Source: Nannocystis bainbridge (GTDB lineage: Bacteria > Myxococcota_A > Polyangia > Nannocystales > Nannocystaceae). Taken from it: a stretch of DNA of 64,000 bases. Below, in pieces: positions 1-64,000 of the stretch. Each line of letters starts with the position of its first letter. Within the stretch, counting starts at the first letter, position 1. The notes beneath the pieces are model-generated. The model did not search any database. It was not told the DNA's origin and worked only from the letters and a program-made list of their open reading frames with translations. A program made the position numbers and the translations under genes. The DNA lies in NCBI RefSeq assembly GCF_028368995.1, contig NZ_JAQNDL010000003.1, positions 64,001 through 128,000 on the forward strand. The letters run 5' to 3'.

Positions 1-3000
1 GAGCAGCAGGAAATGCTCATCGTCGGCGAGCTGGATCAGGCACCCGCGGAACAGCGGGCCGCGCGACAGATCGAACGGCCGCCGCACCTCGCTCGCGAGC
101 CGGCGCTCGAGCTCGAGCGCGCGCAGCTCGGCCGGCAGGCTGCGCAGGTCGAAGCGGCGCAGCGGCACCGCCACGCGCTCGCCGATCACCTGCCGCGCCT
201 GGCCTGCGACCTCGACGAAGGTCGTGCGCAGCGACTCGTGGCGCTCGACCAGCGCATCGAGCCCGCGCTGCAGCGCCGCCGCGTCGAGCGACCCGCGCAG
301 GCGGAACCCGTGCGGGCAGTTGTAGGCCGTGCTGTCCGGCGCCAGGCGGTCGAGGAAGAACAGCCGCTCCTGCGCCAGCGACAGCGGCAGCGGCCCGTCC
401 CGCCGCGCCGGCGCGATCGGGCTCGGCTCGCTCGCCGGCGCCCGTCGGGCCCGCACCAGCCCCGCCAGCGCCGCCACCGTCGGCCCCGCGTAGAGCTGCG
501 CCAGTGACAGCTCGACCGCGAACGTCCGCCGCACCCGCGCCAGCACCTGCGTCGCCAGCAGCGAGTGTCCGCCGAGCGCGAAGAAATCGTCGTGCGCCCC
601 GACCCGCTCGACCTTCAACACGTCCTGCCAGATCGCCGCCAGCGACACCTCGAGCTCCGAGCGCGGCGGCACCGACGTGCTCGCCGTCGCGTCGTCCTCC
701 GGCCGCGGCAGCGCCCGCTTGTCGATCTTCCCGTTGGGCGTCAGCGGCATCGCCGGCAGCCCGACGAACGCCGTCGGGATCATCGCCTCCGTCAGCGACC
801 GGCGCAGGAACACCCGCAGCTCGGCCGCCACGTCGCAGGCCGCCTCGCCGTGGCTGGCCACGAAGTAGGCCACCAGCCGGCGCTCGCCCGGCGTGTCCTC
901 GCGGGCGACCACCACCGCCTCCTGCACCCGCGGGTGGCGGGAGATCGCCGACAGCACCTCGCCGAGCTCGACCCGGACCCCGCGGATCTTCACCTGGTCG
1001 TCGCGCCGGCCCAGGTAATCGATGGTGCCGTCGGGCCGCTGGCGGGTGATGTCGCCGGTGCGATAAAGGCGGGCGCCGGGCTCGCTGGCGAACGGGTCGG
1101 GCACGAACCGCTCGGCCGTCAGGTCGGGCCGGCCCCAGTAGCCGCGGGCCAGGCCCTCGCCGCCGAGGTACAGCTCGCCGGGCACGCCGACCGGGCACGG
1201 GTTCATGTGCGGGTCGAGCACGAACACCCGCGTATTGGCGATCGGCCGCCCGATCGGCGGGTGCGGCACCCACTGCGAGCGCGCTTCGGGCAGCGCGTAC
1301 GCGGTCACCACGTGCGTCTCCGCCGGCCCGTAGTGGTTGTGCAGCGTGCACCGCGGCAGCCGCTCGAACAGCGCGATCACGGGCGCGGTCAGGTGCATCT
1401 GCTCGCCCGACGTCGTCACCTCTCGCAGGCTGCGCAGCACCTCGGGCCGGTCGGCGAACTCCTCCGCCAGCTGCTGCAGCACCACCACCGGCAGGATGAC
1501 CTTCTCGAGCGCCTCGGCCTCGATCGTCGCCCCGAGCCGGGCCACGTCGTGGCGGACCGCCTCGTCGATCATGTGGACCGCGCCGCCGGTGCGCCACGCC
1601 GTGAACAGCTCGTAGAAGCACAGATCGAAGCCCAGCGCCGCGAACTGCAGCGTGCGCGCCCCGCCGAGCAGCGCCTCCGCGTGCCACTCGATCAGATTGA
1701 CCAGCGCCGCGTGCGGCATGCCGATCCCCTTCGGCCGGCCCGTCGAGCCCGACGTGTAGATCACGTAGGCCAGGTCGCCCGGGTCGGTGCGCGGCAGCGG
1801 CACCGGGCTGGCCTCGACCGCCACCTCGACCAGCACCGGCTGGGCCTGGCTCGGCGGCAGCGTGGCCGCCAGGTCGGCGCGCGTCACCATCGCCACCGCC
1901 CCGCTGTCGGCCACGATCCACGCCAGCCGCTCCGGCGGGTAGGCCGGGTCGAGCGGCACGTAGGTCCCGCCCGCCAGCAAGATCGCCAGCACCCCGACCG
2001 CCAGCTCGAGCGAGCGGTCGAGGAACAGCCCCACCGGCACGTCGGCGCCGACCCCCAGCCCGCGCAGGCGCCACGCCAGCCGGGTCGCGCGCGCCTGCAG
2101 CTCGCGGTACGTCAGGCTCTGGCCGCCGCACACCACCGCCGGCGCGTCGGGCGTGCGCGAGGCCTGGGCCGCGAACAGCCCCTGCAGGCAATCGGGCCCG
2201 AGGTAGGCCGCGCCGGTCGCGTTCCACGCGTGCACCACCGTCTGCAGCTCGGCCGGCACCAGCAGCGCCAGCGTGCTGACCGGCCGCGCCGGCTCGGCCA
2301 GCGCCGCCACCAGCACCATCTCCCAGTGACCGAGCAGCCGCGCCACCGTGTCGGGCTCGAACAGGTCGCGGTCGTACGCGGCCAGCAGCAGCCCCTCGCG
2401 CAGATCGATCGCCAGCTCGAGCTCGTGCGCGACGACCCCGAGGTCGAGCGCGACCCCCGACGGCTCGTCGCTGGCGCCGTGGAAATACACCTGGCACTCG
2501 GGCGCGCGAGTCGTCATCGCCGCCACCAGCGAGGCCAGCGCGCCGTGCTCCTGCGCCGTGGCGATCGCCGCCTGCGTGCGCGCCAGCAGCGAACCGAAGC
2601 CCTGCTCCGGCAGGACCGCGACGCGCAGCATCCAGCGGTCGGCCACCGGCCCCAGGCGCGGCTTCTCGCCCGCCTGGGCCGCGCGCGCCTCGACCACCAG
2701 CTCGGCCTGCCCGGTGTAGCGGTGCAGCACCGCCAGCAGGCCGGTCAGCGCGACCGTCTCGACCTCGACCCCGCCGCGGGAGGCCGCGGCCGTCAGCGCC
2801 GCCGGCACGTCGTCGCCGAGCCGCCGCGACGCCCTGGCCCCAGGACGGGCCGGCACCGGCGAGCGCGGGCGATCCACCGGCAGCTCGAGCAGCGCCGGCG
2901 CGCCGGCGTGCTGGGCTTGCCACCAGGCGATCGCGCTGCGGGTCTGCGGCGACTCCAGCGACTCGGCCTGGGCCCGCAGGTGCTGGGTATAACGCCCGGT

Positions 3001-3552
3001 CACCTGTCCGGGCATTGGACCGGACCCCTCCACCAGCATTCGCCATTCCTTAAGGAGGCACTCCGCGTCGCTGTCTGCATCGGCGAGCAGCGCGTGCACG
3101 ACCAATACTGCCAGGTGCCGATCGGCGCGCTGGCGGATCAGGCAGACTCGCCACGGCGGCTCGGCCTGCGGATCGAGCCCGCCGCGCGCCGCCTCGCCGG
3201 CGCGGCACAGCACCTCCTCCTCGCTCCAGTCGCCGCCCTCGACGCGGACCAGCCGCGGCGACGCGGCCGCGGCGATCACCTGCAGCAGCCGCGCTTCGCC
3301 GGTCTCCTGCGTCCCCTCGCAGAAGGTCGTCCGCAGCAGATCGTGGCGCTCCCCGAGCCGCAGCGTCGCCTGCTCGAGCCGCCCGACGTCGACCGCCCCG
3401 TCGACCCACGCCGCGGCGCAGCGGTGGTGGACCGGCGACGGCCCGAACAGCCCCAGACGCAGCCATACCAGCGCCTGCTCGCAAGAAGCAGCGATTGTGT
3501 AGCCGGCGACAGGACCCTCGCGGTGCGGCGGTCCGAGGTCGATCGAGTCCAC
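1..3552 (-). CDS. Non-ribosomal peptide synthetase, 5' part (degenerate C - A - PCP - C...), continues beyond left edge
   Basis: Manual translation antisense to ORFs 13..507 and 565..3702 gives A-domain motifs LAYVIYTSGSTGRPKG, HNHYGPAETHVV, LYRTGD, QVKIRGVRVELGE, PNGKIDK; PCP motif FFALGGHSLL; a second C domain start LSLAQERLFFL...RHESLRTTF...PFDLSRGPLFR. Start (GTG 3552) uncertain. Confidence 0.93.
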   Translation of the reverse strand, partial: MDSIDLGPPHREGPVAGYTIAASCEQALVWLRLGLFGPSPVHHRCAAAWVDGAVDVGRLEQATLRLGERHDLLRTTFCEGTQETGEARLLQVIAAAASPRLVRVEGGDWSEEEVLCRAGEAARGGLDPQAEPPWRVCLIRQRADRHLAVLVVHALLADADSDAECLLKEWRMLVEGSGPMPGQVTGRYTQHLRAQAESLESPQTRSAIAWWQAQHAGAPALLELPVDRPRSPVPARPGARASRRLGDDVPAALTAAASRGGVEVETVALTGLLAVLHRYTGQAELVVEARAAQAGEKPRLGPVADRWMLRVAVLPEQGFGSLLARTQAAIATAQEHGALASLVAAMTTRAPECQVYFHGASDEPSGVALDLGVVAHELELAIDLREGLLLAAYDRDLFEPDTVARLLGHWEMVLVAALAEPARPVSTLALLVPAELQTVVHAWNATGAAYLGPDCLQGLFAAQASRTPDAPAVVCGGQSLTYRELQARATRLAWRLRGLGVGADVPVGLFLDRSLELAVGVLAILLAGGTYVPLDPAYPPERLAWIVADSGAVAMVTRADLAATLPPSQAQPVLVEVAVEASPVPLPRTDPGDLAYVIYTSGSTGRPKGIGMPHAALVNLIEWHAEALLGGARTLQFAALGFDLCFYELFTAWRTGGAVHMIDEAVRHDVARLGATIEAEALEKVILPVVVLQQLAEEFADRPEVLRSLREVTTSGEQMHLTAPVIALFERLPRCTLHNHYGPAETHVVTAYALPEARSQWVPHPPIGRPIANTRVFVLDPHMNPCPVGVPGELYLGGEGLARGYWGRPDLTAERFVPDPFASEPGARLYRTGDITRQRPDGTIDYLGRRDDQVKIRGVRVELGEVLSAISRHPRVQEAVVVAREDTPGERRLVAYFVASHGEAACDVAAELRVFLRRSLTEAMIPTAFVGLPAMPLTPNGKIDKRALPRPEDDATASTSVPPRSELEVSLAAIWQDVLKVERVGAHDDFFALGGHSLLATQVLARVRRTFAVELSLAQLYAGPTVAALAGLVRARRAPASEPSPIAPARRDGPLPLSLAQERLFFLDRLAPDSTAYNCPHGFRLRGSLDAAALQRGLDALVERHESLRTTFVEVAGQARQVIGERVAVPLRRFDLRSLPAELRALELERRLASEVRRPFDLSRGPLFRGCLIQLADDEHFLLL

Positions 3553-5251
3553 TCCTGTGTATACATCCGAGCGACGAAGGTGCACATTTCCCCCTGGATG
3601 CGCGAACAGCACGCGCTGGAGCGATCTGCTCCCGTCCCGCGGATTCGCCTCGGCGCGGATACGTATCGCCGGGTGAATGTCCGTAGTCGTGGAGCCAAAT
3701 AAAAGGCGAAGTCCCGTGCAGCGGGTGTGAATAGATATACACCGCGCCACACCGCCGACTACCAGGAATTCTACTGAGCGGACAGATGTCCGCAAGTCAC
3801 CTCGCAAATGTCATTTGCCAGACTCACGAACTCGCGACGCAGTCCGGCGAACAAGCACTCTCGCGTCGGCGCCTCGGCGCGGCGAGGTCCGCGGAGATCT
3901 CTCTTGTGAATGACGTCGTGGAACAATTGCGGCTCCTGCAGTGAAACGCCCGCCGCGCGCCTCGCCCGGTCCGCAGCCGTTCGCCGGCCCTCGGCAGGAG
4001 CGGTCGGCATCGCGCATCCTTGGCTGTGCATCGGTGTGTCTCCACATTTCACGAGCGCTCGCGGACGCGGACGCTCTTCAGGCGAACGGTCGTCGACTGC
4101 TGCTTGCCGGGCCCCTGACCGGGCCGCCCGGCGCGACCTGACGGTGAACGAACGTCCCGGAGATCGCCGGGCGAAATCATGGCACCCCGCATCGAGGTGC
4201 CTGCAATCGATCGCGGCCGCGTGTTCGTCGCGGCTGGCGACGCGCGCGCGACGGGCCCGCGCCCCTGCGCGTGACCCGATCGCCAGCGCCCCGCGAATCT
4301 CCGCCAGGGCCCGCCGCCGAGCTCCGCTCGCGCCCGCGATCTCGCAGCCTCCCGCGAGCCGCACCGCCGACGGGCGCTCGCCGACCCGCCTCGCCGCAGG
4401 CTGGCACCTCGCGCCGAAAGCATGCCCCCGCGCGCCGCCGCGAGCGGACGCTGCAGCGCCCGGACCGTCGAGCCGCGGGTGCGAACACGGCGTGGCTCGA
4501 CCCTGCCGCGGAAGGCGCCCCGAATCACGCGCACGCCCCCGAGCCTTCGCCCGCGCGCCGCCCCGAGCCATTGATACGACACCGCGAGCGCGATTGTCAG
4601 CAGGACCGAATCGCGGCTCGCCCGCGTCCCTTCGACGATTCGACGCGATCGCCCGCTCGCGTCGAACATCGCCCAGGGTCGAGCCCTCGGAGACCCGCCC
4701 GAAAACAGTCGGCATCTTCCGACGGTACCCGCCGCGCCCGCGAATCGCAACCGGCGCAGCACCGGCGATCGCTCGTTCGCACCACCACGAGTTGCGGCCT
4801 GCAGACAGCACCTGTCGATTCACCCGCCATCCCGCTCGCGTGCGCCGCCCCGCGGCCGATTGGCCGCATGTCTCAAAGGACATCCCGATCGCCGCCCAGG
4901 GCGGCCGGCGGCATGCTTCGCGCGAATCACGGCGGGGTCATCCGCCCGGCCGCCTCGTCGGCGCCTGCTCGTCGCGCATCACCCTGAGGGTCGGCAACGC
5001 CTGCCTCGACGGCGCGCAGCGGCTGCGTCTCCGGCGAGGCACGCAAGTGCCGGCACGCCGCTCGCCCGCGCATCGCTGCGACCAGACCTCACCAGCGCCG
5101 GCTCCGCGAACCCCACCGTTTGCCCCGAGCACCGCTCGGCGAACCCCGGGTGACAGGAGGCCCGCGTCACACCTCTTCGCAATCACCGGTGCATCCGGCC
5201 CCCATCCTTGCGCTGCTCACATTGCCTGCCGCTCGCGCGCACCGGCCGGGA

Positions 5252-5971
5252 TCACGCCCGGCGCTCGGCGATGTGAATCGCCGACGTCACGCTCTGCGCC
5301 ACCGTCTCCTGCAGCAGCGCCGAGAACATCGTGTACGCCGCCTTTTGCCCGTAGTAGAGCCCGACCGCCCGGCGCTCGTCGATGCGGAAGCCGTGGCGCC
5401 ACGCGACCGCCCCGGTGTCGGCGCGACGGATCTCCACGTCCAGCTCCCCGGCGAACGAGAGGAAGCTGAACGGCACCCCGATCACCGCCAGCAGCCCCAG
5501 CGGCACCGCGTTGCTGTGCACGCGCATCTCGGTGCGGCGGATCGCCCCGTCGATCACGAACGTCGCCTCGCCGCCGGCGCGACAGCGTTCGGGCGAGGCC
5601 GTGACTTCAATGGCCCAGTCGGGCCGCGCCTCGCGGATCGTCGCCGCCAGCAGGTCCGGCAGCGCCGTGCGCAGGTCACCCGCGCGCACCAGCGGCCGCC
5701 CGTTCTTGCTGCCCACGAAGCCGCCGCGGTCGACCTGATGGAACGTGTGCCCCATATAGAAGAGATTGGGCCCGGGGATCAGGCCGACCGGCGAGGTCGT
5801 CGTCAGCACATCGCCGCGGAGGTCGTCGAAGCGGCACACCAGCAGCGACACCGGCGGCCCCACGGCCTCGGGCAGCGCGGGCAAGCGCACGGGCGCCTCG
5901 TGCAGCGACGCGAGGTGAGTGCTACAGCCCGCCGCCAGCAGCGACGCGACCACGAGTCCGCGTGAGAGCAT
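5252..5971 (-). CDS. Putative lipoprotein
   Basis: Lipobox-type N-terminus MLSRGLVVASLLAAGC; normal codon bias. Confidence 0.7.
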   Translation of the reverse strand: MLSRGLVVASLLAAGCSTHLASLHEAPVRLPALPEAVGPPVSLLVCRFDDLRGDVLTTTSPVGLIPGPNLFYMGHTFHQVDRGGFVGSKNGRPLVRAGDLRTALPDLLAATIREARPDWAIEVTASPERCRAGGEATFVIDGAIRRTEMRVHSNAVPLGLLAVIGVPFSFLSFAGELDVEIRRADTGAVAWRHGFRIDERRAVGLYYGQKAAYTMFSALLQETVAQSVTSAIHIAERRA

Positions 5972-6126
5972 GCGGCCTTGAACCCGAAGGACCGGCGCCT
6001 ATTCCCGCGTCGGTCGCTGCTTCCGACGCGCTCGATCGCCCGCGCCGGGCCTGACCCGGGAAGACCCCCTGTTCTCGCAGGGATCGCCGGGCCTGCGATC
6101 GGCCCTCGCTTCACCGCTCCTGGGCT

Positions 6127-6335
6127 CGATCCTCCATCCCTGATGATTCGGCCGGCGAGCGGCCCTGCTCACAATCCTCCATCGCAGCCCCATCGCACGG
6201 CCCGTACTGCGATTGAACGCCCATGATTCGCCGCTCGTGGCTGCGATCCTCCATCCCTCATGACTCGCCCTGCGATCGGTCCTATCCAAAATCCTCCATC
6301 GCGGCATTCTTCGAACGGCCGGTAGTGCGATTGAA
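6127..6335. repeat. Two degenerate ~90-bp direct repeats (117-bp period) containing 4x ATCCTCCATC
   Basis: cgatcctccatccct at 6127 and 6244; aatcctccatcgc at 6173 and 6290; tgcgattgaa at 6208 and 6326. Confidence 0.8.
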
Positions 6336-6561
6336 GAATGCACCCATCTGCACGGCACCCTGTTCATTGCCGACACCGCTCCACTCCGCGCCCCGCGGCC
6401 CGCGCGATGACCCTACGTCAGCAGCATTCGAGGTCCGGTTCGCACGCCGCTCGCGCACGTCGGTCCGGTCACGCACCGCGCAAGTCTTGCTGGCACCGAC
6501 CCCTGGTCGCGCGAATCGCCGATGATAGAGTCCGGTCCATCGATTGGCGATCGACCGGAGA

Positions 6562-7347
6562 ATGGCCGTGACGGAGCCCATACGCGCATTGCGCCCCCGA
6601 ACCACCGAACTGCTGCGCGGCGACCTGCGTGACGTGAGCCTCGTCTCATTGTTGCAACTGGCCCAGGTCGAGGCGATCAGCGGCTGGCTGCGCATCGAGG
6701 GCCGCGGCGAGATTACCTTGCTCAAAGGTCATGTCGGCCTCGTCGCCTGCGGCCGCCTGAGCGGCGTCGAGGCCCTGCGCGAGCTCGCCTTCCACGACCG
6801 GGGCCGCTTCGTGCTCGCCCGCGGCGAGCCGGCCGGCGATCGCTGCGGCGACAACGTCACCTTCGCCCTGATGGACGCCTACCGCCTGCGCGACGAGTGG
6901 AAGCGGCTCGCCGACGCCGTCCTGCGGCGCGTCGGCGAGCGCCCGTGGAAGCCCACCGGCGGCCCCTTCGACCCGATCGTGCTCGAACTCGACGGTCGCC
7001 GCACCCTCGCCGAGCTCGTCGATCCCAACCCCGGCATCGCCACTCTGGTGATCGACGCCGCCCTCGACGCCCTGCGCCTCGGCGCCATCGAGCGCGTGCC
7101 CGAGGCCCAGCGGCGCCCGCCCCCGCTCACCGTGATCGACGGCAGCGACGCCGGCGACCCCGAAGACCCCGACGATTTGCTCGACCGCGGCCGCGATCTC
7201 GCGCGCCGCGGTGATTACGACGGCGCCGAGGCGCTGCTGCGCCGGGCCCTGGCCCGTCGGCCCGACGACCGCATCGCCCAACAGAACTTACGGGCCCTCG
7301 CCCGGCGCCGCGCCGCGCCCGGGCCCGAAACAGAGGACATCCGATGA
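6562..7347 (+). CDS. DUF4388 (PatA-N-like) domain protein with C-terminal TPR
   Basis: LRGDLRDVSLVSLLQLAQVEAISGWLRI matches the DUF4388 start; C-terminal TPR-like GRDLARRGDYDGAEALLRRALARRPDD. Start ATG 6562 or GTG 6568 (GGAG upstream). Confidence 0.8.
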   Translation: MAVTEPIRALRPRTTELLRGDLRDVSLVSLLQLAQVEAISGWLRIEGRGEITLLKGHVGLVACGRLSGVEALRELAFHDRGRFVLARGEPAGDRCGDNVTFALMDAYRLRDEWKRLADAVLRRVGERPWKPTGGPFDPIVLELDGRRTLAELVDPNPGIATLVIDAALDALRLGAIERVPEAQRRPPPLTVIDGSDAGDPEDPDDLLDRGRDLARRGDYDGAEALLRRALARRPDDRIAQQNLRALARRRAAPGPETEDIR

Positions 7348-7712
7348 CTCGCTCCGAACAGATAAGCAAGCTGCTGCGCAACCTCTCCACCACCACCCCC
7401 GACATCGAGGCCGCTGCCGTGGTCGACAACGACGGCCTCCTGATCGCCTCGGCCCTGCCCGCCGACGTCGAGGACGACCGGGTCGCGGCCATGAGCGCCG
7501 CCCTCCTCGGCATGAGCGAGCGGATCGTCCGCGAGCTGGCGCGCGGCGACTTCTCGCTGGTCATGGTCCGCGGCACCCAGGGCTTCGTGATCCTGGCCCG
7601 CACCGGCGCCGACGCGGTGCTCACCGTGCTCGCCACCGAGGCCGCCAAGCTCGGCCTCGTGTTCCTCGACATCTCGCGCGCGGCGAAGGAGATCGGCCGC
7701 CTCCTCGGATAG
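7344..7712 (+). CDS. Roadblock/LC7 (MglB-like) protein
   Basis: PDIEAAAVVDNDGLLIASALP...RVAAMSAALLG...VMVRGTQGFVIL...KLGLVFLDI; ATGA overlap with upstream gene. Confidence 0.92.
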   Translation: MTRSEQISKLLRNLSTTTPDIEAAAVVDNDGLLIASALPADVEDDRVAAMSAALLGMSERIVRELARGDFSLVMVRGTQGFVILARTGADAVLTVLATEAAKLGLVFLDISRAAKEIGRLLG

Positions 7713-7716
7713 ACCC

Positions 7717-8127
7717 ATGCTCGGCGTCGAGGCCCAGCTCACCGCGCTCCTGGGCGGCATGAACCGCGGCGGCGGCTACCCGCTGTCGCTCGTGTGCACC
7801 GCCCAGGGCCTGCTCGTCGCCGCCGCCGGCGAGCACGCGCGCAGCGACGTCGCCGCCGGGCTCACCAGCCTGTTCGACGACATCGTCCAGCGCGCCGTCC
7901 GCGACCTCGGCCTCGTCGACGTCGACGAGCTCACCCTCGCCGCGCCCGACGCCGGTCGTGTCGTCATTCGCCCGCTCGCGCGCGACTGCGTGCCGCGGCT
8001 GTTCCTGGTCGTCTTCGTCCCCGGCGGCCGCACCTGGCGGCGCCACACCAATCACATCACCCGCAAGCTGCTGGCATTGCTGAGCCCCTGGCTCACCCGC
8101 GCCGCCGCCCCGCAAGAGCCCCCATGA
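7717..8127 (+). CDS. Second, divergent roadblock/LC7-like protein
   Basis: SLVCTAQGLLVAAAG...VAAGLTSLFDDI pattern, 136 aa, tightly coupled in operon. Confidence 0.65.
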   Translation: MLGVEAQLTALLGGMNRGGGYPLSLVCTAQGLLVAAAGEHARSDVAAGLTSLFDDIVQRAVRDLGLVDVDELTLAAPDAGRVVIRPLARDCVPRLFLVVFVPGGRTWRRHTNHITRKLLALLSPWLTRAAAPQEPP

Positions 8128-8663
8128 CCGACGCGTCCGCCATCTACGCCGCGATCCAACAATTCATCGGCTTCGACGCCGACGACGCCGCCCGCCTGCG
8201 CGAACTGGCCCCCCTGTTCGCCGAGCACGGCTCTACCCTCACCGACCGCTTCTACGCCAAGCTGGCCGCCGACCCCGAGCAATCCGCGCTCATCGCCGGC
8301 CGCGTCGAGTCGCTGCGGCAGACCCACATGCGCTGGCTCTCCGAGCTGTTCGCCGGCGACTACGGCGAGCGCTACTTCGACGATCGCTGGCGGATCGGCC
8401 TCGCCCACGTGCGCGTCGGCGTGCGCCCGTGGTGGGTCGAGGCCGTCACCAGCTTCCTGCGCAGCGAAGGCCTCGCGCTGATCGAAGCCCACGTCGCCGA
8501 CCCCGAGCGCCGCGCCGCCTCGGCGCGCAGCCTGCTGAAGATCCTCGACCTCGACCTGATGATCATCAACCTCGCCTACGCCGACGACCGCGTCGACCGC
8601 CTGTGCCGCTTCACCGGCATGAGCCGCAAGCTGATCGAGCGCTGCATCGCCCAGGGCCGCTGA
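8124..8663 (+). CDS. Stand-alone protoglobin / sensor-globin domain protein
   Basis: FIGFDADDAARL...LTDRFYAKL...LRQTHMRWLSELFAGDYGERY...RIGLAHVRVGV (proximal His)...KILDLDLMII; ATG 8124 overlaps upstream stop. Confidence 0.88.
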   Translation: MTDASAIYAAIQQFIGFDADDAARLRELAPLFAEHGSTLTDRFYAKLAADPEQSALIAGRVESLRQTHMRWLSELFAGDYGERYFDDRWRIGLAHVRVGVRPWWVEAVTSFLRSEGLALIEAHVADPERRAASARSLLKILDLDLMIINLAYADDRVDRLCRFTGMSRKLIERCIAQGR

Positions 8664-8734
8664 TCGCCCGGCGACCCGAGCAGCGCCCGCGGGAGCCTCA
8701 CGCGGCTCGCACGCCGCTCGGCGTGCGCAGCACG

Positions 8735-8766
8735 CATGTCTTTTCGGACATGTCGTAACAGACATC
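8735..8766. repeat. 14-bp palindrome array (TGTC-N6-GACA x2)
   Basis: tgtcttttcggaca|tgtcgtaacagaca at 8737-8764; a weaker pair at 8919-8946. Confidence 0.7.
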
Positions 8767-9090
8767 CTCGATCGCTGCCGCGTGAGCCGCGCGACGGGTC
8801 CGCTGCCCTCCGCGACGAGGACGCTCGCGACGCACGACCTCACGAACGCCGCGGGCGCCAGCCGCTCCGCGCCGGGTCTCACCCGGCTTGCGGAGCGCCC
8901 TGGCGCCCACGGCATGGCTGCACTTCAGGACATGTACTTCGGAGCAGGACTCTGGGTCGACACCGGAGCTGCTCGAGGGGCGAGGTTCGGCGCAGCCGGC
9001 GAGGCCGGTGCAGCCGTCGTGCGGCGCCCGTCGAGGCGCCGCGGGGCCGGTCCGCGCTGGCAGGGGGCTGGCCCTGGGCGCGGCGGTCGC

Positions 9091-9312
9091 TCAGCTCGTG
9101 TGCGCCGAAGCCGACGCCGACACCGCAGCGGCCTGTCCGCCGCGACGCGGCCACTCGAGGCCGAGCTTGACGATCCGCCGCTTGAGCGCGTGGCGGGTGA
9201 TGCCGAGCAGAGACGCCGCGCCGACGATGTTACCGGCGGTGGTGAGCGCCTCGTTGCAGAGGCGGCGTTCGGCGTTCTCGAGATTGAAGTCTTCCAAAAT
9301 CAGCTGTGGCAA
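9091..9312 (-). CDS. Small Fis-family helix-turn-helix protein
   Basis: NLENAERRLCNEALTTAGNIVGAASLLGITRHALKRRIVKLGL is an HTH_8 pattern; GGAG upstream. Confidence 0.82.
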   Translation of the reverse strand: MPQLILEDFNLENAERRLCNEALTTAGNIVGAASLLGITRHALKRRIVKLGLEWPRRGGQAAAVSASASAHTS

Positions 9313-9939
9313 GGTCCGTACTCCGTGTGACGATGTGTATATCGCAACGGAGTGTTCTCGCGCGGATCAAGCGGAGGCGCGGCGGCAACTCACGATCCCT
9401 CCTGCCCCGCATCCACGGCCCCTCGCGCCGCCTCCTCGCCCGCGAGGCCCCGTCCGCGAGCGGCCGCCCAGGGGGCCCTCCACGGCCTCTCAGGCCGACT
9501 TCGCGAAGATTCATCGCCGCGCTCGCGGGTCCGATCGCCGTCGCCGGTGGGCCGCGAGATCGGTCGAGTCCTGCACCCACGAACTATGACGACACGCGCG
9601 ATTCTGAGCGACGCCATTCTGCGGTGATGTCGGCCTCGCCAAGATCCACGAGCGGCGCGCTGCTGCGTTCGCGGCGGCTCGGCGAGAGCCGCGACGAATG
9701 TGCCACCCGACCCCACGCGTGGGTCCCCATCGCTCGCCGCCGCAGCGACCCGCGGCCGCGTCTCGGCGTTCGCAGGCGGCCCGCGATTGCCCACCCGTGC
9801 CCTGGCGTCCACCGCTGCCGCGGCGCGGGCCGGCGTGACGCCCTCGGCGGCCAGGCCGGCGGCGGGAGCGTCGGGATCGGGAGCGTGTCGGCCCGGATCT
9901 TCCGTGTCACGCGCGCCGGGGCTGCCTCGTCTCGGCCGC

Positions 9940-10665
9940 ATGCCCACCGCCACCGACCCCTCCCGTGACGCTGCGCGCGAGCGCGCGCTGATCCGCGTCC
10001 AGGCTGCCAGCGGGGCCCTGTTCGCCGTCTTCCTCGTGGCCCACCTCGTCAATCAGATGTTCGCCGCCGCCGGCCCGGCCGTGTACGACGCGATGCAGAT
10101 CCGGCTGCGCGCCGCCTACCACGCGCCGGCGATCGAGATCGCCTGCGTGCTCGTCCCGCTCGCGGTCCACGTCGTCGCCAGCGTGTGGCGCATGGTGCGT
10201 CGCCGCCGTCGCGGCGGCCCTGCAGCCGCCGCGCCGCGCATGCGATGGCAGCGACGCACCGCGATCGTCCTGCTGAGCTTCACCCTCGGTCACATCATCG
10301 CCACCCGCGGCCCCTCGCTGGTCTACGGCGTCTACCCCGAGTTCTCCGGCGTCGCCTACACCATGGTATGGCTCCCCGCCTATTTCATCCCCTATTATTT
10401 GTTGTTCTCGCTCGCCGGCCTCTATCACGCGCTGAACGGCCTGGCCCTCGGGCTGCCACGAATCGGCCTCGCCGGCCCGCCCGCGCTGCGCTCCGGCCGG
10501 GCCGTCGCCCTCGCCTGGCTGGCCGGCGCGGTCGCCCTGGCGCTCGGCATCGCCGGATTCGCCGGCGCATGGCACGACTTCCGCGAGCAGGCCGTCACCA
10601 GCCCCTATGCACAATTGCTGAGCGACCTCGGCGTCGCCGACAGCCCCCACGATTCGCACCCCTGA
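9940..10665 (+). CDS. Polytopic membrane protein with intramembrane His residues (DUF1691 / cytochrome b-like)
   Basis: VQAASGALFAVFLVAHLVN, LAVHVVAS, LGHIIATR, GLYHALNGL in hydrophobic helices. Confidence 0.65.
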   Translation: MPTATDPSRDAARERALIRVQAASGALFAVFLVAHLVNQMFAAAGPAVYDAMQIRLRAAYHAPAIEIACVLVPLAVHVVASVWRMVRRRRRGGPAAAAPRMRWQRRTAIVLLSFTLGHIIATRGPSLVYGVYPEFSGVAYTMVWLPAYFIPYYLLFSLAGLYHALNGLALGLPRIGLAGPPALRSGRAVALAWLAGAVALALGIAGFAGAWHDFREQAVTSPYAQLLSDLGVADSPHDSHP

Positions 10666-10873
10666 TGCGTGTCCCTCTCGTCGCCGACCGTCAAGTCGAC
10701 CGCGCCCGCGCATCGCTCGAACGCGATCTCGCCATGACTGCCCTCGCCGCCATGGCCGCGACGATGAACTCGATCTGAGGCCTCATCACCCCGACGAGGC
10801 CCGCGTCCTCATCATCGTGGCCACCTTCGCGTTCATCGGCCCGCCTCGCCACGCGATGCGGTACGCTCGCGCG

Positions 10874-12043
10874 ATGCCCAGGACGAGCATCGCGGCCGTG
10901 AGCACGCCTGTGAAGCTGGCAGCGTTCTTGTGCGGCGCGCAGCTCGGCTGCAGCCCAGCCCCGGCGCCGGAGGTCGAGCGCGAAGCCCCGGCCGCCCCTG
11001 CTCCGCCCGCCGCGACCGCGGCACCGCCGAGCGCGACCCCACCCGCCGAGCCGCCGGCGAAGCCCGCGCTCGATGCTGCCGCGCAGGCCGTCACGTGCGC
11101 CCCGGAGGTGCCCGCGGACGCGACGCTGGTGGACCGCCTCGAGCTCTTCCGTTCGGTCTGCGGCGGCGTGCTGCTGGCCTCCCGCGAGGACGGCCTGCAC
11201 GCCTTGACGCCCACGCTCGAGCCCATCGTGCGCATCCTCGACAAGCGCGTGCGATGGCTGCAGGCGCGGCGCGACGGTGAGGCGCGCGAGCTCTACTATT
11301 TCCCCGCCGACGCGCCAGACCTCGTGCACCTCGACCTCCGCACCGGCCGTGAGGAGGTGCTCGTAAGCTTGCCGCGCCTGAAGCATCGGTGCTTCACCGG
11401 CGCCGAACCCGGCCAGCCGTCATCTCCCGCCGACCCCGTGGATTTCATCCAATCCACCGACCGCCTCGACCTCGACCTCGCGGCCGGCGTGCTTTGCCTC
11501 GACATCGGCGATCGCAACGAGAACATGGCCTCCATCGGCCTCAACCTCCGCGCCGATCTACGCACCCGCAAGGTCGAGCAACGGACCGTTTTCGTCACCG
11601 AGGATTGCCAGAAGGGCGCCGGTCGCGAGCGAGAGCCTGCCTGTCGCCCGGCGCGAAGCGACCTCCCGTCCCCCACGGAGATCGCAGGCTCCGATCGCTC
11701 GGGCCTGGCCTCGCCCTCGGGCCACTGGTCCTATTACTCCGACGAGGACTTCGGGGCCTCCGGCGATTACATGTACAGCGCCGCGTTCTTGTTCGACACC
11801 CGCTCCAGGACCGCCTACGCGGTGACCCCGACGGCCCTCGTGAAGTTCACGCCCGGCACGCCCGACGCCCCGCAGCGCCCCCCGGAGACCACCTGCCTCA
11901 TCCCCGCCGAAGCCCAGGCCCGCTGGATGCCCGGCCGCGACCTCCTGATCCTCGAGGGCTGCGGCGAAGCGGGCCTGCTGATCGTCGAGCCGCCAGGGCG
12001 CGTACAAAAGGCGCAGGCGCACGCCGTCATCCCCTACCCGTGA
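10874..12043 (+). CDS. Hypothetical lipoprotein / exported protein
   Basis: Signal-like LAAFLCGAQLGC then Pro/Ala linker; good codon bias. Start uncertain. Confidence 0.65.
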   Translation: MPRTSIAAVSTPVKLAAFLCGAQLGCSPAPAPEVEREAPAAPAPPAATAAPPSATPPAEPPAKPALDAAAQAVTCAPEVPADATLVDRLELFRSVCGGVLLASREDGLHALTPTLEPIVRILDKRVRWLQARRDGEARELYYFPADAPDLVHLDLRTGREEVLVSLPRLKHRCFTGAEPGQPSSPADPVDFIQSTDRLDLDLAAGVLCLDIGDRNENMASIGLNLRADLRTRKVEQRTVFVTEDCQKGAGREREPACRPARSDLPSPTEIAGSDRSGLASPSGHWSYYSDEDFGASGDYMYSAAFLFDTRSRTAYAVTPTALVKFTPGTPDAPQRPPETTCLIPAEAQARWMPGRDLLILEGCGEAGLLIVEPPGRVQKAQAHAVIPYP

Positions 12044-12152
12044 CGGGCTCGCGGAGCGGCCGGCCGATGCATCGGCACTGTCGTCACGTCCCACTCCGGC
12101 ATCCGCCGAAACAGCTCGCGCGCGGCCGCGTTCCGGCCTAACCTCCGGGGCC

Positions 12153-12551
12153 ATGACGACGCGCCACGCCTCCTGCTCCTGCGGCCAAATTCGGGTCACG
12201 TGCGAGGGGGATCCTGTGCGGATCTCCATGTGTCACTGTCTGGCCTGCCAACAGCGCACCGGCAGCGTCTTCGGCGTGCAGGCGCGGTTCAAGCGCGAGC
12301 ACGTCACGCTGGGGGGCGAGACATCGACCTTCGTCCGCACCGGCGATAGCGGCGGGCGGAGCACCTTCCATTTTTGCCCGACCTGCGGCTCGACGGTGTG
12401 GTGGGAGTTCGACGCGGCGCCGGAGCTCATCGCGGTGGCCTACGGCGCATTCGCCGATCCCAGCCTTCCACCCCCGACGGTCTCCGTCTACGAGGAGCGA
12501 CAGCACCCCTGGACCGTCATGCCGACACTGGACGTCGAACACATCCATTAG
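12153..12551 (+). CDS. GFA (CENP-V / glutathione-dependent formaldehyde-activating) family protein
   Basis: CSCG...CHCLACQQRTGS...FCPTCGS Zn motifs. Confidence 0.92.
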   Translation: MTTRHASCSCGQIRVTCEGDPVRISMCHCLACQQRTGSVFGVQARFKREHVTLGGETSTFVRTGDSGGRSTFHFCPTCGSTVWWEFDAAPELIAVAYGAFADPSLPPPTVSVYEERQHPWTVMPTLDVEHIH

Positions 12552-12662
12552 GGCCCCGCCGCTGCGAAGCGCCGGTCGATCCATCGAGCTCGCCGAGTCC
12601 CTACCGTACCGCGAGGATGGCGACCGGGAACAGCGCCGATACGGTTCCAGGCGAGGCGTCCG

Positions 12663-13121
12663 CTATCTAGCGAAAGTCCCGGCGTCACATGCCATGCGGA
12701 CGTGATCGAGGCCGGGCCCGAAGCCTCCGGGTCGGACCTCGACCACGACGAACCCGTGCTTCGCGTAGAAGCCCTGAACTTTCTGCGACGTGTGCGTCTC
12801 GATCCGCCGGATCTGCGGATGCTCGCGCAGGAACGTCCCCAGGCGGTGATCCAGCAGCATCGAGCCGATCCCGGACCGCTGCCTTCGCGCGTCGATCATG
12901 CCCCAGCAGAGCGTCGCCGTGACTCCGTCTCGCTCGGCCGCGATCCCGCCCGATCCGACGATCTGCCCGCCGTCCTCGACCACGAAATAGGGCCCCGGGA
13001 GCGCGTCGAGGAAGCGGCCCAGCTCGGCCTCCTCGGGCGGCGAGAAATGTTCGGGGGTGTTGCCTCGCAGCAGCTCGAGACACGCTTCGCGATCGGCGGG
13101 AGAATAGGGGCGGATCTTCAT
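12663..13121 (-). CDS. GNAT family N-acetyltransferase
   Basis: MKIRPY start; RQRSGIGSML acetyl-CoA motif; GFYAKHGF. Confidence 0.88.
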   Translation of the reverse strand: MKIRPYSPADREACLELLRGNTPEHFSPPEEAELGRFLDALPGPYFVVEDGGQIVGSGGIAAERDGVTATLCWGMIDARRQRSGIGSMLLDHRLGTFLREHPQIRRIETHTSQKVQGFYAKHGFVVVEVRPGGFGPGLDHVRMACDAGTFAR

Positions 13122-13349
13122 CGGCGGCGCCTCGGGGTGATCCTGTGCTGGGCGATAAGACAGGACATCGCCTGCGATTGGCAAGACTCCGGCCGTGCGA
13201 GCGCCCGCGCTCACTTCCGCGCAATTGCCGCAGACCGTGTTCGCCGGGCGCGCCCTTCCGCGACGCCGGCTCTGCTCGCCCTCCCGCGCATTGCGCCGCC
13301 TCCGCGTTTGCCGGGCCCGCGAAATGGGCCATGCAGGACGACGAAGGAC

Positions 13350-13940
13350 ATGTCCGACGCGCCCAACCTCTCCGACGACGACGAGCGCGGCTGTCATTAC
13401 GCGCTGCTGATCATCGACATGATCAACGGCTTCGACTTCCCCGACGGCGAGCGCCTGCGCCACCAGGCCGGGCCCGTCGCGGAGCGGATCGCCGGGCTGG
13501 CTGCGCGTGCGCGGGCCGCCGAGGTCCCCGTCATCTACGTCAACGACAACTTCGGCCGCTGGCGCTCCGATTTCCGCCACGTGATCCAGCACGTCTGCCA
13601 GCACACCGCGGGCGCCGCGATCGCCGAGCGCCTGGCCCCGGGCGAGCGCGACTATTTCGTGCTGAAGCCGCGCCACTCGGGCTTCCTCGGCACCTCGCTG
13701 GAGGTCTTGCTGGCGCACTTGCGGGTGCGCAGCCTGATCGTCACCGGCATCACCGGCGACCTCTGCGTCCTTTTCACCGCGATGGACGCTTACATGCGCG
13801 GCTTCGAATTGCGGATCCCCGCCGATTGCGTCGCCTCGGTCGACGAGGCCAACAATCGCCGCGCCCTCGACCTGCTGCGCGAATCGATGCGCGTCGACAC
13901 CTCGCCTGCGCCCGAGATCGAGCTCCGGCGCGACTCGTGA
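13350..13940 (+). CDS. Isochorismatase-family cysteine hydrolase
   Basis: ALLIIDMINGF, VLKPRHSGF, TGITGDLCVLFTAMDA; AAGGA RBS. Confidence 0.92.
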   Translation: MSDAPNLSDDDERGCHYALLIIDMINGFDFPDGERLRHQAGPVAERIAGLAARARAAEVPVIYVNDNFGRWRSDFRHVIQHVCQHTAGAAIAERLAPGERDYFVLKPRHSGFLGTSLEVLLAHLRVRSLIVTGITGDLCVLFTAMDAYMRGFELRIPADCVASVDEANNRRALDLLRESMRVDTSPAPEIELRRDS

Positions 13941-14015
13941 GTCGCGCCATCGCTCGCGCTGTCGCCGGTCACGCCGCCGCCCTTCGACGCCGGCGGCGTG
14001 ACCCTCTTTGCGGGC

Positions 14016-14864
14016 TCAGGGGTTGATGGGGTCGCCCCAGCTGGCGACATTGCCGAAGCCGACGAAGCCGTCCTCCTCGCCGACCTTGACCTCGTTGAGC
14101 AGCGAGCCGCCGAGCCCCGGCCCCTGCAGGGTCGCCCCGATCTCGATGCCCGTCACGATCCACTGCGGGTCGTCGGCCTTGTAGAGCGTGGCCGGGTCGA
14201 ACGACCCGTTCACGCCGGGCGGCAGCAGCTCGACGCGGAGCTGGGCCGACGCCGGGTCGAACAGCTGCAGCACCCCGTCGCGGTGCTCGTCGAACTCGAG
14301 CCCCTCGGTGACGAAATCGAAGCCGACGTCGATCTCGAGGCGGTCGGCGCAGTCGCTGGGGAAGCCCTCGCCCTCGTAGTCGGGGTTGAGCTCCGAGTCG
14401 ATCCAGCGCACCTCGCCGGCGTCGTAGCGCACCTCGACCGTCAGCGGCAGCGACACGCCGCGCCACGCGTCGGACAGCGACAGCGGCTCCTCGGCGAAGG
14501 TCAGGAGGGTCTCGCGCGGCCCGAGCTTGTCGGCCAGGAACGCCTCGGCCGTGACGCCGAGGGGCGTCTCGGCGTCGGCAGCGATCACCGTCGGCGTGTC
14601 GATGCAGGCCGGCGCCTCGCCGTTGGTGCCGGTGGTCTCGGTCTCGCCCGGCTCGGCCGTGGTGGTGATGTCGCCCTCAGTGGTCGAGCTGCTCGGGTCG
14701 GGGCCGGTCGGCTCGCTCGCGGTCGGCTCGCTGGCGCTCGAGTCGGTGCCGGAGCTCCCGGTGTCGGGCGCGTCGGTGGTGCTGTCGATCGGGTTCTTGT
14801 CGGGGTTGCAGGCGAAGAGCACCGCGAGCGACAGGGCGAAGGGGGTCAGGGTGGATTTGGTCAT
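14016..14864 (-). CDS. Lipoprotein with Ser/Thr-rich linker
   Basis: MTKSTLTPFALSLAVLFAC lipobox followed by S/T/D/E-rich segment. Confidence 0.8.
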   Translation of the reverse strand: MTKSTLTPFALSLAVLFACNPDKNPIDSTTDAPDTGSSGTDSSASEPTASEPTGPDPSSSTTEGDITTTAEPGETETTGTNGEAPACIDTPTVIAADAETPLGVTAEAFLADKLGPRETLLTFAEEPLSLSDAWRGVSLPLTVEVRYDAGEVRWIDSELNPDYEGEGFPSDCADRLEIDVGFDFVTEGLEFDEHRDGVLQLFDPASAQLRVELLPPGVNGSFDPATLYKADDPQWIVTGIEIGATLQGPGLGGSLLNEVKVGEEDGFVGFGNVASWGDPINP

Positions 14865-15488
14865 GGCGTAAGCTCAGGTCAATCGGTAAGTCGTCGGGTC
14901 CGAACTTCAATGACCATAGCACCCGCGCACCGGGAGGTGCAAACCCATCGACGCGATGAACGCCGCGCCCGCGTTTTGTCAGCCCTGGCGACCGCGGTGA
15001 TGGCCGTCTCCATGCCCGCACGAGGACATGCGCACCGCGACGGCGAGGCCATACCGCGGCACGCATGTCATGCCGAGGCGTCCGCATCGAGCGCTGCGCT
15101 GCGCAGTCGATTGCCGAGCTTTCGCGGGCAAAACGCGGCGCCGGTGAGGAAGTCCGGCCGAGCCCGGCAGCACCGAGCATGTCGAATGTGACACCTGCGC
15201 AATGAATATTGGCAGCGGCGAAGATTCTTCGACCCATGACGTGCGGGCAGCCGTCCGCCCGAGACGCCTGCCGTCCCCGCCCCGCAGCAGGCGCCTCTCG
15301 TGATCGCTCGGCGCCGCTGCCCGCGCGCTCGCGCCGGCCGGCTCGCGCCTGGAGCCGATCGGCGAGCCCACCGCACCGACGAGCGGCCGCACGGGCGCCC
15401 GTGCGGCCGTTCCGCCCATGCGATCCGAACGCGCTTTCGCGCCCCCCGGCCCCGCCGCCGCACGGTGCTAGGATTGAGGTTGCGACCG

Positions 15489-16370
15489 ATGCTCCGACGA
15501 ATCGCAGCACTCATGTCCCTCCGCTCGCTCTCCGTGGCGACCGGTTTCACCGTGGCGTCGGCCGCGGCGGTCGCCGCCGCGGAGCAGCCCGAGGCCGTCG
15601 AGTTCGCCTCGGCCGACCGACAGGCCACGCCGCTCACCGGCTACCTGTACCGCCCGGCCGGCCCGGGCCCGTTCCCCGCCGTGATCGCGCTGCACGGCTG
15701 CGGCGGGCTGTTCGGCGCCCGCACCCCGCAGCAACTGTCGGAGCGCCACGACGACTGGGCCGAGCGGCTGGTGCGGCAGGGCTACGTCGTGTTCTTCCCC
15801 GACAGCTTCGGCTCGCGCGGCGTCGGCAACGTGTGCAAGCAACGGTCACGGCAAGTCACCCTCGGGCGGCGCACCCGCGACATTCAGGGCGCGCTCGCCT
15901 GGCTCGGCCAGCAATCGTTCATCGACGAAGATCGCCTGGCGCTGCTCGGCTGGTCGCAAGGCGCCACCACCGTGCTGCAGTTCGCCGGCGAGCGGCCCAC
16001 GCGGGGCGCCGAGGTCCGCACCACGGTCGCGTTTTATCCCGGGTGCCAGCGCTTCCTCGACGATCCGGACTGGCGGCCGCGGCTGCCGCTCACGATCTTG
16101 ATCGGCGCCGCCGACGACTGGACGCCCGCCCAGCCGTGCCGGCTGCTGTCGCAGCGATTTCCGGGGAAGATCGACCTCGTGGAGTATCCGGGCGCGGTGC
16201 ACGGCTTCGACGCGCCCCACCAGCCGGTCCGCCTGCACCGCGGCCTGGCGTACACGGCCTCGGGCACCGGCGTCGCCCACTCGGGGACCGAACCGGAGGC
16301 GCGCAAGGAGGCGATCCGCACGGTCAAGCTACAGCTGAATCGGGCGTTCGCCAGCCCCAGCTCGCGCTGA
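15489..16370 (+). CDS. Dienelactone hydrolase family protein (exported)
   Basis: PAVIALHGCGG, LLGWSQGA nucleophile, GAADDWTP, YPGAVHGFD. Confidence 0.9.
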   Translation: MLRRIAALMSLRSLSVATGFTVASAAAVAAAEQPEAVEFASADRQATPLTGYLYRPAGPGPFPAVIALHGCGGLFGARTPQQLSERHDDWAERLVRQGYVVFFPDSFGSRGVGNVCKQRSRQVTLGRRTRDIQGALAWLGQQSFIDEDRLALLGWSQGATTVLQFAGERPTRGAEVRTTVAFYPGCQRFLDDPDWRPRLPLTILIGAADDWTPAQPCRLLSQRFPGKIDLVEYPGAVHGFDAPHQPVRLHRGLAYTASGTGVAHSGTEPEARKEAIRTVKLQLNRAFASPSSR

Positions 16371-16416
16371 GGCGCAGCCGGGCCGGACGCTTGCGATTGT
16401 GGGCACCCGCGCTCCC

Positions 16417-16986
16417 ATGACGCTCCGCACGCCCGCCGCGGCAAGCTCATGGCTCGAGCATCGAGCGAAGCGATACCCTCTCCGCGTGACCGGCGAGCAG
16501 CACGCGGGCGAGACGGAGCCGCCCGACACGGCGCGTCGCGGCGTCATCCGGTTCGGCTGGAAGACCGGCCTGCTGCTCCCGTTCGCCGCGCTGATCACCG
16601 CGACGACCCTCGCCGGGTTCGCGCGCATCATCCAGGACCACCTCGCCGTCCGCTACGATCGATGGTTCGAGCTCGGGATGGTGACAGGTCAGGTCGTCTT
16701 CCAGTGGGCAGTGCTGTGGCGCCGCTCCTGGGCCGAGCGGCTCGACTACGCGGTGATCCTGCTGTTCGTCTCGAGCCTCGGGGCCGCGCTGCTGTGGCCG
16801 CTGCTGGTTTGGAATGAATCCTCACCGGTCCGGCCGCTCGCGGCCACGGCCTACTTCTTCGCGGTCGTCGCGGTGATATTCGTCGTCCACGTGCGACTGG
16901 TGCGGCAGGCCGCGCTGCCGCTGATCCTCTGCATGACGTGGGTGGCGTACCGGCTGATCATCCTGGCGATCGTGCTGCCGCGTTGA
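16417..16986 (+). CDS. Hypothetical membrane protein
   Basis: Several hydrophobic helices; no recognised family. Confidence 0.6.
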   Translation: MTLRTPAAASSWLEHRAKRYPLRVTGEQHAGETEPPDTARRGVIRFGWKTGLLLPFAALITATTLAGFARIIQDHLAVRYDRWFELGMVTGQVVFQWAVLWRRSWAERLDYAVILLFVSSLGAALLWPLLVWNESSPVRPLAATAYFFAVVAVIFVVHVRLVRQAALPLILCMTWVAYRLIILAIVLPR

Positions 16987-17165
16987 TCTTCATCGCCGCG
17001 CCGCCAGGCTCGCCCCCGTTCCGACATTCGCCGGAGTACCAACATTCGCCACGCAGGCACGGCGCCGCCGCGAGCGCCTCGAGTCGGGCTCGCACGTGAA
17101 CTCCGGCAGCGGAACCTGCCCGCTCTCCTCGAGCCGCAGCGCGGCGGTGGCCGCGACGCCGGGCG

Positions 17166-19001
17166 CTATTCGGCCACCGCATCGGCGCGGACCATGGGCC
17201 GTGGCGCGCGGAGCTTGTGGAGGGCCGTCTCTGCCCAATCGTAGGCGTAAAGGGCGGCGAACAGCCCCACGGCCGCCTGGTGCCGCAGGCGGATCACCCA
17301 GCGCAGCCGCCCCTCGAAGGAGATCGGCAGGCGCTGGACCCACGATGCCCCGCCGGACTTCACCACGTCGAGCGCCGACAGCGTGACGACCTTGCCCATC
17401 TTCAGCAGCGGCAGTCGCCACAGGGGCGGCAAGGGCTTCGTGAAGCCGACGATGGTCTTGAGCGTGGGCCCGCCGATCCCATGATCGAGCCGGAACCGCG
17501 CCCGCTCCGCGATGGCGGATTGCAGGGCCCGCTGGATCGCCTGCACGCGCTCAGGGGACAGCCAGCGCCAGGCCGTGGTCTGCGAGAAATAAAGGCACCG
17601 CTCGAGCCGGTCCCGGATCGCCCGCAGCTCCGGCGTCTCCCTCGACGTGTCGCCCTCGGTGTCGATGAGCCAGCGCACCAGGTCGGCGCGCACTGGCCCC
17701 GACGCGAACAGGACCACAAAATCGAGGAGGTGGGACAGCGCGAAGAAGCGGCTGTCCGCGATGGCCGGCGAGTACTTCTCGCGCACCATGTTTCGCATGA
17801 TCTGCCAGTCTTGCGCCGTGGCGTCGTTCACTCGATCGATATAGGCCCGATCGAGGCGATGCTCGTGCACGTCGCGCTCGATGATGTTGGCGATGTGCCA
17901 CGAGGTCACCATCGCCAGCGAGATCCCCTGGCTGTAGTAGGCGTCGATGATGGACGCGGCGTCGCCGACCATGCCGTAGCGCTGCTCGCTCACGAACGTG
18001 TCGGTCAGGTGTTGCACGTCGCGGTAGCTGCGAAACTCGAGCAGGGTGTCCTCGGAGATCAATCCATCCAACACCGGGTGACGGTGAATGACTTCCCAGA
18101 ATTTCTCGCGCAGCGAGGAGCCTGCCGGCGGCAGGCGCTGGTCCCACGTGACCCCGATGCTGATGCGGTCGCCGCCGAGCCGGATGACCCAGATCCAATA
18201 CCCCTCTCCCCACATGTGCACCGTGAAGTAGTCACGCGAGCTCTTTTCACCGTCCTCGTCATTAAAAACCCAGCGCTCGCCGAACAGCGCGTCGGTCACC
18301 CCGCTGAACTGGCCCCACGCGGCCGTCGTCTGGAAGCCGTCGTCGATGTCGACCGCGTGCTTCATCTTCTTGGCCAGGAACCGGTTTCGGCCCGAGCAAT
18401 CCAGCACCCAGCGGACACGCGCGCTCGCTGGCTTTCCGTCTCGGCTGGACGACCAGAGGACCGTGTGCAGCCCGCTGCCCTCGTCGAGCAGCACGTCGCG
18501 GACCTTCGCGGTGTCGCAGAGCGTGATCTTGGGGTGGCTCCGCACCTGCTCGCACATGAAGCGCTCCAGCTCGGGGCGGACCATCTGCATGTCGAGGAAC
18601 ATGCACCGCGACCACTTGTCGCCGCACAGCTTCTCGTAGAGATAGTGAGGCGGATGGAAATCGGCCTGCGCCCCCCACTCGGACGCCCCCTCGAAGCCCT
18701 GCGCGCCCTCCGTGCCGTGCGTCATCCACACGCCCCGCTTGGGGAAGCACTGCGGCAGAAACGGCTCCACGCCGCCGATCGTCCGCAAAAAGGCGTTGGT
18801 GAACAGCAGCATCGACTCGCCGACCTTGTAGCTCTCTTTCCGATCGGTCAGGTTGTCGACGATCACCACGCGGAGGCCGCGCTTCGCAAGCTGGAGGGCG
18901 TTGAAGAGGCCCAGCATGCCCGCGCCGATGATTGCGACGTCCGCCTCGACGCCCTCGGACACCGAGACCCCGGCCGCGGGATCGAACTCGCCGTTATCCA
19001 T
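17166..19001 (-). CDS. Flavin-dependent halogenase-like protein
   Basis: IIGAGMLG FAD loop, KVGES, CFPKRG (candidate catalytic Lys), WIWVIRL (WxWxI), VGDAASIIDAYYSQGISLA. Confidence 0.82.
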   Translation of the reverse strand: MDNGEFDPAAGVSVSEGVEADVAIIGAGMLGLFNALQLAKRGLRVVIVDNLTDRKESYKVGESMLLFTNAFLRTIGGVEPFLPQCFPKRGVWMTHGTEGAQGFEGASEWGAQADFHPPHYLYEKLCGDKWSRCMFLDMQMVRPELERFMCEQVRSHPKITLCDTAKVRDVLLDEGSGLHTVLWSSSRDGKPASARVRWVLDCSGRNRFLAKKMKHAVDIDDGFQTTAAWGQFSGVTDALFGERWVFNDEDGEKSSRDYFTVHMWGEGYWIWVIRLGGDRISIGVTWDQRLPPAGSSLREKFWEVIHRHPVLDGLISEDTLLEFRSYRDVQHLTDTFVSEQRYGMVGDAASIIDAYYSQGISLAMVTSWHIANIIERDVHEHRLDRAYIDRVNDATAQDWQIMRNMVREKYSPAIADSRFFALSHLLDFVVLFASGPVRADLVRWLIDTEGDTSRETPELRAIRDRLERCLYFSQTTAWRWLSPERVQAIQRALQSAIAERARFRLDHGIGGPTLKTIVGFTKPLPPLWRLPLLKMGKVVTLSALDVVKSGGASWVQRLPISFEGRLRWVIRLRHQAAVGLFAALYAYDWAETALHKLRAPRPMVRADAVAE

Positions 19002-19079
19002 ACCCAGATCCTTTCTCCAATTGTGCCACCGACCTCGGCCGGCGACAGACTCGAACCACCGCAGCGCCGCCTCAGCCGA

Positions 19080-19748
19080 TCACGGCCGCTGCCCGTCCAT
19101 CCCCTCGCGCGGGTCGCCGTACAGGGAGAAGCTCCGCAGGAACAACTCGCGGAATTGGGCGTTGCCGCGGAGGACGTGCACGATGAGGTGAAAGCGGTCG
19201 ACCTGGCTGTCGTTGACGACGGAATGCTCATAGCTGAGGTTGACCGCGAAGGCCCGCCCGTCGGCGAACGGGACCTCATGGACGACGCCTCGATCGCGGT
19301 AGAGGAACCGACAGCCCGCCGGATGGTTGAGCGCGATCGAGATCGAGGCGAGCTTGCGCTCGCTGTAATCGGCATGGAAGGGGACCCGCCCCCCCGGCCG
19401 GAGCAACATCAGCCGGACCCGGCCGAACTGCGCCTCCGGGAACGTGGTCTTGACATAGGCCGTCGTCGCGGGGCACAGGTCGGCCGCGTCCGTCCACTGG
19501 TACGCGTCCGCCTGGCCGGCCTCCGGGACCCCATAGGCCTCGAACCCGAGCGTCTTGTCGCTCCCCAGCCCGTGAAGGGCGAGGGCCTTCCAGCGGCCGT
19601 CCGGGACCTCGCCCTCGCGGTGATCCACGAATCGGGGGATGCGGCTCGCGGCCTCGGCGAGCATGGCCTCGCCCGGCGGCGGGATGTCCAGCCGCAGATA
19701 CGGCATGTCACTGTGAACGATGGAACCGTAGGAGCGTTCGTGATTCAT
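19080..19748 (-). CDS. Aspartyl/asparaginyl beta-hydroxylase-like 2OG-Fe(II) oxygenase
   Basis: RVRLMLLRPGGRVPFHAD...HSVVNDSQVDRFHLIVH (HxD...H, R). Confidence 0.82.
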   Translation of the reverse strand: MNHERSYGSIVHSDMPYLRLDIPPPGEAMLAEAASRIPRFVDHREGEVPDGRWKALALHGLGSDKTLGFEAYGVPEAGQADAYQWTDAADLCPATTAYVKTTFPEAQFGRVRLMLLRPGGRVPFHADYSERKLASISIALNHPAGCRFLYRDRGVVHEVPFADGRAFAVNLSYEHSVVNDSQVDRFHLIVHVLRGNAQFRELFLRSFSLYGDPREGMDGQRP

Positions 19749-20449
19749 GACATATTCCCGAGGTGCTCGGCCCGGGCGCTCGCCGCCCGGGCGACCGCGC
19801 CCATCCATTCATCGCGTGTGCGGGCGCGTACATGCTCAAGGCCTCGCTGGAGCACCTCGGCGTCGTGCCGCGCCATCCCGTGCGCAGCCGCGAGCGCCAG
19901 AGCTCTCAACGCCCCGGCCGGAACGACACGGGACACCAGCCTCCGCCGCTCCGCCTCCTGTGCGCCGATCAGGGCGCCGTCCAGCGCCAGCTCCAGCGCG
20001 TGCGCTTCGCCGATTCGCCGCGACACCGCCGGGAACACGAGATACGGCCAGAGCCTGCGCGTGACCTCCGGGAGCCCGAACTGGGCGTCGTCGGCGGCGA
20101 AGATGACATCTCCCAGGACGGCGAGCCCGAGGCCGCCGCCGACGGCGTGGCCCTGGACCGCGGTGATCAGGGGCTTCGAGAGCCACGCAAAGGCGGAGAA
20201 GAGCCGCTCGTGCGCGGGCGTCGTCTGCGACGCGCCGGCCTCCTTGAGATCGAGCCCCGCGCAAAACGACGGACCATCGCTTTGCAACAACAACACCCTG
20301 ATATCACCGGCGGCGGCGGCACCTTCGAACTCTTTTAGAAGCCCGTCACAGGTCGCGGCGTCGAGCGCGTTTCGCTTTTCGGGCCGGCTGATTGTCATGA
20401 TCCGCACGCCGCGATCGGTCTCGCCAACTACAGTCGTCCGCCCCACCAT
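19745..20449 (-). CDS. Enoyl-CoA hydratase/isomerase family protein
   Basis: ISRPEKRNAL, FCAGLDL, AVQGHAVGGGLGL, FGLPEV; 4-bp overlap with hydroxylase. Confidence 0.9.
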   Translation of the reverse strand: MVGRTTVVGETDRGVRIMTISRPEKRNALDAATCDGLLKEFEGAAAAGDIRVLLLQSDGPSFCAGLDLKEAGASQTTPAHERLFSAFAWLSKPLITAVQGHAVGGGLGLAVLGDVIFAADDAQFGLPEVTRRLWPYLVFPAVSRRIGEAHALELALDGALIGAQEAERRRLVSRVVPAGALRALALAAAHGMARHDAEVLQRGLEHVRARTRDEWMGAVARAASARAEHLGNMS

Positions 20450-21128
20450 GCGCGGCAACCTATCTCCCAGTGAAGCCGCGAGCAAGCGCCAAGCACTGCG
20501 CGTTCCCGTCGATTGGAGAGATGCGGAGGAGGCCGGGGTTCGTCGGGAACACCGGGGGGTGAGATTCGCCTCGCGGCGTAGGCACTGGCGCGGATTGGTC
20601 CATCGTGATCACTATGATCGACATCGCGTCGATCGGCATCGCGCCGCTCGGCATCGTGACTGCATCGATCGAAGTCGTGATCGCGCCGATCGGTTTCGCT
20701 AACACCGGCTGGCGCGCAGGCCGGCGGCCGAGCCGCTCACGGAACGGAGGGTCCCCAGGGTGTTACGAGTCGCCGAATGCGCGGAGAGGCGAGACCGACG
20801 CTGAATCACCGGCTCTTCGATACCCCGAGATTCGCCCGCGTTGCAAAGCGCGGAGCATTCATAATCTGAGGGTCTCCGTCCGGGCTTTGGTCAATCGGCT
20901 TCACCGCCTTCTCATCAGTGAATGGCGCTATCGAAGATTCCTGATTGAGAACCAGGATGCGCGAACCGAGGAACCGAACCACATTGCTAGCGAGAGATCG
21001 CAGACGCTCGAGCATGTATTTGGGCTCTCGCCTGAGCGCACGTCCATCTCCGGCTGTTCTGGCGCCACGGTTCGGCACCAACGGATGCCGCCGTGAAGTC
21101 GATTCTTTGGCGCCTGCGCCTGGACTTG

Positions 21129-23276
<2,148 letters not shown>

Positions 23277-23295
23277 AGCCCGAGGACTCAAGACC

Positions 23296-24021
23296 ATGCC
23301 TACCACTACACACGAACCTTCGGGTCTCATCGCCATCCGCGCCCTCGTCGACCTGGAGCGCGAGCGCCAGGACCGCGAGCAGGCCGCCGCAGCCGCCCGC
23401 GAGGCCGCCGAGGCCGCTGCCCGCGAGGTCGCCGAGGCCCGCGCCCGCGCCGAAGCCGAGGCCCTGGCCCTGGCCGCCGCCGAGGCCCGGCGCCGCGACG
23501 AGCGCCGGCTGCACGAGGAGCGACTGCGCGCCGCCGAGGTCGAGGGCCGGCTGCGGGCCGGCCAGGCGGCTCACCTGGCGCAGGTGCAGGCCGAGCTCGA
23601 CGCCCGGACCGGCCCCGCGCGCCCGGCCAGCGCCGTCGGCCTGTGGACCGCCGGCGCCCTCGGCCTCGTCGGCCTCGGCCTCGCGGTGCTGCTGAAGACC
23701 GCCACCGCCGCGCCCGCGCCCGCGCTCGCGCCGGTGGCCGCCGCCGAGGACACCTCGCTCCGCGACGCCCGCCAGGCGATCGCCGAGCTCCGGGCCGGCA
23801 TCGCCGACATCGAGCGCAGCAACGAGGCCGACCGCCAGGCCCTCGCCAACGCCACCGCCCGCGCCGCGGCCTCCGTCGTCGCCCCCGCGGCCGCACCCGC
23901 GCCGACGCGCCCGCGCCCGAGCGCCCGCCCGACCGCCAGGCCGGGCGACAAGCCCCCAGTCGCCAAGCCCGGCGGGCTCAAGATCTGCGACACCAACGAC
24001 CCGCTGGCCGAGGACTGCTGA
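23296..24021 (+). CDS. Hypothetical coiled-coil membrane protein with C-terminal CDxNDPL motif
   Basis: Ala/Glu/Arg coiled coil, TM LWTAGALGLVGLGLAVLL, Pro-rich linker, ends KICDTNDPLAEDC. Confidence 0.75.
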   Translation: MPTTTHEPSGLIAIRALVDLERERQDREQAAAAAREAAEAAAREVAEARARAEAEALALAAAEARRRDERRLHEERLRAAEVEGRLRAGQAAHLAQVQAELDARTGPARPASAVGLWTAGALGLVGLGLAVLLKTATAAPAPALAPVAAAEDTSLRDARQAIAELRAGIADIERSNEADRQALANATARAAASVVAPAAAPAPTRPRPSARPTARPGDKPPVAKPGGLKICDTNDPLAEDC

Positions 24022-24040
24022 TCGTCCTCGTCGCCAGAGA

Positions 24041-24120
24041 CGACATGCCCGATGGATCATGCTCCGAAGGACATGCTCCATCGAGCATGTCCTCGAGGAC
24101 ATGCCCGATGGGGCATGAAC
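24041..24120. repeat. 14-bp-period palindrome array (6 CATG junctions)
   Basis: CATG at 24044, 24058, 24072, 24086, 24100, 24114, between convergent genes. Confidence 0.9.
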
Positions 24121-24123
24121 TCT

Positions 24124-24753
24124 TCAGCCGCCGGGCCCGCGGGGCAGCCCGCGGGCCGACAGCTCGCGGACCCAGTCGTCGAGGCGGTCGACCGTCGACG
24201 CGCGCAGCGCCGGCGTCTCGGCCAGGCGCTCGCAGGCGGCCACCACCAGCAGCCGGGCCTTGCGCAGGCGGCCGTACATGCCCGGCTCGGACAGCCCGTA
24301 CATGCGCGCCAGCTCGCCCGCGGTGGCGCCCTCGAGGTGGTAGAGCTCGAACGCGATCTGCAGGTCGATCGGCAGCTCGCGCAGCGCTTGCAGCAGGATC
24401 GTCTCCTCGCGCCGGTGGGCCAGCGCGCTGGTCGGCGACGGCCCGAAGCCTGCAAGCGAGTGCTCGATCGGGTCGAGGTGATCGGCGTCGCGGCGCTTGC
24501 GGCGGAGGTGCGTCAGCAGCACCAGCCGCGCCGTCCCGAGCACGTAGGTGCGGAACGCCGACTCGCCGCGGAACCGCTCCTTGCCCTCGCACATCGCCAG
24601 GAACGTCTGCTGGATCAGGTCGGCCGCCGCCGCCTCGCCGACCTTGTAGTAGAAAAACCGGCACACCGCGTCGAAGTGGCGCGCGAGCAGCGAGTCGCCG
24701 GCCGCGCGGTCGCCCGCGCGCCAGGCCGTCAGCAGCTCCTCGTCGCTCGTCAT
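24124..24753 (-). CDS. ECF-type RNA polymerase sigma-70 factor
   Basis: SDEELLTAWRAGD, DLIQQTFL...FRGESAFRTYV (region 2), ALRELPIDLQIAFELYHLEG (region 4). Confidence 0.92.
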   Translation of the reverse strand: MTSDEELLTAWRAGDRAAGDSLLARHFDAVCRFFYYKVGEAAAADLIQQTFLAMCEGKERFRGESAFRTYVLGTARLVLLTHLRRKRRDADHLDPIEHSLAGFGPSPTSALAHRREETILLQALRELPIDLQIAFELYHLEGATAGELARMYGLSEPGMYGRLRKARLLVVAACERLAETPALRASTVDRLDDWVRELSARGLPRGPGG

Positions 24754-24790
24754 GGTCGAGCTGCAGTATAGCGGCCGGCGCCGACCGCCG

Positions 24791-25756
24791 TCACGCCGCC
24801 AGCGGCTCGATCCCGTACTCGCGGCGCAGGTCCTCGACCTGGCGATCCATCACCGCCCAGAAGTCCCAGTGATCGGTGAGGTCGAGCTTCGCCTGCGCGC
24901 CGCGGGCGAACGCTCGCACCACGTCGTCGATCGCGCCGGGCTTGTCGTTGTAGTAGCCGTGCGCCGGGTCGGCGAAGACCGTCAGGCGCAGGCCGTGCTG
25001 GCCGTTGAGCAGCACGAACACCAGGACGCTGAACGGGTCCTGGCGCTTGTAGCCGGCCTGGAACGCGAGCACGAGGCCCTCGCTCTGGAAATCGGTGCCG
25101 TAGCCGCCGAGGATGTGCGACAGGTCGTGCGTCAGCAGCGGCTCGGGCGCGCCGTGCTTCTCGCCGGGGAACTTGAAGCCGTTGGCGTCGTAGAAGCGCC
25201 ACAGCTCCTTGCCCAGCGAGCCGTCGGGGTAGTTCGCCAGCCCGCGGTAGCGCCCGGCCACCGCGCTGTTCTCCCACAGCCCGGCGAAGCTGCCGACGTT
25301 CTTGAGCACGCCGAAGAGGCCCTGCTTCTCGTACAGCTGCTTCATCGCCGGGCCGAGCAGGCTGCGGCGGATCACGTCGAAGCGCAGCGCCACCAGCCGC
25401 TCGGTCTGGAACTTGCGCAGCTGCGCCAGCGCGACCGGCTCGACCGCGAGCGCCGCCGCGTAGCCCTCGATCGCCGCCTGCTCCTCCTCGGCCACCGTGT
25501 CGCGGGCGAGCGTCAGCGTGACCATGCCGCTGATCAGCTGGGTCCGCAGCGCCGGGTCGTCGATCGCCTCTGCCAGCGCCGCGGGCGTGATCGGATCGAG
25601 CGCGTCGAGGTCGAACGCGGTGCGCAGCAGGTGCTGCTGGATCGCCAGGAGCGCCTCGCGGCGGATCGGCGCCAGCTCGCCGGCTGAGGTGAGTACGGTC
25701 TTCATGGCGCGAAGGCCGGCGTGGGCTTGCTCGTGGGTCGGGATCAGAAACGTCAT
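24791..25756 (-). CDS. Coq4-like metal-binding protein
   Basis: YPDGSLGK...HDLSHILGGYGTDFQSE = HDxxH-x11-E motif. Confidence 0.7.
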   Translation of the reverse strand: MTFLIPTHEQAHAGLRAMKTVLTSAGELAPIRREALLAIQQHLLRTAFDLDALDPITPAALAEAIDDPALRTQLISGMVTLTLARDTVAEEEQAAIEGYAAALAVEPVALAQLRKFQTERLVALRFDVIRRSLLGPAMKQLYEKQGLFGVLKNVGSFAGLWENSAVAGRYRGLANYPDGSLGKELWRFYDANGFKFPGEKHGAPEPLLTHDLSHILGGYGTDFQSEGLVLAFQAGYKRQDPFSVLVFVLLNGQHGLRLTVFADPAHGYYNDKPGAIDDVVRAFARGAQAKLDLTDHWDFWAVMDRQVEDLRREYGIEPLAA

Positions 25757-26066
25757 GGCTCGCTCTCCGTGGCCTCATCGTGCGCCGCCCCGGCCCGCCG
25801 CGCCTTGTCGCAGCGCGCCAACGATTTGTCGCCACGCGTCATCCGCCGCGCACCCTCGGAGCGCACGCGTCATTCGCCGCGCGCGTCTGCACCTCGTCAC
25901 GCGTCATGCGTCGCGCACCCTCGATCGGTCGCCCCGTCACCCGCCGCGCGGCGGCACATCGTCACGCATCATTCATCGCGCGAGCGGCGATGCGTCGGCA
26001 CTCGGCGGGCAACTGCGCCTCGCCGTCGCGCCTCACATCATCAGCCCGTGCTTGCTACCGTCATTC

Positions 26067-27074
26067 TCACCGCGCCTCGCGCTGTCGCCACGCCGACGGC
26101 ACCGACCCGGTCCAGCGGCGGAACGCGCGGGTGAACGCCGCCACCTCGGTGAAGCCGACCAGGAACGCCACCTCCGACACCGTGCGCTGGCCCTCGCGCA
26201 GATAGCCGAGCGACAGGTCGCGCCGCACCTCGTCGACCAGCGCCTGGTACGTCGTGCCCTCGGCTTGCAGCGCGCGCTGCAGCGTGCGCGGGCTGGTCGC
26301 CAGCGCCTTGGCGATCGCCTCGAGCGGCGGCGGCTCGCCCGGCATCGCCCGCACCACCTGCGTCTTCACGCGATGCACCACGTCGTCGCGGGCCGGCAGG
26401 CGCGCCAGCAATTCGTCGGCGTGGCGCTCGAGCAGCGTCCCCAGCGATGGATCGGCGCCGCGGACCGGCGCGTCGAGCAGCTCGGCGCGGAACTCGAACC
26501 CGTTCGCGACCTCGTGGAAGGCCAGCGGCGCCGCGAAGATCCGCCGGTGCGGCTCGATGTCGGCCGGCGTCGCGTGCTGAAACCCGACCCGTCGCGCCGC
26601 GAACGTCGGCCCGACCAGCGCTCGCGCCCGCAGGAACCACGTCGCCACCGCGTACTCCGAGAAGTGCCGCGGCGCGCAGGCCGTCCCGCGCAGGCGCAGC
26701 TGCAGGCGCGCCTGCCCGTCCGCGATCGTCAGCGTCAGCTCGGCGTCGTCGTGGTGCAGGCGTTGATAGCGGAGCATGCGCTCGATCGCCTGCCGCAGCG
26801 TCGGCCCCTGCGCGCACACGTAGTCGACCACGTCGAACGGCGCGTCGCTAAGCTGCTCCGCGGCCCCGAGGCCGAAGCCCGGGTCGCCGCACAGCGCCGG
26901 CACTTGCTCCCACGCGCGCAGGAACAGCGCGTGGGGCACCCGCACGTGCGGGTCGGCGAGCAGGCCCGGATCGAACTCGAGCCGGCGGGCGAGCTCGTCG
27001 GGACCGACGCCGAAGCGCGCCGCCCCGAGCACACACATCCGGATCGCCTTGATGCACGCCGTCGACGGAGTCAT
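26067..27074 (-). CDS. AraC family transcriptional regulator
   Basis: SPRTLQRALQAEGTTY...VSEVAFLVGFTEVAAFTRAFRRWTG. Confidence 0.93.
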   Translation of the reverse strand: MTPSTACIKAIRMCVLGAARFGVGPDELARRLEFDPGLLADPHVRVPHALFLRAWEQVPALCGDPGFGLGAAEQLSDAPFDVVDYVCAQGPTLRQAIERMLRYQRLHHDDAELTLTIADGQARLQLRLRGTACAPRHFSEYAVATWFLRARALVGPTFAARRVGFQHATPADIEPHRRIFAAPLAFHEVANGFEFRAELLDAPVRGADPSLGTLLERHADELLARLPARDDVVHRVKTQVVRAMPGEPPPLEAIAKALATSPRTLQRALQAEGTTYQALVDEVRRDLSLGYLREGQRTVSEVAFLVGFTEVAAFTRAFRRWTGSVPSAWRQREAR

Positions 27075-27228
27075 GCCCGGACTGAACTTCAGCGCCCCGG
27101 CGCCCTGCCGTCAATCGCCGCGACCCGGGAAAGCCCGGCCCTGCGCGCCTCCGCGGCCGGTGCGAGCGTCCCGGCGCCGGATCGCGCCCACGGATCTGCG
27201 CCCGCGCCTTGGCCGCACCTGGGATGCG

Positions 27229-27286
27229 TATGACCCTTCGGACATGTCCTTTTCAACATTCTCTATCGGACATGTCCTTGTCGCCA
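27229..27286. repeat. 14-bp-period palindrome array (4 units)
   Basis: tgacccttcggaca|tgtccttttcaaca|ttctctatcggaca|tgtccttgtcgcca. Confidence 0.8.
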
Positions 27287-27443
27287 GATTGCCTTCACGC
27301 CTCGGCTCGCTGCGGCCACTACGCACCCCGGCTCGCGCAAGGAACCTCAGGCGCAGCCGCGCGCCGTGCTGCGGCGCGGCGGGCGAAAGATCGTGGTTCA
27401 CGCCGTTCACCGCCCCAATTTGCCGTCCGCGGAGGATCGAACC

Positions 27444-28289
27444 ATGCAGAACAAGACACACCACCACCGCGAGCACCGCCACGGACACAAGGGCCGGCGA
27501 GATCTGGGCGAGACGCGCGGGCTGCTGGCGCGGGCCGTCGATCGCGTGCGCGCGTGGTTGGGCGACGAGGACGCCTCCGGCCGGCTGAAGCTCGACGCCC
27601 GGCGCAGTCGTCGTGACGCGCGGATCCAGGCCCGGGCCGAGCGGCGGGAGCACATGCGCCAGGAGATCGAGGAGCGGCGGCGCAGCGCCAAGCGGCATCA
27701 TCGCGAGCGCATGGCCGGCGCGCCCCCCCTGAGCTTCATCCCGTCGCCGCAGACCTGGCCGTGGCAGTTCATGGGACGCGGCGCCCCGTGGCCGCCGAAC
27801 CCCGAGTCGTACTACCAACAATCGCTGCCGCCCGGCGTGCGCGGCCGGCCGCTGCAGCGTCGCGGCCGCTTCACCGGCCGCGGCCCTCGCGGCTATGTCC
27901 GCCCGGACGCGCGGATCGTCGAGGACATCAACGAGGCTCTGACGTACAGCCCGCACATCGACGCCAGTGACATCGTCGTCCGCGTCGACAGCGGCGACGT
28001 CGTCCTCTCGGGCAGCGTCGACGATCGCTACATCAAGCGCCTGGTCGAGGAGCTGATCGAAGACGTCGCGGGTGTGCGCGACGTGCAGAACGACCTGCAC
28101 GTCGAGACCCGCGATCTGCAGGGCGCCGGCGGTATGCACCGCAGCTCGGCCCGCCGCGACGACAGGGGCGCGCAGCGGCGCGACATGACCGTGGGCCAGG
28201 ACTTCGAGGACCTCGAGACCAGCAACCTCAACACCGGCCAGGAGAGCTGCGCCCGCAAGCACCGCGGCGGCAGCTTCTCCGGCACCTGA
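27444..28289 (+). CDS. BON domain protein
   Basis: GRGPRGYVRPDARIVEDINEAL...IDASDIVVRVDSGDVVLSGSV...GVRDVQNDL; GGAGG RBS. Confidence 0.88.
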   Translation: MQNKTHHHREHRHGHKGRRDLGETRGLLARAVDRVRAWLGDEDASGRLKLDARRSRRDARIQARAERREHMRQEIEERRRSAKRHHRERMAGAPPLSFIPSPQTWPWQFMGRGAPWPPNPESYYQQSLPPGVRGRPLQRRGRFTGRGPRGYVRPDARIVEDINEALTYSPHIDASDIVVRVDSGDVVLSGSVDDRYIKRLVEELIEDVAGVRDVQNDLHVETRDLQGAGGMHRSSARRDDRGAQRRDMTVGQDFEDLETSNLNTGQESCARKHRGGSFSGT

Positions 28290-28311
28290 GCAGCGCGAGC
28301 GACGGCCCGCG

Positions 28312-29107
28312 CGGCGACGTGGTACTTGTCGAAGGCGATCTTCGCGTCGCCATCGGGGATGGCCTCGCGGACAGCTTGAATGTAGGGCTCGTGCATGTCC
28401 ATGACGACCACCGAGACCGCAGCCCTCTCTGGGCGCGAAAAGCCGCTCAGGAAGCCCTTGAGGGCCCCTTTGCCGCGTCCGTCGGCGACGTGGATGACCC
28501 GCTTGCTGGCGGACTTCGGGTCATGCACGATCGTGACGTACTCGTGGCGCCGCTGGAAGGAGGTCTCGTCGACGGCGAGCATCGCCGGCAGCGCGACCTC
28601 GCGGCGCTCGAGTCCACATTGTACTGCACGCTCCTGGACGCCGGCGACCTGATCCCACGAGAGGCCGAGGCGCTCCGCGACCACTGCGATCGGCGCCTCG
28701 CGGAGCCAGTCGATCACCAGCGCCTCGAACAGCGCGGTGAGCCGGGCGCTACCGTCCGCCCAAGAGACGCGCATCGTCAGCGTACCGTGCTTCGGGCACG
28801 ACGTCCGCGGTACGCCGGCTTCGATGATCGTCCGATACTGACACGTATCGAGGTGCCGCCATCGACGAGTCCGTGTATCGTGACGGGGAACAGCCTGGTC
28901 ACACTCCGGGCACCTCGTCGGCACATCGGAGTCGTGCTCGACCTCGATGACGATCTGCCCCTGCCCGAGCTGCAGCTTCACCGCAGCAACACGCCAGGGA
29001 GCCTCGATACCGAGAATGCGGGCATAGAGTTCGGTCTCTGCCATTCGCGCACGGTATCACGGCGCGATTTCGCGCGCAACCCACGCCACCCTCAACCCTG
29101 AAGAGCC
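28312..29107 (-). mobile_element. ISL3-family IS, 3'-truncated (left end plus N-terminal ~245 aa of transposase, start 29044)
   Basis: CPEC...RRWRHLDTCQYRTIIEAGVPRTSCPKHG, AVDETSFQRRHEY, VMDM, AFDKYHV then homology stops; end GGCTCTTC at 29107 next to AT-rich TAATTTCT. Confidence 0.9.
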
Positions 29108-29635
29108 TAATTTCTACCGTGGCGATCGAGGAGCACAAGCTCCAAGCGGCGCTCCTCAGGGCGCTCGGCTCGCGCGAGAGCGCACACAAACACCCCTTTC
29201 ACGTCGTCGACCACGAAGCGCTGGCCGTGAGGGCGGCTGGGAGTACGAGTATTCGCTCGCGCCCAGACCGCCGCGCTGCCTCGCCGTCAATCTCGTGCGC
29301 AGCCTCTCCTGGCAGACCAGCGACTTCGGGCGCACCCGGCGGAAGTTTCCACTGCGCCTGCCGATGGCGAGCCTGAAGGGTTCGTGGAGCCTCGGCTCCG
29401 AGGGGCTCGCACCCGGCTGCTGACACGACCACGGTCGCGAAAGGACCGTGGGTGCCCGGGTGTATGCTCGGGCACCCAGCAGGCGCCGGCGCCTCGCCGA
29501 CAAGGCCGTCGTCGGCGGCGACGGGCTCGCGGTCGGCTCGCTGATCCACAGCTGCCGCGAGCTCCGCGGCGAGCACCGGCCGCGAGCGCTGGCGTCCGTC
29601 GAAGAAGCCCGGCTCGTACTCGTCCGTGATTTCCT

Positions 29636-29790
29636 GGCGATCGGCGTCTCGTCGAGGACGGCGGCCGCCTGCTCGTCGCACCACGCGAAGAAGTTGTCGA
29701 CGATCGGCCGCGACTTCTCGCGGCGGGTCTCCTCGCGCTTCTTCCGCGGCGCGGCGCGCCGAGTTCTGTGCGCTCGAAGTTCAAGCAACG
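29636..29790 (-). pseudogene. IS66-family transposase internal fragment
   Basis: REETRREKSRPIVDNFFAWCDEQAAAVLDETPIA resembles IS66 TnpC; no start or end visible. Confidence 0.65.
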
Positions 29791-29941
29791 ACCTCGAGCC
29801 TGCCAATCGCGCCAGGAGCCAACCCCTCGCGCACAGGGGCGGCGCCGATCGGCGCATCCTGGCGCTCCTGTTGACAACTGCTGCGCCGCCAGTCAGCATG
29901 ACCTGGTTGCCTTGTGTCTCTTGTATCTAAGGAGTAGGAAG

Positions 29942-30568
29942 GTGCGCGTGAGTTGGTCAGCGGGTGGATTGTTGTTGAGCGTCGGGGTTACATTGGCCTG
30001 CGAGTCGGCGCCGGAGGCCCTGATGCCGCGCGACGGCGAGGCCCTGGTCCAGTCGCCCGGTGTCTGCGCCGAGGCCCTGCTGCCATCGGCCGTGAGCGTC
30101 GTCTGGGACGACGTGGCGAGCGACGCCAAGCTCCTCGGCACGGCCGACCCCGTGACGCTCGTCGTCACCAACGTCTCTGACCGTGCGATGCAAGTGCGGT
30201 CGTTCATCGAACTCGAACTCGACGCGGGCGAGCCCGGTCAGATCGCCCTGGGGACCGCGGGGCTCGCGCCAGGCGAGACGTTCACGACCGCCTTCTCGCT
30301 GTCGGAGCGAGTACCACCGGCGATACGCGCGCACTCGAGCTCACGTGGCATTCAGGCCACCGCCGAGGTCATGGACGGCGAAGGTCACCGGCTCGAGCTC
30401 GTCCATGCGCCGCCGATCTTCTACCACTGGGACGCCGACACGCTGCTGATCTACGGCGAGCACGTCTTGCACAAAGAGATGAATCATGGCCTCTGGGGCG
30501 CGCCAGCAGCGCTCGACGAAGACGAGGCCCGATTCGTCCGCCGCGCCCAGGTCTGGTCGAAGGATTGA
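29942..30568 (+). CDS. Hypothetical lipoprotein
   Basis: AAGGAG upstream; GLLLSVGVTLAC lipobox. Confidence 0.65.
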   Translation: MRVSWSAGGLLLSVGVTLACESAPEALMPRDGEALVQSPGVCAEALLPSAVSVVWDDVASDAKLLGTADPVTLVVTNVSDRAMQVRSFIELELDAGEPGQIALGTAGLAPGETFTTAFSLSERVPPAIRAHSSSRGIQATAEVMDGEGHRLELVHAPPIFYHWDADTLLIYGEHVLHKEMNHGLWGAPAALDEDEARFVRRAQVWSKD

Positions 30569-30587
30569 CCTGTCCATGGTATACACA

Positions 30588-31908
30588 ATGCTCAAAAGAC
30601 CCTCCGGCCTGGCTCGCTACGCGGCGCTGGCCAGCGCTGCATTCGTCTTGTCCTTCGCCCTCGACGCGCACTCGAACCCGATCTTCGAGCACGACTGGTG
30701 CTTCCTTCCGCTGGCGCGTAAACGCCGTGGACAACGGGGTCGGCGAGGATTTCGGGACCACCAACGTGTGGCTCGCGCGCGGGGCTCGGGTCTACATCCT
30801 CCATCCGTCCGAGTCCCCGCGGACCTTGTACACGGACGTCGACACTGGCTGCCTCTCGTTCCTGTCCAACTTCGGCTCCGGCTTCGAGGTCCGGCTTCAC
30901 GCCGAGACGAAGGTGGGAGGCACCGGCAACATCACCATCCGCGCGTTCGCCAGCCTCGCTAACCTCGAGTACTGGGAGGCGCTTCCGGTCCAGGCGCGCC
31001 TGGAGTCGTGGCGCTGGTATGACGTGGCACCGACCTGCGACGGCACCTTCTGCGACTTGACCCTGACCAACACCTCGGTGACCGACGTCGTCTCCAACCT
31101 GATCGCCGCCGCGACGTGGGTCGTGCACAGGGTCGATTCGAGCACGAGCCCGCGGATCGCGGGGACGCACAGCCTGGCGGTGATCCACGCCGATTGCGAT
31201 ATCGGTTCGGGCTCCTGCTACATCAAGAACTCGCCGAACAATCGGATCTTCATCCAGGACACGCTGACGGGCCTGCCCGAGGGCGCCACGCGCAAATTCC
31301 TCATCGGCCACGAAACAGGGCACTTCTTTGACCACGTCTACTCGGGCGGCTTGCTCGCCGCCTCCGGTGCTTGGGGGCTGACGGACATCAATCACCCGCG
31401 TTGCAGCTCGGCCGGGGTCGTGGGCAATCATGCGTTGCGCTCCGAAGAGTGGGCAAGCGGTGCGTTCGTCGAGGGATTCGCGCACTTCATCTCCACTCTG
31501 GCATTCAATCAACACACCGAGCAGAACGGGATTTTCAAGTACTACAAGAACGACTCCGGGAGCGGGTTCAGCTACAACTTCGACACCGTCGACGTCGAGG
31601 GTTCGTCGAGTTGGCTGCACAGCACGTCGGGATGCGACTGCCGCAACGGCGCATTCTTGTGCCCCGACCGGTCGACCGAGCTCGACTGGCTCCGCTTCTT
31701 TTGGGACTTTCGCACCAACCCAGGAGGCACCGGCGACCCGCAGCCCACACACGCCGACATCTTTGCTATGCTCGCCCACGTGGGCGCAAACCACCTCAAC
31801 TACGGGCTCACGCAGATCTTCCAGTGGCTGGACGACGCGGTTCCGTCGACCCTGCAGACGCGCTTCACGGATTATGCGGAACATAATGGGGTCGACACCG
31901 CCCCCTAG
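30588..31908 (+). pseudogene. Secreted HExxH metalloprotease-like gene with +1 frameshift at ~30701-30708
   Basis: Signal peptide MLKRPSGLARYAALASAAFVLSFALDAHS in one frame; body with GHETGH...EGFAHF in another; junction TG-CTTC-CTTC-CGC. Confidence 0.72.
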
Positions 31909-31917
31909 GAGCGACAA

Positions 31918-33147
31918 ATGGCACCTCGTCGATCACCTCTCCCGCTCATCGCCCACGCGACCGCGCTTGCCATCTTGCTCACCGCCTGTGCCCCGCACAA
32001 GGGCGATTCGGCGACCACCGACTCGGCAACGAGCGACGCGAGCGATTCCGCCACCGCGGCTAACTCGACCACCGACTCGTCGACGCCCACGACCACCGAG
32101 GCCTCGTGCGCCGACGTGGTCGCCGGCGACCTAATGATCTCCGACGCCACCGATATCGCCACGCTCGCCTGTGTGGTCGAGGTTCAGGGCGAGCTTCGGG
32201 TCTCCGACACGACGACCTGGTCCAACCTCACACCGCTGGCGAACCTCCGGCTCGTGGGCGGCGACGTGAAGCTCCTGCGCAACGCTGCGCTCGTCGACCT
32301 CGCCGGGCTGCAGGGCCTCGAGCGCGTCGGCGGGTCCATCACCATCGTCGGCAACCCGCAGCTCGCCGATCTCTCCGGGCTCGGCGGCGTGCGCCGGCTC
32401 GGCGGCCTCGGCATCAACAACAACGCGCTGGTCTCTCTCGCCGGGCTACAGGATGACGTCGTCTTTGAAGCCGCGCAGGGCGGACCGGCAGGGTTCAGCG
32501 TCGTCAACGAGACGTTGACCGACTTCGACGGGCTGTCGGCGATCACCACCGCTTCGGCGCCGCAGGGCCTCAACCTCAGCGTGAGCGAAATGCCGGCGCT
32601 CACCGACGTGTCGGGGCTCGACGTGTTCGCCGCAGTGGAAGGCCCGATCGAGCTCACGCTCCGCGAGCTGCCGGCGCTGACGGGCTTGCAGTGGCCCGGT
32701 CCGCTCGAGCTTCTCAATATTCGCGACGCGCCGGCGCTGCACGAGCTCGTCTTGCCCGCCGTGGTCGATGCGCGCGAGATCAGCTTCGAGCGCGTGCCGG
32801 CGCTCACCAGCCTCGCCGGCCTCGCGGCGCTGCGTTCCGTCTCGGAGGTGCTCTCGCTCGGTCCGTGCAATGGCGACGGCCTGGCCGGCATCGTCGACCT
32901 CCACGGCCTGGAGTCGCTCGAGCAGGCCGGCATCGTCTACATCGACAGCAACGCCTCGCTCGCCGCCTTGACCGGGTTGCCGACCTCGCTCCAGGCCGAC
33001 AACGTGTTCATCTGGCACAACCCTGCCCTGCCGCAGGCCGACGCGGACGCCTGGCTCGTCGCCGCCGGGCTCGCGGAGCACGCCGCCTCGGAGGCGTGCG
33101 ACAACCTCGGCGGCCCGGCCTGCGAGCTCAGCTGCCCGGTCTACTGA
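31918..33147 (+). CDS. Lipoprotein with receptor L-domain / LRR-like repeats
   Basis: LAILLTAC lipobox, S/T linker, repeated LxGLxxLxxVGGxxxIxxNxxL units; AGGAG RBS. Confidence 0.85.
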   Translation: MAPRRSPLPLIAHATALAILLTACAPHKGDSATTDSATSDASDSATAANSTTDSSTPTTTEASCADVVAGDLMISDATDIATLACVVEVQGELRVSDTTTWSNLTPLANLRLVGGDVKLLRNAALVDLAGLQGLERVGGSITIVGNPQLADLSGLGGVRRLGGLGINNNALVSLAGLQDDVVFEAAQGGPAGFSVVNETLTDFDGLSAITTASAPQGLNLSVSEMPALTDVSGLDVFAAVEGPIELTLRELPALTGLQWPGPLELLNIRDAPALHELVLPAVVDAREISFERVPALTSLAGLAALRSVSEVLSLGPCNGDGLAGIVDLHGLESLEQAGIVYIDSNASLAALTGLPTSLQADNVFIWHNPALPQADADAWLVAAGLAEHAASEACDNLGGPACELSCPVY

Positions 33148-33624
33148 TTTACGCGTGCAACGAGTCGGACGGACACTCCCGTCAATAGCGATAACGCAGC
33201 AAGCGACTGATCTCGTCGCTCGGCGAGCGGACCGCAGCGCTGTGGAGCGCGGGCAATGGCCAGGAGCGGGGGTTCTGAAGTGGGCGCAGTAGCAAGGCGA
33301 TCGTCGATCACGCTCGCCCGCGTAGCCGCGTGCGCGACCTATCTCTGAAGCCATGCCGCTGGCTCAGAACGCTCCGCGGTCATGGGTCGGCTCGTCTCGA
33401 AGGCCAGGCGGCTGCCGGCCACGGGGCTTGGCCCAGCGGGCGGTATAGGCCGGCGCAGGAGCCCAGATGCGCGGAGACGCGATCTCCCGGTCGACGCGAA
33501 AATTCGTCTCGATTTCGTCGCGAATTTGGCTCTTTTCGAGACGTCTCACCGTAAACGAGCCCGCAGGGACGTCTAGCGCTGCCTGTACACGACTTCACCA
33601 ATACGGGGGGTAGGAGGAAGGGTC

Positions 33625-33900
33625 ATGATCACTGCTGCGTTCGTGCGCGAGTGCAAGCCTCGCGCGATGAAGTACGAAGTCATCTGCGACGCGCTCCCCG
33701 GGTTCATTCTGCGAGTTCTGCCCACCGGGAAGAAGGTTGCGCTGATCCGCTACCAGATCGACGGGAAGGACCATCGGGTCAAGATCGGGCTGCTCGGGCC
33801 CGCACTGTCGATCGACGAGGCGCGGCGGCGTGCCGCCGTCATGCTCGCTGACGTCACAGCCGACGCGAGCGACGATGAGCCGCCGGTCCCGCAGGCTGCC
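33625..33900 (+). pseudogene. Integrase arm-type DNA-binding domain (DUF4102-like), truncated integrase
   Basis: ICDALPGFILRVLPTGKK...YQIDGKDHRVKIG...SIDEARRRA; AGGAGG RBS; no catalytic domain follows. Confidence 0.75.
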
Positions 33901-34141
33901 GGCGGTCCCGGCGGGCAGCTACGCCGAGCTCGGGTGAACCGCTCCCGACCGGGCGAGGAGCCGTCCTCGCCCTCGACAATCTTCGGGCCGCGCGCCTACC
34001 CTTCGAGACATGTCCCTTCGCGCGGACCGATTGCCGCGTCCGGGTATGACCATGTCGTTCATCCTGCGAGCGCGACTTGCGATCATGCGAATGGGCCGAC
34101 CCGGCCCACCCACGTGCATTCGCGTCGGCTCCGCCTGAGCG

Positions 34142-37100
34142 TCAGGCGGCAGCGGGGCCGCGCTTCTTGGCGCCGATGAGCTGCATGGCGAAGGCGATGC
34201 CGCTCTGCAGGGTGCCGTGCGTGGCGATGCCGCGGAGGTCGATGCCGAGGTCGACGAACAGGGAGGCCGTATCCGGGCTGACGCCGGTCAGCACCGTGCG
34301 CGCGCCGAGCAGGCGGAGCGCCGAGCCGGCCTGGATCAGCGTGATCGCGCCGCCGCTGTCGATCCCCTTCATGCCGGTGACGTCGAAGATGACGACGCGC
34401 ATGCGCCCGGCCTCCGCGCCCTGCAGGGCCGTCTGCAGCAGGTGATCGCAGCGGGTCGCGTCGAGCGTGCCGATCAGCGGCATGACGACGATCGCGTCGG
34501 TGATCGGGATCATCGGCGTCGAGAGCTCGGTGAGCATCGCCTGCTGCATGCGGATCATCTCCTCTTGCAGCGCCGCGCGGGCCTCCTCCGCCCGCTCTCG
34601 CTCGATCAGCTCCGCGGACAGGCGCTCGTTCGCGGCCTGCAGGGCGGTGGTGCGTTGCTCGACGTCGGACTCGAGGCGCTCGTTCGCGCGGGCGAGCGCG
34701 TTGCCGGCCTCGACGACGTGGCGGTACAGCAGGGCGTTCTCGACGGCGGTCACCGCCTGGGCGCACAGCACCTGCAGCAGCTCGACGCGGTTGCGGCTGA
34801 AGGCGTCGCGGATCAGGTGGTTCTCGACGACCAGGATGCCGCTCATGCGCCGGCGGTGCGCCAGCGCGAGGCACAGCACCGACTTGACCTGCCTCGCCAC
34901 GAGCGCGGGGTCGGCGGCGAATCGGGGGTCGCGCGCGACGTCGCCGAGCACGACCGCCTCGTGGGTGCGGGCGACGTATTGGACCAGGCTCGCCGGGACG
35001 TCGGGGCGGGCGGCGAGCGGCGTGCTGCTGACGAACTCGACCACCTCGGTGTCGATCGACGCTGCCGCCGCCAGCTCGAGCGTACCGTCGCGGTCGAGCA
35101 GCAGATATACGCGCGTGCCGCCCGCGTTCTGCATCACGATCCGCATCAGCCGATCGAGCAGCTTGTCGAGCTCGATCTCGCCGACGAGCGCCTGCCCGAG
35201 CCGCACGACGGTCGCCAGATCGAGGGCCGCGGCCGCGCCGAGGCCGACGGCGCCGCCATCGTCCGGCGTGGTCGTGCGCACCGGACCGGTGACCGCGGGC
35301 GCCGTCGTCGGCTGGGGAAAGTCGCGGGCGATCAGGGCCGCCTTCGCAGGAGCGCCCCAGCGCACGAACCCGTCGTACGCCGCGCGCATGTACACCGGGG
35401 CGATGAACGACCGTTGGCGGTCGCGGTAGAACTCGCCGCACAGCGCGCTCGCCAGCGCCTCGTACTGCACGAACCCGTTGCGCCGCGCCGACGCGATCGC
35501 CTGGTCGTAGAGCTCCTCGGCCTCGAGCGCTCGACCCGTGACGCGCGCCTCCTCGGCCCGCACGAGCAGGTACTTGTGCTCGAAGTTCTCGGGGCAATTG
35601 TCGGCCCAGCGCGCCAGCTTGTCGATGTCGTCGCGCAGCACTGCGCGGTCGGCCAGCGCCTGCGCGGCGTCGACGTCGCCGACGCGCGCGCACAGGGCCA
35701 GCGCCTCGTAGACGTGGAAGGTCGCCTCGATCGGCATTGCCATGACTGCGCCGAGCACCTCGCGCGCCGAAGCGGCGGCGGCGAGCGCCTCCTCGTGGCG
35801 TCCGTAGGTGTAGAGGAGCATCAGGCGGATGATGTGATAGAAGGCGATGCCGCAGCCGAAGCTCGCGGCGGTCACCTGCGCCAGGCACTCCTGGGCGTCG
35901 AAGTCGTCGCTGTCGAGCAGCGTGCCGGGGCGGACCCGGCCGGCGAGGCTGTCGAGGAATTGCTGCTGCAGGCGGATGGTCTGATACACCGCCTCGTTCT
36001 TGCTCTCGCGCGCGAACGCGGCGAACCGCTCCGACGCGCGGCGCGCCTCGCTCAGCGGGCTCCCCACCTCGATGTGCTGCCATACCGTCTCGAACGCGAG
36101 GAACGAGGCGTACACGAGGTCACCGGCGGAGATGCAGGCGTGGAAGGCCTGCTCGAGGATCGGGAAGTCGGTGCGCAGCGGGCTGCGCCAGAAGTTGATG
36201 TGGTCGCCGTGGAGGTGCAGCAGCGTGCCGCGCAGCTTGGCGTCGCCGAGCCGCTCGTTGAGCTGGATCGACATCTCCGAGAACGCGTAGCCGTTGGCGA
36301 CGTCGCCGAACACGCTGACGAGCATGAAGCCGTACACGCTGTAGGCGAAGCACGAGTCCTCAGCGTTGCCGTGGCGCAGCGAGAGGTTGACGGCCGTGAG
36401 CCCGAAGTACGGGAACACCTTCGGCCGGCCGATGTACGCGCACGGCATGATGCCGACCATCAATCCGAGGACGGCCCGGTGCGCCGGATCGGTCATCAGC
36501 GGCGCGTCGAGCAGCGTGGGCACCGGGCGCCCGGCGAGGTTGCCGGCGACCGCCGCGGCCTCGGCGGCCATCGCCGCCTGCAGCGCGGCGTCGTCGGCCG
36601 GGAGCTCGACGCCGAACAGCGCCAGCCCGCGCACGCCGAGCTCGACGCCGGCGTCGTAGCGGCCCGCGACCTGATAGAGGCGCATCTGTAGGATGTAGAC
36701 ATTCGCGTGGTCGACGCGATCGCGGGCGCGGGTGTGAATCCGGTCGAACAGCTCCTCCGCGCGCTCGAACGCGCCGGCGAGGTACTCACATTCGGCCAGC
36801 TCGCAGTGCAGCGCGTAGACGTGGGCGTAGTCGTCGTCCCACGCGGCCTCGGGCAGCAGCGCGACGCCGGCGCGCAGGTACTGGGCCGCCGCCGCGTAGG
36901 CGGTCGATTTCTTGGCGTGGCGGCCGACCGCGAGGTTCAGCGCCGACACCCGTCGCCGCTCGTCGGCGTCCAGCATCAGCTCGATGCCGAGGTCGAGGTG
37001 ATCGACGACGTCGAACAGCTCGTCAGGGCGCGGCTCGCCGCCGAGTCGCGCCAGCAGCAGCCGCCCGATCCGCAGGTGGGTCTCGGCGCGCTGCTCGGCG

Positions 37101-39202
37101 GCGACGAGCGCGTACGCGGCCTGCTGCACGCGATCGTGCGAGAAGTGGTACGACAGCTCGAGCGGCGCGCCGCGTTCGCCCGCGCGCGGCAGCGCCGGCG
37201 CGTGATGGACGAAGCGGTAGTCGTTGCTCTCGGGCACCACCAGGCCCTCTTCGAGCGCCTCCCACAGCGCGGCGGCGGTGGCCTCGGGCGACTCGGCGCA
37301 GATCGTCGCCAGCGCGGCGAGCGTGAACTTGTGACCGATGCACGCGGCCAGCCGCAGCACCCGCTGGGTCGCCTCGCTGCAGCGGCGCAGCCGCTGGGCC
37401 ATGAAGTCGAGGACGTTCGCGGTGACCTCGCGCGCCTCGATCGCGGCGATGTCCCAGGTGAACCCGCCCTCGCCGGCGCTCGCGCGCAGGAGCCCGTCCT
37501 GGTAGAGGCCGCGGAGGAACAGGCCGACGAAGAACGGGTTGCCGTCGGTCTTGCGGGCCACGACGCGCGCGAGCGGACCGGCCTGCTCGGGGGTGCAGCC
37601 GAGCACGTCCGCGAGCAGCTCGCCGAGGTGATGCGGGGCGAGCGGCCCGACCCGTAGATCGTGCACGGCGCGGCCCTTGCCGCGCAGCTCCTCGGCGGCG
37701 AGCGTCAGCGGGTGCGCCGGCCCGACCTCGTTGTCGCGGTAGGCCCCGACCACGAGCAGCCGCCGCGGCGACGGCGAGGCCAGGAACAGCTGCAGCAGCT
37801 TGAGCGACGCGAGGTCGGCCCATTGCAGGTCGTCGAGGAACAGCACGAGCGGCGCGTCGCCGCCGGCGAACGCCTGCACGAATCCGTCGAGCAGCCGGTT
37901 GAAGCGGTTCAGCCCCTCCGTCGGCCCGAGCTCCGGGGCCGCCGGCTGGAGGCCGATCATGTGCGTCAGCTCGGGGATCAGATCGACGAGCACCTGCGCG
38001 TTGCCGTCGGCCACCCGCAAGATCTCCTCGCGCACTCGGACCAGCCGCTCGCCGCCCTCGCCGAGCGTCTGTCGCAGCAGATCGCGGAACGCGTGGACGA
38101 AGGGCGCGTAGGGGGCGTTGCGCGCCAGTTGGTCGAACTTGCCGGCGATGAAGGTCCCGCCGTCGCGCGCGATCGTCTTGTGGAGCTCCTGGACCAGCGC
38201 GCTCTTGCCGATGCCGGAGTAACCGGCGACGAGCAGCAGCTCGGTCCCGCCGTCGCGCACGCGGTCGAACGCCTGCAGCAGCGTCGCCAGCTCTTCGTCG
38301 CGCCCGTAGAGCCGCTGCGGCAGTCGCAGCGCCCCGGCCGCCTCGTGGCGCGCGAGCGGGAAGGGCGAGACGGTGCCGGTGGCGTCGAGCTGGCGCAGGC
38401 ACTCCCGCAGATCGGCCGCGATCCCGTTGGCGCTCTGGTAGCGATCTTCGGGCGCCTTGGCGAGCAGCCGCATCACCAGCGCCGACACGGCCTCGGGGAT
38501 CTCGGCGACCTGGCGCGGGGAGGCGGGCACGCGCGCGATGTGGCTGTGGACCAGCTCGAGCGGGTCGTCGCCGTGGAACGGCGGGGCGCCGGTGAGCAGG
38601 TGGTAGAGCGTCGCGCCGAGCGAATAGAAGTCGGTACGGAGGTCGAGCGCCCGGTTCATGCGCCCGGTCTGCTCGGGCGACATATAGGTGAGGGAGCCCT
38701 CGAGGCCGTCGAGGCTCGTCGGTCGCTGCGCCTCGACCGAGAGGCGGGTCGCCAGGCCGAAGCCGACCAGGTGGACCAGCAGCGGCTCGGCGCGGACGAT
38801 GATGTTGGCCGGCTTGATGTGCTTGTGGATGACGCCGCTCGCGTGGACGCCGGCGAGGATTTCGCTGACCGCCGCGGCGATCGCCAGCGCCTCGCGCAGC
38901 TGGAGGCGACCGCGGCGGAGCACGACGTCGAGCGGCTCGCCCGGCGGCGACTCGAGCACGAGCGCGAGGTCGTCGCCGTGGGCCTCGAGCGCGTACGCCT
39001 TGACCACGCCGGGCACCGTGATGCCGCGAAGGATCGCATACTCGTGCTGCAGTCGGGCGACGTCTCTCGCCGTCGGCGGCGAGCGACGCGGCAGGTGCAG
39101 CGTCACCGGGGTGCCGTCTGCGGTGCGAAACCCGCGACACAGCACGGTCTCGGGCTCCTCATTCATCGACTCGACAATTGTGTATTGACCGAATGTGGAC
39201 AT
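34142..39202 (-). CDS. Multidomain sensor: degenerate Ser/Thr kinase - AAA ATPase - TPR-like - GAF - STAS
   Basis: YMSPEQTGRMN kinase lobe; Walker A GYSGIGKS, Walker B LFLDDLQW; GAF; RsbR-like ELSTPMIPITDAIVVMPLIGTLD. Confidence 0.92.
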   Translation of the reverse strand: MSTFGQYTIVESMNEEPETVLCRGFRTADGTPVTLHLPRRSPPTARDVARLQHEYAILRGITVPGVVKAYALEAHGDDLALVLESPPGEPLDVVLRRGRLQLREALAIAAAVSEILAGVHASGVIHKHIKPANIIVRAEPLLVHLVGFGLATRLSVEAQRPTSLDGLEGSLTYMSPEQTGRMNRALDLRTDFYSLGATLYHLLTGAPPFHGDDPLELVHSHIARVPASPRQVAEIPEAVSALVMRLLAKAPEDRYQSANGIAADLRECLRQLDATGTVSPFPLARHEAAGALRLPQRLYGRDEELATLLQAFDRVRDGGTELLLVAGYSGIGKSALVQELHKTIARDGGTFIAGKFDQLARNAPYAPFVHAFRDLLRQTLGEGGERLVRVREEILRVADGNAQVLVDLIPELTHMIGLQPAAPELGPTEGLNRFNRLLDGFVQAFAGGDAPLVLFLDDLQWADLASLKLLQLFLASPSPRRLLVVGAYRDNEVGPAHPLTLAAEELRGKGRAVHDLRVGPLAPHHLGELLADVLGCTPEQAGPLARVVARKTDGNPFFVGLFLRGLYQDGLLRASAGEGGFTWDIAAIEAREVTANVLDFMAQRLRRCSEATQRVLRLAACIGHKFTLAALATICAESPEATAAALWEALEEGLVVPESNDYRFVHHAPALPRAGERGAPLELSYHFSHDRVQQAAYALVAAEQRAETHLRIGRLLLARLGGEPRPDELFDVVDHLDLGIELMLDADERRRVSALNLAVGRHAKKSTAYAAAAQYLRAGVALLPEAAWDDDYAHVYALHCELAECEYLAGAFERAEELFDRIHTRARDRVDHANVYILQMRLYQVAGRYDAGVELGVRGLALFGVELPADDAALQAAMAAEAAAVAGNLAGRPVPTLLDAPLMTDPAHRAVLGLMVGIMPCAYIGRPKVFPYFGLTAVNLSLRHGNAEDSCFAYSVYGFMLVSVFGDVANGYAFSEMSIQLNERLGDAKLRGTLLHLHGDHINFWRSPLRTDFPILEQAFHACISAGDLVYASFLAFETVWQHIEVGSPLSEARRASERFAAFARESKNEAVYQTIRLQQQFLDSLAGRVRPGTLLDSDDFDAQECLAQVTAASFGCGIAFYHIIRLMLLYTYGRHEEALAAAASAREVLGAVMAMPIEATFHVYEALALCARVGDVDAAQALADRAVLRDDIDKLARWADNCPENFEHKYLLVRAEEARVTGRALEAEELYDQAIASARRNGFVQYEALASALCGEFYRDRQRSFIAPVYMRAAYDGFVRWGAPAKAALIARDFPQPTTAPAVTGPVRTTTPDDGGAVGLGAAAALDLATVVRLGQALVGEIELDKLLDRLMRIVMQNAGGTRVYLLLDRDGTLELAAAASIDTEVVEFVSSTPLAARPDVPASLVQYVARTHEAVVLGDVARDPRFAADPALVARQVKSVLCLALAHRRRMSGILVVENHLIRDAFSRNRVELLQVLCAQAVTAVENALLYRHVVEAGNALARANERLESDVEQRTTALQAANERLSAELIERERAEEARAALQEEMIRMQQAMLTELSTPMIPITDAIVVMPLIGTLDATRCDHLLQTALQGAEAGRMRVVIFDVTGMKGIDSGGAITLIQAGSALRLLGARTVLTGVSPDTASLFVDLGIDLRGIATHGTLQSGIAFAMQLIGAKKRGPAAA

Positions 39203-39508
39203 GCCCCGCCCGCTCTTTGTGGGCTGCGACCGAGATCGCGCCAGCAGCGAAGAACTCAATGTATTGACAATGCGACCCTACTCGGGATCCTCAGGCCGAG
39301 TCAAGCCTCCGCGCTCGGGACTTCTCCGATGTAGAGATCGGCTCCGCGCGCGACCCGCCCCCGCTGGCGAGCGACGGGGGTGTAGGTGATTTGTCACCGG
39401 CGAGTGTACACCCCGTGTCGCTACAAACATCGGCGGAGGTGAACACATCCGCGTTTGCACGCGAGCCCGGACCAGCAATCCCGATAAATCGCCGCGTGGC
39501 TGCACGAC

Positions 39509-40240
39509 GTGACGATCGAGGCGACCTCCTCCGAGCGAAGTGTCGGGCCCGATAAACGCCCGCTGCAACGACCGGAGCACCTCGTCGTGTTCGCCCGCGT
39601 GTACGGCCACCTGCGCTACTTCTATCCGGCCGAGGCGAGTACGTACGAGTGGTCGGTGCTCGCGGCCGACGGAGTCGAGGTGGCCGAGCGCGCCGAGGAC
39701 ATGGACGCGCTCGCCCGCGACCTCGAGCGATGGGCCGCGCGCATCGGTCCGGACATCCAAATCGCCGGGTCAGTCCCCGCCGCGGGAGCGCCCGATCCCG
39801 CCGGCCCGGGCTGGCGTCACACCGGCGTCTCCGGCCAGCGCACGATCTATCGCAGCGAGTTCGTCGCAGCCGACCATTCGGCTCCCGATGTCGTTGTCGC
39901 CGACGTTGGCAGCGGTCTCCACATTCGCTACCCGCGCGCATTCACCGGGCAGACGGCCCCGCTCGCCCTCGCCGAGCCGCCAGCGCTCGATGCCTGCGCC
40001 GAGCGTGACCGCCCGCGCAGCAATCGGCTCGCAGTGACGATCATGATGTGGAGCCTCCTCGAGCACTTCTACCCGTACCACGAGCTCATGCTCACCGACT
40101 GGCCCGGAGCGCTGGGCGTCGCTTTGCCCGCGGCGGCGACGGTCGGGACGCCGAGCGAGTTGATTCATGGGCTGCGGCGGTTGCTGGCTGAGCTGCGCGA
40201 CAATCATGTCCGCCTGTGGTACGGCCCCGAGCCGCGCTGC
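39509..40240 (+). pseudogene. S41 peptidase N-terminal fragment
   Basis: FARVYGHLRYFYP; WSLLEHFYPY...DWP...LLAELRDNHV, then reading loses coding character before any catalytic domain. Confidence 0.65.
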
Positions 40241-40284
40241 CGGCTGGGCATGGCGACGGCGACGGTCCCGGGCAGCAGAGCCTT

Positions 40285-40520
40285 GCCGCCAGACCCGTCT
40301 CCGCGTCGCGTAGATGTTCGCCATCCGCCGGCGCGAGCTGCAGGGCCCTGCCTCCGACGCGCCGCTCGAACGCCCGCAGCATTCGTCCTCCGCCCGACCA
40401 CAGCACCACCGGCACCTCCCCGAGCTCGTCGAGGATCACCGGTTCGGATGCCAGCCGGCTCGCCTCGTACGCCCTCGCCTTCGATCCCCGCCACGAACGC
40501 GCATGGACGTCCACCGGGGC
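40285..40520 (-). pseudogene. DUF3179-like fragment
   Basis: GIEGE/ARAY...PVILDELGEVPVVLW...AFERRVGGRALQL...LRDAETG spread over two frames. Confidence 0.55.
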
Positions 40521-40573
40521 CGTACTGCGAACCATGAAGCGAAGTTCGCTCCTCGCGCCTTGGCCGCCGACCG

Positions 40574-41455
40574 TCAGTCGATCATTTGCGGCATGCCGAG
40601 CGCCGTGAGTAGACCTCGCTGAACCTCCGAGGCAGCGTGGTTGAGGGCCTCCGTGCCCGCACCTCCTCCACTGGGATCGACGACGACGCGGAGCGGCCGC
40701 GTCCCAGCGGGGGCTTCCACGAGTGCCACCACGGCCCGCGCCACCTCCTCGGGGTCCGAAGCTCCTGGACCGTCGTGCATGGCCGTAATCATCTCTTGCA
40801 GCTTCGAGGCCGCGGCCTCCAAGCCGTAGCCATTCGCTCTTTCGGCATCGGCGCCCGTCACCGTCGAAGTGAGGATTCCGGTCTTGAAGACTCCCGGCTG
40901 GAGGATCGACACCTCGACGCCCGTTGGCTTGAGCTCGTACCGATAGCTCTCGGCCATTGCTTCGAGAGCCCACTTGGACCCGCAATAGATGCCATTGAAA
41001 GGCGCAGTCAGGCGGCCCATCGTGCTGGAGATGTGAATGAGCAGCCCCGCCCGACGCTTGCGGAGCGCCGGCAAGACGGCGCGGTTCACACGATGTGCGC
41101 CGACCACGTTCGTGTCGAGCTCCGCGAGGACTTGCTCTGAGGTGAAGGTTTCGTTGATTCCGCCGACCGCGTAGCCCGCGTTGTTTACGATGACATCGAG
41201 GTGCCCGGCGGCACGTTCGGCGGCCGCTACAGCCGTGGACACGGAACGGTCATCAGTGACGTCCAGCTCGACGACGTGAAGCGTGAGCCGCTCGGCTTCC
41301 GCGATGGCTCGAAGCTCGGCGGCCGCGCGCTCGTTCTTCGTGTTGGGCGCCCGCATCGTCGCGAACACGCGGTGGCCGCGGCGGGCGAGGGCGAGGCTGA
41401 TGAGGCGACCGAGGCCGCTATTGCTGCCAGTGACCAGTACGTTGCTGTTGCTCAT
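40574..41455 (-). CDS. SDR family oxidoreductase
   Basis: TGSNSGLG, NNAG, YCGSK. Confidence 0.93.
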   Translation of the reverse strand: MSNSNVLVTGSNSGLGRLISLALARRGHRVFATMRAPNTKNERAAAELRAIAEAERLTLHVVELDVTDDRSVSTAVAAAERAAGHLDVIVNNAGYAVGGINETFTSEQVLAELDTNVVGAHRVNRAVLPALRKRRAGLLIHISSTMGRLTAPFNGIYCGSKWALEAMAESYRYELKPTGVEVSILQPGVFKTGILTSTVTGADAERANGYGLEAAASKLQEMITAMHDGPGASDPEEVARAVVALVEAPAGTRPLRVVVDPSGGGAGTEALNHAASEVQRGLLTALGMPQMID

Positions 41456-41545
41456 GTCCCGAGCGTGACGCCGAGCCGGTCGTGCCACAAGAGACGAATC
41501 CGCATCTCAGTAGTGCATCCAAGCACGAAACGGACGCTAGCGTCG

Positions 41546-42487
41546 TTACATCGGTTTCTGCCTCGCCGCTCGGCGAGTGCCGATGACGTCGAAGAGGTCG
41601 GCGTGCGTCGAGACGAACTCTTTCATGAGGGTGATGAACGCACGGGTCTTCGGCGTCTTTGCGCGCGCGCTCGGCGCCATGATGGAGAGGCTCACCGGAG
41701 GCGGCCGGTAACCGCCAGGTTCGAGAACGACCAGTCCTTCTCTCGCCGCGACGGAGCGGGGAAGAATCGAGATTCCGGCTCCGGAGATCACACATTGAGT
41801 CGTCAGCGGTGAGGAGTTGGTGACGATGCGCGGAGCCACTTCGAGTCGCTCCTGGTGGCCGGCGCGACTCACGAAGGTCCACGTCGTTCGCTTCTTCACG
41901 GCGTGCCCAACGAGCGAATGGCTCGCTAGATCGCCCAGCCGCTCGAGACGTGGAGCCCGCTCGAGGTAGGCACGCGAAGCGGCAAGCACCGGCACGATGC
42001 TCGCGAGCGGAGAGATCCCGAGCGACGTTGCCGAGCTGGAGCCGATCCGGATGGTCGCGTCGTACCCCTCCGCGACGAGGTCGACGAGGGCGTCCGTGGC
42101 GACGACCTCGACGCGCATGTCGGGGTAGCGGCGGACGAACTCCGACAGGGCGATGCCGAGGAAGGTATCGATGACGGGCGTGGGGACGCTGATGCGGAGC
42201 GTTCCTCGGGGTGCATCGAGGTGGTCGGACACGACGTGCTCGGCCTGCAGCGCGATCGAGCGAATCGTCGCGCCGAGACGAGCGAGCTGCTCTCCAATCT
42301 CGGTCGGTCGGAGGGATCGCGTCGTGCGCTCGAAGAGCCGCGCCCCAATTTGTCGTTCGAGCCTCGCCACGCGCCGTGACACCGTGGACGGCGGCAGCCC
42401 AAGGTCCGTCGCCGCACGGGCGAAGCTACCTCGCTCGAGAACACGGGCGACGAGCAAGAGGTCGGAAGGATCGGCGGCGAGGCTCAT
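41546..42487 (-). CDS. LysR family transcriptional regulator
   Basis: GSFARAATDLGLPPSTVSRRVARLE...LFERTTR; PRGTLRIS. Confidence 0.93.
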   Translation of the reverse strand: MSLAADPSDLLLVARVLERGSFARAATDLGLPPSTVSRRVARLERQIGARLFERTTRSLRPTEIGEQLARLGATIRSIALQAEHVVSDHLDAPRGTLRISVPTPVIDTFLGIALSEFVRRYPDMRVEVVATDALVDLVAEGYDATIRIGSSSATSLGISPLASIVPVLAASRAYLERAPRLERLGDLASHSLVGHAVKKRTTWTFVSRAGHQERLEVAPRIVTNSSPLTTQCVISGAGISILPRSVAAREGLVVLEPGGYRPPPVSLSIMAPSARAKTPKTRAFITLMKEFVSTHADLFDVIGTRRAARQKPM

Positions 42488-42969
42488 TCATGCATCATTG
42501 CAGGAATGAGCCTCGCTATTCACCCGATCGCGTTTTCCTCGTCGCTGCTCTCGAGGTGGTCCGTCTTCGGGAGCATGCAGCCGACGCTGCGGTTCCAGCG
42601 GCCGAACTACGAGTAGCGGCGCCGGGGGCGGGCGGCGCCCGCGAGCGAGCGCCTCGACGTTGTACGCGGGGGCCTCGCCGACTTCCCGCCCGCGATCAGC
42701 GACGCCGGCGCCGGCGCAGGCCCCGCAGCGCAAGCCACGGCAACGCCTGGGCCAGCGGGGCCGGGCCGCCGGCGCTCGTCGACGCAATGCCCCCTACAAT
42801 GACGGTCCGGCTCGACGCGCCCGAACCAACCGAGCTCACCGTCGGCGAGACGCGCGCGCCGCCCTATCGCGCTCGAAGACTACCGCAAGGAAAGTGGAAA
42901 GACTGTTCGCCTGACGGCATCAATCTCGGGCTTTATTTCACCTCCTTCGGTGCGAAACTGGCGGCACGT

Positions 42970-43809
42970 ATGAGCCTCAGAGACTCGATCAGGCACGACC
43001 GCTGCCCCGTCCGTGTGATCCGCGGACAGAGCCTCCCGGACGTCGAGGTCCACCACGGAGTCCAGGTGCGCGACGCGTTCGAGCCCCACTTCCACGCGGC
43101 GGCCCATGTCATCCACGTCCTCGCCGGCGCGCGCAAGCAGACTGTCGGTCGTCGCCAGCACACGCTCGCACCGGGCGACGTGCTGGTCATCCCGCCGGAC
43201 GAGGTCCACAGCGGGGCGTCCGCGCACCGCGAGGGCTGGACGTTCGTCTCGCTGTATTGCTCGCCTGCGGCGCTCGAGCGCGCGGCCGACGAGCTCGAGC
43301 CCGACGCCGCGGGAGAGCTGGGTCGCGCCGTACGCTTCGAGCTCACCGACGAGCTGGGCAGCGGGCAGCTCGTCACCGAACTCGCCGCGGCGCTGGACGA
43401 CACCCCGCTGGCTGCCCAGACGGCCTGGCTCGCCCTGACGTCTCGCCTGCTCCGCGGCCGCCGCGAACCTGCTCCGCGCCGCCGCGAGCGGGCGCTGGTG
43501 AAGCAGGCGCGAGAATTCCTCGACGCACACCTCGCCGCGTCCGTCACGCTCGATCGGCTCGCGGCAGTCACCGGCGTCAGCAAGGAGCACGTCGTGCGCA
43601 GCTTCACCGCGGATGTCGGGTTGGCGCCGCATTCGTACCAGCTCAACGCACGGATCGAGCAGGCCAAGCACTCTCTGCTCGCCGGGTCGGCGATCTCGGA
43701 CGTCGCACTCGCGCTGGGCTTTCACGACCAGAGCCATTTCGCACGGCACTTTCGGCGAATCGTCGGCATCCCTCCCGGGCGATTCATGGGACCGCGCCGG
43801 GGAGCATAA
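42970..43809 (+). CDS. AraC family regulator with cupin sensor domain
   Basis: FEPHFH...IPPDEVHSG; VALALGFHDQSHFARHFRRIVGIPPG. Confidence 0.92.
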   Translation: MSLRDSIRHDRCPVRVIRGQSLPDVEVHHGVQVRDAFEPHFHAAAHVIHVLAGARKQTVGRRQHTLAPGDVLVIPPDEVHSGASAHREGWTFVSLYCSPAALERAADELEPDAAGELGRAVRFELTDELGSGQLVTELAAALDDTPLAAQTAWLALTSRLLRGRREPAPRRRERALVKQAREFLDAHLAASVTLDRLAAVTGVSKEHVVRSFTADVGLAPHSYQLNARIEQAKHSLLAGSAISDVALALGFHDQSHFARHFRRIVGIPPGRFMGPRRGA

Positions 43810-44568
43810 GCCGCGACATCAACATCGTACAAGACGGCGCGACGCTTCCTGTACGATCGCACCTCGATGAGCACCGACGAGAGCACCGTCTTCATGGTCC
43901 GTCACCGCGTCAAGACCGGGGCACGGCCGCGTTACGAGGCCTGGCTCGAGAAGACCCTCCGCACGGCCAACGGCTATCCCGGATATCAGGGCCGGCACGT
44001 CGTGCGTCCTTCGGCGCTCGACGGCGAGTACGTGAGCATGCTGCGCTTCGCCACCGTTGACGACGCACGCCGCTGGATCGAGTCGGACGATCGACGAGAC
44101 CTCGTCGCAGAGATCCGCGAGATCATCGAGACCGACGACACGCTCTTGAAGGGCGGCATCGACTTCTGGTTCACGCTGCCCGCGGAGGGACGCCCACCCG
44201 CTTGGAAGCAGTGGCTCGTGACGACCTCGGTCATCGCGCCGCTCACGATGCTCGTGCCACCGCTGCTCGCGCCGCTCTTCGAGGCCGCGGAACCGCTCGG
44301 GGCCTACGGGGTGCGGCATGTCGTGACCGCGGCCGTGATCGTCGCGATCGTGACGTTCGTGATCATGCCGCGCTACGTTCGCCTGCTCCGGGGTTGGCTC
44401 TACGCCGAGGCGCGGGTCGCTCACCAGGACTCTTCGAACCCGAAGTAGTGCACGAGGTCGCTCCCGGCCATTTCGCGCGGCACTTTCGGCGAATCGTCGG
44501 TATCTCTCCCGGGCGATTCACGGGGCCGCGCCGGGCGGACATCAACATCGTACAAGACGGCGCGGCGC
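43733..44568 (+). repeat. ~100-110 bp direct repeat (43733-43845 and 44467-44568) flanking the ABM gene
   Basis: Both copies: gccatttcgcNcggcactttcggcgaatcgtcgg...gggcgattca...gacatcaacatcgtacaagacggcgcg. Confidence 0.92.
43867..44448 (+). CDS. Antibiotic biosynthesis monooxygenase (ABM) domain membrane protein
   Basis: VRHRVKTG...YEAWL...YPGYQG...RWIESDDR...FWF...PPAWKQWL plus two TM helices. Confidence 0.85.
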   Translation: MSTDESTVFMVRHRVKTGARPRYEAWLEKTLRTANGYPGYQGRHVVRPSALDGEYVSMLRFATVDDARRWIESDDRRDLVAEIREIIETDDTLLKGGIDFWFTLPAEGRPPAWKQWLVTTSVIAPLTMLVPPLLAPLFEAAEPLGAYGVRHVVTAAVIVAIVTFVIMPRYVRLLRGWLYAEARVAHQDSSNPK

Positions 44569-44621
44569 CAGACGGCCATCTTCGTCCGGCGCCGCTTCGA
44601 TTCGCCGCGCCCGAGAGCCCC

Positions 44622-46412
44622 ATGACACACGCAGCCGACGCCGATCTCGTCCTCTACAACGGCCGGATCACGACCATGGATTCGCAGGCACCCGCCGCCT
44701 CGGCGGTCGCGGTGCGGGACGGTCGATTCATCGAGGTCGGCGACGACGCCGCGGTCCTGCGTCGCGCCGGCGCCGACGCCCGGCGGATCGACCTCCGCGG
44801 CCGCACGGCCATTCCGGGCCTCATCGATTCGCACCTGCACCTGATCCGCGGCGGCCTCACCTACAACAGCGAATTGCGGTGGGACGGCGTCGCCTCGCTC
44901 GGCGAGGCGCTGCGACGGCTGCGCGAGCAGGCCCTACGGACCCCGCCGCCGCAGTGGGTGCGCGTGGTCGGCGGCTGGTCGGAGTTCCAGTTCGCCGAGC
45001 GGCGCATGCCGACGCTCGACGAGCTCAACGCCGCCGCCCCCGACACGCCGGTGTTCGTGCTGCACCTCTACGCGCAGGCGCTGCTCAACCGCGCTGCGCT
45101 GCGCGCCGTCGGCTACACCCGCGACACGCCCGATCCGCCCGGCGGCGTGATCGTGCGCGACCGCCACGGCGAGCCGACCGGCCTGCTCGTCGCCAAGCCC
45201 AACGCGTGGATCCTCTACGCGACGCTCGCCAAGGGCCCGCGGCTCGCGCTCGACGACCAGCGTAACAGCACCCGTCAATTCATGCGCGAACTCAACCGAC
45301 TCGGCGTCACCGGGGCGATCGACGCCGGCGGCGGGTTTCAACAATACCCCGAGCACTATCAAATCATCGAGGAGCTGGCGGCCGCCAGGCAATTGACGGT
45401 GCGGGTCGCCTACAACCTGTTCACCCAGCGCCCCGGCCAGGAGCTCGAGGACTTCACCCGCTGGTCGAGCTCCCTGACCCCGGGCGCCGGCGACGGCTAC
45501 TATCGCCTCAACGGGGCCGGCGAGATGCTCGTCTACTCGGCCGCCGACTTCGAGGACTTCCTCGAGCCGCGGCCCGACCTCCCGCCGCACATGGAGGACC
45601 AACTCGGCGCCGTCGTCGAGCACCTCGTCGCCAGGCGCTGGCCGTTCCGCCTGCACGCGACCTACGACGAATCGATCGCGCGGATGCTCGACGTGTTCGA
45701 GGCCGTCGACCGCAAGGTCCCGTTTCAGGGCCTGCGGTGGTTCTTCGACCACGCCGAGACCGTCTCGCCGCGCAACATCGATCGGATCGCCGCGCTCGGC
45801 GGCGGCGTCGCCATCCAGCACCGCATGGCCTACCAGGGCGAGCACTTCATGCGCCGCTACGGGCCGCAGGCCGCCGCCGAGGCGCCGCCCGTGCGTCGCA
45901 TGCTCGCGGCCGGGATCCCCGTCGGCGGCGGCACCGATGCGACGCGCGTCGCCAGCTACAACCCGTGGGTCGGGCTCGGGTGGCTCGTGTCCGGCCGCAG
46001 CGTCGGCGGCACCGAGCTGCTCGGCCCCTCCGGCCGGCTCTCGCGCGAGCAGGCGCTGCGCCTGTACACCGCGGGCAACGGCTGGTTCTCCGGCGAGGAC
46101 GGCGAGCGCGGTCGGATCGCCCCCGGCTGCTTCGCCGACCTCGCAGTGCTGTCCGCCGACTACTTCGCAGTGCCCGAAGCGGAAATCCGCGGCATCACCT
46201 CGGAGCTTACCGTGGTCGGCGGCGACGTCGTCCACGCCAGCGGCGACTTCGGCGGTCTCGCGCCGCCGCCCCTGCCGTTCAGCCCGGACTGGGCCCCGCC
46301 CGCCCACCACGGCGGCTACGACCCGGGCGCCGTGGCGCGCGCGCTGCACCGCGCCCACCGCCATCATCACCACCACGCCGCCGGTCTCGCCTGCCCCTGC
46401 GCCGTGTTCTAG
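44622..46412 (+). CDS. YtcJ/NfdA-like metal-dependent amidohydrolase
   Basis: IPGLIDSHLH, RLHATYDE, FDHAE, GGGTDATRV, ADLAVLS. Confidence 0.92.
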   Translation: MTHAADADLVLYNGRITTMDSQAPAASAVAVRDGRFIEVGDDAAVLRRAGADARRIDLRGRTAIPGLIDSHLHLIRGGLTYNSELRWDGVASLGEALRRLREQALRTPPPQWVRVVGGWSEFQFAERRMPTLDELNAAAPDTPVFVLHLYAQALLNRAALRAVGYTRDTPDPPGGVIVRDRHGEPTGLLVAKPNAWILYATLAKGPRLALDDQRNSTRQFMRELNRLGVTGAIDAGGGFQQYPEHYQIIEELAAARQLTVRVAYNLFTQRPGQELEDFTRWSSSLTPGAGDGYYRLNGAGEMLVYSAADFEDFLEPRPDLPPHMEDQLGAVVEHLVARRWPFRLHATYDESIARMLDVFEAVDRKVPFQGLRWFFDHAETVSPRNIDRIAALGGGVAIQHRMAYQGEHFMRRYGPQAAAEAPPVRRMLAAGIPVGGGTDATRVASYNPWVGLGWLVSGRSVGGTELLGPSGRLSREQALRLYTAGNGWFSGEDGERGRIAPGCFADLAVLSADYFAVPEAEIRGITSELTVVGGDVVHASGDFGGLAPPPLPFSPDWAPPAHHGGYDPGAVARALHRAHRHHHHHAAGLACPCAVF

Positions 46413-46416
46413 CCGT

Positions 46417-48189
46417 ATGGACATGTCCTTTCAGGCATGCGGGGCGCGCCGACCCGGCTCGCGCCCCCGCGCCGGCGCGCGCGCGGCCTCGACCGCGGTC
46501 CTCGCGGTCGCCCTCGGGGCGTCGTCGGACGCGCTCGCGCGACCCACGACCTGGCCCATCGAGCCTGTCCTTGCAGACAGCCTCTCCGAGGCGCGGTACC
46601 CGGCGCTCGGACATGTCCCCACGGACAGCCTCGCTAGCACGCAGCGCCCGGCGAGCGGACATGTCCCCACGGACAGCCTCTCAGTCGGCCCCGCGCTCCC
46701 CCGTAGCGACGCCGCGCCGCCGCAGGTCTCCGCCCCGGTGCCGGACCTCCGCGGCGCTCCGGCAGCGCGTGCCCCTGTCCCCGCGGACATGCGTCGTCCG
46801 CCGGCCTTGAAGCCCGGATCGCCGGCGCAGTCCGCCGGCGCGACCGAGGCCGCCGCGCTCGCCGGCCGCGGCGAGGGCCGGCCGGCCGCACCGCCGCCCT
46901 ACCGCCTGCTGCGCGCCGACGAGGACTACCGTTACCTGCGCGACCGCGGCCGCCGGGCCGGCTTCCTGGATGTCCTCAAGTACATCCCGCTCGGCCCGCG
47001 CGGCCGCGTCGCGCTCAGCTTCGGCGGCGAGACGCGCCAGCGCCTCGACTGGTTCCGCAACCTCGACTGGGGCGCCGGTCCGCCGCGCTCGCTGTCGTGG
47101 ATGCAGCGGTACATGTTCCACGCCGAGCTCCGGGCGCCGTACTTCCGCGCGTTCGCCCAGGTCAAGAGCGGGCTCGAGACGGGGCGGCCCGGCGGGCCGC
47201 GGGCGATCGATCGCGACGACTTCGACTTCCACCAGGCCTTCGCCGACTTCGACCTCGAGCGCCCGGGCCTGCGCCTCATCGTCCGCGCCGGCCGGCACGA
47301 GCTCGCGTTCGGCTCCGGCCGCCTCGTCTCGCCGCGCGAGGGCCCCAACGTGCGCCGCAGCTTCGACGGCGTGTCGGTCATCCTGTCCGTCCGCCGGGTC
47401 CACGCGCATCTGTTCGTCACCCGCCCGGTCGCCACCGTGCCCGGCGTCCTCGACGACGGCTGGGAGCGCGGTCAGTGGTTCGCCGGCGCCTACCTGACCG
47501 TGCCCTCGCCGCTGCGCGGCGGCCACGTCGACGTCTACGCGCTCTACCTCGACCGCCCTGAAGCCGAGTACCACCGCGGCCGGGCCCACGAGCGCCGCCT
47601 GTCCCTCGGGACACGTTGGTTCGGCGCCGCCGGGCGACTCGACTACAACGTCGAGGCGGTGCTGCAAACGGGGCGCTTCGGCGCCGCGCCGCTGCTCGCG
47701 TGGACCGTGGCCAGCGACACCGGCGTGCGCCTGCCGCTGCCGTGGGACCCGCGGCTCGGCCTGCGGCTCGACGTCGCCTCCGGCGATCGCGGCCCGGGGC
47801 GGCCCTTCGGCACCTTCTCCGCGCTGTTCCCCAAGGGCTCGTACTTCGGCGAGGACGCGCTGGTCGGGCCCGCCAATTTCCTCGACGCCCACCCGATGCT
47901 CACGCTGACGCCGGTCGAGCCACTGAGCCTCACCCTCGACTGGGTGGTCCTCGGCCGGTACAGCCTCGCCGACGGCCTCTACAACGTCCCCGGCGAGCCG
48001 ACGATCGCCGACCCCGGCGGCGCCCGGTTCGTCGGTCACCGCGCCGGCGCCACCCTCGAGGCCGAGCTCGGGCGGCACGTCGGCTTCGTCGTCACCGTCG
48101 GCCGCTTCTTCCGCGGCCCGTTCCTCGCGCAGGCCGGACGCACCCGCGACGTCGACTTCCTCGCCACCTGGCTGACCCTCAAGTTCTGA
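46417..48189 (+). CDS. Alginate export family outer-membrane beta-barrel with repeat-derived N-terminal extension
   Basis: LRADEDYRYL, LKYIPL, GRHELAFGSGRLVSPREGPNVRRSFDG, terminal LTLKF. Confidence 0.85.
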   Translation: MDMSFQACGARRPGSRPRAGARAASTAVLAVALGASSDALARPTTWPIEPVLADSLSEARYPALGHVPTDSLASTQRPASGHVPTDSLSVGPALPRSDAAPPQVSAPVPDLRGAPAARAPVPADMRRPPALKPGSPAQSAGATEAAALAGRGEGRPAAPPPYRLLRADEDYRYLRDRGRRAGFLDVLKYIPLGPRGRVALSFGGETRQRLDWFRNLDWGAGPPRSLSWMQRYMFHAELRAPYFRAFAQVKSGLETGRPGGPRAIDRDDFDFHQAFADFDLERPGLRLIVRAGRHELAFGSGRLVSPREGPNVRRSFDGVSVILSVRRVHAHLFVTRPVATVPGVLDDGWERGQWFAGAYLTVPSPLRGGHVDVYALYLDRPEAEYHRGRAHERRLSLGTRWFGAAGRLDYNVEAVLQTGRFGAAPLLAWTVASDTGVRLPLPWDPRLGLRLDVASGDRGPGRPFGTFSALFPKGSYFGEDALVGPANFLDAHPMLTLTPVEPLSLTLDWVVLGRYSLADGLYNVPGEPTIADPGGARFVGHRAGATLEAELGRHVGFVVTVGRFFRGPFLAQAGRTRDVDFLATWLTLKF

Positions 48190-48230
48190 GAGCGCAGACC
48201 GCACCGCAACGCAAACCTGGAGACCGAACC

Positions 48231-48887
48231 ATGCCCACCGCCATCGCCGCCCCCGGCAAGACCCTCCTCACGCCCCACGACCACACCCTGATCCTGATCG
48301 ACTACCAGTCGCAGATGGCGTTCGCCACCAAGTCGATCGACGCCGTGCTGCTGCGCAACAACGCCGGCCTCGTCGCCCACGCGGCGCGGATCTTCGGCGC
48401 CTCGACGATCCTCACCACCGTCGCCGAGAAGAGCTTCTCCGGCCCGATCTTCTCGGAGATCAAGGCCGCGTTCCCCGAGCACGACGTCATCGACCGCACG
48501 TCGATGAACACCTGGGAGGACGCGAAGATCGCCGAGCGCGTCAACAAGCTCGGCAAGCCGCGTATCGTCCTCGGCGGCCTGTGGACGTCCGTCTGCATCG
48601 TCGGCCCGGCGCTGTCGGCCCTCGACCAGGGCTTCGAGGTCTACGTGATCGCCGACGCCTGCGGCGACGTGTCGAACGAGGCCCACGAGCGGGCGATGGA
48701 CCGCATGGTCCAGGCCGGCGCGCGGCCGATGACCTCGCTGCAGTACCTGCTCGAGCTCCAGCGCGACTGGGCCCGCGTCGGCACCTACGACGCAGTCACC
48801 GGCCTCGCCAAGGAGCTCGGCGGCGCCTACGGCCTCGGGATCATCTACGCGAAGACCATGTTCGGCGCGTCGGAGGGCGGGCACTAG
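48231..48887 (+). CDS. YcaC-type isochorismatase-family hydrolase
   Basis: LILIDYQSQM, IDRTSMNTWED, GLWTSVC, ELQRDW; GGAG RBS. Confidence 0.92.
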   Translation: MPTAIAAPGKTLLTPHDHTLILIDYQSQMAFATKSIDAVLLRNNAGLVAHAARIFGASTILTTVAEKSFSGPIFSEIKAAFPEHDVIDRTSMNTWEDAKIAERVNKLGKPRIVLGGLWTSVCIVGPALSALDQGFEVYVIADACGDVSNEAHERAMDRMVQAGARPMTSLQYLLELQRDWARVGTYDAVTGLAKELGGAYGLGIIYAKTMFGASEGGH

Positions 48888-48899
48888 GGTCCCCCCCCC

Positions 48900-49163
48900 A
48901 TGAAGCTCTACCTCGTCTCGCTGGCAGTCGGCGCGCTCGTCGGCGCCCTGTACAGCGCGCTCGGCGTGCGCTCACCAGCGCCGCCGCTCGTCGCGCTGCT
49001 CGGTCTGTTCGGCATGCTCCTCGGCGAGCAGGTCGGCCCGATCGCGCGGCGCGTGCTCGTGGGAGAGCCGCTGTCCGCGGCGTGGTTCGCCCGCGAGTGC
49101 GCGCCCAAGATCACCGGCGCTCCGGCGCCCGAACCCGCCCATGGCGACGCCGATGACCGATGA
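48900..49163 (+). CDS. XapX (DUF1427) domain protein
   Basis: YLVSLAVGALVGALYSALGVRSPAPPLVALLGLFGMLLGEQ. Confidence 0.88.
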   Translation: MKLYLVSLAVGALVGALYSALGVRSPAPPLVALLGLFGMLLGEQVGPIARRVLVGEPLSAAWFARECAPKITGAPAPEPAHGDADDR

Positions 49164-49220
49164 CGCGGCCGCCCGCGCTCGCGGCGGCCACCTCTCCGCT
49201 CACCACCCTCCGGAGCCGTC

Positions 49221-49679
49221 ATGAAGGTGATCGACCCCCGCCTCGCGCCGGCGCTGGAGAAGGCCCGCGACCTCGGCCTGCTCGCGCAGCGCATCGGCGC
49301 CGGCCTCCTGATCTGGACCTTTCACATGCGCCCGAAACTGCTGCGATTCGACGAGGAGCTGCGCGAATTCCCCGACCCGCTCGGGATCGGCGCACCCGCC
49401 AGCCTCGCCCTCGCGCTCCTCTCCGAGGGCCTGTGCAGCGTGCTCGTCGCGCTCGGCCTCCTGACGCGGCTCGCAGCCCTGCCGGTGGTCTTTACCATGC
49501 TCATGGTCTTGACAATGGCCGCCCGCGGCTTCGAGGGCGCCGACGTCCAGTCCGCCCTGCTCTACGCGCTCCCCTACGCGACGCTGGTCGCCACGGGACC
49601 GGGCCGCTATTCGTGCGACCACCGCCTGCTCGAGCGCTATCGGCGGCTCTACGCGCGGTTCATCCCGCCGCGCGCCTGA
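49221..49679 (+). CDS. DoxX family membrane protein
   Basis: FPDPLGIG...SEGLCSVLVALGLLTRLAALP...GPGRYS. Confidence 0.88.
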   Translation: MKVIDPRLAPALEKARDLGLLAQRIGAGLLIWTFHMRPKLLRFDEELREFPDPLGIGAPASLALALLSEGLCSVLVALGLLTRLAALPVVFTMLMVLTMAARGFEGADVQSALLYALPYATLVATGPGRYSCDHRLLERYRRLYARFIPPRA

Positions 49680-49801
49680 GCCGTCGCCTGCTCGCGCCCC
49701 TTGATCGCCGCGCGCGTCCTGCCCCCGGCCGATTGCGGCCCATCACCCCGCGCAGTGACCGCCCGCCCCGCCGGTCGGCCTTCCGGCGGGCCCAGCGACC
49801 C

Positions 49802-49818
49802 GTGGTAAGAAATCCGGG
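49802..49818. mobile_element. Orphan IS1380-type terminal sequence
   Basis: GTGGTAAGAAATCCGGG matches 16/17 the end at 56270-56286 (GTGGTGAGAAATCCGGG). Confidence 0.55.
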
Positions 49819-49874
49819 CCGACACAGCGGACATCACGACCGTGCGGCGCGGCGACCGAGCGCGTCCCGCCTCC

Positions 49875-51089
49875 ATGCAAAGCATTGCCACCATGCCCCG
49901 CAGCTACCTCCGCCCGGCACTCTCGGGCACGAACGGCCACCACCGCGTCACCAACATCGAGCTGTTCTTCGACCTGGTGTTCGTCTTCGCGGTGACACAG
50001 CTGTCGCATCTGCTGATCGCCAACTTCACGCTCGTGGGTGGCGCCCAGGCGCTGCTGCTGATGCTGGCCGTATGGTGGGTGTGGATCTTCACCTCGTGGG
50101 TCACCAACTGGCTGGACCCGGAGAAACTCGCCATCCGCCTGCTGCTGCTGGTGCTGATGACCGCGGGGCTGCTGCTGTCGGCGTCGCTGCCGCAGGCGTT
50201 CGGCTCGCGTGGTCTGGCGTTTGCGCTCGCCTATGTCTTCATGCAATTCGGGCGCACGCTGTTCTTCCTGTGGGCGGTGCGCGGCGAATCGCGGGTCATG
50301 CGGCGCAACTTCCAGCGCATTGCCGCGTGGCTGGGCGCCTCCGCCCTGCCGTGGCTGGCGGGCGGCCTGGCGGACGGACCGACGCGCTGGTTCTGCTGGA
50401 TGCTCGCGCTGGGCATCGAGTGGATCGGCCCGACGGTGGGCTTCTACACGCCGGGCCTGGGCCGTTCCACCGTGGGCGACTGGAACGTCGAAGGCGGCCA
50501 CATGGCCGAGCGCTGCTCGCTGTTCATCATCATCGCGCTGGGCGAGTCGGTGCTCGTCACCGGGTCGACCTTCGCGGGGCTGGATTGGGACGCCGCCAAC
50601 ATCGCGGCGATGGCGGTGTCGTTCATCGGCAGCCTGGCGATGTGGTGGCTGTACTTCGACACCATCGCCGAACGCGGCGCGCAGACCATCTCACATGCCA
50701 CCGACCCGGGCCGGCTGGCGCGGCTCGCCTACACGTACATCCACGTGCTGCTGGTGGCCGGCATCATCGTCGGCGCGGTGGCGGACGAGTTCGTGCTGGC
50801 GCACCCGGTCGGGCACCCGCATCCGGGCGCGGCGCTGGCGGTACTGGGCAGCGCGGGGCTGTATCTGCTGGGCAACCTGCTGTTCAAGTGCGCCGTCCTC
50901 GGACGCGCACGCACGGCGCATGGGCTGGGGCTGGTGGCGCTGGGACTTATCGGACTGGCCGCGGGCGCGCTGCCGGCCCTGGCAGTATCTGCACTGGCGA
51001 CGCTAGTGCTGTGCGGTACGACAGCCTGGGAGTGGTACACGCGGTCGTGCGAGACGCCCGAAGCCGCCACGCACCGGCGGCGCGTCTAG
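49875..51089 (+). CDS. ltrA: Low temperature requirement protein A family
   Basis: VTNIELFFDLVFVFAVTQLSH, HMAERCSLFIIIALGES, WWLYF. Confidence 0.9.
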   Translation: MQSIATMPRSYLRPALSGTNGHHRVTNIELFFDLVFVFAVTQLSHLLIANFTLVGGAQALLLMLAVWWVWIFTSWVTNWLDPEKLAIRLLLLVLMTAGLLLSASLPQAFGSRGLAFALAYVFMQFGRTLFFLWAVRGESRVMRRNFQRIAAWLGASALPWLAGGLADGPTRWFCWMLALGIEWIGPTVGFYTPGLGRSTVGDWNVEGGHMAERCSLFIIIALGESVLVTGSTFAGLDWDAANIAAMAVSFIGSLAMWWLYFDTIAERGAQTISHATDPGRLARLAYTYIHVLLVAGIIVGAVADEFVLAHPVGHPHPGAALAVLGSAGLYLLGNLLFKCAVLGRARTAHGLGLVALGLIGLAAGALPALAVSALATLVLCGTTAWEWYTRSCETPEAATHRRRV

Positions 51090-51776
51090 GCGAGACCCGC
51101 CAGGCTGCCGGCCCACGCGCCTCGGCCTCCTTCCGCACCCTGTCGGCGTTCTCGACGTCGAGCCCCTTGTAGTAGACCGCCGCGAGCTCGGCGTAGTCGC
51201 GCCCGGTCGCGTGCTCGCCCTCGCGCGCGACCGTCAGTGCGCGCAGGTCGATCGCCTCGGGCCAGCGCTCGAGCTCGAGCTCCGTCTGGCTCGCGCGCAG
51301 CAGCGTCTCGATCACCGTTGGGTGGCCCGGGGTGCTCGCGCAGCAGCCGGGCCGTCGTGTGGCGCTGCAGGTCCGCTACGTCTCCGTGATTCTTCAGCGC
51401 GAGGTCGACGGAACTTGGCGCGCACGGACTCGATCGACAGGCCGCCCCAGCCGGAGGGCAGACGTGCGCGGCGGCCGGGAGTTGTGCCGCTCCCAATCGC
51501 CCCGACATCGCACTCGACGGGTTCGACGTCACGACCAGCCAGATCGTAGTCGACTGGGAGGTGCTGGTCGATCCTTCGCTGGCAGGGAGCTGTGAGACGG
51601 ACGGCGGGTGTGGCTGCGAGTCGCGGTGCGTACCGGGGCGCGGGATCGCGTGGACAGCGAGGGAAGGCATAACCGAACCCGCGGTGTTCCGCGTCGAGTG
51701 ACCACGAAATCGCCGCAAGCTGGGCCAGCCCGAGACTGCGCGTCGTTGGTGAGGCGGTCGACGAGCATCGTCGCGT

Positions 51777-52967
51777 CTACGCATCGCACGCCGAAGCCCG
51801 CGACGCGGCGAGCGCCAGGAGAGCTCCGACGAGCGCGACGGCGGCCCCCGCGCCGCCGATTGCCTCGATGCCGCCGAGGCCGATCGCCGCGCCCCCGATG
51901 CTAGCGCCGAGCCCCTGGCCGAAGAACACCATCGAGCCGTTGAGCGCGAGCACAACGGGGCGGGCCTCGGGCCGGGTTACCGCAAGCAGCCGGGCCTGGA
52001 CGATCGGGGTGCGCGTGAACAGGGCCGACGCGCCGAGCACCATGCCGACGGCCAGCATCACGAGTACCGGCGCGCTGGCGATCGCGCTGGCGACGAGGCC
52101 CGGACCGCTCATCAGGGCCGAATACGACGCGAGCGAGAACGCCGAGACGAGGAAGCTGAGGACCAACACGCGCTGTGCGCCGGGCCGGTCGGCACTGCGC
52201 CCGCCGACGACGATGCCGACGATACTGCCGAGGCCGATCAGCATCTGCATCACGCCGATGCCCGAGCCCGTGAGGCCGGTGATCGCGGTGACGACCGGCC
52301 CGACATAGGCGATCACCGTGAAGGTGGAAGCAAAGCCGACGAGGGTCAGCAGGAGGTGGGCATGGACGGGACGCTCACGCACGATCGACAGGGCGTGGCG
52401 ATCGGTTCGTGTACCCCCGGGCATGGCCGGCAACACGAGGCGGATCGCCAGCGCCGCCGCGATCGCGATCACACCGGCATACACGAAGGTGCCGCGCCAG
52501 CCGGCGAGATCACCGATCGCGCTACCCACGGGGATCCCGAGCACGAACGCGAGGGTCATGCCGCCGAACACGATCGCCATCGCCTGCCCGCGACGCTCGG
52601 GCGGCGCGAGCTCGGCGGCCGCGATCGAGGAGATCGGTCCGACCAGCCCTGCCGTGAGACCGCAGAGGATCCGTATGACGATCAAGCCCCAAAATGTCGG
52701 GCTGACCGCGGCCAGGAGGTTGAGGCCGCCGAGCAATGCGAGCCCTGCGACGATCACCGGGCGCCGACCGAGGTGGGCGACGAGGCCGGCGATCAACGGC
52801 GCAGTGATCGCATACGTGAACGCGAAGGCGGTGGCCAGCTGCCCGGCCGCCGCGACTGGCTGGTCAAGCTCCTCGGCGAGGGCCTCGAGGTGGCCGGCAT
52901 ACACATAGGCCTCGGTACCGGTGGCGAAGCTCGCCAGCGCGAGCACAAAGATGGTGCGGCTCAGCAT
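51777..52967 (-). CDS. MFS transporter (DHA1-like)
   Basis: LALASFATGTE, ERRGQAMAIVFGGMTLAFVLGIPVG, GWR; about 12 TM segments. Confidence 0.9.
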   Translation of the reverse strand: MLSRTIFVLALASFATGTEAYVYAGHLEALAEELDQPVAAAGQLATAFAFTYAITAPLIAGLVAHLGRRPVIVAGLALLGGLNLLAAVSPTFWGLIVIRILCGLTAGLVGPISSIAAAELAPPERRGQAMAIVFGGMTLAFVLGIPVGSAIGDLAGWRGTFVYAGVIAIAAALAIRLVLPAMPGGTRTDRHALSIVRERPVHAHLLLTLVGFASTFTVIAYVGPVVTAITGLTGSGIGVMQMLIGLGSIVGIVVGGRSADRPGAQRVLVLSFLVSAFSLASYSALMSGPGLVASAIASAPVLVMLAVGMVLGASALFTRTPIVQARLLAVTRPEARPVVLALNGSMVFFGQGLGASIGGAAIGLGGIEAIGGAGAAVALVGALLALAASRASACDA

Positions 52968-52993
52968 GAATGGTCGCTCTCGCGGGGTCTCGC

Positions 52994-54325
52994 TCAGCGG
53001 GCGAGGCAGGCCATGAAGCGTTGAAACAGTTTGCGATCGCCGCGCAGACGCAGGCGTCCGCGCATCACGGCCCACACCGGACTGTGCTTGCCGCTGGCGA
53101 TCCCGAGCCAGGTCGCGGCGTCCGCCTCGACGACGACGTCCGCCGGGTCATCCTCGTGTTCGACGATCGTCAGCTTGCCCTCGGCCACGCGGATCGTCGC
53201 CACGAACTGCTCCGCCCCGGTGAAACGAAACCGCAGCGTCGCCGCCATATCCTTCGCGCGGCCGCGCTGGAAGATCAGCGGCAGCGCGAGCACGAAGCCA
53301 CGCGCCGAATCCGGGCTCAGCCCGCTGCGGACCCGCCGGAGCCGTTTGTGCGGGAACCGCCGGGCCGCGTGAGCCTCGGCATCCGAGCCCGCGAGCACAT
53401 ACAGCGGCTCCACCTTGTCCTGCAGCGGCCGCACGACCTGGCGCAGGAAACCAGCCTTCGCGTTCAGGTAGGTGCCGAGCACATCTTCGCCGGCGGGGCA
53501 CACGGCCATGCAATAGGCGGCCTTGTAATTGGGCCCGTAGGCCAGGCTCTGCCACATCGACACCGTCTCCTTGTCGCTGACGCGCTCGCGGTAGTCCCTG
53601 CCGTCCTTGCTGTCGGCGACAGTCGCCACCCAGTCGACGAATCCGCCCATGAACTCGCGATAGTTATGAGTATTGCAGGCCGAGAAGTCGAAGTGGCCGT
53701 CCGATTGGATCGCCCCGACCGGACACGCGCTGACGCACAGCTTGCAATCGATGCACGGGTTATAGTCGATCGGCTGGGTCTCGGCGTCCACGGGCGCGTC
53801 GGTCAGGACCGTGCCGAGCAGGATGAAATTTCCGAAGCGCGGGTGGATGAGGTTGCGGTGCAGGCCCATTTGTCCGAGGCCCGCGGCGACGGCGACGACC
53901 TTGTGCGAGACGACCCAGATCCGCGCGGGCCAGCGCGCCATCTCCATCGGGAAGGCGATCGAGGGGTTGACCGCGCGGTGGCCCTTCTCGACGAGCGCGC
54001 GTGCGATCGCCTGCGCGACCTCGTCGGCGTGATCACCGGTGCGATGAAACTCCTGATTGGCGACGCTGCGGGCCGGGCTGCGCACGCTGTCGCGATTCAT
54101 GCGCACGACGAAGGCGACCAGCGTGCGCACGCCCGGTAGCGCCTCCTCGACGAAGGGCCGCTCGGTGGCGACCTCGGGGCGGTCGATGGCGACGAAGCCG
54201 ACATCGTCCGCGCCGGCAGCGAGGGCCACCTCGCGTAGCCACGCGCTGGTGATACCGACGGGGACCGGCGCCGGTCGGCTCCGGATCTGTACGACCGTCG
54301 GGTGCTCTTGAACCTTGATCGCCAT
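52994..54325 (-). CDS. QueG/reductive-dehalogenase-like 4Fe-4S protein fused to SCP2 sterol-binding domain
   Basis: SHKVVAVAAGLGQMG, HPRFG, CIDCKLCVSACP, CMAVCP; C-terminal ADVVVEADAATWLGI...MRGRLRLRGD. Confidence 0.82.
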   Translation of the reverse strand: MAIKVQEHPTVVQIRSRPAPVPVGITSAWLREVALAAGADDVGFVAIDRPEVATERPFVEEALPGVRTLVAFVVRMNRDSVRSPARSVANQEFHRTGDHADEVAQAIARALVEKGHRAVNPSIAFPMEMARWPARIWVVSHKVVAVAAGLGQMGLHRNLIHPRFGNFILLGTVLTDAPVDAETQPIDYNPCIDCKLCVSACPVGAIQSDGHFDFSACNTHNYREFMGGFVDWVATVADSKDGRDYRERVSDKETVSMWQSLAYGPNYKAAYCMAVCPAGEDVLGTYLNAKAGFLRQVVRPLQDKVEPLYVLAGSDAEAHAARRFPHKRLRRVRSGLSPDSARGFVLALPLIFQRGRAKDMAATLRFRFTGAEQFVATIRVAEGKLTIVEHEDDPADVVVEADAATWLGIASGKHSPVWAVMRGRLRLRGDRKLFQRFMACLAR

Positions 54326-54473
54326 GTTCGTCTTTCTCTCAGCCGGAGGCTCCACGCGCGTCAAGTCCACGACGCGAATGGTGGGTAGATGCGTATGAGA
54401 TGATGGTCATCATTCTATCGAGCAAAAAAAAGCCGCCGTGGCCGCTGCGACGCTCCCTGTGTGGTCGCACGGC

Positions 54474-55028
54474 TCAGCTCGGCGCCGACTCGCGCGCCGC
54501 GCGAAGGATCCGGTCGGCGAGCGCGGGGTCGTCGACGAGTCGACCGAGCACCACGGCGCCGACCATCGTCGCCGTGAGGCGCAGCGCCGCGTCACTTGGG
54601 GCCCGCGCCGACCGCCGCGGGTGGAGCTTCTTGTCGACCAATCGCAGCAGGCCGCGGGCCACCTCGGCGAAGGCCTTGCGAACGGAGGAAGGCTTGCGGC
54701 CGCCCTCGGCGCCCAGTGCCGCCAGCACGCAGCCTTGCTCGGGGTGCTCAAGATGTCCGGGCGACAAGTAGCGCTCGAGCGTCTGCCCGAGGCTGTTGCG
54801 GTCCGCGAACGTGTCCTCGGCAGTGCGGGCGGCGGCCGCGAGCACGGCCTCGGCGACCAGCTCGTCGCGGTTCTCAAAGTGCGCATAAAAGCCGCCGTGG
54901 GTGAGCCCGGCATTCTTCATGAGCGCAGGGATGCTGACACCCGACAGGCCGTCGCGGCGTAGCGCCTCCGAGGCAGCGCCGACGATCCGCTCGCGTATGG
55001 CCTCCTTGTGGCCCTCGGAGTATCGCAT
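54474..55028 (-). CDS. TetR family transcriptional regulator
   Basis: RERIVGAASEALRRDG...AGLTHGGFYAHF; GCVLAAL. Confidence 0.92.
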   Translation of the reverse strand: MRYSEGHKEAIRERIVGAASEALRRDGLSGVSIPALMKNAGLTHGGFYAHFENRDELVAEAVLAAAARTAEDTFADRNSLGQTLERYLSPGHLEHPEQGCVLAALGAEGGRKPSSVRKAFAEVARGLLRLVDKKLHPRRSARAPSDAALRLTATMVGAVVLGRLVDDPALADRILRAARESAPS

Positions 55029-55240
55029 GTTGGTCATCATACCATGACCGGCCCCGCTGACAAGCGCGAAGGTGCGGCACGTTCTTGCGCGGCACCCGCA
55101 TCCGCTGAGGTCGGCGCAGCCCGGTGTGCGGTGAGCGGGCAGTGATCGGCTGGCCGAGCGTGACGAGCGACAGGCCGGATCAACGGGATGCGCGACGACA
55201 GACAACCTGGTCCGAAGACCAGGCCCGGCAGGCACCCGAA

Positions 55241-55513
55241 GTGCAATTCGAACGCGGCGAGCTCGAGGCGGCGCGCTCGTTGTACGAAGAGTCGCGGTCC
55301 ATCATCGACGAGTTGGTGCGGTCGTTCCCGCAGAAGCTCACCGAGCTCGCGCGGCTCCGCCGGGCGCAGGGCGACCGCACGCTGGCCCTCGACGCAGCGA
55401 ACCGGGCGCGATCGATCCTCGGGGCCCTGCTCGCCAGTCCTCCCTCGCCTCTGCCGGAGTGGGAGGACTGCGCGCGACAGGTGAACGCACTCATCACCGA
55501 GCTCAATGCCTAG
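55241..55513 (+). pseudogene. C-terminal TPR fragment
   Basis: RGELEAARSLYEESRSI...QGDRTLAL; no clear N-terminus. Confidence 0.45.
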
Positions 55514-55584
55514 CCGATCGAGTCGTGCGACGCGCGCGCGGCCGCGTGCGCGGCGACCCCGCGCATCACCGCGGTCAGCACGGC

Positions 55585-55803
55585 GAGCGCTGGCGCGGGG
55601 AGCTGATCGCGGACGGTGAGGCGCTGCTGTGGGCGGCGCTGGGTCCTCGCCCGGGCCTGCGGGCGCTGCGGGCGACGATCCACGCGGTGCACGCAGATCG
55701 CCGGCGCTCGGGGGTGACCGACTGGGCGGCGATCCTGACGCTGTACGGCACGCTGCTGCTGCTGCGCGACGACCCGGTGATCCGGGTCAATCGGGCGCGG
55801 GCG
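55585..55803 (+). pseudogene. Fragment of ECF sigma factor C-terminal extension (DUF6596-type)
   Basis: WRGELIADG...ATIHAVH...TDWAAILTLYGTL...PVIRVNRA. Confidence 0.6.
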
Positions 55804-55894
55804 AATTCGGGCCTGCACGGTGACCAGCTCCAGGCCGACATCAAGCTCCTGCTCGATCGCACGCGCCGGTGCCTGTGGGGCGGCCTTGTCGTCG

Positions 55895-56286
55895 CCGAGC
55901 GCTCGGGCGTCGTCGCGGAGCGTGTCATGGTCATTCAGGTCTTCGTAGCCGCACAGAAGGCCCAGCACACGCTGCGCCAGCAGCTCCTCGACGGTGTGCT
56001 CGATGCGGCTCGGGTCGCGGTGGTCCCGGAAGCAGGACGCGAACCTTCGAAACACACCTGAGCTCTTGGTCAGCTCGCGCAGCAGCAGCAAACCGCCGTC
56101 CGAGCTGACCCGTCCGGCGTCGAACGCAGCCTCGACCCGGCGGCGTCCGGCAGGTTGAAAATCGAACTCGGCGCGGATACACCTTGTCGTGTTCCGGCCG
56201 TACCCCTGGGTGGCCAGCAATCGTTTCACACCCGCTCAAACTCGGGAAGTACGGCCGGAATTCCTTACCGTGGTGAGAAATCCGGG
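55895..56286 (-). mobile_element. IS1380-family IS, left end plus 5' transposase fragment
   Basis: VEAAFDAGRVSSDGGLLLL...DHRDPSRIEH...QRVLGLLCGYEDLNDHDTLRDD; end CCCGGATTTCTCACC preceded by CTAG. Confidence 0.88.
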
Positions 56287-58686
56287 CTAGCGCCGGGGCC
56301 CGAGGTTCGTGCGGACCAGCAATTGCGAGAAACTCTCGAGGAACTCCTGCTTCGAGATGTTGTTGTCGCGGCTGATGTCGCTCGAGCGCAGGAACTCGTG
56401 GATCTCCTCGTCGGCGTAGCCCATCGCCCGGAACTTCGCCTCGACCTCGGCGCGGTCGAGCTGGCCGTCATTGTTGGCGTCGATCTCCTCGAACACCTGG
56501 GCCATCGAGTCGCGGAAAAGCGCCCGCGAGATGCCGCGGCGGAACTCGCGTTCGAGCATGTCGAGGAAGGTGTCGTCGCCGAAGTCGGTCAGCCACGGGT
56601 TCATCACCGTCGAGCGCAGGACCGTGACGGCGTGCCCCGGGCCCTCGACGCCGAGGCGGCGCTTGTAGCTGTCCATGAACTGCGCGCCGTAGTGCGCGTC
56701 CTCGAAGTCGGTGGTGGTCACCAGCAGCGGGTGGCCGGACGGGTCCTCGCCCGGGCGCAGGCTCAGGACCTCGTAGACGGCCTTGTTCAGGCGGTTCGCC
56801 TGGGCCAGGCTCGTATTCATGCGGCCGTCCGGGTGCTTGAAGTTGAAGGCGTAGGTGAGGATGTTGAGGTCGGGCCCGATCTCGGCGAACAGCGCCATCG
56901 CCTCCTCGTCGGCGAGCAGCTCCTCGGGGTCGCGGCCGTCGATCCGCCAGCGGATGAACTCGGTCTGCGCGGCGACGTCGCCGCCGGCGATCTCGGCCGG
57001 CAGGCGCGGCACGGGGACGACGACGAAGTTGTCCTCGGGGCGGGCCATGCAGAGCAGGCGGGCATAGACCCGCCGGCAGTTGAAAAGCGCCTTGCGGTGG
57101 ATGCTGCCGTAGCCGCTGCGGCTCGGGCGGATCACCTTGTGCGCCAAGAACACCGCGGCGACCGCCGCCCCGGGCTTCGAGCCCTCGACGCCGTAGATGC
57201 CGACCGAAGGCTCGTCTTGCGCGTGCAGGATGTAGGGCGCTTTGAAGGTGACCAGGTCGCGCATCGCCGCGTTGCGGTAGCAGAGGGCCCCGGCCGGGTA
57301 AGGGATGTAACCCGACTTGTGAGGGTCGACGGTGACGGAGTCGGCCTGCTGCAGCACGGCGTACTGGGTCTCGGTGTAGCGGCTGAAGCCGACCTCGGCG
57401 CGCGGCGAGGCGGGCGCGGGCTGCTTGCCGGCCGGGGCGTCGTCGTCGCGGAGGATGCTGACGTGATAGCCGCCCCACGCGGCGTCGGCGTGCACGGTGA
57501 ACTCGAGGCCCCTCTCGCGCAGTTGGTCGCGCAGCGCGAGGATCTCGCGCAGCGGATCGACGGCGCTCTCCTCGGTGCTGCCGATCACGCCGACGACCGT
57601 GTACACCGGCCGGCGCTCCGCCAGGCAGCTCAGCAAGATCCGCTCGAGATCGGGGATGCTCATGCGCGCGTTCTCGTCGAGCGGGACGTCGAGCACGTTG
57701 GCGGCGCCGATCCCGAGGATCGCGGCCGCCTTGGGGAACGAGTAGTGCTTGGTGGCCGGGACCAGGATCACCGGCGGGCTGCGCAGCTCGCCGACGTAGC
57801 GGCTGAAGAACGCGTGCATGCCCAGGCTCTGCGGCGAGACCTTCGCCAGCGCCGCAGTGATGACGTCGGGCGAGATCCCGAACTCCGCGGTGATGCGCGC
57901 CGGCAGGGCCAGGATGTCGTCGCCCTGCAGGTTGCACAGCGACCACGCGTCGAGCTCGCGCAGCAGCGCCGAAGCGCCGCCCGGCCCCCGCACGCGCAGC
58001 TCGCTCGCGGCGGCCAGCGACGGGTCCTCTCGCAGCGCCGCCTGCATGGCGACCGGGTAGAGCTTGAGGTTGCGCGCCGACCAGATCGCCTCGATGTTGG
58101 CGACGGTGCCGCCGCTGGTGATGTGGCCCCACGGGCGCACCGCGCCGGCCTGGCACGCGGCCTTGTCCGGCAGCGGGTAGCCGATCATGCGGCACAGATC
58201 GTCGCCGACCAGCAGCTCGAGGATCGTCGTCGCCGTCGAGCCCTCGAAGGCGACGTTGTTGGGGTTGTAGAGCATCGCCGCGAAGTAACCGAGGACCGCC
58301 GGCATCGCGGTGTCCCAGTTCATGTGCCCCTGGTAGCGGGTGCTGAAGAACGGCATCGATTTCTTCAAGAAGCCGAGCAGCGAGCGGTAGCTGTCGGTGA
58401 GGCTGCCCATCGCCTGCACGTATTCGGGCTGGCGCTTGACCGCCTCGGTGACGAGGGTCGGATCGCCGGGGTGGAAGTTGCGGCGCCAGAACGCCTGATC
58501 GCGGATCGCCTCGACGATCAGCCGCTCGAACTCCTCCGCGTTCTCCGCCTTGGAGCCCAGGAACCACGCCTCGGGCGACGAGGTACCCGGGCCTTCGAGG
58601 TAGGGGATCTCCACGTGTTGAAGGAATTGATCGACGGCGCCCGCAGAGACCTGGGGTCCCCGCTTTCGATTGGGTCGTTGGGTCAT
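56287..58686 (-). CDS. Group II PLP-dependent decarboxylase (tyrosine decarboxylase-like) with C-terminal EF-hand pair
   Basis: YQGHM, YNPNNVAFE, GHITSGGTVAN, HADAAWGGY, DPHKSGYIPYPAG, EGSKPGA; EF loops DANNDGQLDRAE and DISRDNNISKQE. Confidence 0.9.
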   Translation of the reverse strand: MTQRPNRKRGPQVSAGAVDQFLQHVEIPYLEGPGTSSPEAWFLGSKAENAEEFERLIVEAIRDQAFWRRNFHPGDPTLVTEAVKRQPEYVQAMGSLTDSYRSLLGFLKKSMPFFSTRYQGHMNWDTAMPAVLGYFAAMLYNPNNVAFEGSTATTILELLVGDDLCRMIGYPLPDKAACQAGAVRPWGHITSGGTVANIEAIWSARNLKLYPVAMQAALREDPSLAAASELRVRGPGGASALLRELDAWSLCNLQGDDILALPARITAEFGISPDVITAALAKVSPQSLGMHAFFSRYVGELRSPPVILVPATKHYSFPKAAAILGIGAANVLDVPLDENARMSIPDLERILLSCLAERRPVYTVVGVIGSTEESAVDPLREILALRDQLRERGLEFTVHADAAWGGYHVSILRDDDAPAGKQPAPASPRAEVGFSRYTETQYAVLQQADSVTVDPHKSGYIPYPAGALCYRNAAMRDLVTFKAPYILHAQDEPSVGIYGVEGSKPGAAVAAVFLAHKVIRPSRSGYGSIHRKALFNCRRVYARLLCMARPEDNFVVVPVPRLPAEIAGGDVAAQTEFIRWRIDGRDPEELLADEEAMALFAEIGPDLNILTYAFNFKHPDGRMNTSLAQANRLNKAVYEVLSLRPGEDPSGHPLLVTTTDFEDAHYGAQFMDSYKRRLGVEGPGHAVTVLRSTVMNPWLTDFGDDTFLDMLEREFRRGISRALFRDSMAQVFEEIDANNDGQLDRAEVEAKFRAMGYADEEIHEFLRSSDISRDNNISKQEFLESFSQLLVRTNLGPRR

Positions 58687-59018
58687 TGGAATCGCTCTCC
58701 TGGCAGGTCCGAAAATGAGGTGGGCGGAGCTTCGCACAATCGCCGCGGGGCCGGGACGGCGCGTCGCTGCGGGCGGTGATGCGCGCGCGCGAGCCCGGGG
58801 CCGGAGGCGCCCAATGGCCGGAGAGTCACCAGCGAGGCCCTGCGGTCCTCGCCGACGCGAATGCGCAGTTTCGCAGCGCTCGCCGTCGGGTCGGCCCGGC
58901 CCGCGATCGACGCGGATCTCAGCCGCGGCACGGCCGGGGACGCGCCCTTCGAGCGCACCTTTTTAAAAAGGCGGGGCAAGCTCGCGAAATCTTCATGGAC
59001 AGCCCCTCGCGCGCCGGC

Positions 59019-59849
59019 TCACGGCGCCGTCGCGTGGTGCATGAAATCGACGTAGGCCGTCAGCGCCTCCGCTTGCGCATAGCGGCCGTCGAGCGCCAGG
59101 CGGTCGCCGAGGGCCAGCAAGGCCCCCCACAGCATGTAGGCCCATAGCTCGCTGTCGCCGCGGCGCAGCTCCCCGGCGGCGATCGCCCGGCGCAGGCTCG
59201 GCTCCGCGTTCATCACCATGCGGTGCAGGGCCTCGCGCGCGCGCGCGGCCACCTCCGCGTCGCGCCCCTGCGCGGCCGCTCCGAGCAGGTTCGTCAGCGT
59301 GCGATAGCCGGCGAACCGCGACAGCACCGCCTGCGCCCGCATGCGCCCCTCGTCGATCAGCGGCGTCTGTCTCGCTGCGAGCTGCGCCCGCGTCGTCGCC
59401 GGCACCAGCGACAGGCGCAGGCGATCGAGGCACTCGACGAACAGCTCGCGCTTGCTGGCGAAATGTTGATACACCGTCGCCTTGCCGACCCCCGCCGCGC
59501 GCGCGATCGCCTGCACGTCGGCGCCCTCGAACCCGCGCTCGAGGAACAACCGGGCCGCCGCGTCGAGGATCGCCGCGCGACGATCCTCCGCGCCCTCGCG
59601 GCGCCGTCGCGGCCGCCTGGCCGGCGTCCGCGGACGCTGGCGAGTGGCCAGGCGCTCGCGGATCTCCGCCAGCCCGAGCCCCTGGGCCCGCAGCCCCTTG
59701 ATCTCGCGCAGCCGCGCCACGTGCTCGTCGCCGAAGTGGTGGAGCCGCGGACCCAGAGTTTCGGGCCGCGGCAGCAGACCGAGGTCGAGGTAGTGGTGGA
59801 TGGTCGAGCGATGCGTGCCGCTGACCCGTGAAAGCTCCGCGATCTTCAT
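59019..59849 (-). CDS. MerR-HTH / TetR fusion regulator
   Basis: MKIAELSRVSG...IHHYLDLGLLPRP (MerR) then ILDAAARLFLERGF...IARAAGVGKATVYQHF (TetR). Confidence 0.88.
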   Translation of the reverse strand: MKIAELSRVSGTHRSTIHHYLDLGLLPRPETLGPRLHHFGDEHVARLREIKGLRAQGLGLAEIRERLATRQRPRTPARRPRRRREGAEDRRAAILDAAARLFLERGFEGADVQAIARAAGVGKATVYQHFASKRELFVECLDRLRLSLVPATTRAQLAARQTPLIDEGRMRAQAVLSRFAGYRTLTNLLGAAAQGRDAEVAARAREALHRMVMNAEPSLRRAIAAGELRRGDSELWAYMLWGALLALGDRLALDGRYAQAEALTAYVDFMHHATAP

Positions 59850-59980
59850 CCTCGACGCCCCTCCGCCTCGGCATGGTTTGTATTGCACAACCCTGATTTT
59901 TGTATAATGCAATTATCGCCGACACGGCGCTTCCGTGCAGCCCTGTTGTTCTCCTGACCCGACCGTGATAGCTTCGTGGC

Positions 59981-61033
59981 ATGGAGTTCTCTGCGCCGCC
60001 GCCGTGGTCATTCGCCCTCGCCCTCGCCCTCGTCGCTTGCGGGTCCACCGGCGGAGCCACGACCGACGACGCGACCGTCACCGGGGACAGCTCGTCGACC
60101 GGCGACGTCACCTCGACCTCGACCGGCACCTCCGCCCCCACCACCGGGTCCGACACCACCGGTCCTGCCGACACCACCACCACGTCGAGCACCACCGACG
60201 CGACCACCACCACGTCGAGCACCACCGAGCCCGCGACCACCACGAATGACACCACCACCGGCGATGACACCGGCGTCGGCCCGGGCTCGCGCTGCGAAGA
60301 GACGGCGACTACCATCACCTGCCCCAAGATCACCGTCGAGCTCGGCCCGTGGCAGCGCGACGTGCATTATCAGGTCCCGCTGGGTCAGCCGCCGGCGGGT
60401 GGTTGGCCGGTCGTGCTGATGTTCCAGGGCTCGTTCTTCAGCGCCGAGATCACCTGGATCGCCACCGACGACCTGCCCTTCGGCGCCTATTATCAGACCC
60501 ACGTCGTCAAGCGTTTGCTCGATCACGGCTACGCCGTCATCACCCCCGAGGCCAAGCTCGACGGCGGCACCTTCTGGGACACCAACATCCCGCCGTTTTC
60601 GCTCAACTGGGAGTCGTCGGAGGATCACCAGCTCATGCTGCTGATCTTCGCCGGCATCGCCGAGGGCGCCTTTGGCCCGCTCGACGCCGGGCGCCTGTTC
60701 GCCACCGGCATCTCGAGCGGCGGCTACATGACGAGCCGCATGGCCGTCTCCTACCCCGGCAAGTTCCGCGCCCTGGCGATCGCCGCCGGCTCGTACGCCA
60801 CCTGCTCGGGGCCGCTGTGCAGCGTGCCTGACCTCGACGACGGCCACCCGCCGACCCTGTTCCTCCACGGCGAGATCGATCTGACCGTGCCGCTCTCCAC
60901 TGCGGAGGAATACTACGACGAGCTGCTGGCCTCCGGCGTCGACGCGCGACTCGTCACCGAGCCCGGCGAGGGCCACGCGTGGATCGCCGCCTCGCCCGAA
61001 GAGGTCCAGGCCTGGTTCGACGGCCACCCCTGA
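59981..61033 (+). CDS. Lipoprotein esterase, mcl-PHA depolymerase-like
   Basis: LALVAC lipobox, Thr-rich linker, QVPLGQPPAGGWPVVLMFQGS, GISSGG, FLHG..D, GH. Confidence 0.82.
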   Translation: MEFSAPPPWSFALALALVACGSTGGATTDDATVTGDSSSTGDVTSTSTGTSAPTTGSDTTGPADTTTTSSTTDATTTTSSTTEPATTTNDTTTGDDTGVGPGSRCEETATTITCPKITVELGPWQRDVHYQVPLGQPPAGGWPVVLMFQGSFFSAEITWIATDDLPFGAYYQTHVVKRLLDHGYAVITPEAKLDGGTFWDTNIPPFSLNWESSEDHQLMLLIFAGIAEGAFGPLDAGRLFATGISSGGYMTSRMAVSYPGKFRALAIAAGSYATCSGPLCSVPDLDDGHPPTLFLHGEIDLTVPLSTAEEYYDELLASGVDARLVTEPGEGHAWIAASPEEVQAWFDGHP

Positions 61034-61044
61034 TTGTCATCACC

Positions 61045-61839
61045 ATGTTCGCCCGCAATCACGACACCCGTATCTACTACGAGCTCGGCGGCCGCGCCGA
61101 CGGCCCGCCGCTCCTGCTCCTGCGCGGCCTCACCCGCACGATCCGCCACTGGGGCCCGCTGCTCGACGACCTCGGCGCCAGCTTCCGCACCATCGCCATC
61201 GACAACCGCGGCGTCGGCCACAGCGACAAGCCGTTCGGCATCTACTCGACGCGCACCATGGCCGACGACGCCGTCGCCGTGCTCGATCACGCCGGCATCG
61301 GCGAGGCGGCCGTGTTCGGCATCTCGCTCGGCGGCGCGATCGCCCAGCAATTGGTCCTGCACCACCCGCAGCGCGTGCGGCGGCTGGTGCTCGGCTGCAC
61401 CCGCGCGAGCGGCAAGGACGGCCCGCCGGCCAGGCTCTCCACGGTCCTGAGCCTGCTGTCCCTGCTGTGGCTGCCGGAGGCCCGCGCGCTCGAGCGCTCG
61501 ACCCCGCTGGTGCTGTCGCCCGCGTTCCTGCGCGAGCACCCCGAGATCGTCGGCGAATGGCAGCAGCTCGCCGAGCAGTTCCCGACCCGCCGGCGCGCGC
61601 TGATCGGTCAGCTCGGCGCCGTCCTGCGCCACGACACCCGGGCCCGGCTCGGCACGATCGCCGTCCCGACCCTCGTCGTCAGCGGCGACGACGACCGCCT
61701 GATCGACGTCGCCTGCTCGCACGCCCTCGCAGCGGCGATCCCCGGGGCCCGGCTCGAGCTGCTGCCAGGCGCCGGCCACGACATCCCGGCCGAGCGCCCG
61801 CGCGAGGTCGCCGCGCTCCTGCGCGAGTTCTGCCTGTGA
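61045..61839 (+). CDS. Alpha/beta hydrolase
   Basis: DNRGVGHS, GISLGG, GDDD, GAGH. Confidence 0.9.
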   Translation: MFARNHDTRIYYELGGRADGPPLLLLRGLTRTIRHWGPLLDDLGASFRTIAIDNRGVGHSDKPFGIYSTRTMADDAVAVLDHAGIGEAAVFGISLGGAIAQQLVLHHPQRVRRLVLGCTRASGKDGPPARLSTVLSLLSLLWLPEARALERSTPLVLSPAFLREHPEIVGEWQQLAEQFPTRRRALIGQLGAVLRHDTRARLGTIAVPTLVVSGDDDRLIDVACSHALAAAIPGARLELLPGAGHDIPAERPREVAALLREFCL

Positions 61840-61844
61840 CGAAG

Positions 61845-61990
61845 GGACATGCCCGATCGGGCATGTCCCTTCGTTTATGCCCTCAAATACATGTCGTTCT
61901 GGACATGTTCTATCGTTCATGGCTGTCTGATGCGCTTGAGCACCACGAGAGGACATGCCCCCGAGGGCATGTCCTCTCGGCCATGTCTCT
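61845..61990. repeat. 14-bp-period palindrome array (6+3 junctions)
   Basis: CATG/TATG at 61848, 61862, 61876, 61890, 61904, 61918, then 61954, 61968, 61982; between convergent genes. Confidence 0.9.
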
Positions 61991-61993
61991 GGA

Positions 61994-63079
61994 TCAACCG
62001 CGCCGCTTGACCAGCGCCAGCCCGAGGCCGAGCACGAACAGCAGGAAGCGGGCAGCGTCGCTCGGATCGCCGCCGTCGCTGCTGCACGCGCAGCCCTTGC
62101 CGTCGTCGTCGCCGCCGGCGCTGTCGCTGTCGCTCGACGTATCGCCGGTGGCGTCGCCGGTGGCATCGCCGGACGTATCGCCGGTGGTCGGCCCGGTGTC
62201 TGTCTCCTCGCCGGTGGTCGGCTGCACCTCGCTCGCGCACGCGCTGCCCGGCACCGCGTCCGCCTCGGTCCAATCCGGCTCCGCCGGCGAGTCGATCTCG
62301 TGGGCGATGTCGTCGGTGCGGGCGTAGCAGGCCGAGCACAGCTCGAACGGCTCGGCCGCGTTGCCGGCGGCGTCGATCGCCGACACCTCGAAGCAGAGCT
62401 TCTGCGGGTCCCAGCTGCCGAGCTGCGTCTCGTGCAGCCCCACCCGGGCCACGAGCGCATCGCCGTCGGCCCGCACCGTCCGGCGCACGCCGAGCGGTCC
62501 CTCGCCGTCGGGGTCCCAGGCGATCGTGAAGAACGTCGGATCGCCGGGCGCGGGGTCGGTCTGGCCGAGGTGGAAGTAGAACGTGAGGTCGGTGTCGCTC
62601 TGGCAGTCGCCGCCGCTCGACACGAAGTCGCGGTGGTCGTAGACCGCGAAGAACGACGCATCGACGATCGGCGCCGGCGCCCCGACGTCGTCCGCGCTGG
62701 CGGTATAGGTGATCGTCGTCGGCTCGCATTCACCCGGATCGCAGAAGGTGCCCGACACCACCACGACCTGGCCCTCGGTCGGCGCCGGCTCGACGAACGC
62801 GCTCGCCGCCGCCAACGAGACCCCGAAGTCCGCCGGCACCAGCGTGGCCGGCTCGCCGTCGACCGTGACGGTCACGTCGTCGAGCTTGATGTAGTAACCG
62901 TTGAACAGCAGCGCCGCGTTGCCCGGGTGGGTGGTGCCGTCGACCGGCAGCGAGCTCTCCAGGCCCGGCGGCGGCGGTCCGCAGGCCTCGGCCGGGCGCG
63001 CGACCAAACCAGAAAGGGCACACGCGCCGATAAGCGCGGTGCCCTGCACGAAGCGACGGAAGCCGGGGGTCTTCAGCAT
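61994..63079 (-). CDS. Exported protein with MYXO-CTERM-like sorting signal
   Basis: Signal peptide ...ARPAEAC; C-terminus KGCACSS...FLLFVLGLGLALVKRRG. Confidence 0.85.
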   Translation of the reverse strand: MLKTPGFRRFVQGTALIGACALSGLVARPAEACGPPPPGLESSLPVDGTTHPGNAALLFNGYYIKLDDVTVTVDGEPATLVPADFGVSLAAASAFVEPAPTEGQVVVVSGTFCDPGECEPTTITYTASADDVGAPAPIVDASFFAVYDHRDFVSSGGDCQSDTDLTFYFHLGQTDPAPGDPTFFTIAWDPDGEGPLGVRRTVRADGDALVARVGLHETQLGSWDPQKLCFEVSAIDAAGNAAEPFELCSACYARTDDIAHEIDSPAEPDWTEADAVPGSACASEVQPTTGEETDTGPTTGDTSGDATGDATGDTSSDSDSAGGDDDGKGCACSSDGGDPSDAARFLLFVLGLGLALVKRRG

Positions 63080-63354
63080 GATGCGGGTACATCTGCAAGC
63101 CACGCGCACCACCCCCGATCGTGAGTGATTTCCGCCGGTTGCGGCGGCTCTCGGGGCCCCGGGTGACGTGCCACATGGCGCGACTGTCCCGGTCACGACG
63201 CGCGCGCCGGCCCCGTCTGCGCCCGCGCACGCGGGGCCCGATGCGCGCCCGCGGGGGCAGTCTGTCCCCCGGGACAGCTTTTTAAAGATGTCTTTCAGGA
63301 CATGTTATTGGCGGCCCGGTCGTCGGCGCCCCGCGATTTCGCTACTCTCCCGGC

Positions 63355-64000
63355 GTGTCGCGTCCGCACGCCGCGCTCTGGCTCGCCGGCCTCCTCCTGT
63401 GGGCGTTCGCCGCCCTGGCCGCGCCGGCCGCGGGCCTCGTGCTCGCCGCGGCCGAGCCGGGCACGCCGGTCCGGCTGCCGACGCTGCTGGCGATCGCCGG
63501 CGACAGCCTCGTCCTCGCGGCCGCGCTCGCCGGCCTGGCGCTCGCCCTCGCCTACCCGCTGGCGCGCGCGGTCACGGCTCCGTGGCTGCTGCTGTTCGTC
63601 ATGATCGCCCCGCTGGCCCGGGCGATCGGCGCGCTCGCGCTGGGCCTGTCCCCCGGGACAGGTGCCGTCGCGCTCGCGCGGCTCGCCGGCGATGTCCCGC
63701 TGGCCGCCCTGCTGCTGCGCGCGCGGCTGCGGACCCGCCCGCGCAGCTGGCTCGACGCCGCCGCCGATCTCGGCGCCGGGCCGTGGCGGCGCTTCGTCAC
63801 CGTCGAGTGGCCGCACCTGCGCCCCGCCTACGCGCTGGCCGCGGTCTGCCTGGTCTTGCTGGCCCTCGGCGACGCCACGATCGCCGCGGTCGCCGGCGGC
63901 GGCAAGCGCTTCACCCTCGGCCTGGCCCTGCGCGAGGCCGTCCTGCTCGACGCTCATCCGCGGCGCGCCGCGGCGATCGCCGCCCTGTTCGCCGCGATCG
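63355..64000 (+). CDS. ABC transporter permease (PotB/C-like), runs off right edge
   Basis: Manual translation from GTG 63355 is hydrophobic, with EAA-type loop WLDAAADLGAGPWRRF; absent from ORF track. Confidence 0.78.
   Translation, partial: MSRPHAALWLAGLLLWAFAALAAPAAGLVLAAAEPGTPVRLPTLLAIAGDSLVLAAALAGLALALAYPLARAVTAPWLLLFVMIAPLARAIGALALGLSPGTGAVALARLAGDVPLAALLLRARLRTRPRSWLDAAADLGAGPWRRFVTVEWPHLRPAYALAAVCLVLLALGDATIAAVAGGGKRFTLGLALREAVLLDAHPRRAAAIAALFAAI

Follow-up and report, generated by a model that had tools for sequence, protein, structure and literature searches.

Organisation of the four-gene locus

The window analysed here is a 64-kb stretch of DNA from Nannocystis bainbridge, in which gene calls place four translationally coupled genes (ORF1-ORF4) on the forward strand at 6562-8663. 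The tight coupling noted in a preliminary description of this DNA is present in the sequence, with ATGA overlaps at 7344-7347 and 8124-8127 and a 4-base gap at 7713-7716. The genes and their flanking elements are as follows.

6480-6547, + strand: conserved upstream block, candidate promoter/operator (window aligned with the five Nannocystis loci L001-L005)
6562-7347, + strand: ORF1, PATAN (DUF4388/PatA_N) domain, middle domain, variable linker and C-terminal TPR hairpin (Pfam, alignment)
7344-7712, + strand: ORF2 (Robl2), canonical Roadblock/LC7 protein, 122 aa (Pfam, PDB sequence matches)
7717-8127, + strand: ORF3 (Robl3), divergent roadblock-fold protein, 136 aa (AlphaFold model, Foldseek, hhalign)
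8124-8663, + strand: ORF4, stand-alone sensor-family (S) globin, 179 aa (Pfam, profile against PDB, alignment)
8721-8745 (stem-loop 8721-8735), + strand: terminator-like hairpin with T-rich tail (consensus scan, pattern match only)

The domains proposed in the preliminary description were confirmed by HMM for DUF4388 in ORF1, Robl_LC7 in ORF2 and Protoglobin in ORF4, while ORF3 falls below any Pfam match. Residues 19-114 of ORF1 match DUF4388/PatA_N (PF14332; E 9.7e-9, 35.7 bits against a cut-off of 25, full model 1-122) and residues 204-242 match TPR_14 (24.0 bits against a cut-off of 23.5), with an invariant P..QNL motif in the C-terminal TPR hairpin of the 26 aligned family sequences. Its AlphaFold model (pLDDT 88.8) gave no match at E<=0.001 in a whole-chain fold search against the PDB, where only local TPR hairpin matches were found; Atlas clusters near ORF1 are named PatA_N+TPR and contain PatA_N in 80-100% of their members. 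The GTG at 6568 is present in 6/6 Nannocystis-type sequences, compared with 2/6 for the ATG at 6562, and GGAG at 6557-6560 lies 5' of these starts; GTG 6568 is likely the true start codon of ORF1.

ORF2 is the most constrained gene of the four, being 95-97.5% identical across Nannocystis loci, with a mean column identity of 76% over 25 sequences and a dN/dS of 0.06-0.14; all four genes are under purifying selection (dN/dS 0.06-0.44 against Nannocystis orthologues). It matches Robl_LC7 (PF03259; E 1.7e-19, 69.7 bits against a cut-off of 23), and its PDB sequence matches include a Thorarchaeota roadblock (7f8m, 3.5e-24), CvnB5 (3leq, 3.8e-10) and MglB (6h5b, 1e-3). Its sequence resembles MglB less than it does the roadblocks of archaea and conservons, and against the NCBI MglB equivalog model NF052242 it scores 14.4 bits, under the cut-off of 200, with no match for ORF3.

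ORF3 has no Pfam match at E<=1, no NCBIfam match and no PDB sequence match, so its assignment as a roadblock rests on the fold model, on hhalign and on one Verrucomicrobial family member. The AlphaFold model (pLDDT 89.6) has the alpha-beta-beta-alpha-beta-beta-beta-alpha order of solved roadblock proteins and returned 116 PDB matches at E<=0.001, headed by MglB, CvnB-like and Asgard roadblocks and p14/MP1; in Foldseek the top matches are MglB 1j3w/6hjm (TM 0.72-0.78), followed by p14/MP1 and Ragulator. The ORF3 and ORF2 families align in hhalign at 83% (E 8.7e-6), and the Verrucomicrobial member reaches Robl_LC7 at 24.9 bits against a cut-off of 23. The MglB-like predicted fold and the hhalign result bear out the second roadblock of the preliminary description. 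Across the family the C-terminal helix of ORF3 is conserved, with R108 invariant and W107 nearly so.

Residues 10-155 of ORF4 match Protoglobin (PF11563; E 8e-30, 104.4 bits against a cut-off of 25), and a C-terminal tail beyond the Pfam globin match, FTGMSRKLIERC (residues 163-174), is invariant. In a profile search against the PDB, ORF4 matched the globin of the G. sulfurreducens globin-coupled sensor (GCS) 2w31 (8e-34), AfGcHK 5ohe, Tlr1989 8h17 and HemAT 1or4, and its proximal His95 aligns with the histidine of all four. Tyr44 is kept in 39/39 locus globins and His95 in 36/39, the proximal histidine being lost in three divergent second paralogues from Verrucomicrobial loci; in the naming of PMC4476040 the proximal His is F8 and the distal Tyr is B10. 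From these two residues and from its closest solved relatives, which are haem-binding GCS globins, ORF4 is predicted to bind haem and a diatomic ligand. It carries no covalent output domain, as nothing follows its 25-residue tail, and thus differs from the fusions that make up the GCS class. Its close relatives are all about 175-195 aa in length, and the best 31 matches of an exhaustive globin profile search are nearly all 158-190 aa.

In the upstream block, the palindrome GCAAGTCTTGC occupies 6480-6490; additional invariant stretches come after it, the last being CATCGATTGG (6538-6547). These columns are invariant between the window and L001-L005, sequence farther upstream is not alignable, and the block is a candidate promoter/operator of the operon. 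At the other end, the terminator-like hairpin starts 58 nt past the globin stop codon and, on the pattern match, is likely the end of the operon; the consensus scan of 5900-9500 found 2 sites against 0.5 expected. An Rfam scan of 5800-9400 gave no match at E<=0.1. A 117-nt repeat also lies upstream, with a 14-nt core that is local, having two exact copies and one distant two-mismatch site in the 64 kb.

A defence-system reading was rejected, since none of the four proteins has a PADLOC match. Five related loci have a sacsin-like neighbour, homologous to the Tiamat protein TmtA (the L011 member was scanned), which looks like unrelated synteny.

Conservation of the module and occurrence of an MglA paralogue

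A survey seeded on the globin recovered 33 loci in 27 assemblies. Robl2 stands beside the globin at 27 of the 33 loci, PATAN at 25 and Robl3 at 23; at least one of these partners is kept at 31/33, and the two loci without one (L028 and L032) lie at contig edges. Co-conservation of the globin with the roadblock and DUF4388/PATAN genes, on which the preliminary description had staked its proposal, is therefore observed: the linkage of these genes is not chance, and the four-gene arrangement lies far from it. The linkage is kept through about ten gene orders, while the outer flanks vary between loci (zinc peptidase, Mur ligase, P450, sulfate permease, NRPS). Subclades are congruent between the globin and Robl2 trees, module copies are doubled in several assemblies, and the family reaches the Verrucomicrobiota, a phylum jump, with linkage intact. 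The four-gene form is present in the cultivable species N. exedens, N. pusilla, N. punicea and N. radixulma. Signalling genes adjoin some of the loci, namely response regulators and a hybrid kinase in L008, L011, L014 and L018, Ser/Thr kinases in Verrucomicrobial loci and an EAL protein in L023; Verrucomicrobial loci also contain a hemerythrin and a second globin.

The preliminary description had remarked that no P-loop GTPase gene is adjacent to the operon, and this extends to the whole window, where an MglA profile found no match in the six-frame translation and Pfam found no small-GTPase domain in 48 candidate ORFs. Its proposed link to an MglA-type GTPase fares differently in relatives than in Nannocystis. 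In 7 of the 33 loci (L013, L019, L021, L023, L024, L031 and L033) the cluster begins with an mglA paralogue, which lies directly upstream of PATAN; this cis-encoded protein matches M. xanthus MglA 5ymx at E 1.8e-53 and keeps GPGLSGKT, RTLFFD, TVPGQ and NKRD, of which TVPGQ is an MglA hallmark (Thr78; PMC3000849). The mglA-linked loci also have HhH and HU-like genes. The other 26 of the 33 loci have no mglA within 10 kb, and with no GTPase in the Nannocystis window either, a GTPase step in Nannocystis is purely what we infer. Among the best 120 matches of an MglA profile search that scored 8000 candidates there is no Nannocystis name, a minority of these matches being named.

A single clade, supported at 99/98, unites the 22 globins from loci that lack mglA, which indicates that the form without a GTPase is stable and has been duplicated. 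It can be argued that mglA is ancestral to the locus and was lost from it, an argument that depends on a tree root set by long branches. In our reading, deep-branching relatives encode the GTPase in cis, and Nannocystis encodes it elsewhere or not at all.

Fusion proteins join the same two domains in single polypeptides. Of 25 proteins scanned among the best 150 matches of the exhaustive globin profile search, four (P0293, P0308, P0333 and P0383) consist of an N-terminal Robl_LC7 and a C-terminal Protoglobin domain, and one (P0246) is a kinase-globin fusion. The fused roadblocks are of the ORF2 type (36-41% identity in three, 29% in P0383; Robl2 profile 1e-23 to 1e-34), and the globin part of all four keeps the proximal His. 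A word-based search for longer fused globins had returned only two distant kinases and, given the fusions found by the exhaustive search, was a false negative.

Comparison with known systems

In Myxococcus xanthus, the roadblock protein MglB regulates the GTPase MglA, and systems with 1:2 MglA:MglB exist (PMC4316618). The module resembles the MglA/MglB(/MglC) system in placing roadblock-fold proteins alongside an MglA-family GTPase where relatives have the mglA paralogue, in having two roadblock paralogues, ORF2 and ORF3, as M. xanthus has the cooperating MglB and MglC, and in the MglB structures that best match the ORF3 model. Unlike the M. xanthus system, the window has no mglA, ORF2 and ORF3 are not MglB orthologues (14.4 against 200 for ORF2), the operon contains a haem globin and a PATAN-TPR gene, and no RomR/RomX-type genes were seen. 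PATAN genes near MglA and MglB homologues have been reported (Makarova et al. 2006; Wuichet and Sogaard-Andersen 2015, PMC4316618), as have many orphan MglB homologues without a GTPase; none of the hundreds of orphan MglB-like roadblock proteins was characterised at the time of that 2014-15 survey (PMC4316618). The main text of that survey contains no occurrence of 'globin' or 'heme'.

The closest published precedent for joining a globin to a roadblock is HGbRL of Methylacidiphilum infernorum, a globin fused to Roadblock/LC7 and published in 2015, in which a movement of the globin, driven by its ligand, is proposed to be passed on to the roadblock domain (PMC4476040). Its globin is flavohaemoglobin-like (38% identical to HGbI) and not a protoglobin-type sensor; HGbRL is a single polypeptide, reported from one genus only, and comes with neither a PATAN protein nor a second roadblock; the same organism has a separate MglB-MglA-like gene pair elsewhere in its genome (PMC4476040). 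In HGbRL the globin precedes the roadblock, whereas in the four fusions found here the roadblock precedes the globin, and in the window the two are separate genes.

[quoted passage not shown] Where a GCS has a covalent output domain (MCP, kinase or cyclase), the module has a globin of about 180 aa whose presumed output is the separate roadblock proteins. Sensor globins that stand alone are recognised as a class (PMC7475203), and the literature searched yielded no description of a signalling partner for them.

The preliminary description also drew an analogy to the actinobacterial conservon (CvnA-D), likewise a four-gene signalling operon with a roadblock, and ORF2 does match CvnB5 (3leq, E 3.8e-10). 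The analogy does not extend to membership: the CvnB-type roadblock is the sole component found, with PATAN and globin genes in place of a CvnA-type histidine kinase, DUF742 (CvnC) and the CvnD GTPase. Neither the operon nor its immediate surroundings contain a domain of the kinase, DUF742 or GTPase kind, and conservon identity was rejected. A further parallel is Ragulator/LAMTOR (MP1-p14), which likewise has two different roadblock proteins, the eukaryotic pair being a small-GTPase platform. Chains of p14/MP1 and Ragulator align with the ORF3 model at TM 0.6-0.79, a likeness of fold only (18-20% identity) with no Rag-type GTPase, and an ORF2/ORF3 heterodimer is presumed.

Prior work thus comprises PATAN-MglA-MglB neighbourhoods together with HGbRL, a single globin-Roadblock fusion whose globin is of a different lineage. 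The preliminary description had not recognised the link between gas sensing and polarity as described, and this stands in part: no description of a globin-roadblock-PATAN module was found in the literature (a listing in supplementary neighbourhood tables alone would escape such a search), while the HGbRL relay idea (PMC4476040) and the PATAN-MglA-MglB neighbourhoods (PMC4316618) are published.

Proposed signalling role and its alternatives

We favour, as somewhat better than evenly balanced, the reading that a single operon of four genes encodes a globin-coupled sensor of split, non-covalent design, whose signal goes to a switch made of roadblock proteins and a small GTPase. ORF4 would be a haem sensor globin without its own output domain, with output supplied in trans by the Roadblock/LC7 proteins: ORF2, of the type fused to such globins in other organisms, and ORF3, a divergent paralogue with a predicted MglB-like fold. 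Dimers of roadblock proteins are known to regulate Ras-like GTPases of the MglA family. ORF1 would serve as a PATAN-TPR adaptor of the type usual beside MglA/MglB genes and tied to type IV pilus and gliding control. The ligand state of the haem (O2, NO or CO) or its redox state may change the globin, for which the conserved C-terminal tail is a candidate contact; this change could alter the action of the roadblock pair on an MglA-family GTPase, and the GTPase could in turn affect the polarity or motility of the cell, or some other process under GTPase control. The module thus probably places a small Ras-like switch protein under the control of a gas, for example oxygen or nitric oxide. The protein contacts, including a Robl2/Robl3 heterodimer, the direction of signalling, the Nannocystis target and the physiological output are given here as we infer them. 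As the GTPase is not in the Nannocystis locus, the module must act on one encoded elsewhere or on a substitute target.

A more specific version of this proposal is possible, if doubtful: the module would be the first direct gas input to a bacterial Ras-like polarity switch, passing from the globin tail through a roadblock heterocomplex to the GTP state of the housekeeping motility MglA of Nannocystis in trans, so that gliding reversals would come under an aerotaxis-like control that needs no chemoreceptor.

Rather unlikely, in our estimate, is a GTPase-independent output, in which the Nannocystis module lost its GTPase and the roadblock pair and PATAN-TPR protein relay the haem signal directly to another target. 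That target could be, for instance, a two-component system, a protein kinase or, as with the PATAN regulators of cyanobacteria, the motor ATPase of type IV pili. Such an output would fit the absence of mglA from the window and from within 10 kb at most loci, the supported and duplicated clade of GTPase-less globins, the kinases and response regulators among the neighbours, the kinase-globin fusion, and the binding of Synechocystis PATAN domains to the pilus motor (bioRxiv 10.1101/2021.06.11.447907). Against it, the kinases and regulators found as neighbours differ between loci and show no family-wide conservation, an mglA paralogue sits in the same cluster in relatives, and small GTPases are the only experimentally established partners of bacterial roadblocks in the published account (MglB-MglA, conservon; PMC4316618).

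The remaining explanations concern the globin itself or the linkage. Single-domain globins often detoxify NO or deliver or store O2, and ORF4 might be such a working haem enzyme or ligand buffer that the roadblock and PATAN proteins only localise or regulate. Its lack of an output domain would suit this, as would the hemerythrin and second globin of Verrucomicrobial loci; we nevertheless regard it as improbable, given that ORF4 falls in the sensor (S) lineage with sensor domains (GCS, globin-coupled kinase, HemAT) as its closest solved relatives, that neither a reductase nor any other redox partner is a conserved neighbour, and that the invariant tail and the roadblock and kinase fusions are signalling-type architectures. 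Still less probable is a haem-less globin-fold scaffold that senses a non-gas signal, like the N-terminal domain of B. subtilis RsbR. Haem-less sensor globins do exist (PMC4476040), and the three divergent Verrucomicrobial paralogues lack the proximal His, but the window globin and nearly all other locus globins keep it in the motif of haem-bound structures, and Tyr44 has no exception. Finally, shared ancestry accounts for part of the conservation, as most of the loci belong to a single family (Nannocystaceae and relatives); that the genes are neighbours by descent alone, with no functional link, is nonetheless scarcely credible, as the linkage outlasts rearrangements, within-genome duplications and the jump to the Verrucomicrobiota, the outer flanks lack conservation, the genes have overlapping start and stop codons, and roadblock and globin are fused in four proteins.

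If the reading in which a gas signal reaches MglA is true, the module would provide the first identified kind of signalling partner for sensor single-domain globins. How sensor globins without an output domain signal can now be tested with a defined gene set, the proposed answer being separately encoded roadblock proteins, with the natural fusions as a guide. A second testable question is which environmental inputs reach MglA-type GTPase switches, and with it the role of the hundreds of orphan MglB-like roadblocks. The loci and fusions form a natural series for biochemistry, with mglA in cis, mglA absent, roadblock and globin fused, and kinase and globin fused.

The four-gene operon in Nannocystis

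The operon consists of four ORFs on the forward strand (6562-8663), and their junctions agree with the preliminary description: ATGA overlaps at 7344 (ORF1/ORF2) and 8124 (ORF3/ORF4), with 4 bases separating ORF2 from the start of ORF3 at 7717. Pfam searches recovered the domains proposed there for ORF1 (DUF4388/PatA_N, here PATAN, with one TPR unit), ORF2 (Robl_LC7), and ORF4 (Protoglobin), but gave no match for ORF3, the proposed second roadblock. The AlphaFold model of ORF3 (pLDDT 89.6) is closest to the MglB proteins of Thermus and Myxococcus (TM 0.72-0.78), roadblocks of the conservon, Asgard, and Ragulator types ranking next, and the ORF3 and ORF2 family profiles align with each other (83%, E 8.7e-6). 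Judged from the predicted fold and this alignment, ORF3 is a roadblock despite the missing Pfam match; the ORF2 and ORF3 families are called Robl2 and Robl3 below.

All four genes are under purifying selection (dN/dS 0.06-0.44), with the strongest constraint on ORF2. Window genes (G+C of the window, 71%) share 81-97% protein identity with loci of N. exedens, N. pusilla, N. punicea, N. radixulma, and Nannocystis sp. RBIL2, synteny with the window includes an NRPS gene upstream of the operon, and ORF4 falls inside the Nannocystis clade of the globin tree. An upstream block is conserved in an alignment of six out of six Nannocystis-type sequences, and GTG 6568 rather than ATG 6562 is therefore the conserved start of ORF1. 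Pattern matching found a terminator-like hairpin 3′ of the globin gene. Each tandem unit upstream of the operon contains the motif GATCCTCCATCCCT, whose exact copies in the 64 kb are only these two. Small ORFs similar in size to the HTH_8 ORF lie downstream of the module in three related loci (L001, L004, L005) and do not cluster with it.

Features of the window around the operon
1-3810, minus strand: NRPS module (C-A-PCP), continuing past the window end
6102-6335: tandem 117-nt unit, two copies, 78-88% identical, intergenic, upstream of the operon
6480-6547: conserved upstream block
9094-9366, minus strand: small ORF of at most 91 aa with a Fis-type HTH_8 motif, convergent to the operon
21132-23570, minus strand: Ser/Thr kinase with TPRs
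28031-29056, minus strand: ISL3 transposase
34145-39277, minus strand: 1711-aa kinase-AAA-GAF-STAS protein
55513-56235, minus strand: DDE transposase fragment

Co-conservation of the globin with its partners

With the globin alignment as seed, a single genome scan recovered 33 loci (L001-L033) in 27 assemblies (counted by accession prefix) from Nannocystaceae and related Polyangia/Myxococcota MAGs, along with three loci from two Verrucomicrobiota MAGs. Five loci (L013, L019, L023, L031, L033) are titled Alphaproteobacteria, Enterobacteriaceae, or Pseudomonadota; these labels look wrong, because G+C is 71-74% and the genes group with Myxococcota. Partner genes were sought with module-protein profiles against six-frame translations and with tblastn. 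Robl2 lies beside the globin in 27/33 loci, PATAN in 25/33, and Robl3 in 23/33. At least one of the three is present in 31/33, and the two partner-less loci (L028 and L032) are each cut on one side by a contig end. The co-conservation of globin and roadblocks on which the preliminary description depended is thus borne out by this survey, partners being kept through rearranged gene orders. Flanking genes beyond the module are unrelated between clades, several assemblies carry two module copies, and subclades of the globin tree recur in the Robl2 tree. The module is real and conserved.

Gene orders in loci without a linked mglA
PATAN-Robl2-Robl3-globin: window, L001-L007, L015, L017, L022
Robl2-Robl3-globin, no PATAN match directly upstream: second copy in L010
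PATAN-Robl3-globin: L008
PATAN(x2)-Robl2-globin or Robl2-globin: L009-L012, L014, L018, L026
PATAN-PATAN-globin: L020
globin-PATAN: L016
Robl3-Robl2-globin with a second globin: L029, L030
Robl2-globin'-globin, no Robl3 match: L027

Sensor globins and natural fusions

When a profile built from 18 ORF4 relatives was searched against solved structures, it matched the globin domain of the Geobacter sulfurreducens GCS (2w31, 8e-34), an Anaeromyxobacter globin-coupled kinase (5ohe), Tlr1989 (8h17), and HemAT (1or4), with the haem-ligating His aligned in each. These profile matches place ORF4 in the sensor lineage. Among the 39 globins of the loci, Tyr44 is present in 39/39 and His95 in 36/39; the remaining three all represent a second, highly divergent globin paralogue of the Verrucomicrobial loci. 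Close ORF4 relatives are all about 175-195 aa, and nearly all of the best 31 cluster representatives from an exhaustive search are 158-190 aa, so members of this subfamily normally stand alone. Past the Pfam globin match, ORF4 ends in a 12-residue stretch, FTGMSRKLIERC, with 10/12 positions invariant in the 18-sequence alignment. This tail is a candidate docking element, since the same position would lead into the output domain in a fused sensor.

Pfam scanning of 25 proteins from the best 150 matches of the exhaustive search, including all six under 500 aa whose globin starts after residue 130, identified four proteins of 289-359 aa with an N-terminal Robl_LC7 and a C-terminal Protoglobin domain. 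Their globins keep the Tyr and His, and their roadblocks belong with ORF2 (identity 36-41% for three and 29% for P0383; Robl2 profile 1e-23 to 1e-34, with a weak or absent match to the Robl3 profile). These natural fusions back the pairing of roadblock and globin. In another protein (P0246, 483 aa), a Ser/Thr kinase is fused to a globin that closely resembles the ORF4 family (E 1e-57). This agrees with the kinase genes beside Verrucomicrobial loci L027 and L030 and points to an additional type of output for this globin.

Additional genes in the Verrucomicrobial loci
L027 9336-9920, L030 4630-5214, L029 11064-11648: divergent second globin, proximal His replaced by L or K, Tyr kept
L029 10626-11042: hemerythrin gene between the two globins
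L027 10665-11981, L030 6854-8329: Ser/Thr kinase genes adjoining the module (2/3 loci)

Link to MglA-type GTPases and proposed signalling

No small GTPase is encoded within the 64-kb window. In 7/33 loci (L013, L019, L021, L023, L024, L031, L033), an MglA-family GTPase gene adjoins the PATAN gene, in the order mglA-PATAN-(Robl2)-Robl3-HhH protein-(HU-like protein)...globin(-Robl2). The cis-encoded paralogue matches Myxococcus xanthus MglA (E 1.8e-53) and keeps the P-loop, the RTLFFD stretch, the family-specific TVPGQ, and NKRD. In the globin tree, 22 globins of mglA-less loci form one clade (support 99/98), and mglA-linked globins branch below it when the divergent second globin is the root; a Robl2 tree in which the fusion proteins fall outside gives a broadly similar picture. 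This branching is consistent with mglA having belonged to the ancestral cluster and having later been lost from the locus in the lineage to Nannocystis; because long branches set the root, the scenario is held only loosely.

MglB, a roadblock protein, regulates MglA; 1:2 MglA:MglB systems exist, some MglA/MglB genes have PATAN genes nearby, and 328 orphan MglB homologues were counted, none characterised at the survey date (PMC4316618). PATAN proteins target the type IV pilus motor, and one of them, SgnC, is required for social motility (bioRxiv 10.1101/2021.06.11.447907). Single-domain globins of the sensor type are already recognised as a class (PMC7475203). In HGbRL of Methylacidiphilum, a globin is fused to a Roadblock/LC7 domain (function unknown), and its authors propose the same globin-to-roadblock relay, although that globin is flavohaemoglobin-like whereas ORF4 is of the protoglobin-type sensor lineage (PMC4476040). 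Among the matches listed, only this paper and one citing it pair a globin with a roadblock, and only HGbRL is relevant to globin and MglA. Searches found no literature pairing roadblock with protoglobin or DUF4388 with roadblock, and nothing on Tlr1989; in the main text of openly accessible papers, no account turned up of a protoglobin-type globin within a cluster of roadblock, PATAN, and MglA genes. Roadblock/PATAN/MglA signalling is already known, and the new element is its haem-globin input, which, as read from the genes, such a module appears to have acquired.

Our proposal is that the module works as a split globin-coupled sensor. A change in the ligand or redox state of the haem would alter the globin, which may contact and act on Robl2, the fusion partner of such globins elsewhere. 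Robl2 could pair with the MglB-like paralogue Robl3 in a heterodimer, or each could form its own dimer, as for MglB and MglC; together they would control the nucleotide state of an MglA-family GTPase, the presumed target in Nannocystis, or its localisation, with PATAN-TPR as a putative adaptor towards the motility machinery. The preliminary interpretation is supported in part and made more precise, the module being tied to MglA-type GTPases in relatives. A profile search for MglA gave 8000 MglA-like proteins; only a minority of them are named, and no name among the best 120 is that of Nannocystis. The main alternative, which seems to us rather unlikely, is that GTPase use has been lost in the Nannocystis form, its signal passing through PATAN-TPR or kinases instead.

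Every mglA-linked cluster, with L025 grouped alongside, encodes an HhH (HHH_5) protein of roughly 280-390 aa, and at least four (L013, L023, L024, L033) an HU-like (Bac_DNA_binding) protein of roughly 190 aa; both proteins are of DNA-binding type. L031 and L033 add a Pro-rich protein, with a C-terminal hydrophobic stretch in the L031 copy. A sacsin-like protein of about 1400-1760 aa adjoins the globin in L006, L009, L010, L011, and L018 (at about 10.6-15.9 kb of each locus); the L011 protein, the one scanned of five, matches TmtA of Tiamat defence in PADLOC (E 1e-120). This neighbour is probably clade-specific synteny outside the module.

Signalling genes beside the module in some loci
L008 10599-14438: hybrid PAS histidine kinase
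L011 8025-9215, L014 2787-4034, L018 7909-9198: response regulators with an uncharacterised C-terminal half
L023 11001-12023: EAL protein

Follow-up and report, generated by a model that had tools for sequence, protein, structure and literature searches.

A family of phased palindromes in the window

The window, by which we mean the whole 64,000-nt stretch of DNA analyzed, carries short palindromes set head-to-tail in strict phase. They are built from a 10-bp palindrome, GGRCATGYCC, followed by a fixed 4-bp spacer (N4), which yields a 14-bp register. Pairs of CATG lie 14, 28, 42, and 56 bp apart in 12, 8, 11, and 5 instances, against means of 0.60, 0.74, 0.68, and 0.70 and maxima of 3 to 4 in 200 dinucleotide-preserving shuffles of the window; the remaining CATG-CATG distances between 5 and 100 bp average 0.91 occurrences (maximum, 4). 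Allowing at most one mismatch, TGTCCN4GGACA and GGACATGTCC each occur 19 times, where 1.72 and 1.88 are expected, and none of 100 shuffles scored as high for either motif. The phased 14-bp palindrome family proposed in an initial sequence-only reading is therefore real, and its motif, TGTCCN4GGACA, is indeed enriched. The sites are as follows, unstranded except for the hairpin at 63262..63285.

8735..8766: short array, CATG at 8735 and 8749, third position decayed to CATC (8763); 72 nt 3' of the stop of the plus-strand gene 7794-8663 (frame plot)
8919..8946: pair of decayed units, TGYCC-N4-GGRCA register, one CATG (8931)
13346..13355: single perfect GGACATGTCC, at the isochorismatase domain of ORF 12702-13940 or immediately ahead of it
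22640..22672: GGACATGTCC then TGTCCCTCGGGACA, within the Ser/Thr kinase ORF 21129-23336 (minus strand)
24041..24120: six-site array, every CATG 14 bp apart (CATG span 24044-24117)
27229..27286: two perfect GGACATGTCC, 28 bp apart, plus decayed units
33997..34054: weak decayed array, CATG at 34009 and 34051, 42 bp apart
46419..46439: two-site array, CATG at 46422 and 46436
46566..46789: four dispersed units in a spacer lacking coding signal, ahead of an alginate-export gene
47600..47613: single TGTCCCTCGGGACA, within coding DNA
61841..61921: array of five CATG and one TATG (61876)
61946..61985: three-site array, three CATG at 61954-61985
63262..63285, plus strand: single hairpin CTGTCC-CCCG-GGACAG, then CTTTTT, in a divergent spacer
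63287..63304: one decayed unit ATGTCT-TTCA-GGACATGT, adjoining the preceding hairpin
63647..63660: single TGTCCCCCGGGACA, within an ABC-permease ORF starting at 63355

The arrays at 8735..8766 and 8919..8946 share one convergent spacer, and that at 24041..24120, whose first N4 (GATG) is complementary to its third (CATC), fills the spacer between a plus-strand gene (23296-24021) and an ECF sigma gene (24124-24753, minus). The weak array at 33997..34054 lies about 90 nt 3' of the stop of a 1705-aa kinase gene (34142-39259, minus), and the array at 46419..46439 begins 7 nt past the stop codon (46410-46412) of an amidohydrolase gene (44202-46412, plus). The array at 61841..61921 begins just past the stop of a hydrolase gene (60979-61839, plus), and that at 61946..61985 ends 9 nt short of the stop codon of the minus-strand gene 61994-63196. 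The first two sites of the former make up a perfect palindrome whose 16-nt arms reach into the flanking N4 (GAAG/CTTC), and the latter forms one with 15-nt arms (GAGA/TCTC). Two arrays occupy divergent 5' spacers, namely 63262..63304, which includes the sole unit with a canonical terminator-like T-run (63262..63285), and 27229..27286, exceptional in lying between an araC-like gene (26067-27074, minus) and a BON gene (27366-28289, plus). The dispersed units at 46566..46789 read CTGTCC-N4-GACAG, twice GGACATGTCC-CCAC-GGACAG (48 bp apart), and CTGTCC-CCGC-GGACATG. The convergent spacer 13941-14015 holds a generic GC hairpin instead of an array; thus, arrays occupy the terminator niche.

Several arrays are just as first described: six CATG at 24044-24117, three at 61954-61985, and two each at 46422/46436 and 8735/8749. 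The single perfect units at 63263 and 63647 are confirmed as TGTCCCCCGGGACA, the second of which may be due to chance or be codon driven. Other descriptions need amendment. The six positions at 61848-61921 hold five CATG and a TATG rather than six CATG; 27229-27286 is an array, but not one of four CATG, the decayed units between and before its two perfect GGACATGTCC reading TATG and CATT; 8919-8946 is an array in the decayed TGNNC-N4-GNNCA register alone and has one CATG only, with the neighboring CATG (8913) at 18 bp; and 33997-34054 has its CATG at 34009 and 34051, 42 bp apart. We also recorded sites absent from that reading, namely the four units at 46566-46789, those at 22640-22672, and the singles at 13346 and 47600.

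The window scan found no site of at least 13 bits at 28.4-34.0, 34.1-46.4, or 47.2-61.8 kb, and between 28 and 33 kb and between 39 and 43 kb the GC content drops to 0.65-0.68. The earlier remark that arrays are missing from foreign-looking segments is correct as counted, albeit weak because there are only about 10 clusters and the segments were picked by eye; by our own arithmetic, counting 27% of the window as island gives a P of about 0.05.

Position relative to genes and taxonomic range

Using a crude GC3 ORF caller, we classed the context of 84 strong arrays, picked by a pattern demanding three in-phase CATG: 44 were convergent, 14 "++," 14 "--," 1 divergent, 7 in an ORF, and 4 at a locus edge. 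The longest arrays had been said to lie between convergent genes; that position does dominate (44 of the 73 arrays assigned to a spacer class), but gene ends in tandem pairs hold a further 28, and 1 is divergent. With the 7 in-ORF arrays, the 4 at locus edges, and a window array that had been mis-called left out, a stop codon lies within 30 nt in 56 of 71 arrays, with a median stop-to-array distance of 18 nt (n = 115 distances) and a median of 186 nt on the downstream gene side. Both stops are within 30 nt in 19 of the 44 convergent cases, and the terminal half-site is often built from the stop codon itself (TGACC-N4-GGRCATG). Confidently coding DNA holds 14 of 47 unbiased motif clusters. The genes flanking arrays are ordinary (tyrS, gltX, dnaK, uvrA, pckG, PBP, and others). 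Pfam matches were obtained for 73 of 124 flanking ORFs, none of them a transposase; likewise, no Y1 or other transposase was found among the ORFs adjoining the window arrays, and the ISL3 and DDE genes of the window are located away from them.

We scanned 185,579 species genomes. Among the matches listed, 66 of 80 belong to Nannocystis/Nannocystaceae; of the other 14, one or two aside, all are minisatellites made of identical or almost identical repeats. The letters of the palindrome family are found again and again in Nannocystis/Nannocystaceae, at scores of loci and in at least nine assemblies, whereas the chance expectation of the scan pattern, by our own arithmetic from base frequencies, is about 5e-5 per 12-Mb genome. 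The family is thus lineage specific, as had been supposed, and extrapolation from the window and locus flanks gives an estimated copy number on the order of 10^3 loci per genome. Three to four species retain arrays at orthologous positions. Four orthologous groups retain CATG (4/4/4, 4/4, and 3/3 sites, and 3/4 sites), CC/GG agrees at 59 of 64 positions, and the register is kept, beside N4 identity at 29 of 64 positions (45%); coding flanks are 96-97% identical in the three-species group L021/L058/L066. Retention of CATG, CC/GG, and register next to such divergent N4 therefore indicates purifying selection rather than decay.

Pairing, letter conservation, and competing explanations

On both strands, the long arrays of the window reach folding z-scores of -4.6 to -7.7. 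Adjacent sites share perfect 10/10 arms 23 times, where within-class permutations give 11.1 +/- 2.8. Exact reverse complementarity of N4(i-1) and N4(i+1) is seen in 11 of 245 cases versus about 1.1% for random pairs, and certain perfect palindromes contain stems that depart from the consensus but are compensated (CTC/GAG, GTC/GAC, CTT/AAG, and TCT/AGA). The sequence-only reading had set the arrays apart from classic REP hairpins. This separation finds no support, since they sit behind stop codons, for the most part in convergent spacers, like REP/BIME elements and terminators, and form very stable hairpins on both strands, with perfect long palindromes and compensated stems in excess. We agree that they are not CRISPR.

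The idea in the sequence-only reading of a protein-bound lattice is partly supported, in that the letters and the 14-bp register are conserved beyond pairing. The Y and R beside CATG do not covary (96 Watson-Crick pairs versus 95.4 expected; T-G 51, T-A 47, C-A 45, C-G 43), and on the sense strand, with nucleotides counted once, G.U is no better than A.C (T:C 38:23 versus A:G 33:34; Fisher p = 0.16). Spacing is rigid, with TGYCC-N(k)-GGRCA counted 164 times for k = 4 versus 4 and 3 times for k = 3 and k = 5. Independent Y and R, this rigid spacer, and the retained CATG and CC/GG favor a sequence-reading protein. Arrays often end in half-sites (CTGTCC... and ...GGACAG). No strand bias was detected, GNRA and UNCG loops being equally common on both strands. 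No U-tract follows the arrays (T, 7-17% at positions 14-32 past the last CATG; 1-8 T within the first 30 nt after each of 19 oriented arrays); therefore, they are not canonical intrinsic terminators.

The explanation that we prefer, with about even confidence, is a lineage-specific, hairpin-forming, REP/BIME-like gene-end element of Nannocystis/Nannocystaceae, read by a putative protein. Terminator hairpins and REP/BIME elements hold the same post-stop or convergent position in other bacteria. The arrays would work in two directions, serving either transcript: within an mRNA, an array may form long hairpins at which read-through halts or pauses, and the folded array could protect the 3' end. 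Because pairing leaves the conserved letters and rigid spacing unexplained, we infer a sequence-specific protein that would read CATG, CC/GG, and the spacing. Arrays might grow by 14- or 28-bp duplication and palindrome-perfecting events, after which N4 would drift freely. Weighing against this explanation are the missing U-tract, the independent Y and R, the lack of a G.U preference, the equal loop frequencies on the two strands, the monotonic fall in array size, the two window arrays in divergent 5' spacers, and the 14 of 47 motif clusters in coding DNA.

Alternatively, and in our judgment rather doubtfully, the arrays may be purely a double-stranded DNA lattice, with a symmetric dimer on each GGRCATGYCC or TGYCC-N4-GGRCA and hairpin potential as a by-product of symmetry. 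Neighbors, separated by 14 bp and by some 120 degrees around the helix, would touch and build a filament marking gene ends, possibly acting as an insulator or a roadblock to transcription, as a place where a topoisomerase or nucleoid protein is loaded, or as a chromosome self-marker. Such a lattice would account for letter-level conservation without covariation, the rigid spacing, the full symmetry of arrays relative to transcription, and CATG retention in orthologues while N4 drifts. It also fits the A/T-rich N4 center (63-66% in a 71% GC genome), arrays in promoter-type spacers (27229-27286 and locus L022), and the lack of preference for even site numbers: seeded arrays have 3 to 6 sites (the smallest in the window has 2), and their numbers fall monotonically (35, 27, 16, and 3 arrays with 3, 4, 5, and 6 sites), so pairs of sites are not favored. 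Yet it needs neither perfect long palindromes nor compensated stems nor complementary N4(i-1) and N4(i+1), all in excess, although palindrome-perfecting mutation could yield all three. Moreover, the 0-30 nt past stop codons are where RNA 3' structures act, and the sequence-biased nucleoid protein known from Myxococcus, CdbA, recognizes a direct repeat rather than a palindrome (PMC7156744).

It is improbable that the arrays are a selfish or neutral repeat without host function, one that owes its spread to slippage or to an enzyme, REP-type (RAYT-like) or otherwise, and accumulates behind genes only because insertions are harmless there. This would also produce the 3'-end and convergent bias, and it agrees with the identity of adjacent N4 (17/350 versus 1% for random pairs; 8/245 at lag 2), whole-array tandem copies at L008 and a 60-bp triplication at L051, the excess of perfect "young" palindromes, and the absence of arrays from low-GC, IS-bearing window segments. 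However, there is no master copy (259 units fall into 72 strand-collapsed N4 classes, the commonest with 20), spacers of 3 and 5 bp are almost absent, arrays hug the stop codon instead of spreading across the spacer, orthologues retain the conserved letters and register, and no transposase turned up among the 73 flanking ORFs with a Pfam match or the ORFs adjoining the window arrays. The N4 diversity and the lack of transposases among the Pfam-matched ORFs likewise make the self-propagating micro-element that had been suggested less likely. Finally, plain Rho-independent terminators or chance 14-bp minisatellites without shared identity are a very improbable and largely refuted explanation: the hairpin with T-run at 63262..63285 and the scan-pattern minisatellites of unrelated high-GC genomes (14/80 among the matches listed) would suit it, but the missing T-run elsewhere, the taxon scan, spacer rigidity, and N4 variation within arrays, as opposed to the (near-)identical units of most of those 14 matches, contradict it.

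Comparison with known systems

The family is apparently undescribed; our literature search gave no publication describing the arrays. GGRCATGYCC fits the p53 response-element half-site RRRCWWGYYY letter for letter, and the literature matches listed for the 10-mers (20 of 47 and 25 of 129) concern eukaryotic or unrelated topics, mostly p53, and no bacterial repeat. A p53-type DNA-binding domain is not known from bacteria, and we take this match to be a coincidence.

Cooperative small repressors bind operator arrays such as the MetJ met-boxes (8-bp palindromes head-to-tail), omega-protein heptads, and Fur hexamer arrays. These share with the Nannocystis arrays abutting short symmetric units, a strict register, two symmetry centers per period, variable copy number, and letter-level conservation. 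In contrast, they lie in regulon promoters or plasmid centromeres rather than behind the stop codons of unrelated genes, and the Nannocystis arrays have no known cognate protein. Bidirectional and "I-shaped" (U-tract-less) terminator hairpins occur between convergent bacterial genes, and U-tract absence is often reported for terminators of high-GC genomes. Both they and the arrays are GC-rich symmetric hairpins that fill convergent spacers and lack a U-tract, and the arrays, like them, would serve both transcripts. Yet terminator hairpins share no sequence family, whereas the Nannocystis letters and 14-bp register recur at every locus, and the array stems do not covary.

REP/BIME elements are high-copy imperfect palindromes of E. 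coli and other proteobacteria, with REPs of about 35 bp and linkers. They and the Nannocystis arrays are alike in being lineage restricted, extragenic (3' of genes and in convergent spacers), clustered with fixed internal spacing, foldable in mRNA, and conserved in their letters beyond pairing needs. The Nannocystis unit is far shorter (a 10-bp palindrome in a 14-bp register), its core is CATG without the GTAG or CGTC head, its spacer sequence is free, and no RAYT gene was seen. Unlike a REP, it is its own reverse complement; therefore, the arrays show no alternating orientation. With these differences, the Nannocystis arrays look like a new counterpart of the E. coli REP/BIME repeats.

Palindromic sites in a 14-bp register

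The window has 70.9% GC and contains 232 CATG tetranucleotides, and their spacing bears out the excess at 14 bp and its multiples that the sequence-only reading had expected. Pairs 14, 28, 42, and 56 bp apart number 12, 8, 11, and 5, respectively, against means of 0.60, 0.74, 0.68, and 0.70 (maximum, 4) in 200 dinucleotide-preserving shuffles of the window and a mean of 0.91 pairs at the remaining distances between 5 and 100 bp. At one mismatch or fewer, TGTCCN4GGACA and GGACATGTCC each occur 19 times in the window (expected, 1.72 and 1.88). The array positions first proposed held up with small corrections; the accompanying list of sites was incomplete, having overlooked a cluster at 46566-46789 and sites at 13346, 22640-22672, and 47600. 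The arrays are indeed not CRISPR, as had been stated: their period is 14 bp and their variable parts 4 bp, unlike constant repeats with unique spacers of ~30 bp. As a separate observation, arrays account for only ~5 of the 11 pairs at 42 bp (0.68 in shuffles); pairs at this distance with no CATG between them occur at 19662-19749, 7716-7761, and 48857-48902, some in coding DNA.

A collection of species-representative genomes was scanned with the pattern CATGNCC-N4-GGNCATGNCC-N4-GGNCATG, which spans two full units and 20 fixed letters, and at least 85 loci matched. The claimed restriction to one lineage is supported: Nannocystis or other Nannocystaceae contribute 66 of the 80 matches listed.

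Loci per genome (lower bounds, among the matches listed)
RBIL2: at least 20
N. pusilla Na p29: at least 16
N. exedens DSM 71: at least 13
N. punicea FL3: at least 8
N. radixulma: at least 3
Five MAGs (Nannocystis/Nannocystaceae): at least 6 together

The remaining 14 of the 80 are single matches in unrelated genomes, nearly all of high GC. All but one or two of them are minisatellites with identical or near-identical units, which is a different thing from the Nannocystis arrays. The only nonminisatellite among the outside matches inspected is a locus in an AT-rich Bacillota MAG (L017), where four GGACATGTCC-like sites stand partly in the 14-bp register. The gene content of the window itself is myxobacterial, with many Ser/Thr kinases carrying TPR or AAA_16-GAF-STAS domains, DUF4388 genes with Roadblock/LC7, an NRPS module, and an ECF sigma factor; megablast and blastn comparisons of the window with the scanned loci returned nothing above paralogue level.

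The anatomy of the unit was derived from the window plus 71 loci, that is, the loci matched in the scan (at least 85) minus the 14 from outside Nannocystis, with L081 to L085 kept without an organism label. In this pool, the 259 units delimited by CATG tetranucleotides at a distance of 14 bp yield the consensus CATG-Y-C-C-N4-G-G-R, equivalent to the 10-bp palindrome GGRCATGYCC and a spacer of 4 bp. The length of the spacer is rigid: for TGYCC-N(k)-GGRCA there are 164 occurrences with k = 4, 4 with k = 3, and 3 with k = 5, and outside the scan-pattern matches the nearest CATG neighbor lies at 14 bp in 97 cases, at 13 bp in 2, and at 15 bp in 6. The N4 itself is diverse, falling into 72 strand-collapsed classes among the 259 units (GAAG/CTTC is the commonest, with 20), and its two central positions are 63 to 66% A/T. 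Arrays end in half-sites of the form ...GG-N-CAG, and the stop codon of the adjoining gene often forms a terminal half-site TGACC-N4-GGRCATG or sits within CATGACC. Array size falls off steadily, with 35, 27, 16, and 3 arrays of 3, 4, 5, and 6 sites in this seeded sample. A dispersed form is found in N. pusilla Na p29 (L022:1443-1661), where three CTGTCCCGCGGGACAGGTCG-like hairpins lie ~85 to 120 bp apart, resembling the window cluster at 46566-46789.

Arrays at the ends of genes

Genomic context was assigned to 84 arrays with a crude ORF caller that relies on the GC content of third codon positions: 44 are convergent, 14 lie between two forward genes, 14 between two reverse genes, 1 is divergent, 7 were called inside an ORF, and 4 fall at a locus edge. 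Tandem pairs account for 28 of the 73 classed arrays, alongside the 44 convergent ones and the divergent one; the family sits behind genes rather than in promoters. Stop distances were calculated after removing the arrays called inside an ORF (7), those at a locus edge (4), and the miscalled window array at 24044 (reverse tandem by the ORF caller, convergent by codon-position GC); a stop codon lies within 30 nt of 56/71 arrays. The median distance from stop to array is 18 nt (n = 115), compared with 186 nt toward a downstream gene. Both stops lie within 30 nt in 19/44 convergent cases, so that the array makes up the entire spacer. Array-flanking genes are ordinary and mutually unrelated: 73 of 124 ORFs have a Pfam match (for example, tyrS, gltX, dnaK, uvrA, pckG, and a PBP), and no transposase was found among these 73 matched ORFs.

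The long arrays of the window had been placed between convergent genes, and both indeed lie there. Features bearing on gene ends are as follows.

23296-24021 (+) and 24124-24753 (-): convergent genes around a long array
60979-61839 (+) and 61994-63196 (-): convergent genes around a long array
8735-8946: arrays within a convergent spacer
46419: array starting 7 nt 3' of a stop codon
27229-27286 and 63262-63304: arrays in divergent spacers, as exceptions
13941-14015: convergent spacer with a generic GC hairpin in place of an array

In unselected DNA (the window plus locus flanks, ~0.3 Mb), the strict motif lies within ~80 nt of 11/152 gene ends, and 14/47 motif clusters fall in confidently coding DNA, mostly as a single CTGTCC-N4-GGACAG.

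Segments 28000-33600 and 39300-43500 have lower GC (0.65 to 0.68, compared with 0.71 to 0.75), contain no strong motif site, and look recently acquired. These and further features of the window are listed here.

28028-29044 (-): ISL3 transposase gene, in the lower-GC segments along with SDR, LysR, and AraC genes
33625-34179: integrase arm-binding fragment
55510-56229: DDE_Tnp_1_4 fragment
25829-25981: 65-bp tandem repeat (2.4 copies, 77% match) just upstream of the gene at 24791-25756 (-)
23394-23507: 24/48-bp in-frame tandem repeat inside ORF 23296-24021 (+), low-complexity coding
60173-60271: 15/30-bp in-frame tandem repeat inside ORF 59981-61033 (+), low-complexity coding
1-3807 (-): NRPS module with condensation, adenylation, and carrier domains, running past the window edge
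6544-8663: DUF4388/TPR and Roadblock/LC7 genes, then overlapping ORFs 7717-8127 and 7794-8663

The last group may represent an MglB-type small-GTPase regulatory module. ORF 7794-8663 (+) is backed by the frame plot, at least from ~8100, and ORF 7717-8127 has no Pfam match.

Letters, pairing, and array growth

Arrays of symmetric units could be maintained by their letters or by pairing. Several results speak against pairing as a constraint. The Y that follows one CATG varies independently of the R that precedes its neighbor (T-G, 51; T-A, 47; C-A, 45; C-G, 43), with 96 Watson-Crick Y/R pairs where 95.4 are expected; nonconsensus states at CC/GG show little coupling, loop types have no strand preference, and no U-tract follows the arrays. 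Tetraloops are only weakly enriched (GNRA, 41 versus 34 expected; UUCG, 7 versus 2.2), and no strand asymmetry was detected in the 19 arrays whose transcribed strand could be guessed. An apparent excess of G.U over A.C (48 versus 21, P = 0.0016) was discarded, as it arose from nucleotides reused in overlapping pairings and from one misoriented array; a clean count is not significant.

Other results speak for pairing. Folding of the long window arrays gives z-scores between -4.6 and -7.7 for either strand, which largely follows from the consensus itself. Palindrome and N4 complementarity, as well as the N4 identity of neighboring units given below, were counted after dropping five orthologous duplicates (L058, L066, L079, L080, and L081), and adjacent sites were judged by within-class permutation, which respects the bias of the scan pattern, the random-partner test being biased. 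Perfect 10/10 arms between adjacent sites occur 23 times, versus 11.1 +/- 2.8 in permutations, about a twofold excess; mean complementarity is barely shifted (7.69 versus 7.59), so the excess is confined to perfect stems. Spacers two units apart are exactly complementary in 11/245 cases (~1.1% expected), and several perfect palindromes carry compensated nonconsensus stems. In our reading, a minority of units are perfect palindromes, either young or perfected, and most are kept in place by their letters and spacing rather than by pairing.

Four orthologous locus groups are present among the matches, and in every group the arrays occupy the same place. Their CATG sites number 4/4/4, 4/4, 3/3, and 3 versus 4, the lost site reading CAGG; coding flanks in the three-species group (L021, L058, and L066) are 96 to 97% identical. 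Within orthologous arrays, identity is 59/64 at CC/GG, 23/32 at Y/R, and 29/64 at N4. The CATG identity of 88/88 follows from the definition of a run and is not counted; the evidence lies in the retained number and register of sites. Since the nonarray spacer adjoining the arrays is also strongly divergent between orthologues, N4 is in our reading probably near neutral, and selection probably acts on CATG, on CC/GG, and on the register.

Adjacent units have the same N4 in 17/350 cases (1% for random pairs), and units two apart do so in 8/245. Larger tandem copies also occur. In N. pusilla Na p29 (L008:1932-2175), a block of ~72 bp is present in four tandem copies, each with a three-site array, and therefore whole arrays can duplicate together with their flanks; in N. 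punicea FL3 (L051:1800-2000), a 60-bp block is repeated ~3 times, taking in the gene's last codons and stop along with the first unit of the array. Taken with the N4 common to near units, these copies suggest that arrays grow through duplication in register.

A proposed gene-end element among known systems

The sequence-only reading had held that the arrays are not a classic REP hairpin. This separation was not supported: the arrays occupy the place of REP/BIME and of terminator hairpins, and both transcripts can fold. On these grounds, we take the family to be a putative two-way gene-end element of the REP/BIME-like kind. Its rigid letters and spacing point to a putative protein reader, and a pure lattice on double-stranded DNA, the first option of the sequence-only reading, is a serious rival to the REP/BIME-like element: conservation by letter speaks for it, and the perfect stems and gene-end position speak for the other. 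A more specific proposal, which we consider rather unlikely, is that a putative Nannocystis-specific symmetric DNA-binding protein polymerizes on the 14-bp lattice behind ~1,000 genes, where it would act as a two-way roadblock to RNA polymerase or insulator, or as a topoisomerase landing pad between convergent genes. Such a lattice would be a bacterial counterpart of eukaryotic Pol I terminator-protein arrays and mitochondrial mTERF, not an RNA-hairpin device. A selfish repeat is less likely, because arrays are retained at orthologous sites and have no master copy.

In very GC-rich bacteria, where hairpins lack U-tracts, the ending of transcription units is poorly understood, as is the actual role of REP-like repeats. 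The array family is unusually well suited to studying both: its motif is short and sharply defined, it adjoins the stop codons of numerous ordinary genes, and simple mutations can separate letter conservation from pairing. A reader protein, if real, would constitute a new sequence-specific gene-boundary system; failing that, the arrays would be a well-behaved model for the birth, growth, and decay of palindromic repeat families. In Nannocystis genomes, the motif may also be of practical use in telling resident from recently acquired DNA and, during annotation, in locating gene ends.

No published description of the family was found in the open-access articles covered, and searches for Nannocystis palindromes or intergenic repeats, myxobacterial REP, and RAYT gave nothing relevant among the matches listed. 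GGRCATGYCC happens to fit the p53 half-site RRRCWWGYYY; among the matches listed, the literature containing the 10-mers mostly concerns p53, includes none on a bacterial repeat, and contains neither GGRCATGYCC nor the N4-pattern spellings. Nowhere in the window does an Rfam 15 family reach its gathering score.

CdbA of Myxococcus is described as binding a direct repeat that is rich in GC and has a 4-bp gap between its copies (PMC7156744); it was rejected as the array reader, its site being a direct repeat and the arrays palindromic. The operator arrays of MetJ, omega, and Fur are closer in form, with abutting symmetric units in strict register conserved by letter rather than by pairing, yet they lie in promoters, whereas here only 1/73 classed arrays, plus the two window exceptions at 27229-27286 and 63262-63304, lies in a divergent spacer. 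Intrinsic (Rho-independent) terminators share with the arrays a GC-rich hairpin just 3' of a gene. A canonical terminator is nevertheless excluded because the U-tract is missing: T makes up 7 to 17% at positions 14 to 32 past the last CATG (162 array ends), and the 30 nt downstream contain 1 to 8 T's in the 19 oriented arrays. Among the units of the window, a T-run follows just one, the single hairpin at 63262-63285. A mobile element of the MITE/REPIN type is disfavored as well, given the lack of a master copy (72 N4 classes among 259 units) and of flanks common between loci.

The closest likeness is to REP/BIME. Like these, the arrays are high-copy (at least as many as among the matches listed), extragenic, imperfect palindromes restricted to a lineage, and they lie behind genes or between convergent genes instead of in promoters. 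In REP sequences, the base of the hairpin bears a conserved tetranucleotide, GTAG (or CGTC), whereas the array consensus GGRCATGYCC-N4 has no GTAG or CGTC column (259 units, 351 sites). No RAYT (Y1 transposase) gene was detected among the 50 ORFs of the window or the 124 array-flanking ORFs. REP/BIME clusters alternate in orientation with fixed linkers; the arrays have a fixed register and units that, being identical to their own reverse complements, have no definable orientation. Because the GTAG/CGTC head is absent, we file the arrays outside REP proper, as a new form of the extragenic-palindrome kind.

Follow-up and report, generated by a model that had tools for sequence, protein, structure and literature searches.

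A bacterial homologue of aromatic amino-acid decarboxylases with a built-in EF-hand pair and putative calcium control

A gene in a 64,000-nucleotide stretch of the Nannocystis bainbridge genome, referred to here as the window, encodes a PLP-dependent decarboxylase whose last 75 residues form a calmodulin-lobe-like pair of EF-hands at the tip of a long helix extending out of the catalytic domain. We lean, with modest confidence, towards reading the product as an aromatic amino-acid decarboxylase placed under Ca2+ control through its own EF-hand pair. The idea of Ca2+ control gains support because the nearest characterised homologue, PcncAAAD of Psilocybe cubensis, is activated by Ca2+ through an appendage attached at the same junction. 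The coordinates of all features are compiled in Table 1.

Table 1. Features of the gene and of its predicted product. Positions are those of the window, and residues are numbered along the 799-aa translation.
Feature	Residues	Position	Strand	Basis
Whole gene, PLP-dependent decarboxylase with C-terminal EF-hand pair, 799 aa		56287..58686	minus	ORF, translation, Pfam, NCBIfam
Catalytic region, homologous to 6EBN residues 24-702	39-716	56539..58572	minus	phmmer vs PDB sequences, PF00282
Rim helix VAFEGST, counterpart of PcncAAAD Val131-Pro137	145-151	58234..58254	minus	6EBN alignment
DPHK; K457 is the PLP-binding lysine, counterpart of PcncAAAD Lys443	454-457	57316..57327	minus	6EBN alignment
Counterpart of PcncAAAD catalytic-loop Tyr471	Tyr485	57232..57234	minus	6EBN alignment
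Small C-terminal domain of the catalytic part, tyr_de_CO2_C	594-701	56584..56907	minus	Pfam, model
Lid loop LSLRPGEDPSGHPLLV, counterpart of PcncAAAD Phe631-Leu647	641-656	56719..56766	minus	6EBN alignment
Continuous predicted helix spanning the C-terminal end of the catalytic domain and the entering helix of EF-hand 1	707-735	56482..56568	minus	DSSP on AlphaFold models
EF-hand pair	726-786	56329..56511	minus	Pfam EF-hand_7, PDB sequence and fold matches
EF-hand 1, predicted calcium loop DANNDGQLDRAE	736-747	56446..56481	minus	translation
EF-hand 2, predicted calcium loop DISRDNNISKQE	770-781	56344..56379	minus	translation

The reading frame is uninterrupted from the ATG at 58686 to the TGA at 56287-56289. 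A GTG at 58737 offers an alternative upstream start and a longer ORF; the ATG is preceded by GGAG and agrees with the N-termini of homologues (MT.RPN...). GC content by codon position in this frame is 0.68/0.48/0.92, as in a true gene at an overall GC of about 70%; two long ORFs that overlap it in other frames were rejected as high-GC artefacts. An 800-aa protein of Nannocystis exedens is 94% identical to the product. Inspection by eye found nothing like a hydrophobic signal peptide in the N-terminal region, and we propose that the protein is cytoplasmic. Rfam gave no match in the whole window, a sigma-70 promoter scan of 55400-60100 returned no site, and the four terminator-like sites in the same interval (1.9 expected) include none that is meaningfully placed.

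Membership among the group II PLP decarboxylases is indicated by the Pfam model Pyridoxal_deC (PF00282), which scores 56.8 bits against a cut-off of 27, and a tyr_de_CO2_C domain follows with 37.5 bits against 27.2. The catalytic residues K457, H188, H314, D401 and Y485 are all present, and K457, H314, D401 and Y485 are near-invariant among the homologue rows; from general knowledge of the fold, we take H314 to be the PLP-stacking His and D401 the Asp that contacts the pyridine nitrogen. The PLP lysine is K in 40 of 40 rows of the EF-bearing clade, in 37 of 39 long forms and in 108 of 109 others. The original observation of an intact PLP decarboxylase with its lysine in DPHK is confirmed. The position of Tyr485 is Y in 38 of 40 EF-clade rows, and its counterpart Tyr471 is named as the catalytic tyrosine of PcncAAAD (PMC13062060).

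The best relative of solved structure is PcncAAAD (6EBN), which phmmer aligns in one stretch (query 39-716 against 24-702 of 717) with an E-value of 1.1e-157 and an identity of about 45%, while every other decarboxylase in the PDB is far weaker, including the Lactobacillus and Enterococcus TyrDC enzymes (E 1.2e-86 and 5.8e-84). These comparisons place the protein in the non-canonical AAAD branch to which PcncAAAD belongs. The NCBIfam equivalog for the Enterococcus-type enzyme, TIGR03811, scores only 339.8 bits where 905.3 are required, and the model of plant-type glutamate decarboxylase, TIGR01788, 25.3 against 380.4. The earlier label of tyrosine-decarboxylase-like needs correcting in that the protein is not of the Enterococcus type. 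Its tyr_de_CO2_C domain is modelled at a pLDDT of about 80-90 and superposes on 6EBN.

The Val and Ala of the rim helix are conserved (V145 in 39 of 40 and A146 in 40 of 40 EF-clade rows). In PcncAAAD their counterparts, Val131 and Ala132, form part of the wall of the aromatic substrate pocket, and the fungal enzyme accepts Phe, Tyr, Trp and kynurenine (PMC13062060). The most likely reaction would be the conversion of aromatic amino acids (Phe, Tyr, Trp or close relatives) to arylalkylamines and CO2, an assignment drawn from a single promiscuous fungal enzyme to which the protein is about 45% identical. The decarboxylase is most likely a homodimer.

The tail matches Pfam EF-hand_7 (PF13499) with 35.5 bits against a cut-off of 30 (E 1.3e-8). 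In the loops DANNDGQLDRAE and DISRDNNISKQE, oxygen ligands occupy positions 1, 3, 5 and 12 and position 8 is hydrophobic, and the in-frame EF-hand pair noticed at first is confirmed; position 6 of the second loop is Asn, not Gly. Of 121 aligned sequences, the query being one of them, 98 carry both loops. Among these 98 EF-bearing sequences, the first loop is canonical in all and the second in 94. The frequencies for EF-hand 1 are D1 98, N3 98, D5 97, G6 97, L8 98, D/E9 96 and E12 98, while positions 2, 4, 7, 10 and 11 vary freely; those for EF-hand 2 are D1 95, D/N/S3 97, D/S/N5 98, V/L/I8 98, S9 94 and E12 98. The canonical loops are under strong purifying selection, and both are proposed to bind Ca2+. 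As a whole, the EF region is 54% identical, compared to 66% for the catalytic part, in the 85 homologues with a catalytic part less than 70% identical.

Searched alone against PDB sequences, the tail matches Ca2+-binding EF pairs, with radial spoke protein 7 first (E 1.7e-12), the calmodulin-like domain of a CDPK second (3khe, E 7.3e-9) and calmodulin at about 1e-5, and sensor-type lobes (CDPK, CaBP1, troponin C, calmodulin) stand among its best matches. A model of the C-terminal 240 residues contains two helix-loop-helix units whose fold matches are the lobes of troponin C and calmodulin, with superposition on troponin C 1tn4 at an rmsd of 2.5 A over 81 columns. The match to an EF-hand pair is far beyond chance. 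A word-based search for stand-alone relatives of the tail returned a single 77-aa candidate, probably a fragment, whose contig is 929 bp long.

The fusion is common in sequence databases, where automatic naming yields labels such as "EF-hand domain-containing protein". It is present in 97 of the 120 best homologue clusters and in 40 of 80 retrieved loci, of which 20 belong to Myxococcota and 19 to Cyanobacteriota, and one is unassigned. Scytonema sp. NIES-4073 has both an EF-bearing and an EF-less paralogue (loci L024 and L035). In a FastTree phylogeny, the EF-bearing forms make up a single clade of 40 rows with an SH-like support of 97, and most long, fungal-type forms (36 of 38 long rows) lie in the other half of the tree. 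The tree shows a single origin for the fusion. Since the clade spans Myxococcota and Cyanobacteriota, the fusion has been kept through a deep divergence. A search of the full-text literature found no paper on a bacterial decarboxylase with its own EF-hands, in agreement with the earlier statement that no characterised example was known.

DSSP assigns the junction helix to residues 148-176 of the 240-aa model and 707-735 of the full-length model. Relatives that lack EF-hands end inside this helix, near residue 727. The fungal appendage begins at residue 718 (PMC13062060), and the alignment offset (query 716 is fungal 702) puts that residue near query position ~730, where the EF domain begins. 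Aligned in this way, the EF pair and the fungal appendage share the same junction.

PcncAAAD is a calcium-activated decarboxylase, faster in Ca2+ than in Na+ buffer, whose control depends on a C-terminal double-beta-barrel appendage and which loses all activity without its C-terminal domain; the activating site combines Ser632 and Glu638 of the lid loop with Asp971 of the C-terminal domain (PMC13062060). In our alignment, lid-loop Ser642 and Glu647/Asp648 correspond to the site A calcium ligands Ser632 and Glu637/Glu638. The loop is conserved in the EF clade (S642 40/40, G646 40/40, E/D647 36/40, D/E648 40/40) and also in the EF-less sister group (S 20/20, D648 20/20). By analogy, the EF pair may be the bacterial counterpart of the fungal Ca2+ activation, supplied by another kind of domain at that junction. 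Because each EF loop binds its Ca2+ without ligands from elsewhere, it cannot simply take the place of Asp971 in a shared site, and the mechanism must consequently differ in detail from the fungal one.

Only five catalytic-domain positions (517, 591, 611, 620 and 693) are invariant in the EF clade yet different in its 20-row EF-less sister group, and none of them is in the lid or rim; the sequences therefore give no hint of a dedicated surface on which the EF pair would dock. The full-length AlphaFold2 model, built from a 16-row alignment, has a mean pLDDT of 64.9, with residues 1-192 below 50, a quality too low for inference on how the pair docks. We infer Ca2+ binding as well as the existence and direction of a Ca2+ effect on catalysis.

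A stronger form of this reading, which we put forward tentatively and consider possible but doubtful, is that the EF pair is a true cytosolic switch, by which a Ca2+ transient would directly turn on the synthesis of an arylalkylamine (tryptamine, tyramine or phenethylamine) in bacteria of multicellular habit, namely Polyangia myxobacteria and filamentous cyanobacteria. On that reading, calcium control of one enzyme family would have evolved on two occasions, once in fungi and once in bacteria, through unrelated calcium-binding domains attached at the same junction above a shared active-site lid.

The best surviving alternative, though in our judgement rather an unlikely one, is that the EF pair holds its metal permanently and serves as a structural element that stabilises the fold or the dimer, without Ca2+ cycling and without signalling. 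Its position on a rigid continuous helix in the AlphaFold models would suit such a role, and sister enzymes without EF-hands exist and are presumably active. Part of the calcium effect on PcncAAAD is thermal and structural stabilisation, at site B (PMC13062060), and the bacterial EF-hand proteins that have been studied are mostly buffers or Ca2+-dependent folders (PMC13578307). However, the loops have lost none of the canonical ligands that typify regulatory EF pairs, the best sequence matches include sensor-type lobes, and 54% identity across two phyla is hardly expected of a purely structural addition; none of these three points is decisive.

EF pairs commonly bind amphipathic helices, and the lobes of calmodulin clamp target helices. 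The tail could thus be a Ca2+-dependent docking module that recruits the enzyme to a protein or membrane while leaving catalysis unaltered, and the missing sign of an intramolecular docking surface fits this proposal. We nevertheless regard it as improbable, because a single EF pair on a rigid helix makes a poor clamp and no conserved partner gene lies beside the 38 EF-bearing loci.

The gene neighbourhood of these 38 loci contains no neighbour conserved across genera and no conserved receptor or transporter. The earlier suggestion that the amine acts as a signal finds no support. The window shares no synteny with the Nannocystis and Sorangium loci beyond the gene itself, and the flanks are wholly different even between Nannocystis species. 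Elsewhere in the window there is an NRPS module (1-3810, more than 52 kb from the gene). Single related loci have a RiPP-modifying MbnB-like gene (locus L041) or a PhzF-like gene (locus L008) nearby, and others have scattered possible amine-degrading neighbours, namely an amine oxidase (L005), an aldehyde dehydrogenase (L027) and Zn-alcohol dehydrogenases (L006, L036).

Natural products abound in myxobacteria and cyanobacteria, and the NRPS, MbnB-like and PhzF-like genes could suggest that the amine is a building block for a secondary-metabolite pathway, its supply tuned by the EF-hands. The distance of the NRPS, the changing flanks and the fact that biosynthetic genes are never conserved neighbours make this very improbable, and with conserved neighbours absent, membership in a biosynthetic cluster was rejected. 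Least credible is the view that the enzyme is a common Enterococcus-type tyrosine decarboxylase of catabolism or acid resistance with incidental EF-hands, for which the tyr_de_CO2_C and TIGR03811 matches and the potential amine-degrading neighbours could be cited, but against which stand the low TIGR03811 score, hosts that are soil myxobacteria and cyanobacteria and not acid-stressed fermenters, EF-hands that are conserved and hence not incidental, and the lack of any amino-acid permease or antiporter domain in the window or among the 102 neighbour proteins of the 38 loci. The last observation extends the original remark that no amino-acid/amine antiporter is adjacent, and, together with the failed equivalog test, it led us to reject acid resistance.

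Calcium signalling in bacteria is still disputed, in large measure because the direct molecular targets known to date are few. The enzyme described here offers a test case with a simple read-out (amine and CO2), a canonical EF pair of its own, EF-less sister enzymes as natural controls and, in the fungus, a homologue with calcium activation already dissected by structural work. If calcium control is true, regulation would have evolved convergently at a single junction within one enzyme family, and metabolic engineering would gain an aromatic decarboxylase that calcium can switch; if it is false, the EF pair is no more than structural ornament and the fusion a routine one. If the switch in particular is true, this would be one of the earliest cases of a bacterial enzyme shown to sense Ca2+ with EF-hands of its own, and a direct link from Ca2+ to biogenic amines outside eukaryotes.

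Among known systems, plant glutamate decarboxylase has a C-terminal calmodulin-binding domain that binds free calmodulin and confers Ca2+ control. The likeness lies in a PLP decarboxylase with C-terminal Ca2+ control, putative in our protein, but the subfamily differs and the EF pair is built in, so that plant GAD with calmodulin is only an analogy. CDPKs combine a kinase catalytic domain with an autoinhibitory junction and four EF-hands. They too are enzymes with their own sensor fused C-terminally (a putative role here), whereas our protein is a decarboxylase with two EF-hands and no identifiable autoinhibitory segment. The TyrDC enzymes of Enterococcus and Lactobacillus (7CWX, 5HSI/5HSJ) share the group II PLP fold and tyr_de_CO2_C, but our protein is about 180 residues longer, has the EF-hand tail and lacks a tyrP-type antiporter. 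Canonical EF-hand pairs occur in bacteria, filamentous cyanobacteria included, in CSE of Nostoc, EfhP and CabA-D; many studied bacterial EF-hand proteins are buffers rather than switches, and those named are free proteins of ~77-150 aa regarded as buffers or sensors, unlike a pair that is covalently part of an enzyme (PMC13578307).

The closest comparison remains PcncAAAD. Its host is a fungus, while that of our protein is a bacterium; its appendage is a double-beta-barrel domain of ~296 residues, compared to a 75-residue EF-hand pair that contains no beta-barrel and no nameable counterpart of the ligand Asp971. The two proteins nevertheless share the PLP lysine (K443/K457), the catalytic tyrosine (Y471/Y485), the Val/Ala of the rim helix, the Ser and acidic pair of the lid, and a C-terminal appendage joined at the same point, which binds calcium in the fungal enzyme and is predicted to do so in ours.

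The window has a GC content of 0.65-0.78 in 2-kb windows, and three overlapping open reading frames of at least 600 aa are found between positions 56200 and 58750. Coding composition is seen only in the minus-strand frame 56287..58737 (GC of 0.68/0.48/0.92 at the codon positions), whose translation is a recognisable enzyme. The start codon chosen in the original prediction, the ATG at 58686, is preceded by GGAG and yields a 799-aa protein whose N-terminus (MT.RPN...) matches those of its closest homologues. The claim of an intact decarboxylase that runs in frame into two EF-hands also holds, as three Pfam domains score above their cut-offs and the motifs are located where they had been reported. 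By computation, every catalytic residue of the decarboxylase is present. The table compiles these features together with those of the gene neighbourhood.

Features of the decarboxylase, of its neighbourhood in the window (nucleotide positions) and of the operon of its EF-less relatives
Feature	Position	Strand	Remarks
Pyridoxal_deC			Pfam, 56.8 bits (cut-off 27)
DPHK motif	residues 454-457		in frame
tyr_de_CO2_C	residues 594-701		Pfam, 37.5 bits (cut-off 27.2)
EF-hand_7	residues 726-786		Pfam, 35.5 bits (cut-off 30)
EF1 loop DANNDGQLDRAE	residues 736-747		in frame
EF2 loop DISRDNNISKQE	residues 770-781		in frame
TetR regulator	54474-55235		downstream of the decarboxylase gene
Truncated IS transposase	55510-56229	-	downstream, 58 nt beyond the decarboxylase stop codon; DDE_Tnp_1_4 positions 2-85 of 435 only
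Fer4+SCP2 protein; MFS transporter			in the region around the decarboxylase gene
MerR+TetR-N double-HTH regulator	59019-59912	-	upstream, same strand as the decarboxylase
EF-less operon	L013 5436-12870		also in L028, L038, L046, L059, L063

The homologue search scored 8000 candidates and retained 4017 proteins at E <= 0.001, of which the best 120 were analysed; the closest among the matches listed is a Nannocystis exedens protein with 94% identity. Both EF loops are present in 97 of these 120 best homologue clusters (98 of 121 rows with our protein); the remaining 23 rows are EF-less proteins, 731-747 aa long. In the 98 rows with the EF pair, the first loop is nearly invariant at D1 (98), N3 (98), D5 (97), G6 (97), L8 (98), D/E9 (96) and E12 (98), and varies freely at positions 2, 4, 7, 10 and 11; the second has D1 in 95 rows, D/N/S3 in 97, D/S/N5 in 98, a hydrophobic residue at position 8 in 98, S9 in 94 and E12 in 98. 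A simple rule for canonical loops is satisfied by 98/98 first and 94/98 second loops. Against the 85 homologues that share less than 70% of the catalytic part with it, our protein shows 54% identity in the EF region and 66% in the catalytic part. Judging from these alignments, the EF loops are under selection for calcium coordination and are not a decaying remnant.

The catalytic part had been read as tyrosine-decarboxylase-like. The relatedness stands, given that the top NCBIfam model is the Enterococcus tyrosine decarboxylase equivalog, but membership of that family does not, because the score of 339.8 bits falls below the cut-off of 905.3. A far closer relative is found in the PDB: the best sequence match by far is 6EBN (E 1.1e-157), the 1013-aa non-canonical aromatic amino-acid decarboxylase of Psilocybe cubensis (PcncAAAD), aligned in one stretch (our residues 39-716 to residues 24-702). 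The tyrosine decarboxylases of Lactobacillus and Enterococcus come next (E 1.2e-86 and 5.8e-84), and all others have E-values of at least 1e-18.

According to PMC13062060, PcncAAAD is a homodimeric decarboxylase of Phe, Tyr, Trp and kynurenine. Its catalytic N-terminal domain (residues 1-717) is joined to a non-homologous C-terminal appendage (718-1013), a double beta-barrel without which the enzyme is inactive. Replacing Na+ with Ca2+ in the buffer makes it markedly faster. In the activating "site A", Asp971 from the appendage comes together with Glu638, Ser632 and the backbone of Gln629 in the lid loop (631-647). This loop holds the rim helix (131-135) above the active site; the aromatic pocket is lined by Val131 and Ala132 of the helix, and Lys443 and Tyr471 are the PLP lysine and the catalytic tyrosine (PMC13062060). 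In the 6EBN alignment, Lys443 corresponds to our K457, Tyr471 to Y485, Val131/Ala132 to V145/A146, Ser632 to S642 and the acidic pair Glu637/Glu638 to E647/D648. In a 188-row alignment, the 40 EF-bearing rows conserve K457 (40), Y485 (38), V145 (39), A146 (40), S642 (40), G646 (40), E/D647 (36) and D/E648 (40). By computation, our protein thus shares the lid and rim apparatus that conveys calcium activation in PcncAAAD. Outside the EF clade, position 485 is Val in 45 of 109 EF-less relatives that are not long and in 7 of 39 long forms, which reflects either an alignment shift or a different proton donor or reaction outcome in a large part of the family.

Three kinds of C-terminus meet at one junction, since the fungal appendage starts near our residue 730 by alignment offset, natural EF-less relatives stop near residue 727, and the EF domain starts at residue 726. 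Searched on its own against the PDB, the tail matches Ca2+-binding EF pairs, namely those of radial spoke protein 7 (E 1.7e-12), the calmodulin-like domain of a CDPK (7.3e-9), CaBP1 (1.1e-7), and calmodulin and troponin C (about 1e-5 to 1e-6). An AlphaFold2 model of residues 560-799, built from a 25-row alignment (mean pLDDT 81.0, pTM 0.63), has a single unbroken helix (707-735) that leads from the catalytic domain into the first EF-hand, followed by two helix-loop-helix units with short paired strands. With Foldseek, its first part matches 6EBN (E 2.9e-8, 173 columns), and its tail superposes on lobes of calmodulin and troponin C, among them 1tn4 with an rmsd of 2.5 A over 81 columns.

We propose that the protein would be a cytoplasmic dimer making arylalkylamines, in which both EF loops would bind Ca2+. 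Binding may change how the EF pair, which the long helix holds, acts upon the catalytic body, and would thereby raise activity or stability. The mechanism must differ in detail from that of PcncAAAD because an EF loop fills its own Ca2+ coordination; it cannot supply a shared-site ligand of the kind that Asp971 provides from the appendage. Calcium control is partly supported, the analogy with the fungal enzyme strengthening it, and is itself predicted for our protein; a signalling role for the amine would be hypothetical. That the EF pair is instead a structural stabiliser seems to us rather unlikely. This alternative is kept alive by three observations: we found no surface specific to the EF clade, with only five positions diagnostic against the EF-less sisters and none in the lid or rim; the lid loop is identical in those sisters; and the full-length model (mean pLDDT 64.9, first 192 residues below 50) is too weak to show whether the EF pair docks. 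Scytonema sp. NIES-4073 (AP018268.1) has both an EF-bearing copy (L024, 802-aa ORF) and an EF-less operon copy (L035, 736 aa), a natural pair for comparing what the EF-hands add.

A pattern-based scan, with one genome for each GTDB species, gave 562 hits, 537 of them relatives, and 80 loci were kept. The EF tail is encoded in 40: 19 from Cyanobacteriota, one from an unassigned MAG and 20 from Myxococcota (Sorangium 9, Polyangium 5, Nannocystis 4, a Hyalangium MAG and a Kofleriaceae MAG). A FastTree phylogeny was built from 188 rows of at least 690 aa and 730 columns (our protein, 76 locus proteins and 111 representatives); shorter rows and loci L019, L021, L039, L063 and L065 were excluded, being incomplete or lacking a called protein, and the EF columns did not pass the 50% fill filter. 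With midpoint rooting, all 40 EF-bearing rows group in a single clade (SH-like support 97), which lies among EF-less forms from cyanobacteria and other bacteria; in L010, L051 and L057 the loops are degenerate. Inside this clade, the cyanobacterial rows enclose a myxobacterial group of 20 (support 99). This midpoint-rooted topology fits a single fusion origin followed by a transfer from Cyanobacteria to Myxococcota. The copies of Sorangium So ce26 and So ce134 group with Nannocystis, outside the main Sorangium/Polyangium clade. Of the 38 rows of at least 880 aa, 36 lie in the tree's other half, among them the fungal-type forms of about 1000 aa, whose appendages gave no Pfam match.

By blastn, the window shares only 56285-58918, the gene and about 230 nt upstream, with four Nannocystis (90-93% identity) and two Sorangium genomes (86%; L001-L006). 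The flanks are unrelated to those in the same six genomes, so the gene lies at different places even in close relatives, which suggests its recent transfer as a single gene. A second partial transposase (ISL3, DDE 1-97 of 240) is located at 28028-29056. The upstream regulator is a single polypeptide with two unlike DNA-binding heads, MerR_1 (22-88) followed by TetR_N (115-161), and is not conserved beside the gene in other genomes. Elsewhere, the window start cuts an NRPS module (1-3810, minus strand; Condensation, AMP-binding, PP-binding), and the minus strand encodes, at 34142-39277 and 21129-23570, two large Ser/Thr kinases of the eukaryote-like kind that is typical of myxobacteria, one of 1711 aa with AAA_16, GAF and STAS domains and the other with TPR repeats.

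The reported absence of an adjacent amino acid/amine antiporter is borne out, both around the gene in the window and in 38 EF-bearing loci (excluding L007, which lacks flanks, and L019, with no ORF called), where an amino-acid permease domain is absent from all 102 proteins of 150-900 aa encoded no more than two genes away from the decarboxylase. No neighbour family of the EF-bearing loci is kept across genera. Near individual EF-bearing genes we observed some suggestive neighbours: a flavin amine oxidase that also contains a cyclic-nucleotide-binding (cNMP) domain (L005, 7143-9179, minus strand), an aldehyde dehydrogenase (L027, 12400-13782, plus strand), Zn-alcohol dehydrogenases (L006, 12548-14500; L036, 374-1396) and MscS-type mechanosensitive channels (L014, L026, L023), none of which recurs across genera.

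EF-less sisters (731-750 aa) lie in a conserved operon of Chamaesiphon, Crenothrix, Pyrinomonadaceae and Synechococcus, which encodes an HAD+M28 aminopeptidase-like protein, an M36 (fungalysin-type) metallopeptidase, the decarboxylase and an unknown protein of 320-380 aa with no Pfam family. Single-chain fusions join M28 to the decarboxylase (P0210) or the decarboxylase to an S10 carboxypeptidase (P0193). Because of this operon and these fusions, we suggest that the family may generally act on peptidase-released amino acids, in a peptidase-to-amine pathway. Another homologue, P0189 (1012 aa), carries at its N-terminus a beta/gamma-crystallin domain (Pfam Crystall, 59.9 bits). This fold often binds Ca2+ in microbes, and the domain could be a third type of calcium module in the family.

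The EF-hand/decarboxylase fusion is already in databases under automatic names. Our full-text literature search yielded no publication on EF-hands in a bacterial decarboxylase, although a mention in the 2018 first description of PcncAAAD is possible; PMC13062060 uses "bacteria" and "homolog" in unrelated contexts only. For Nostoc, a 2026 paper on the cyanobacterial EF-hand protein CSE (PMC13578307) counts just two Ca2+-binding proteins as analysed, against many putative EF-hand proteins. Calcium activation of a non-canonical AAAD through its C-terminal appendage has a single known example, the fungal enzyme (PMC13062060). What is new is a widespread, conserved and apparently unstudied bacterial branch with a built-in EF-hand pair at the position of that appendage. 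Control of a PLP decarboxylase by Ca2+/calmodulin is known from plant GAD.
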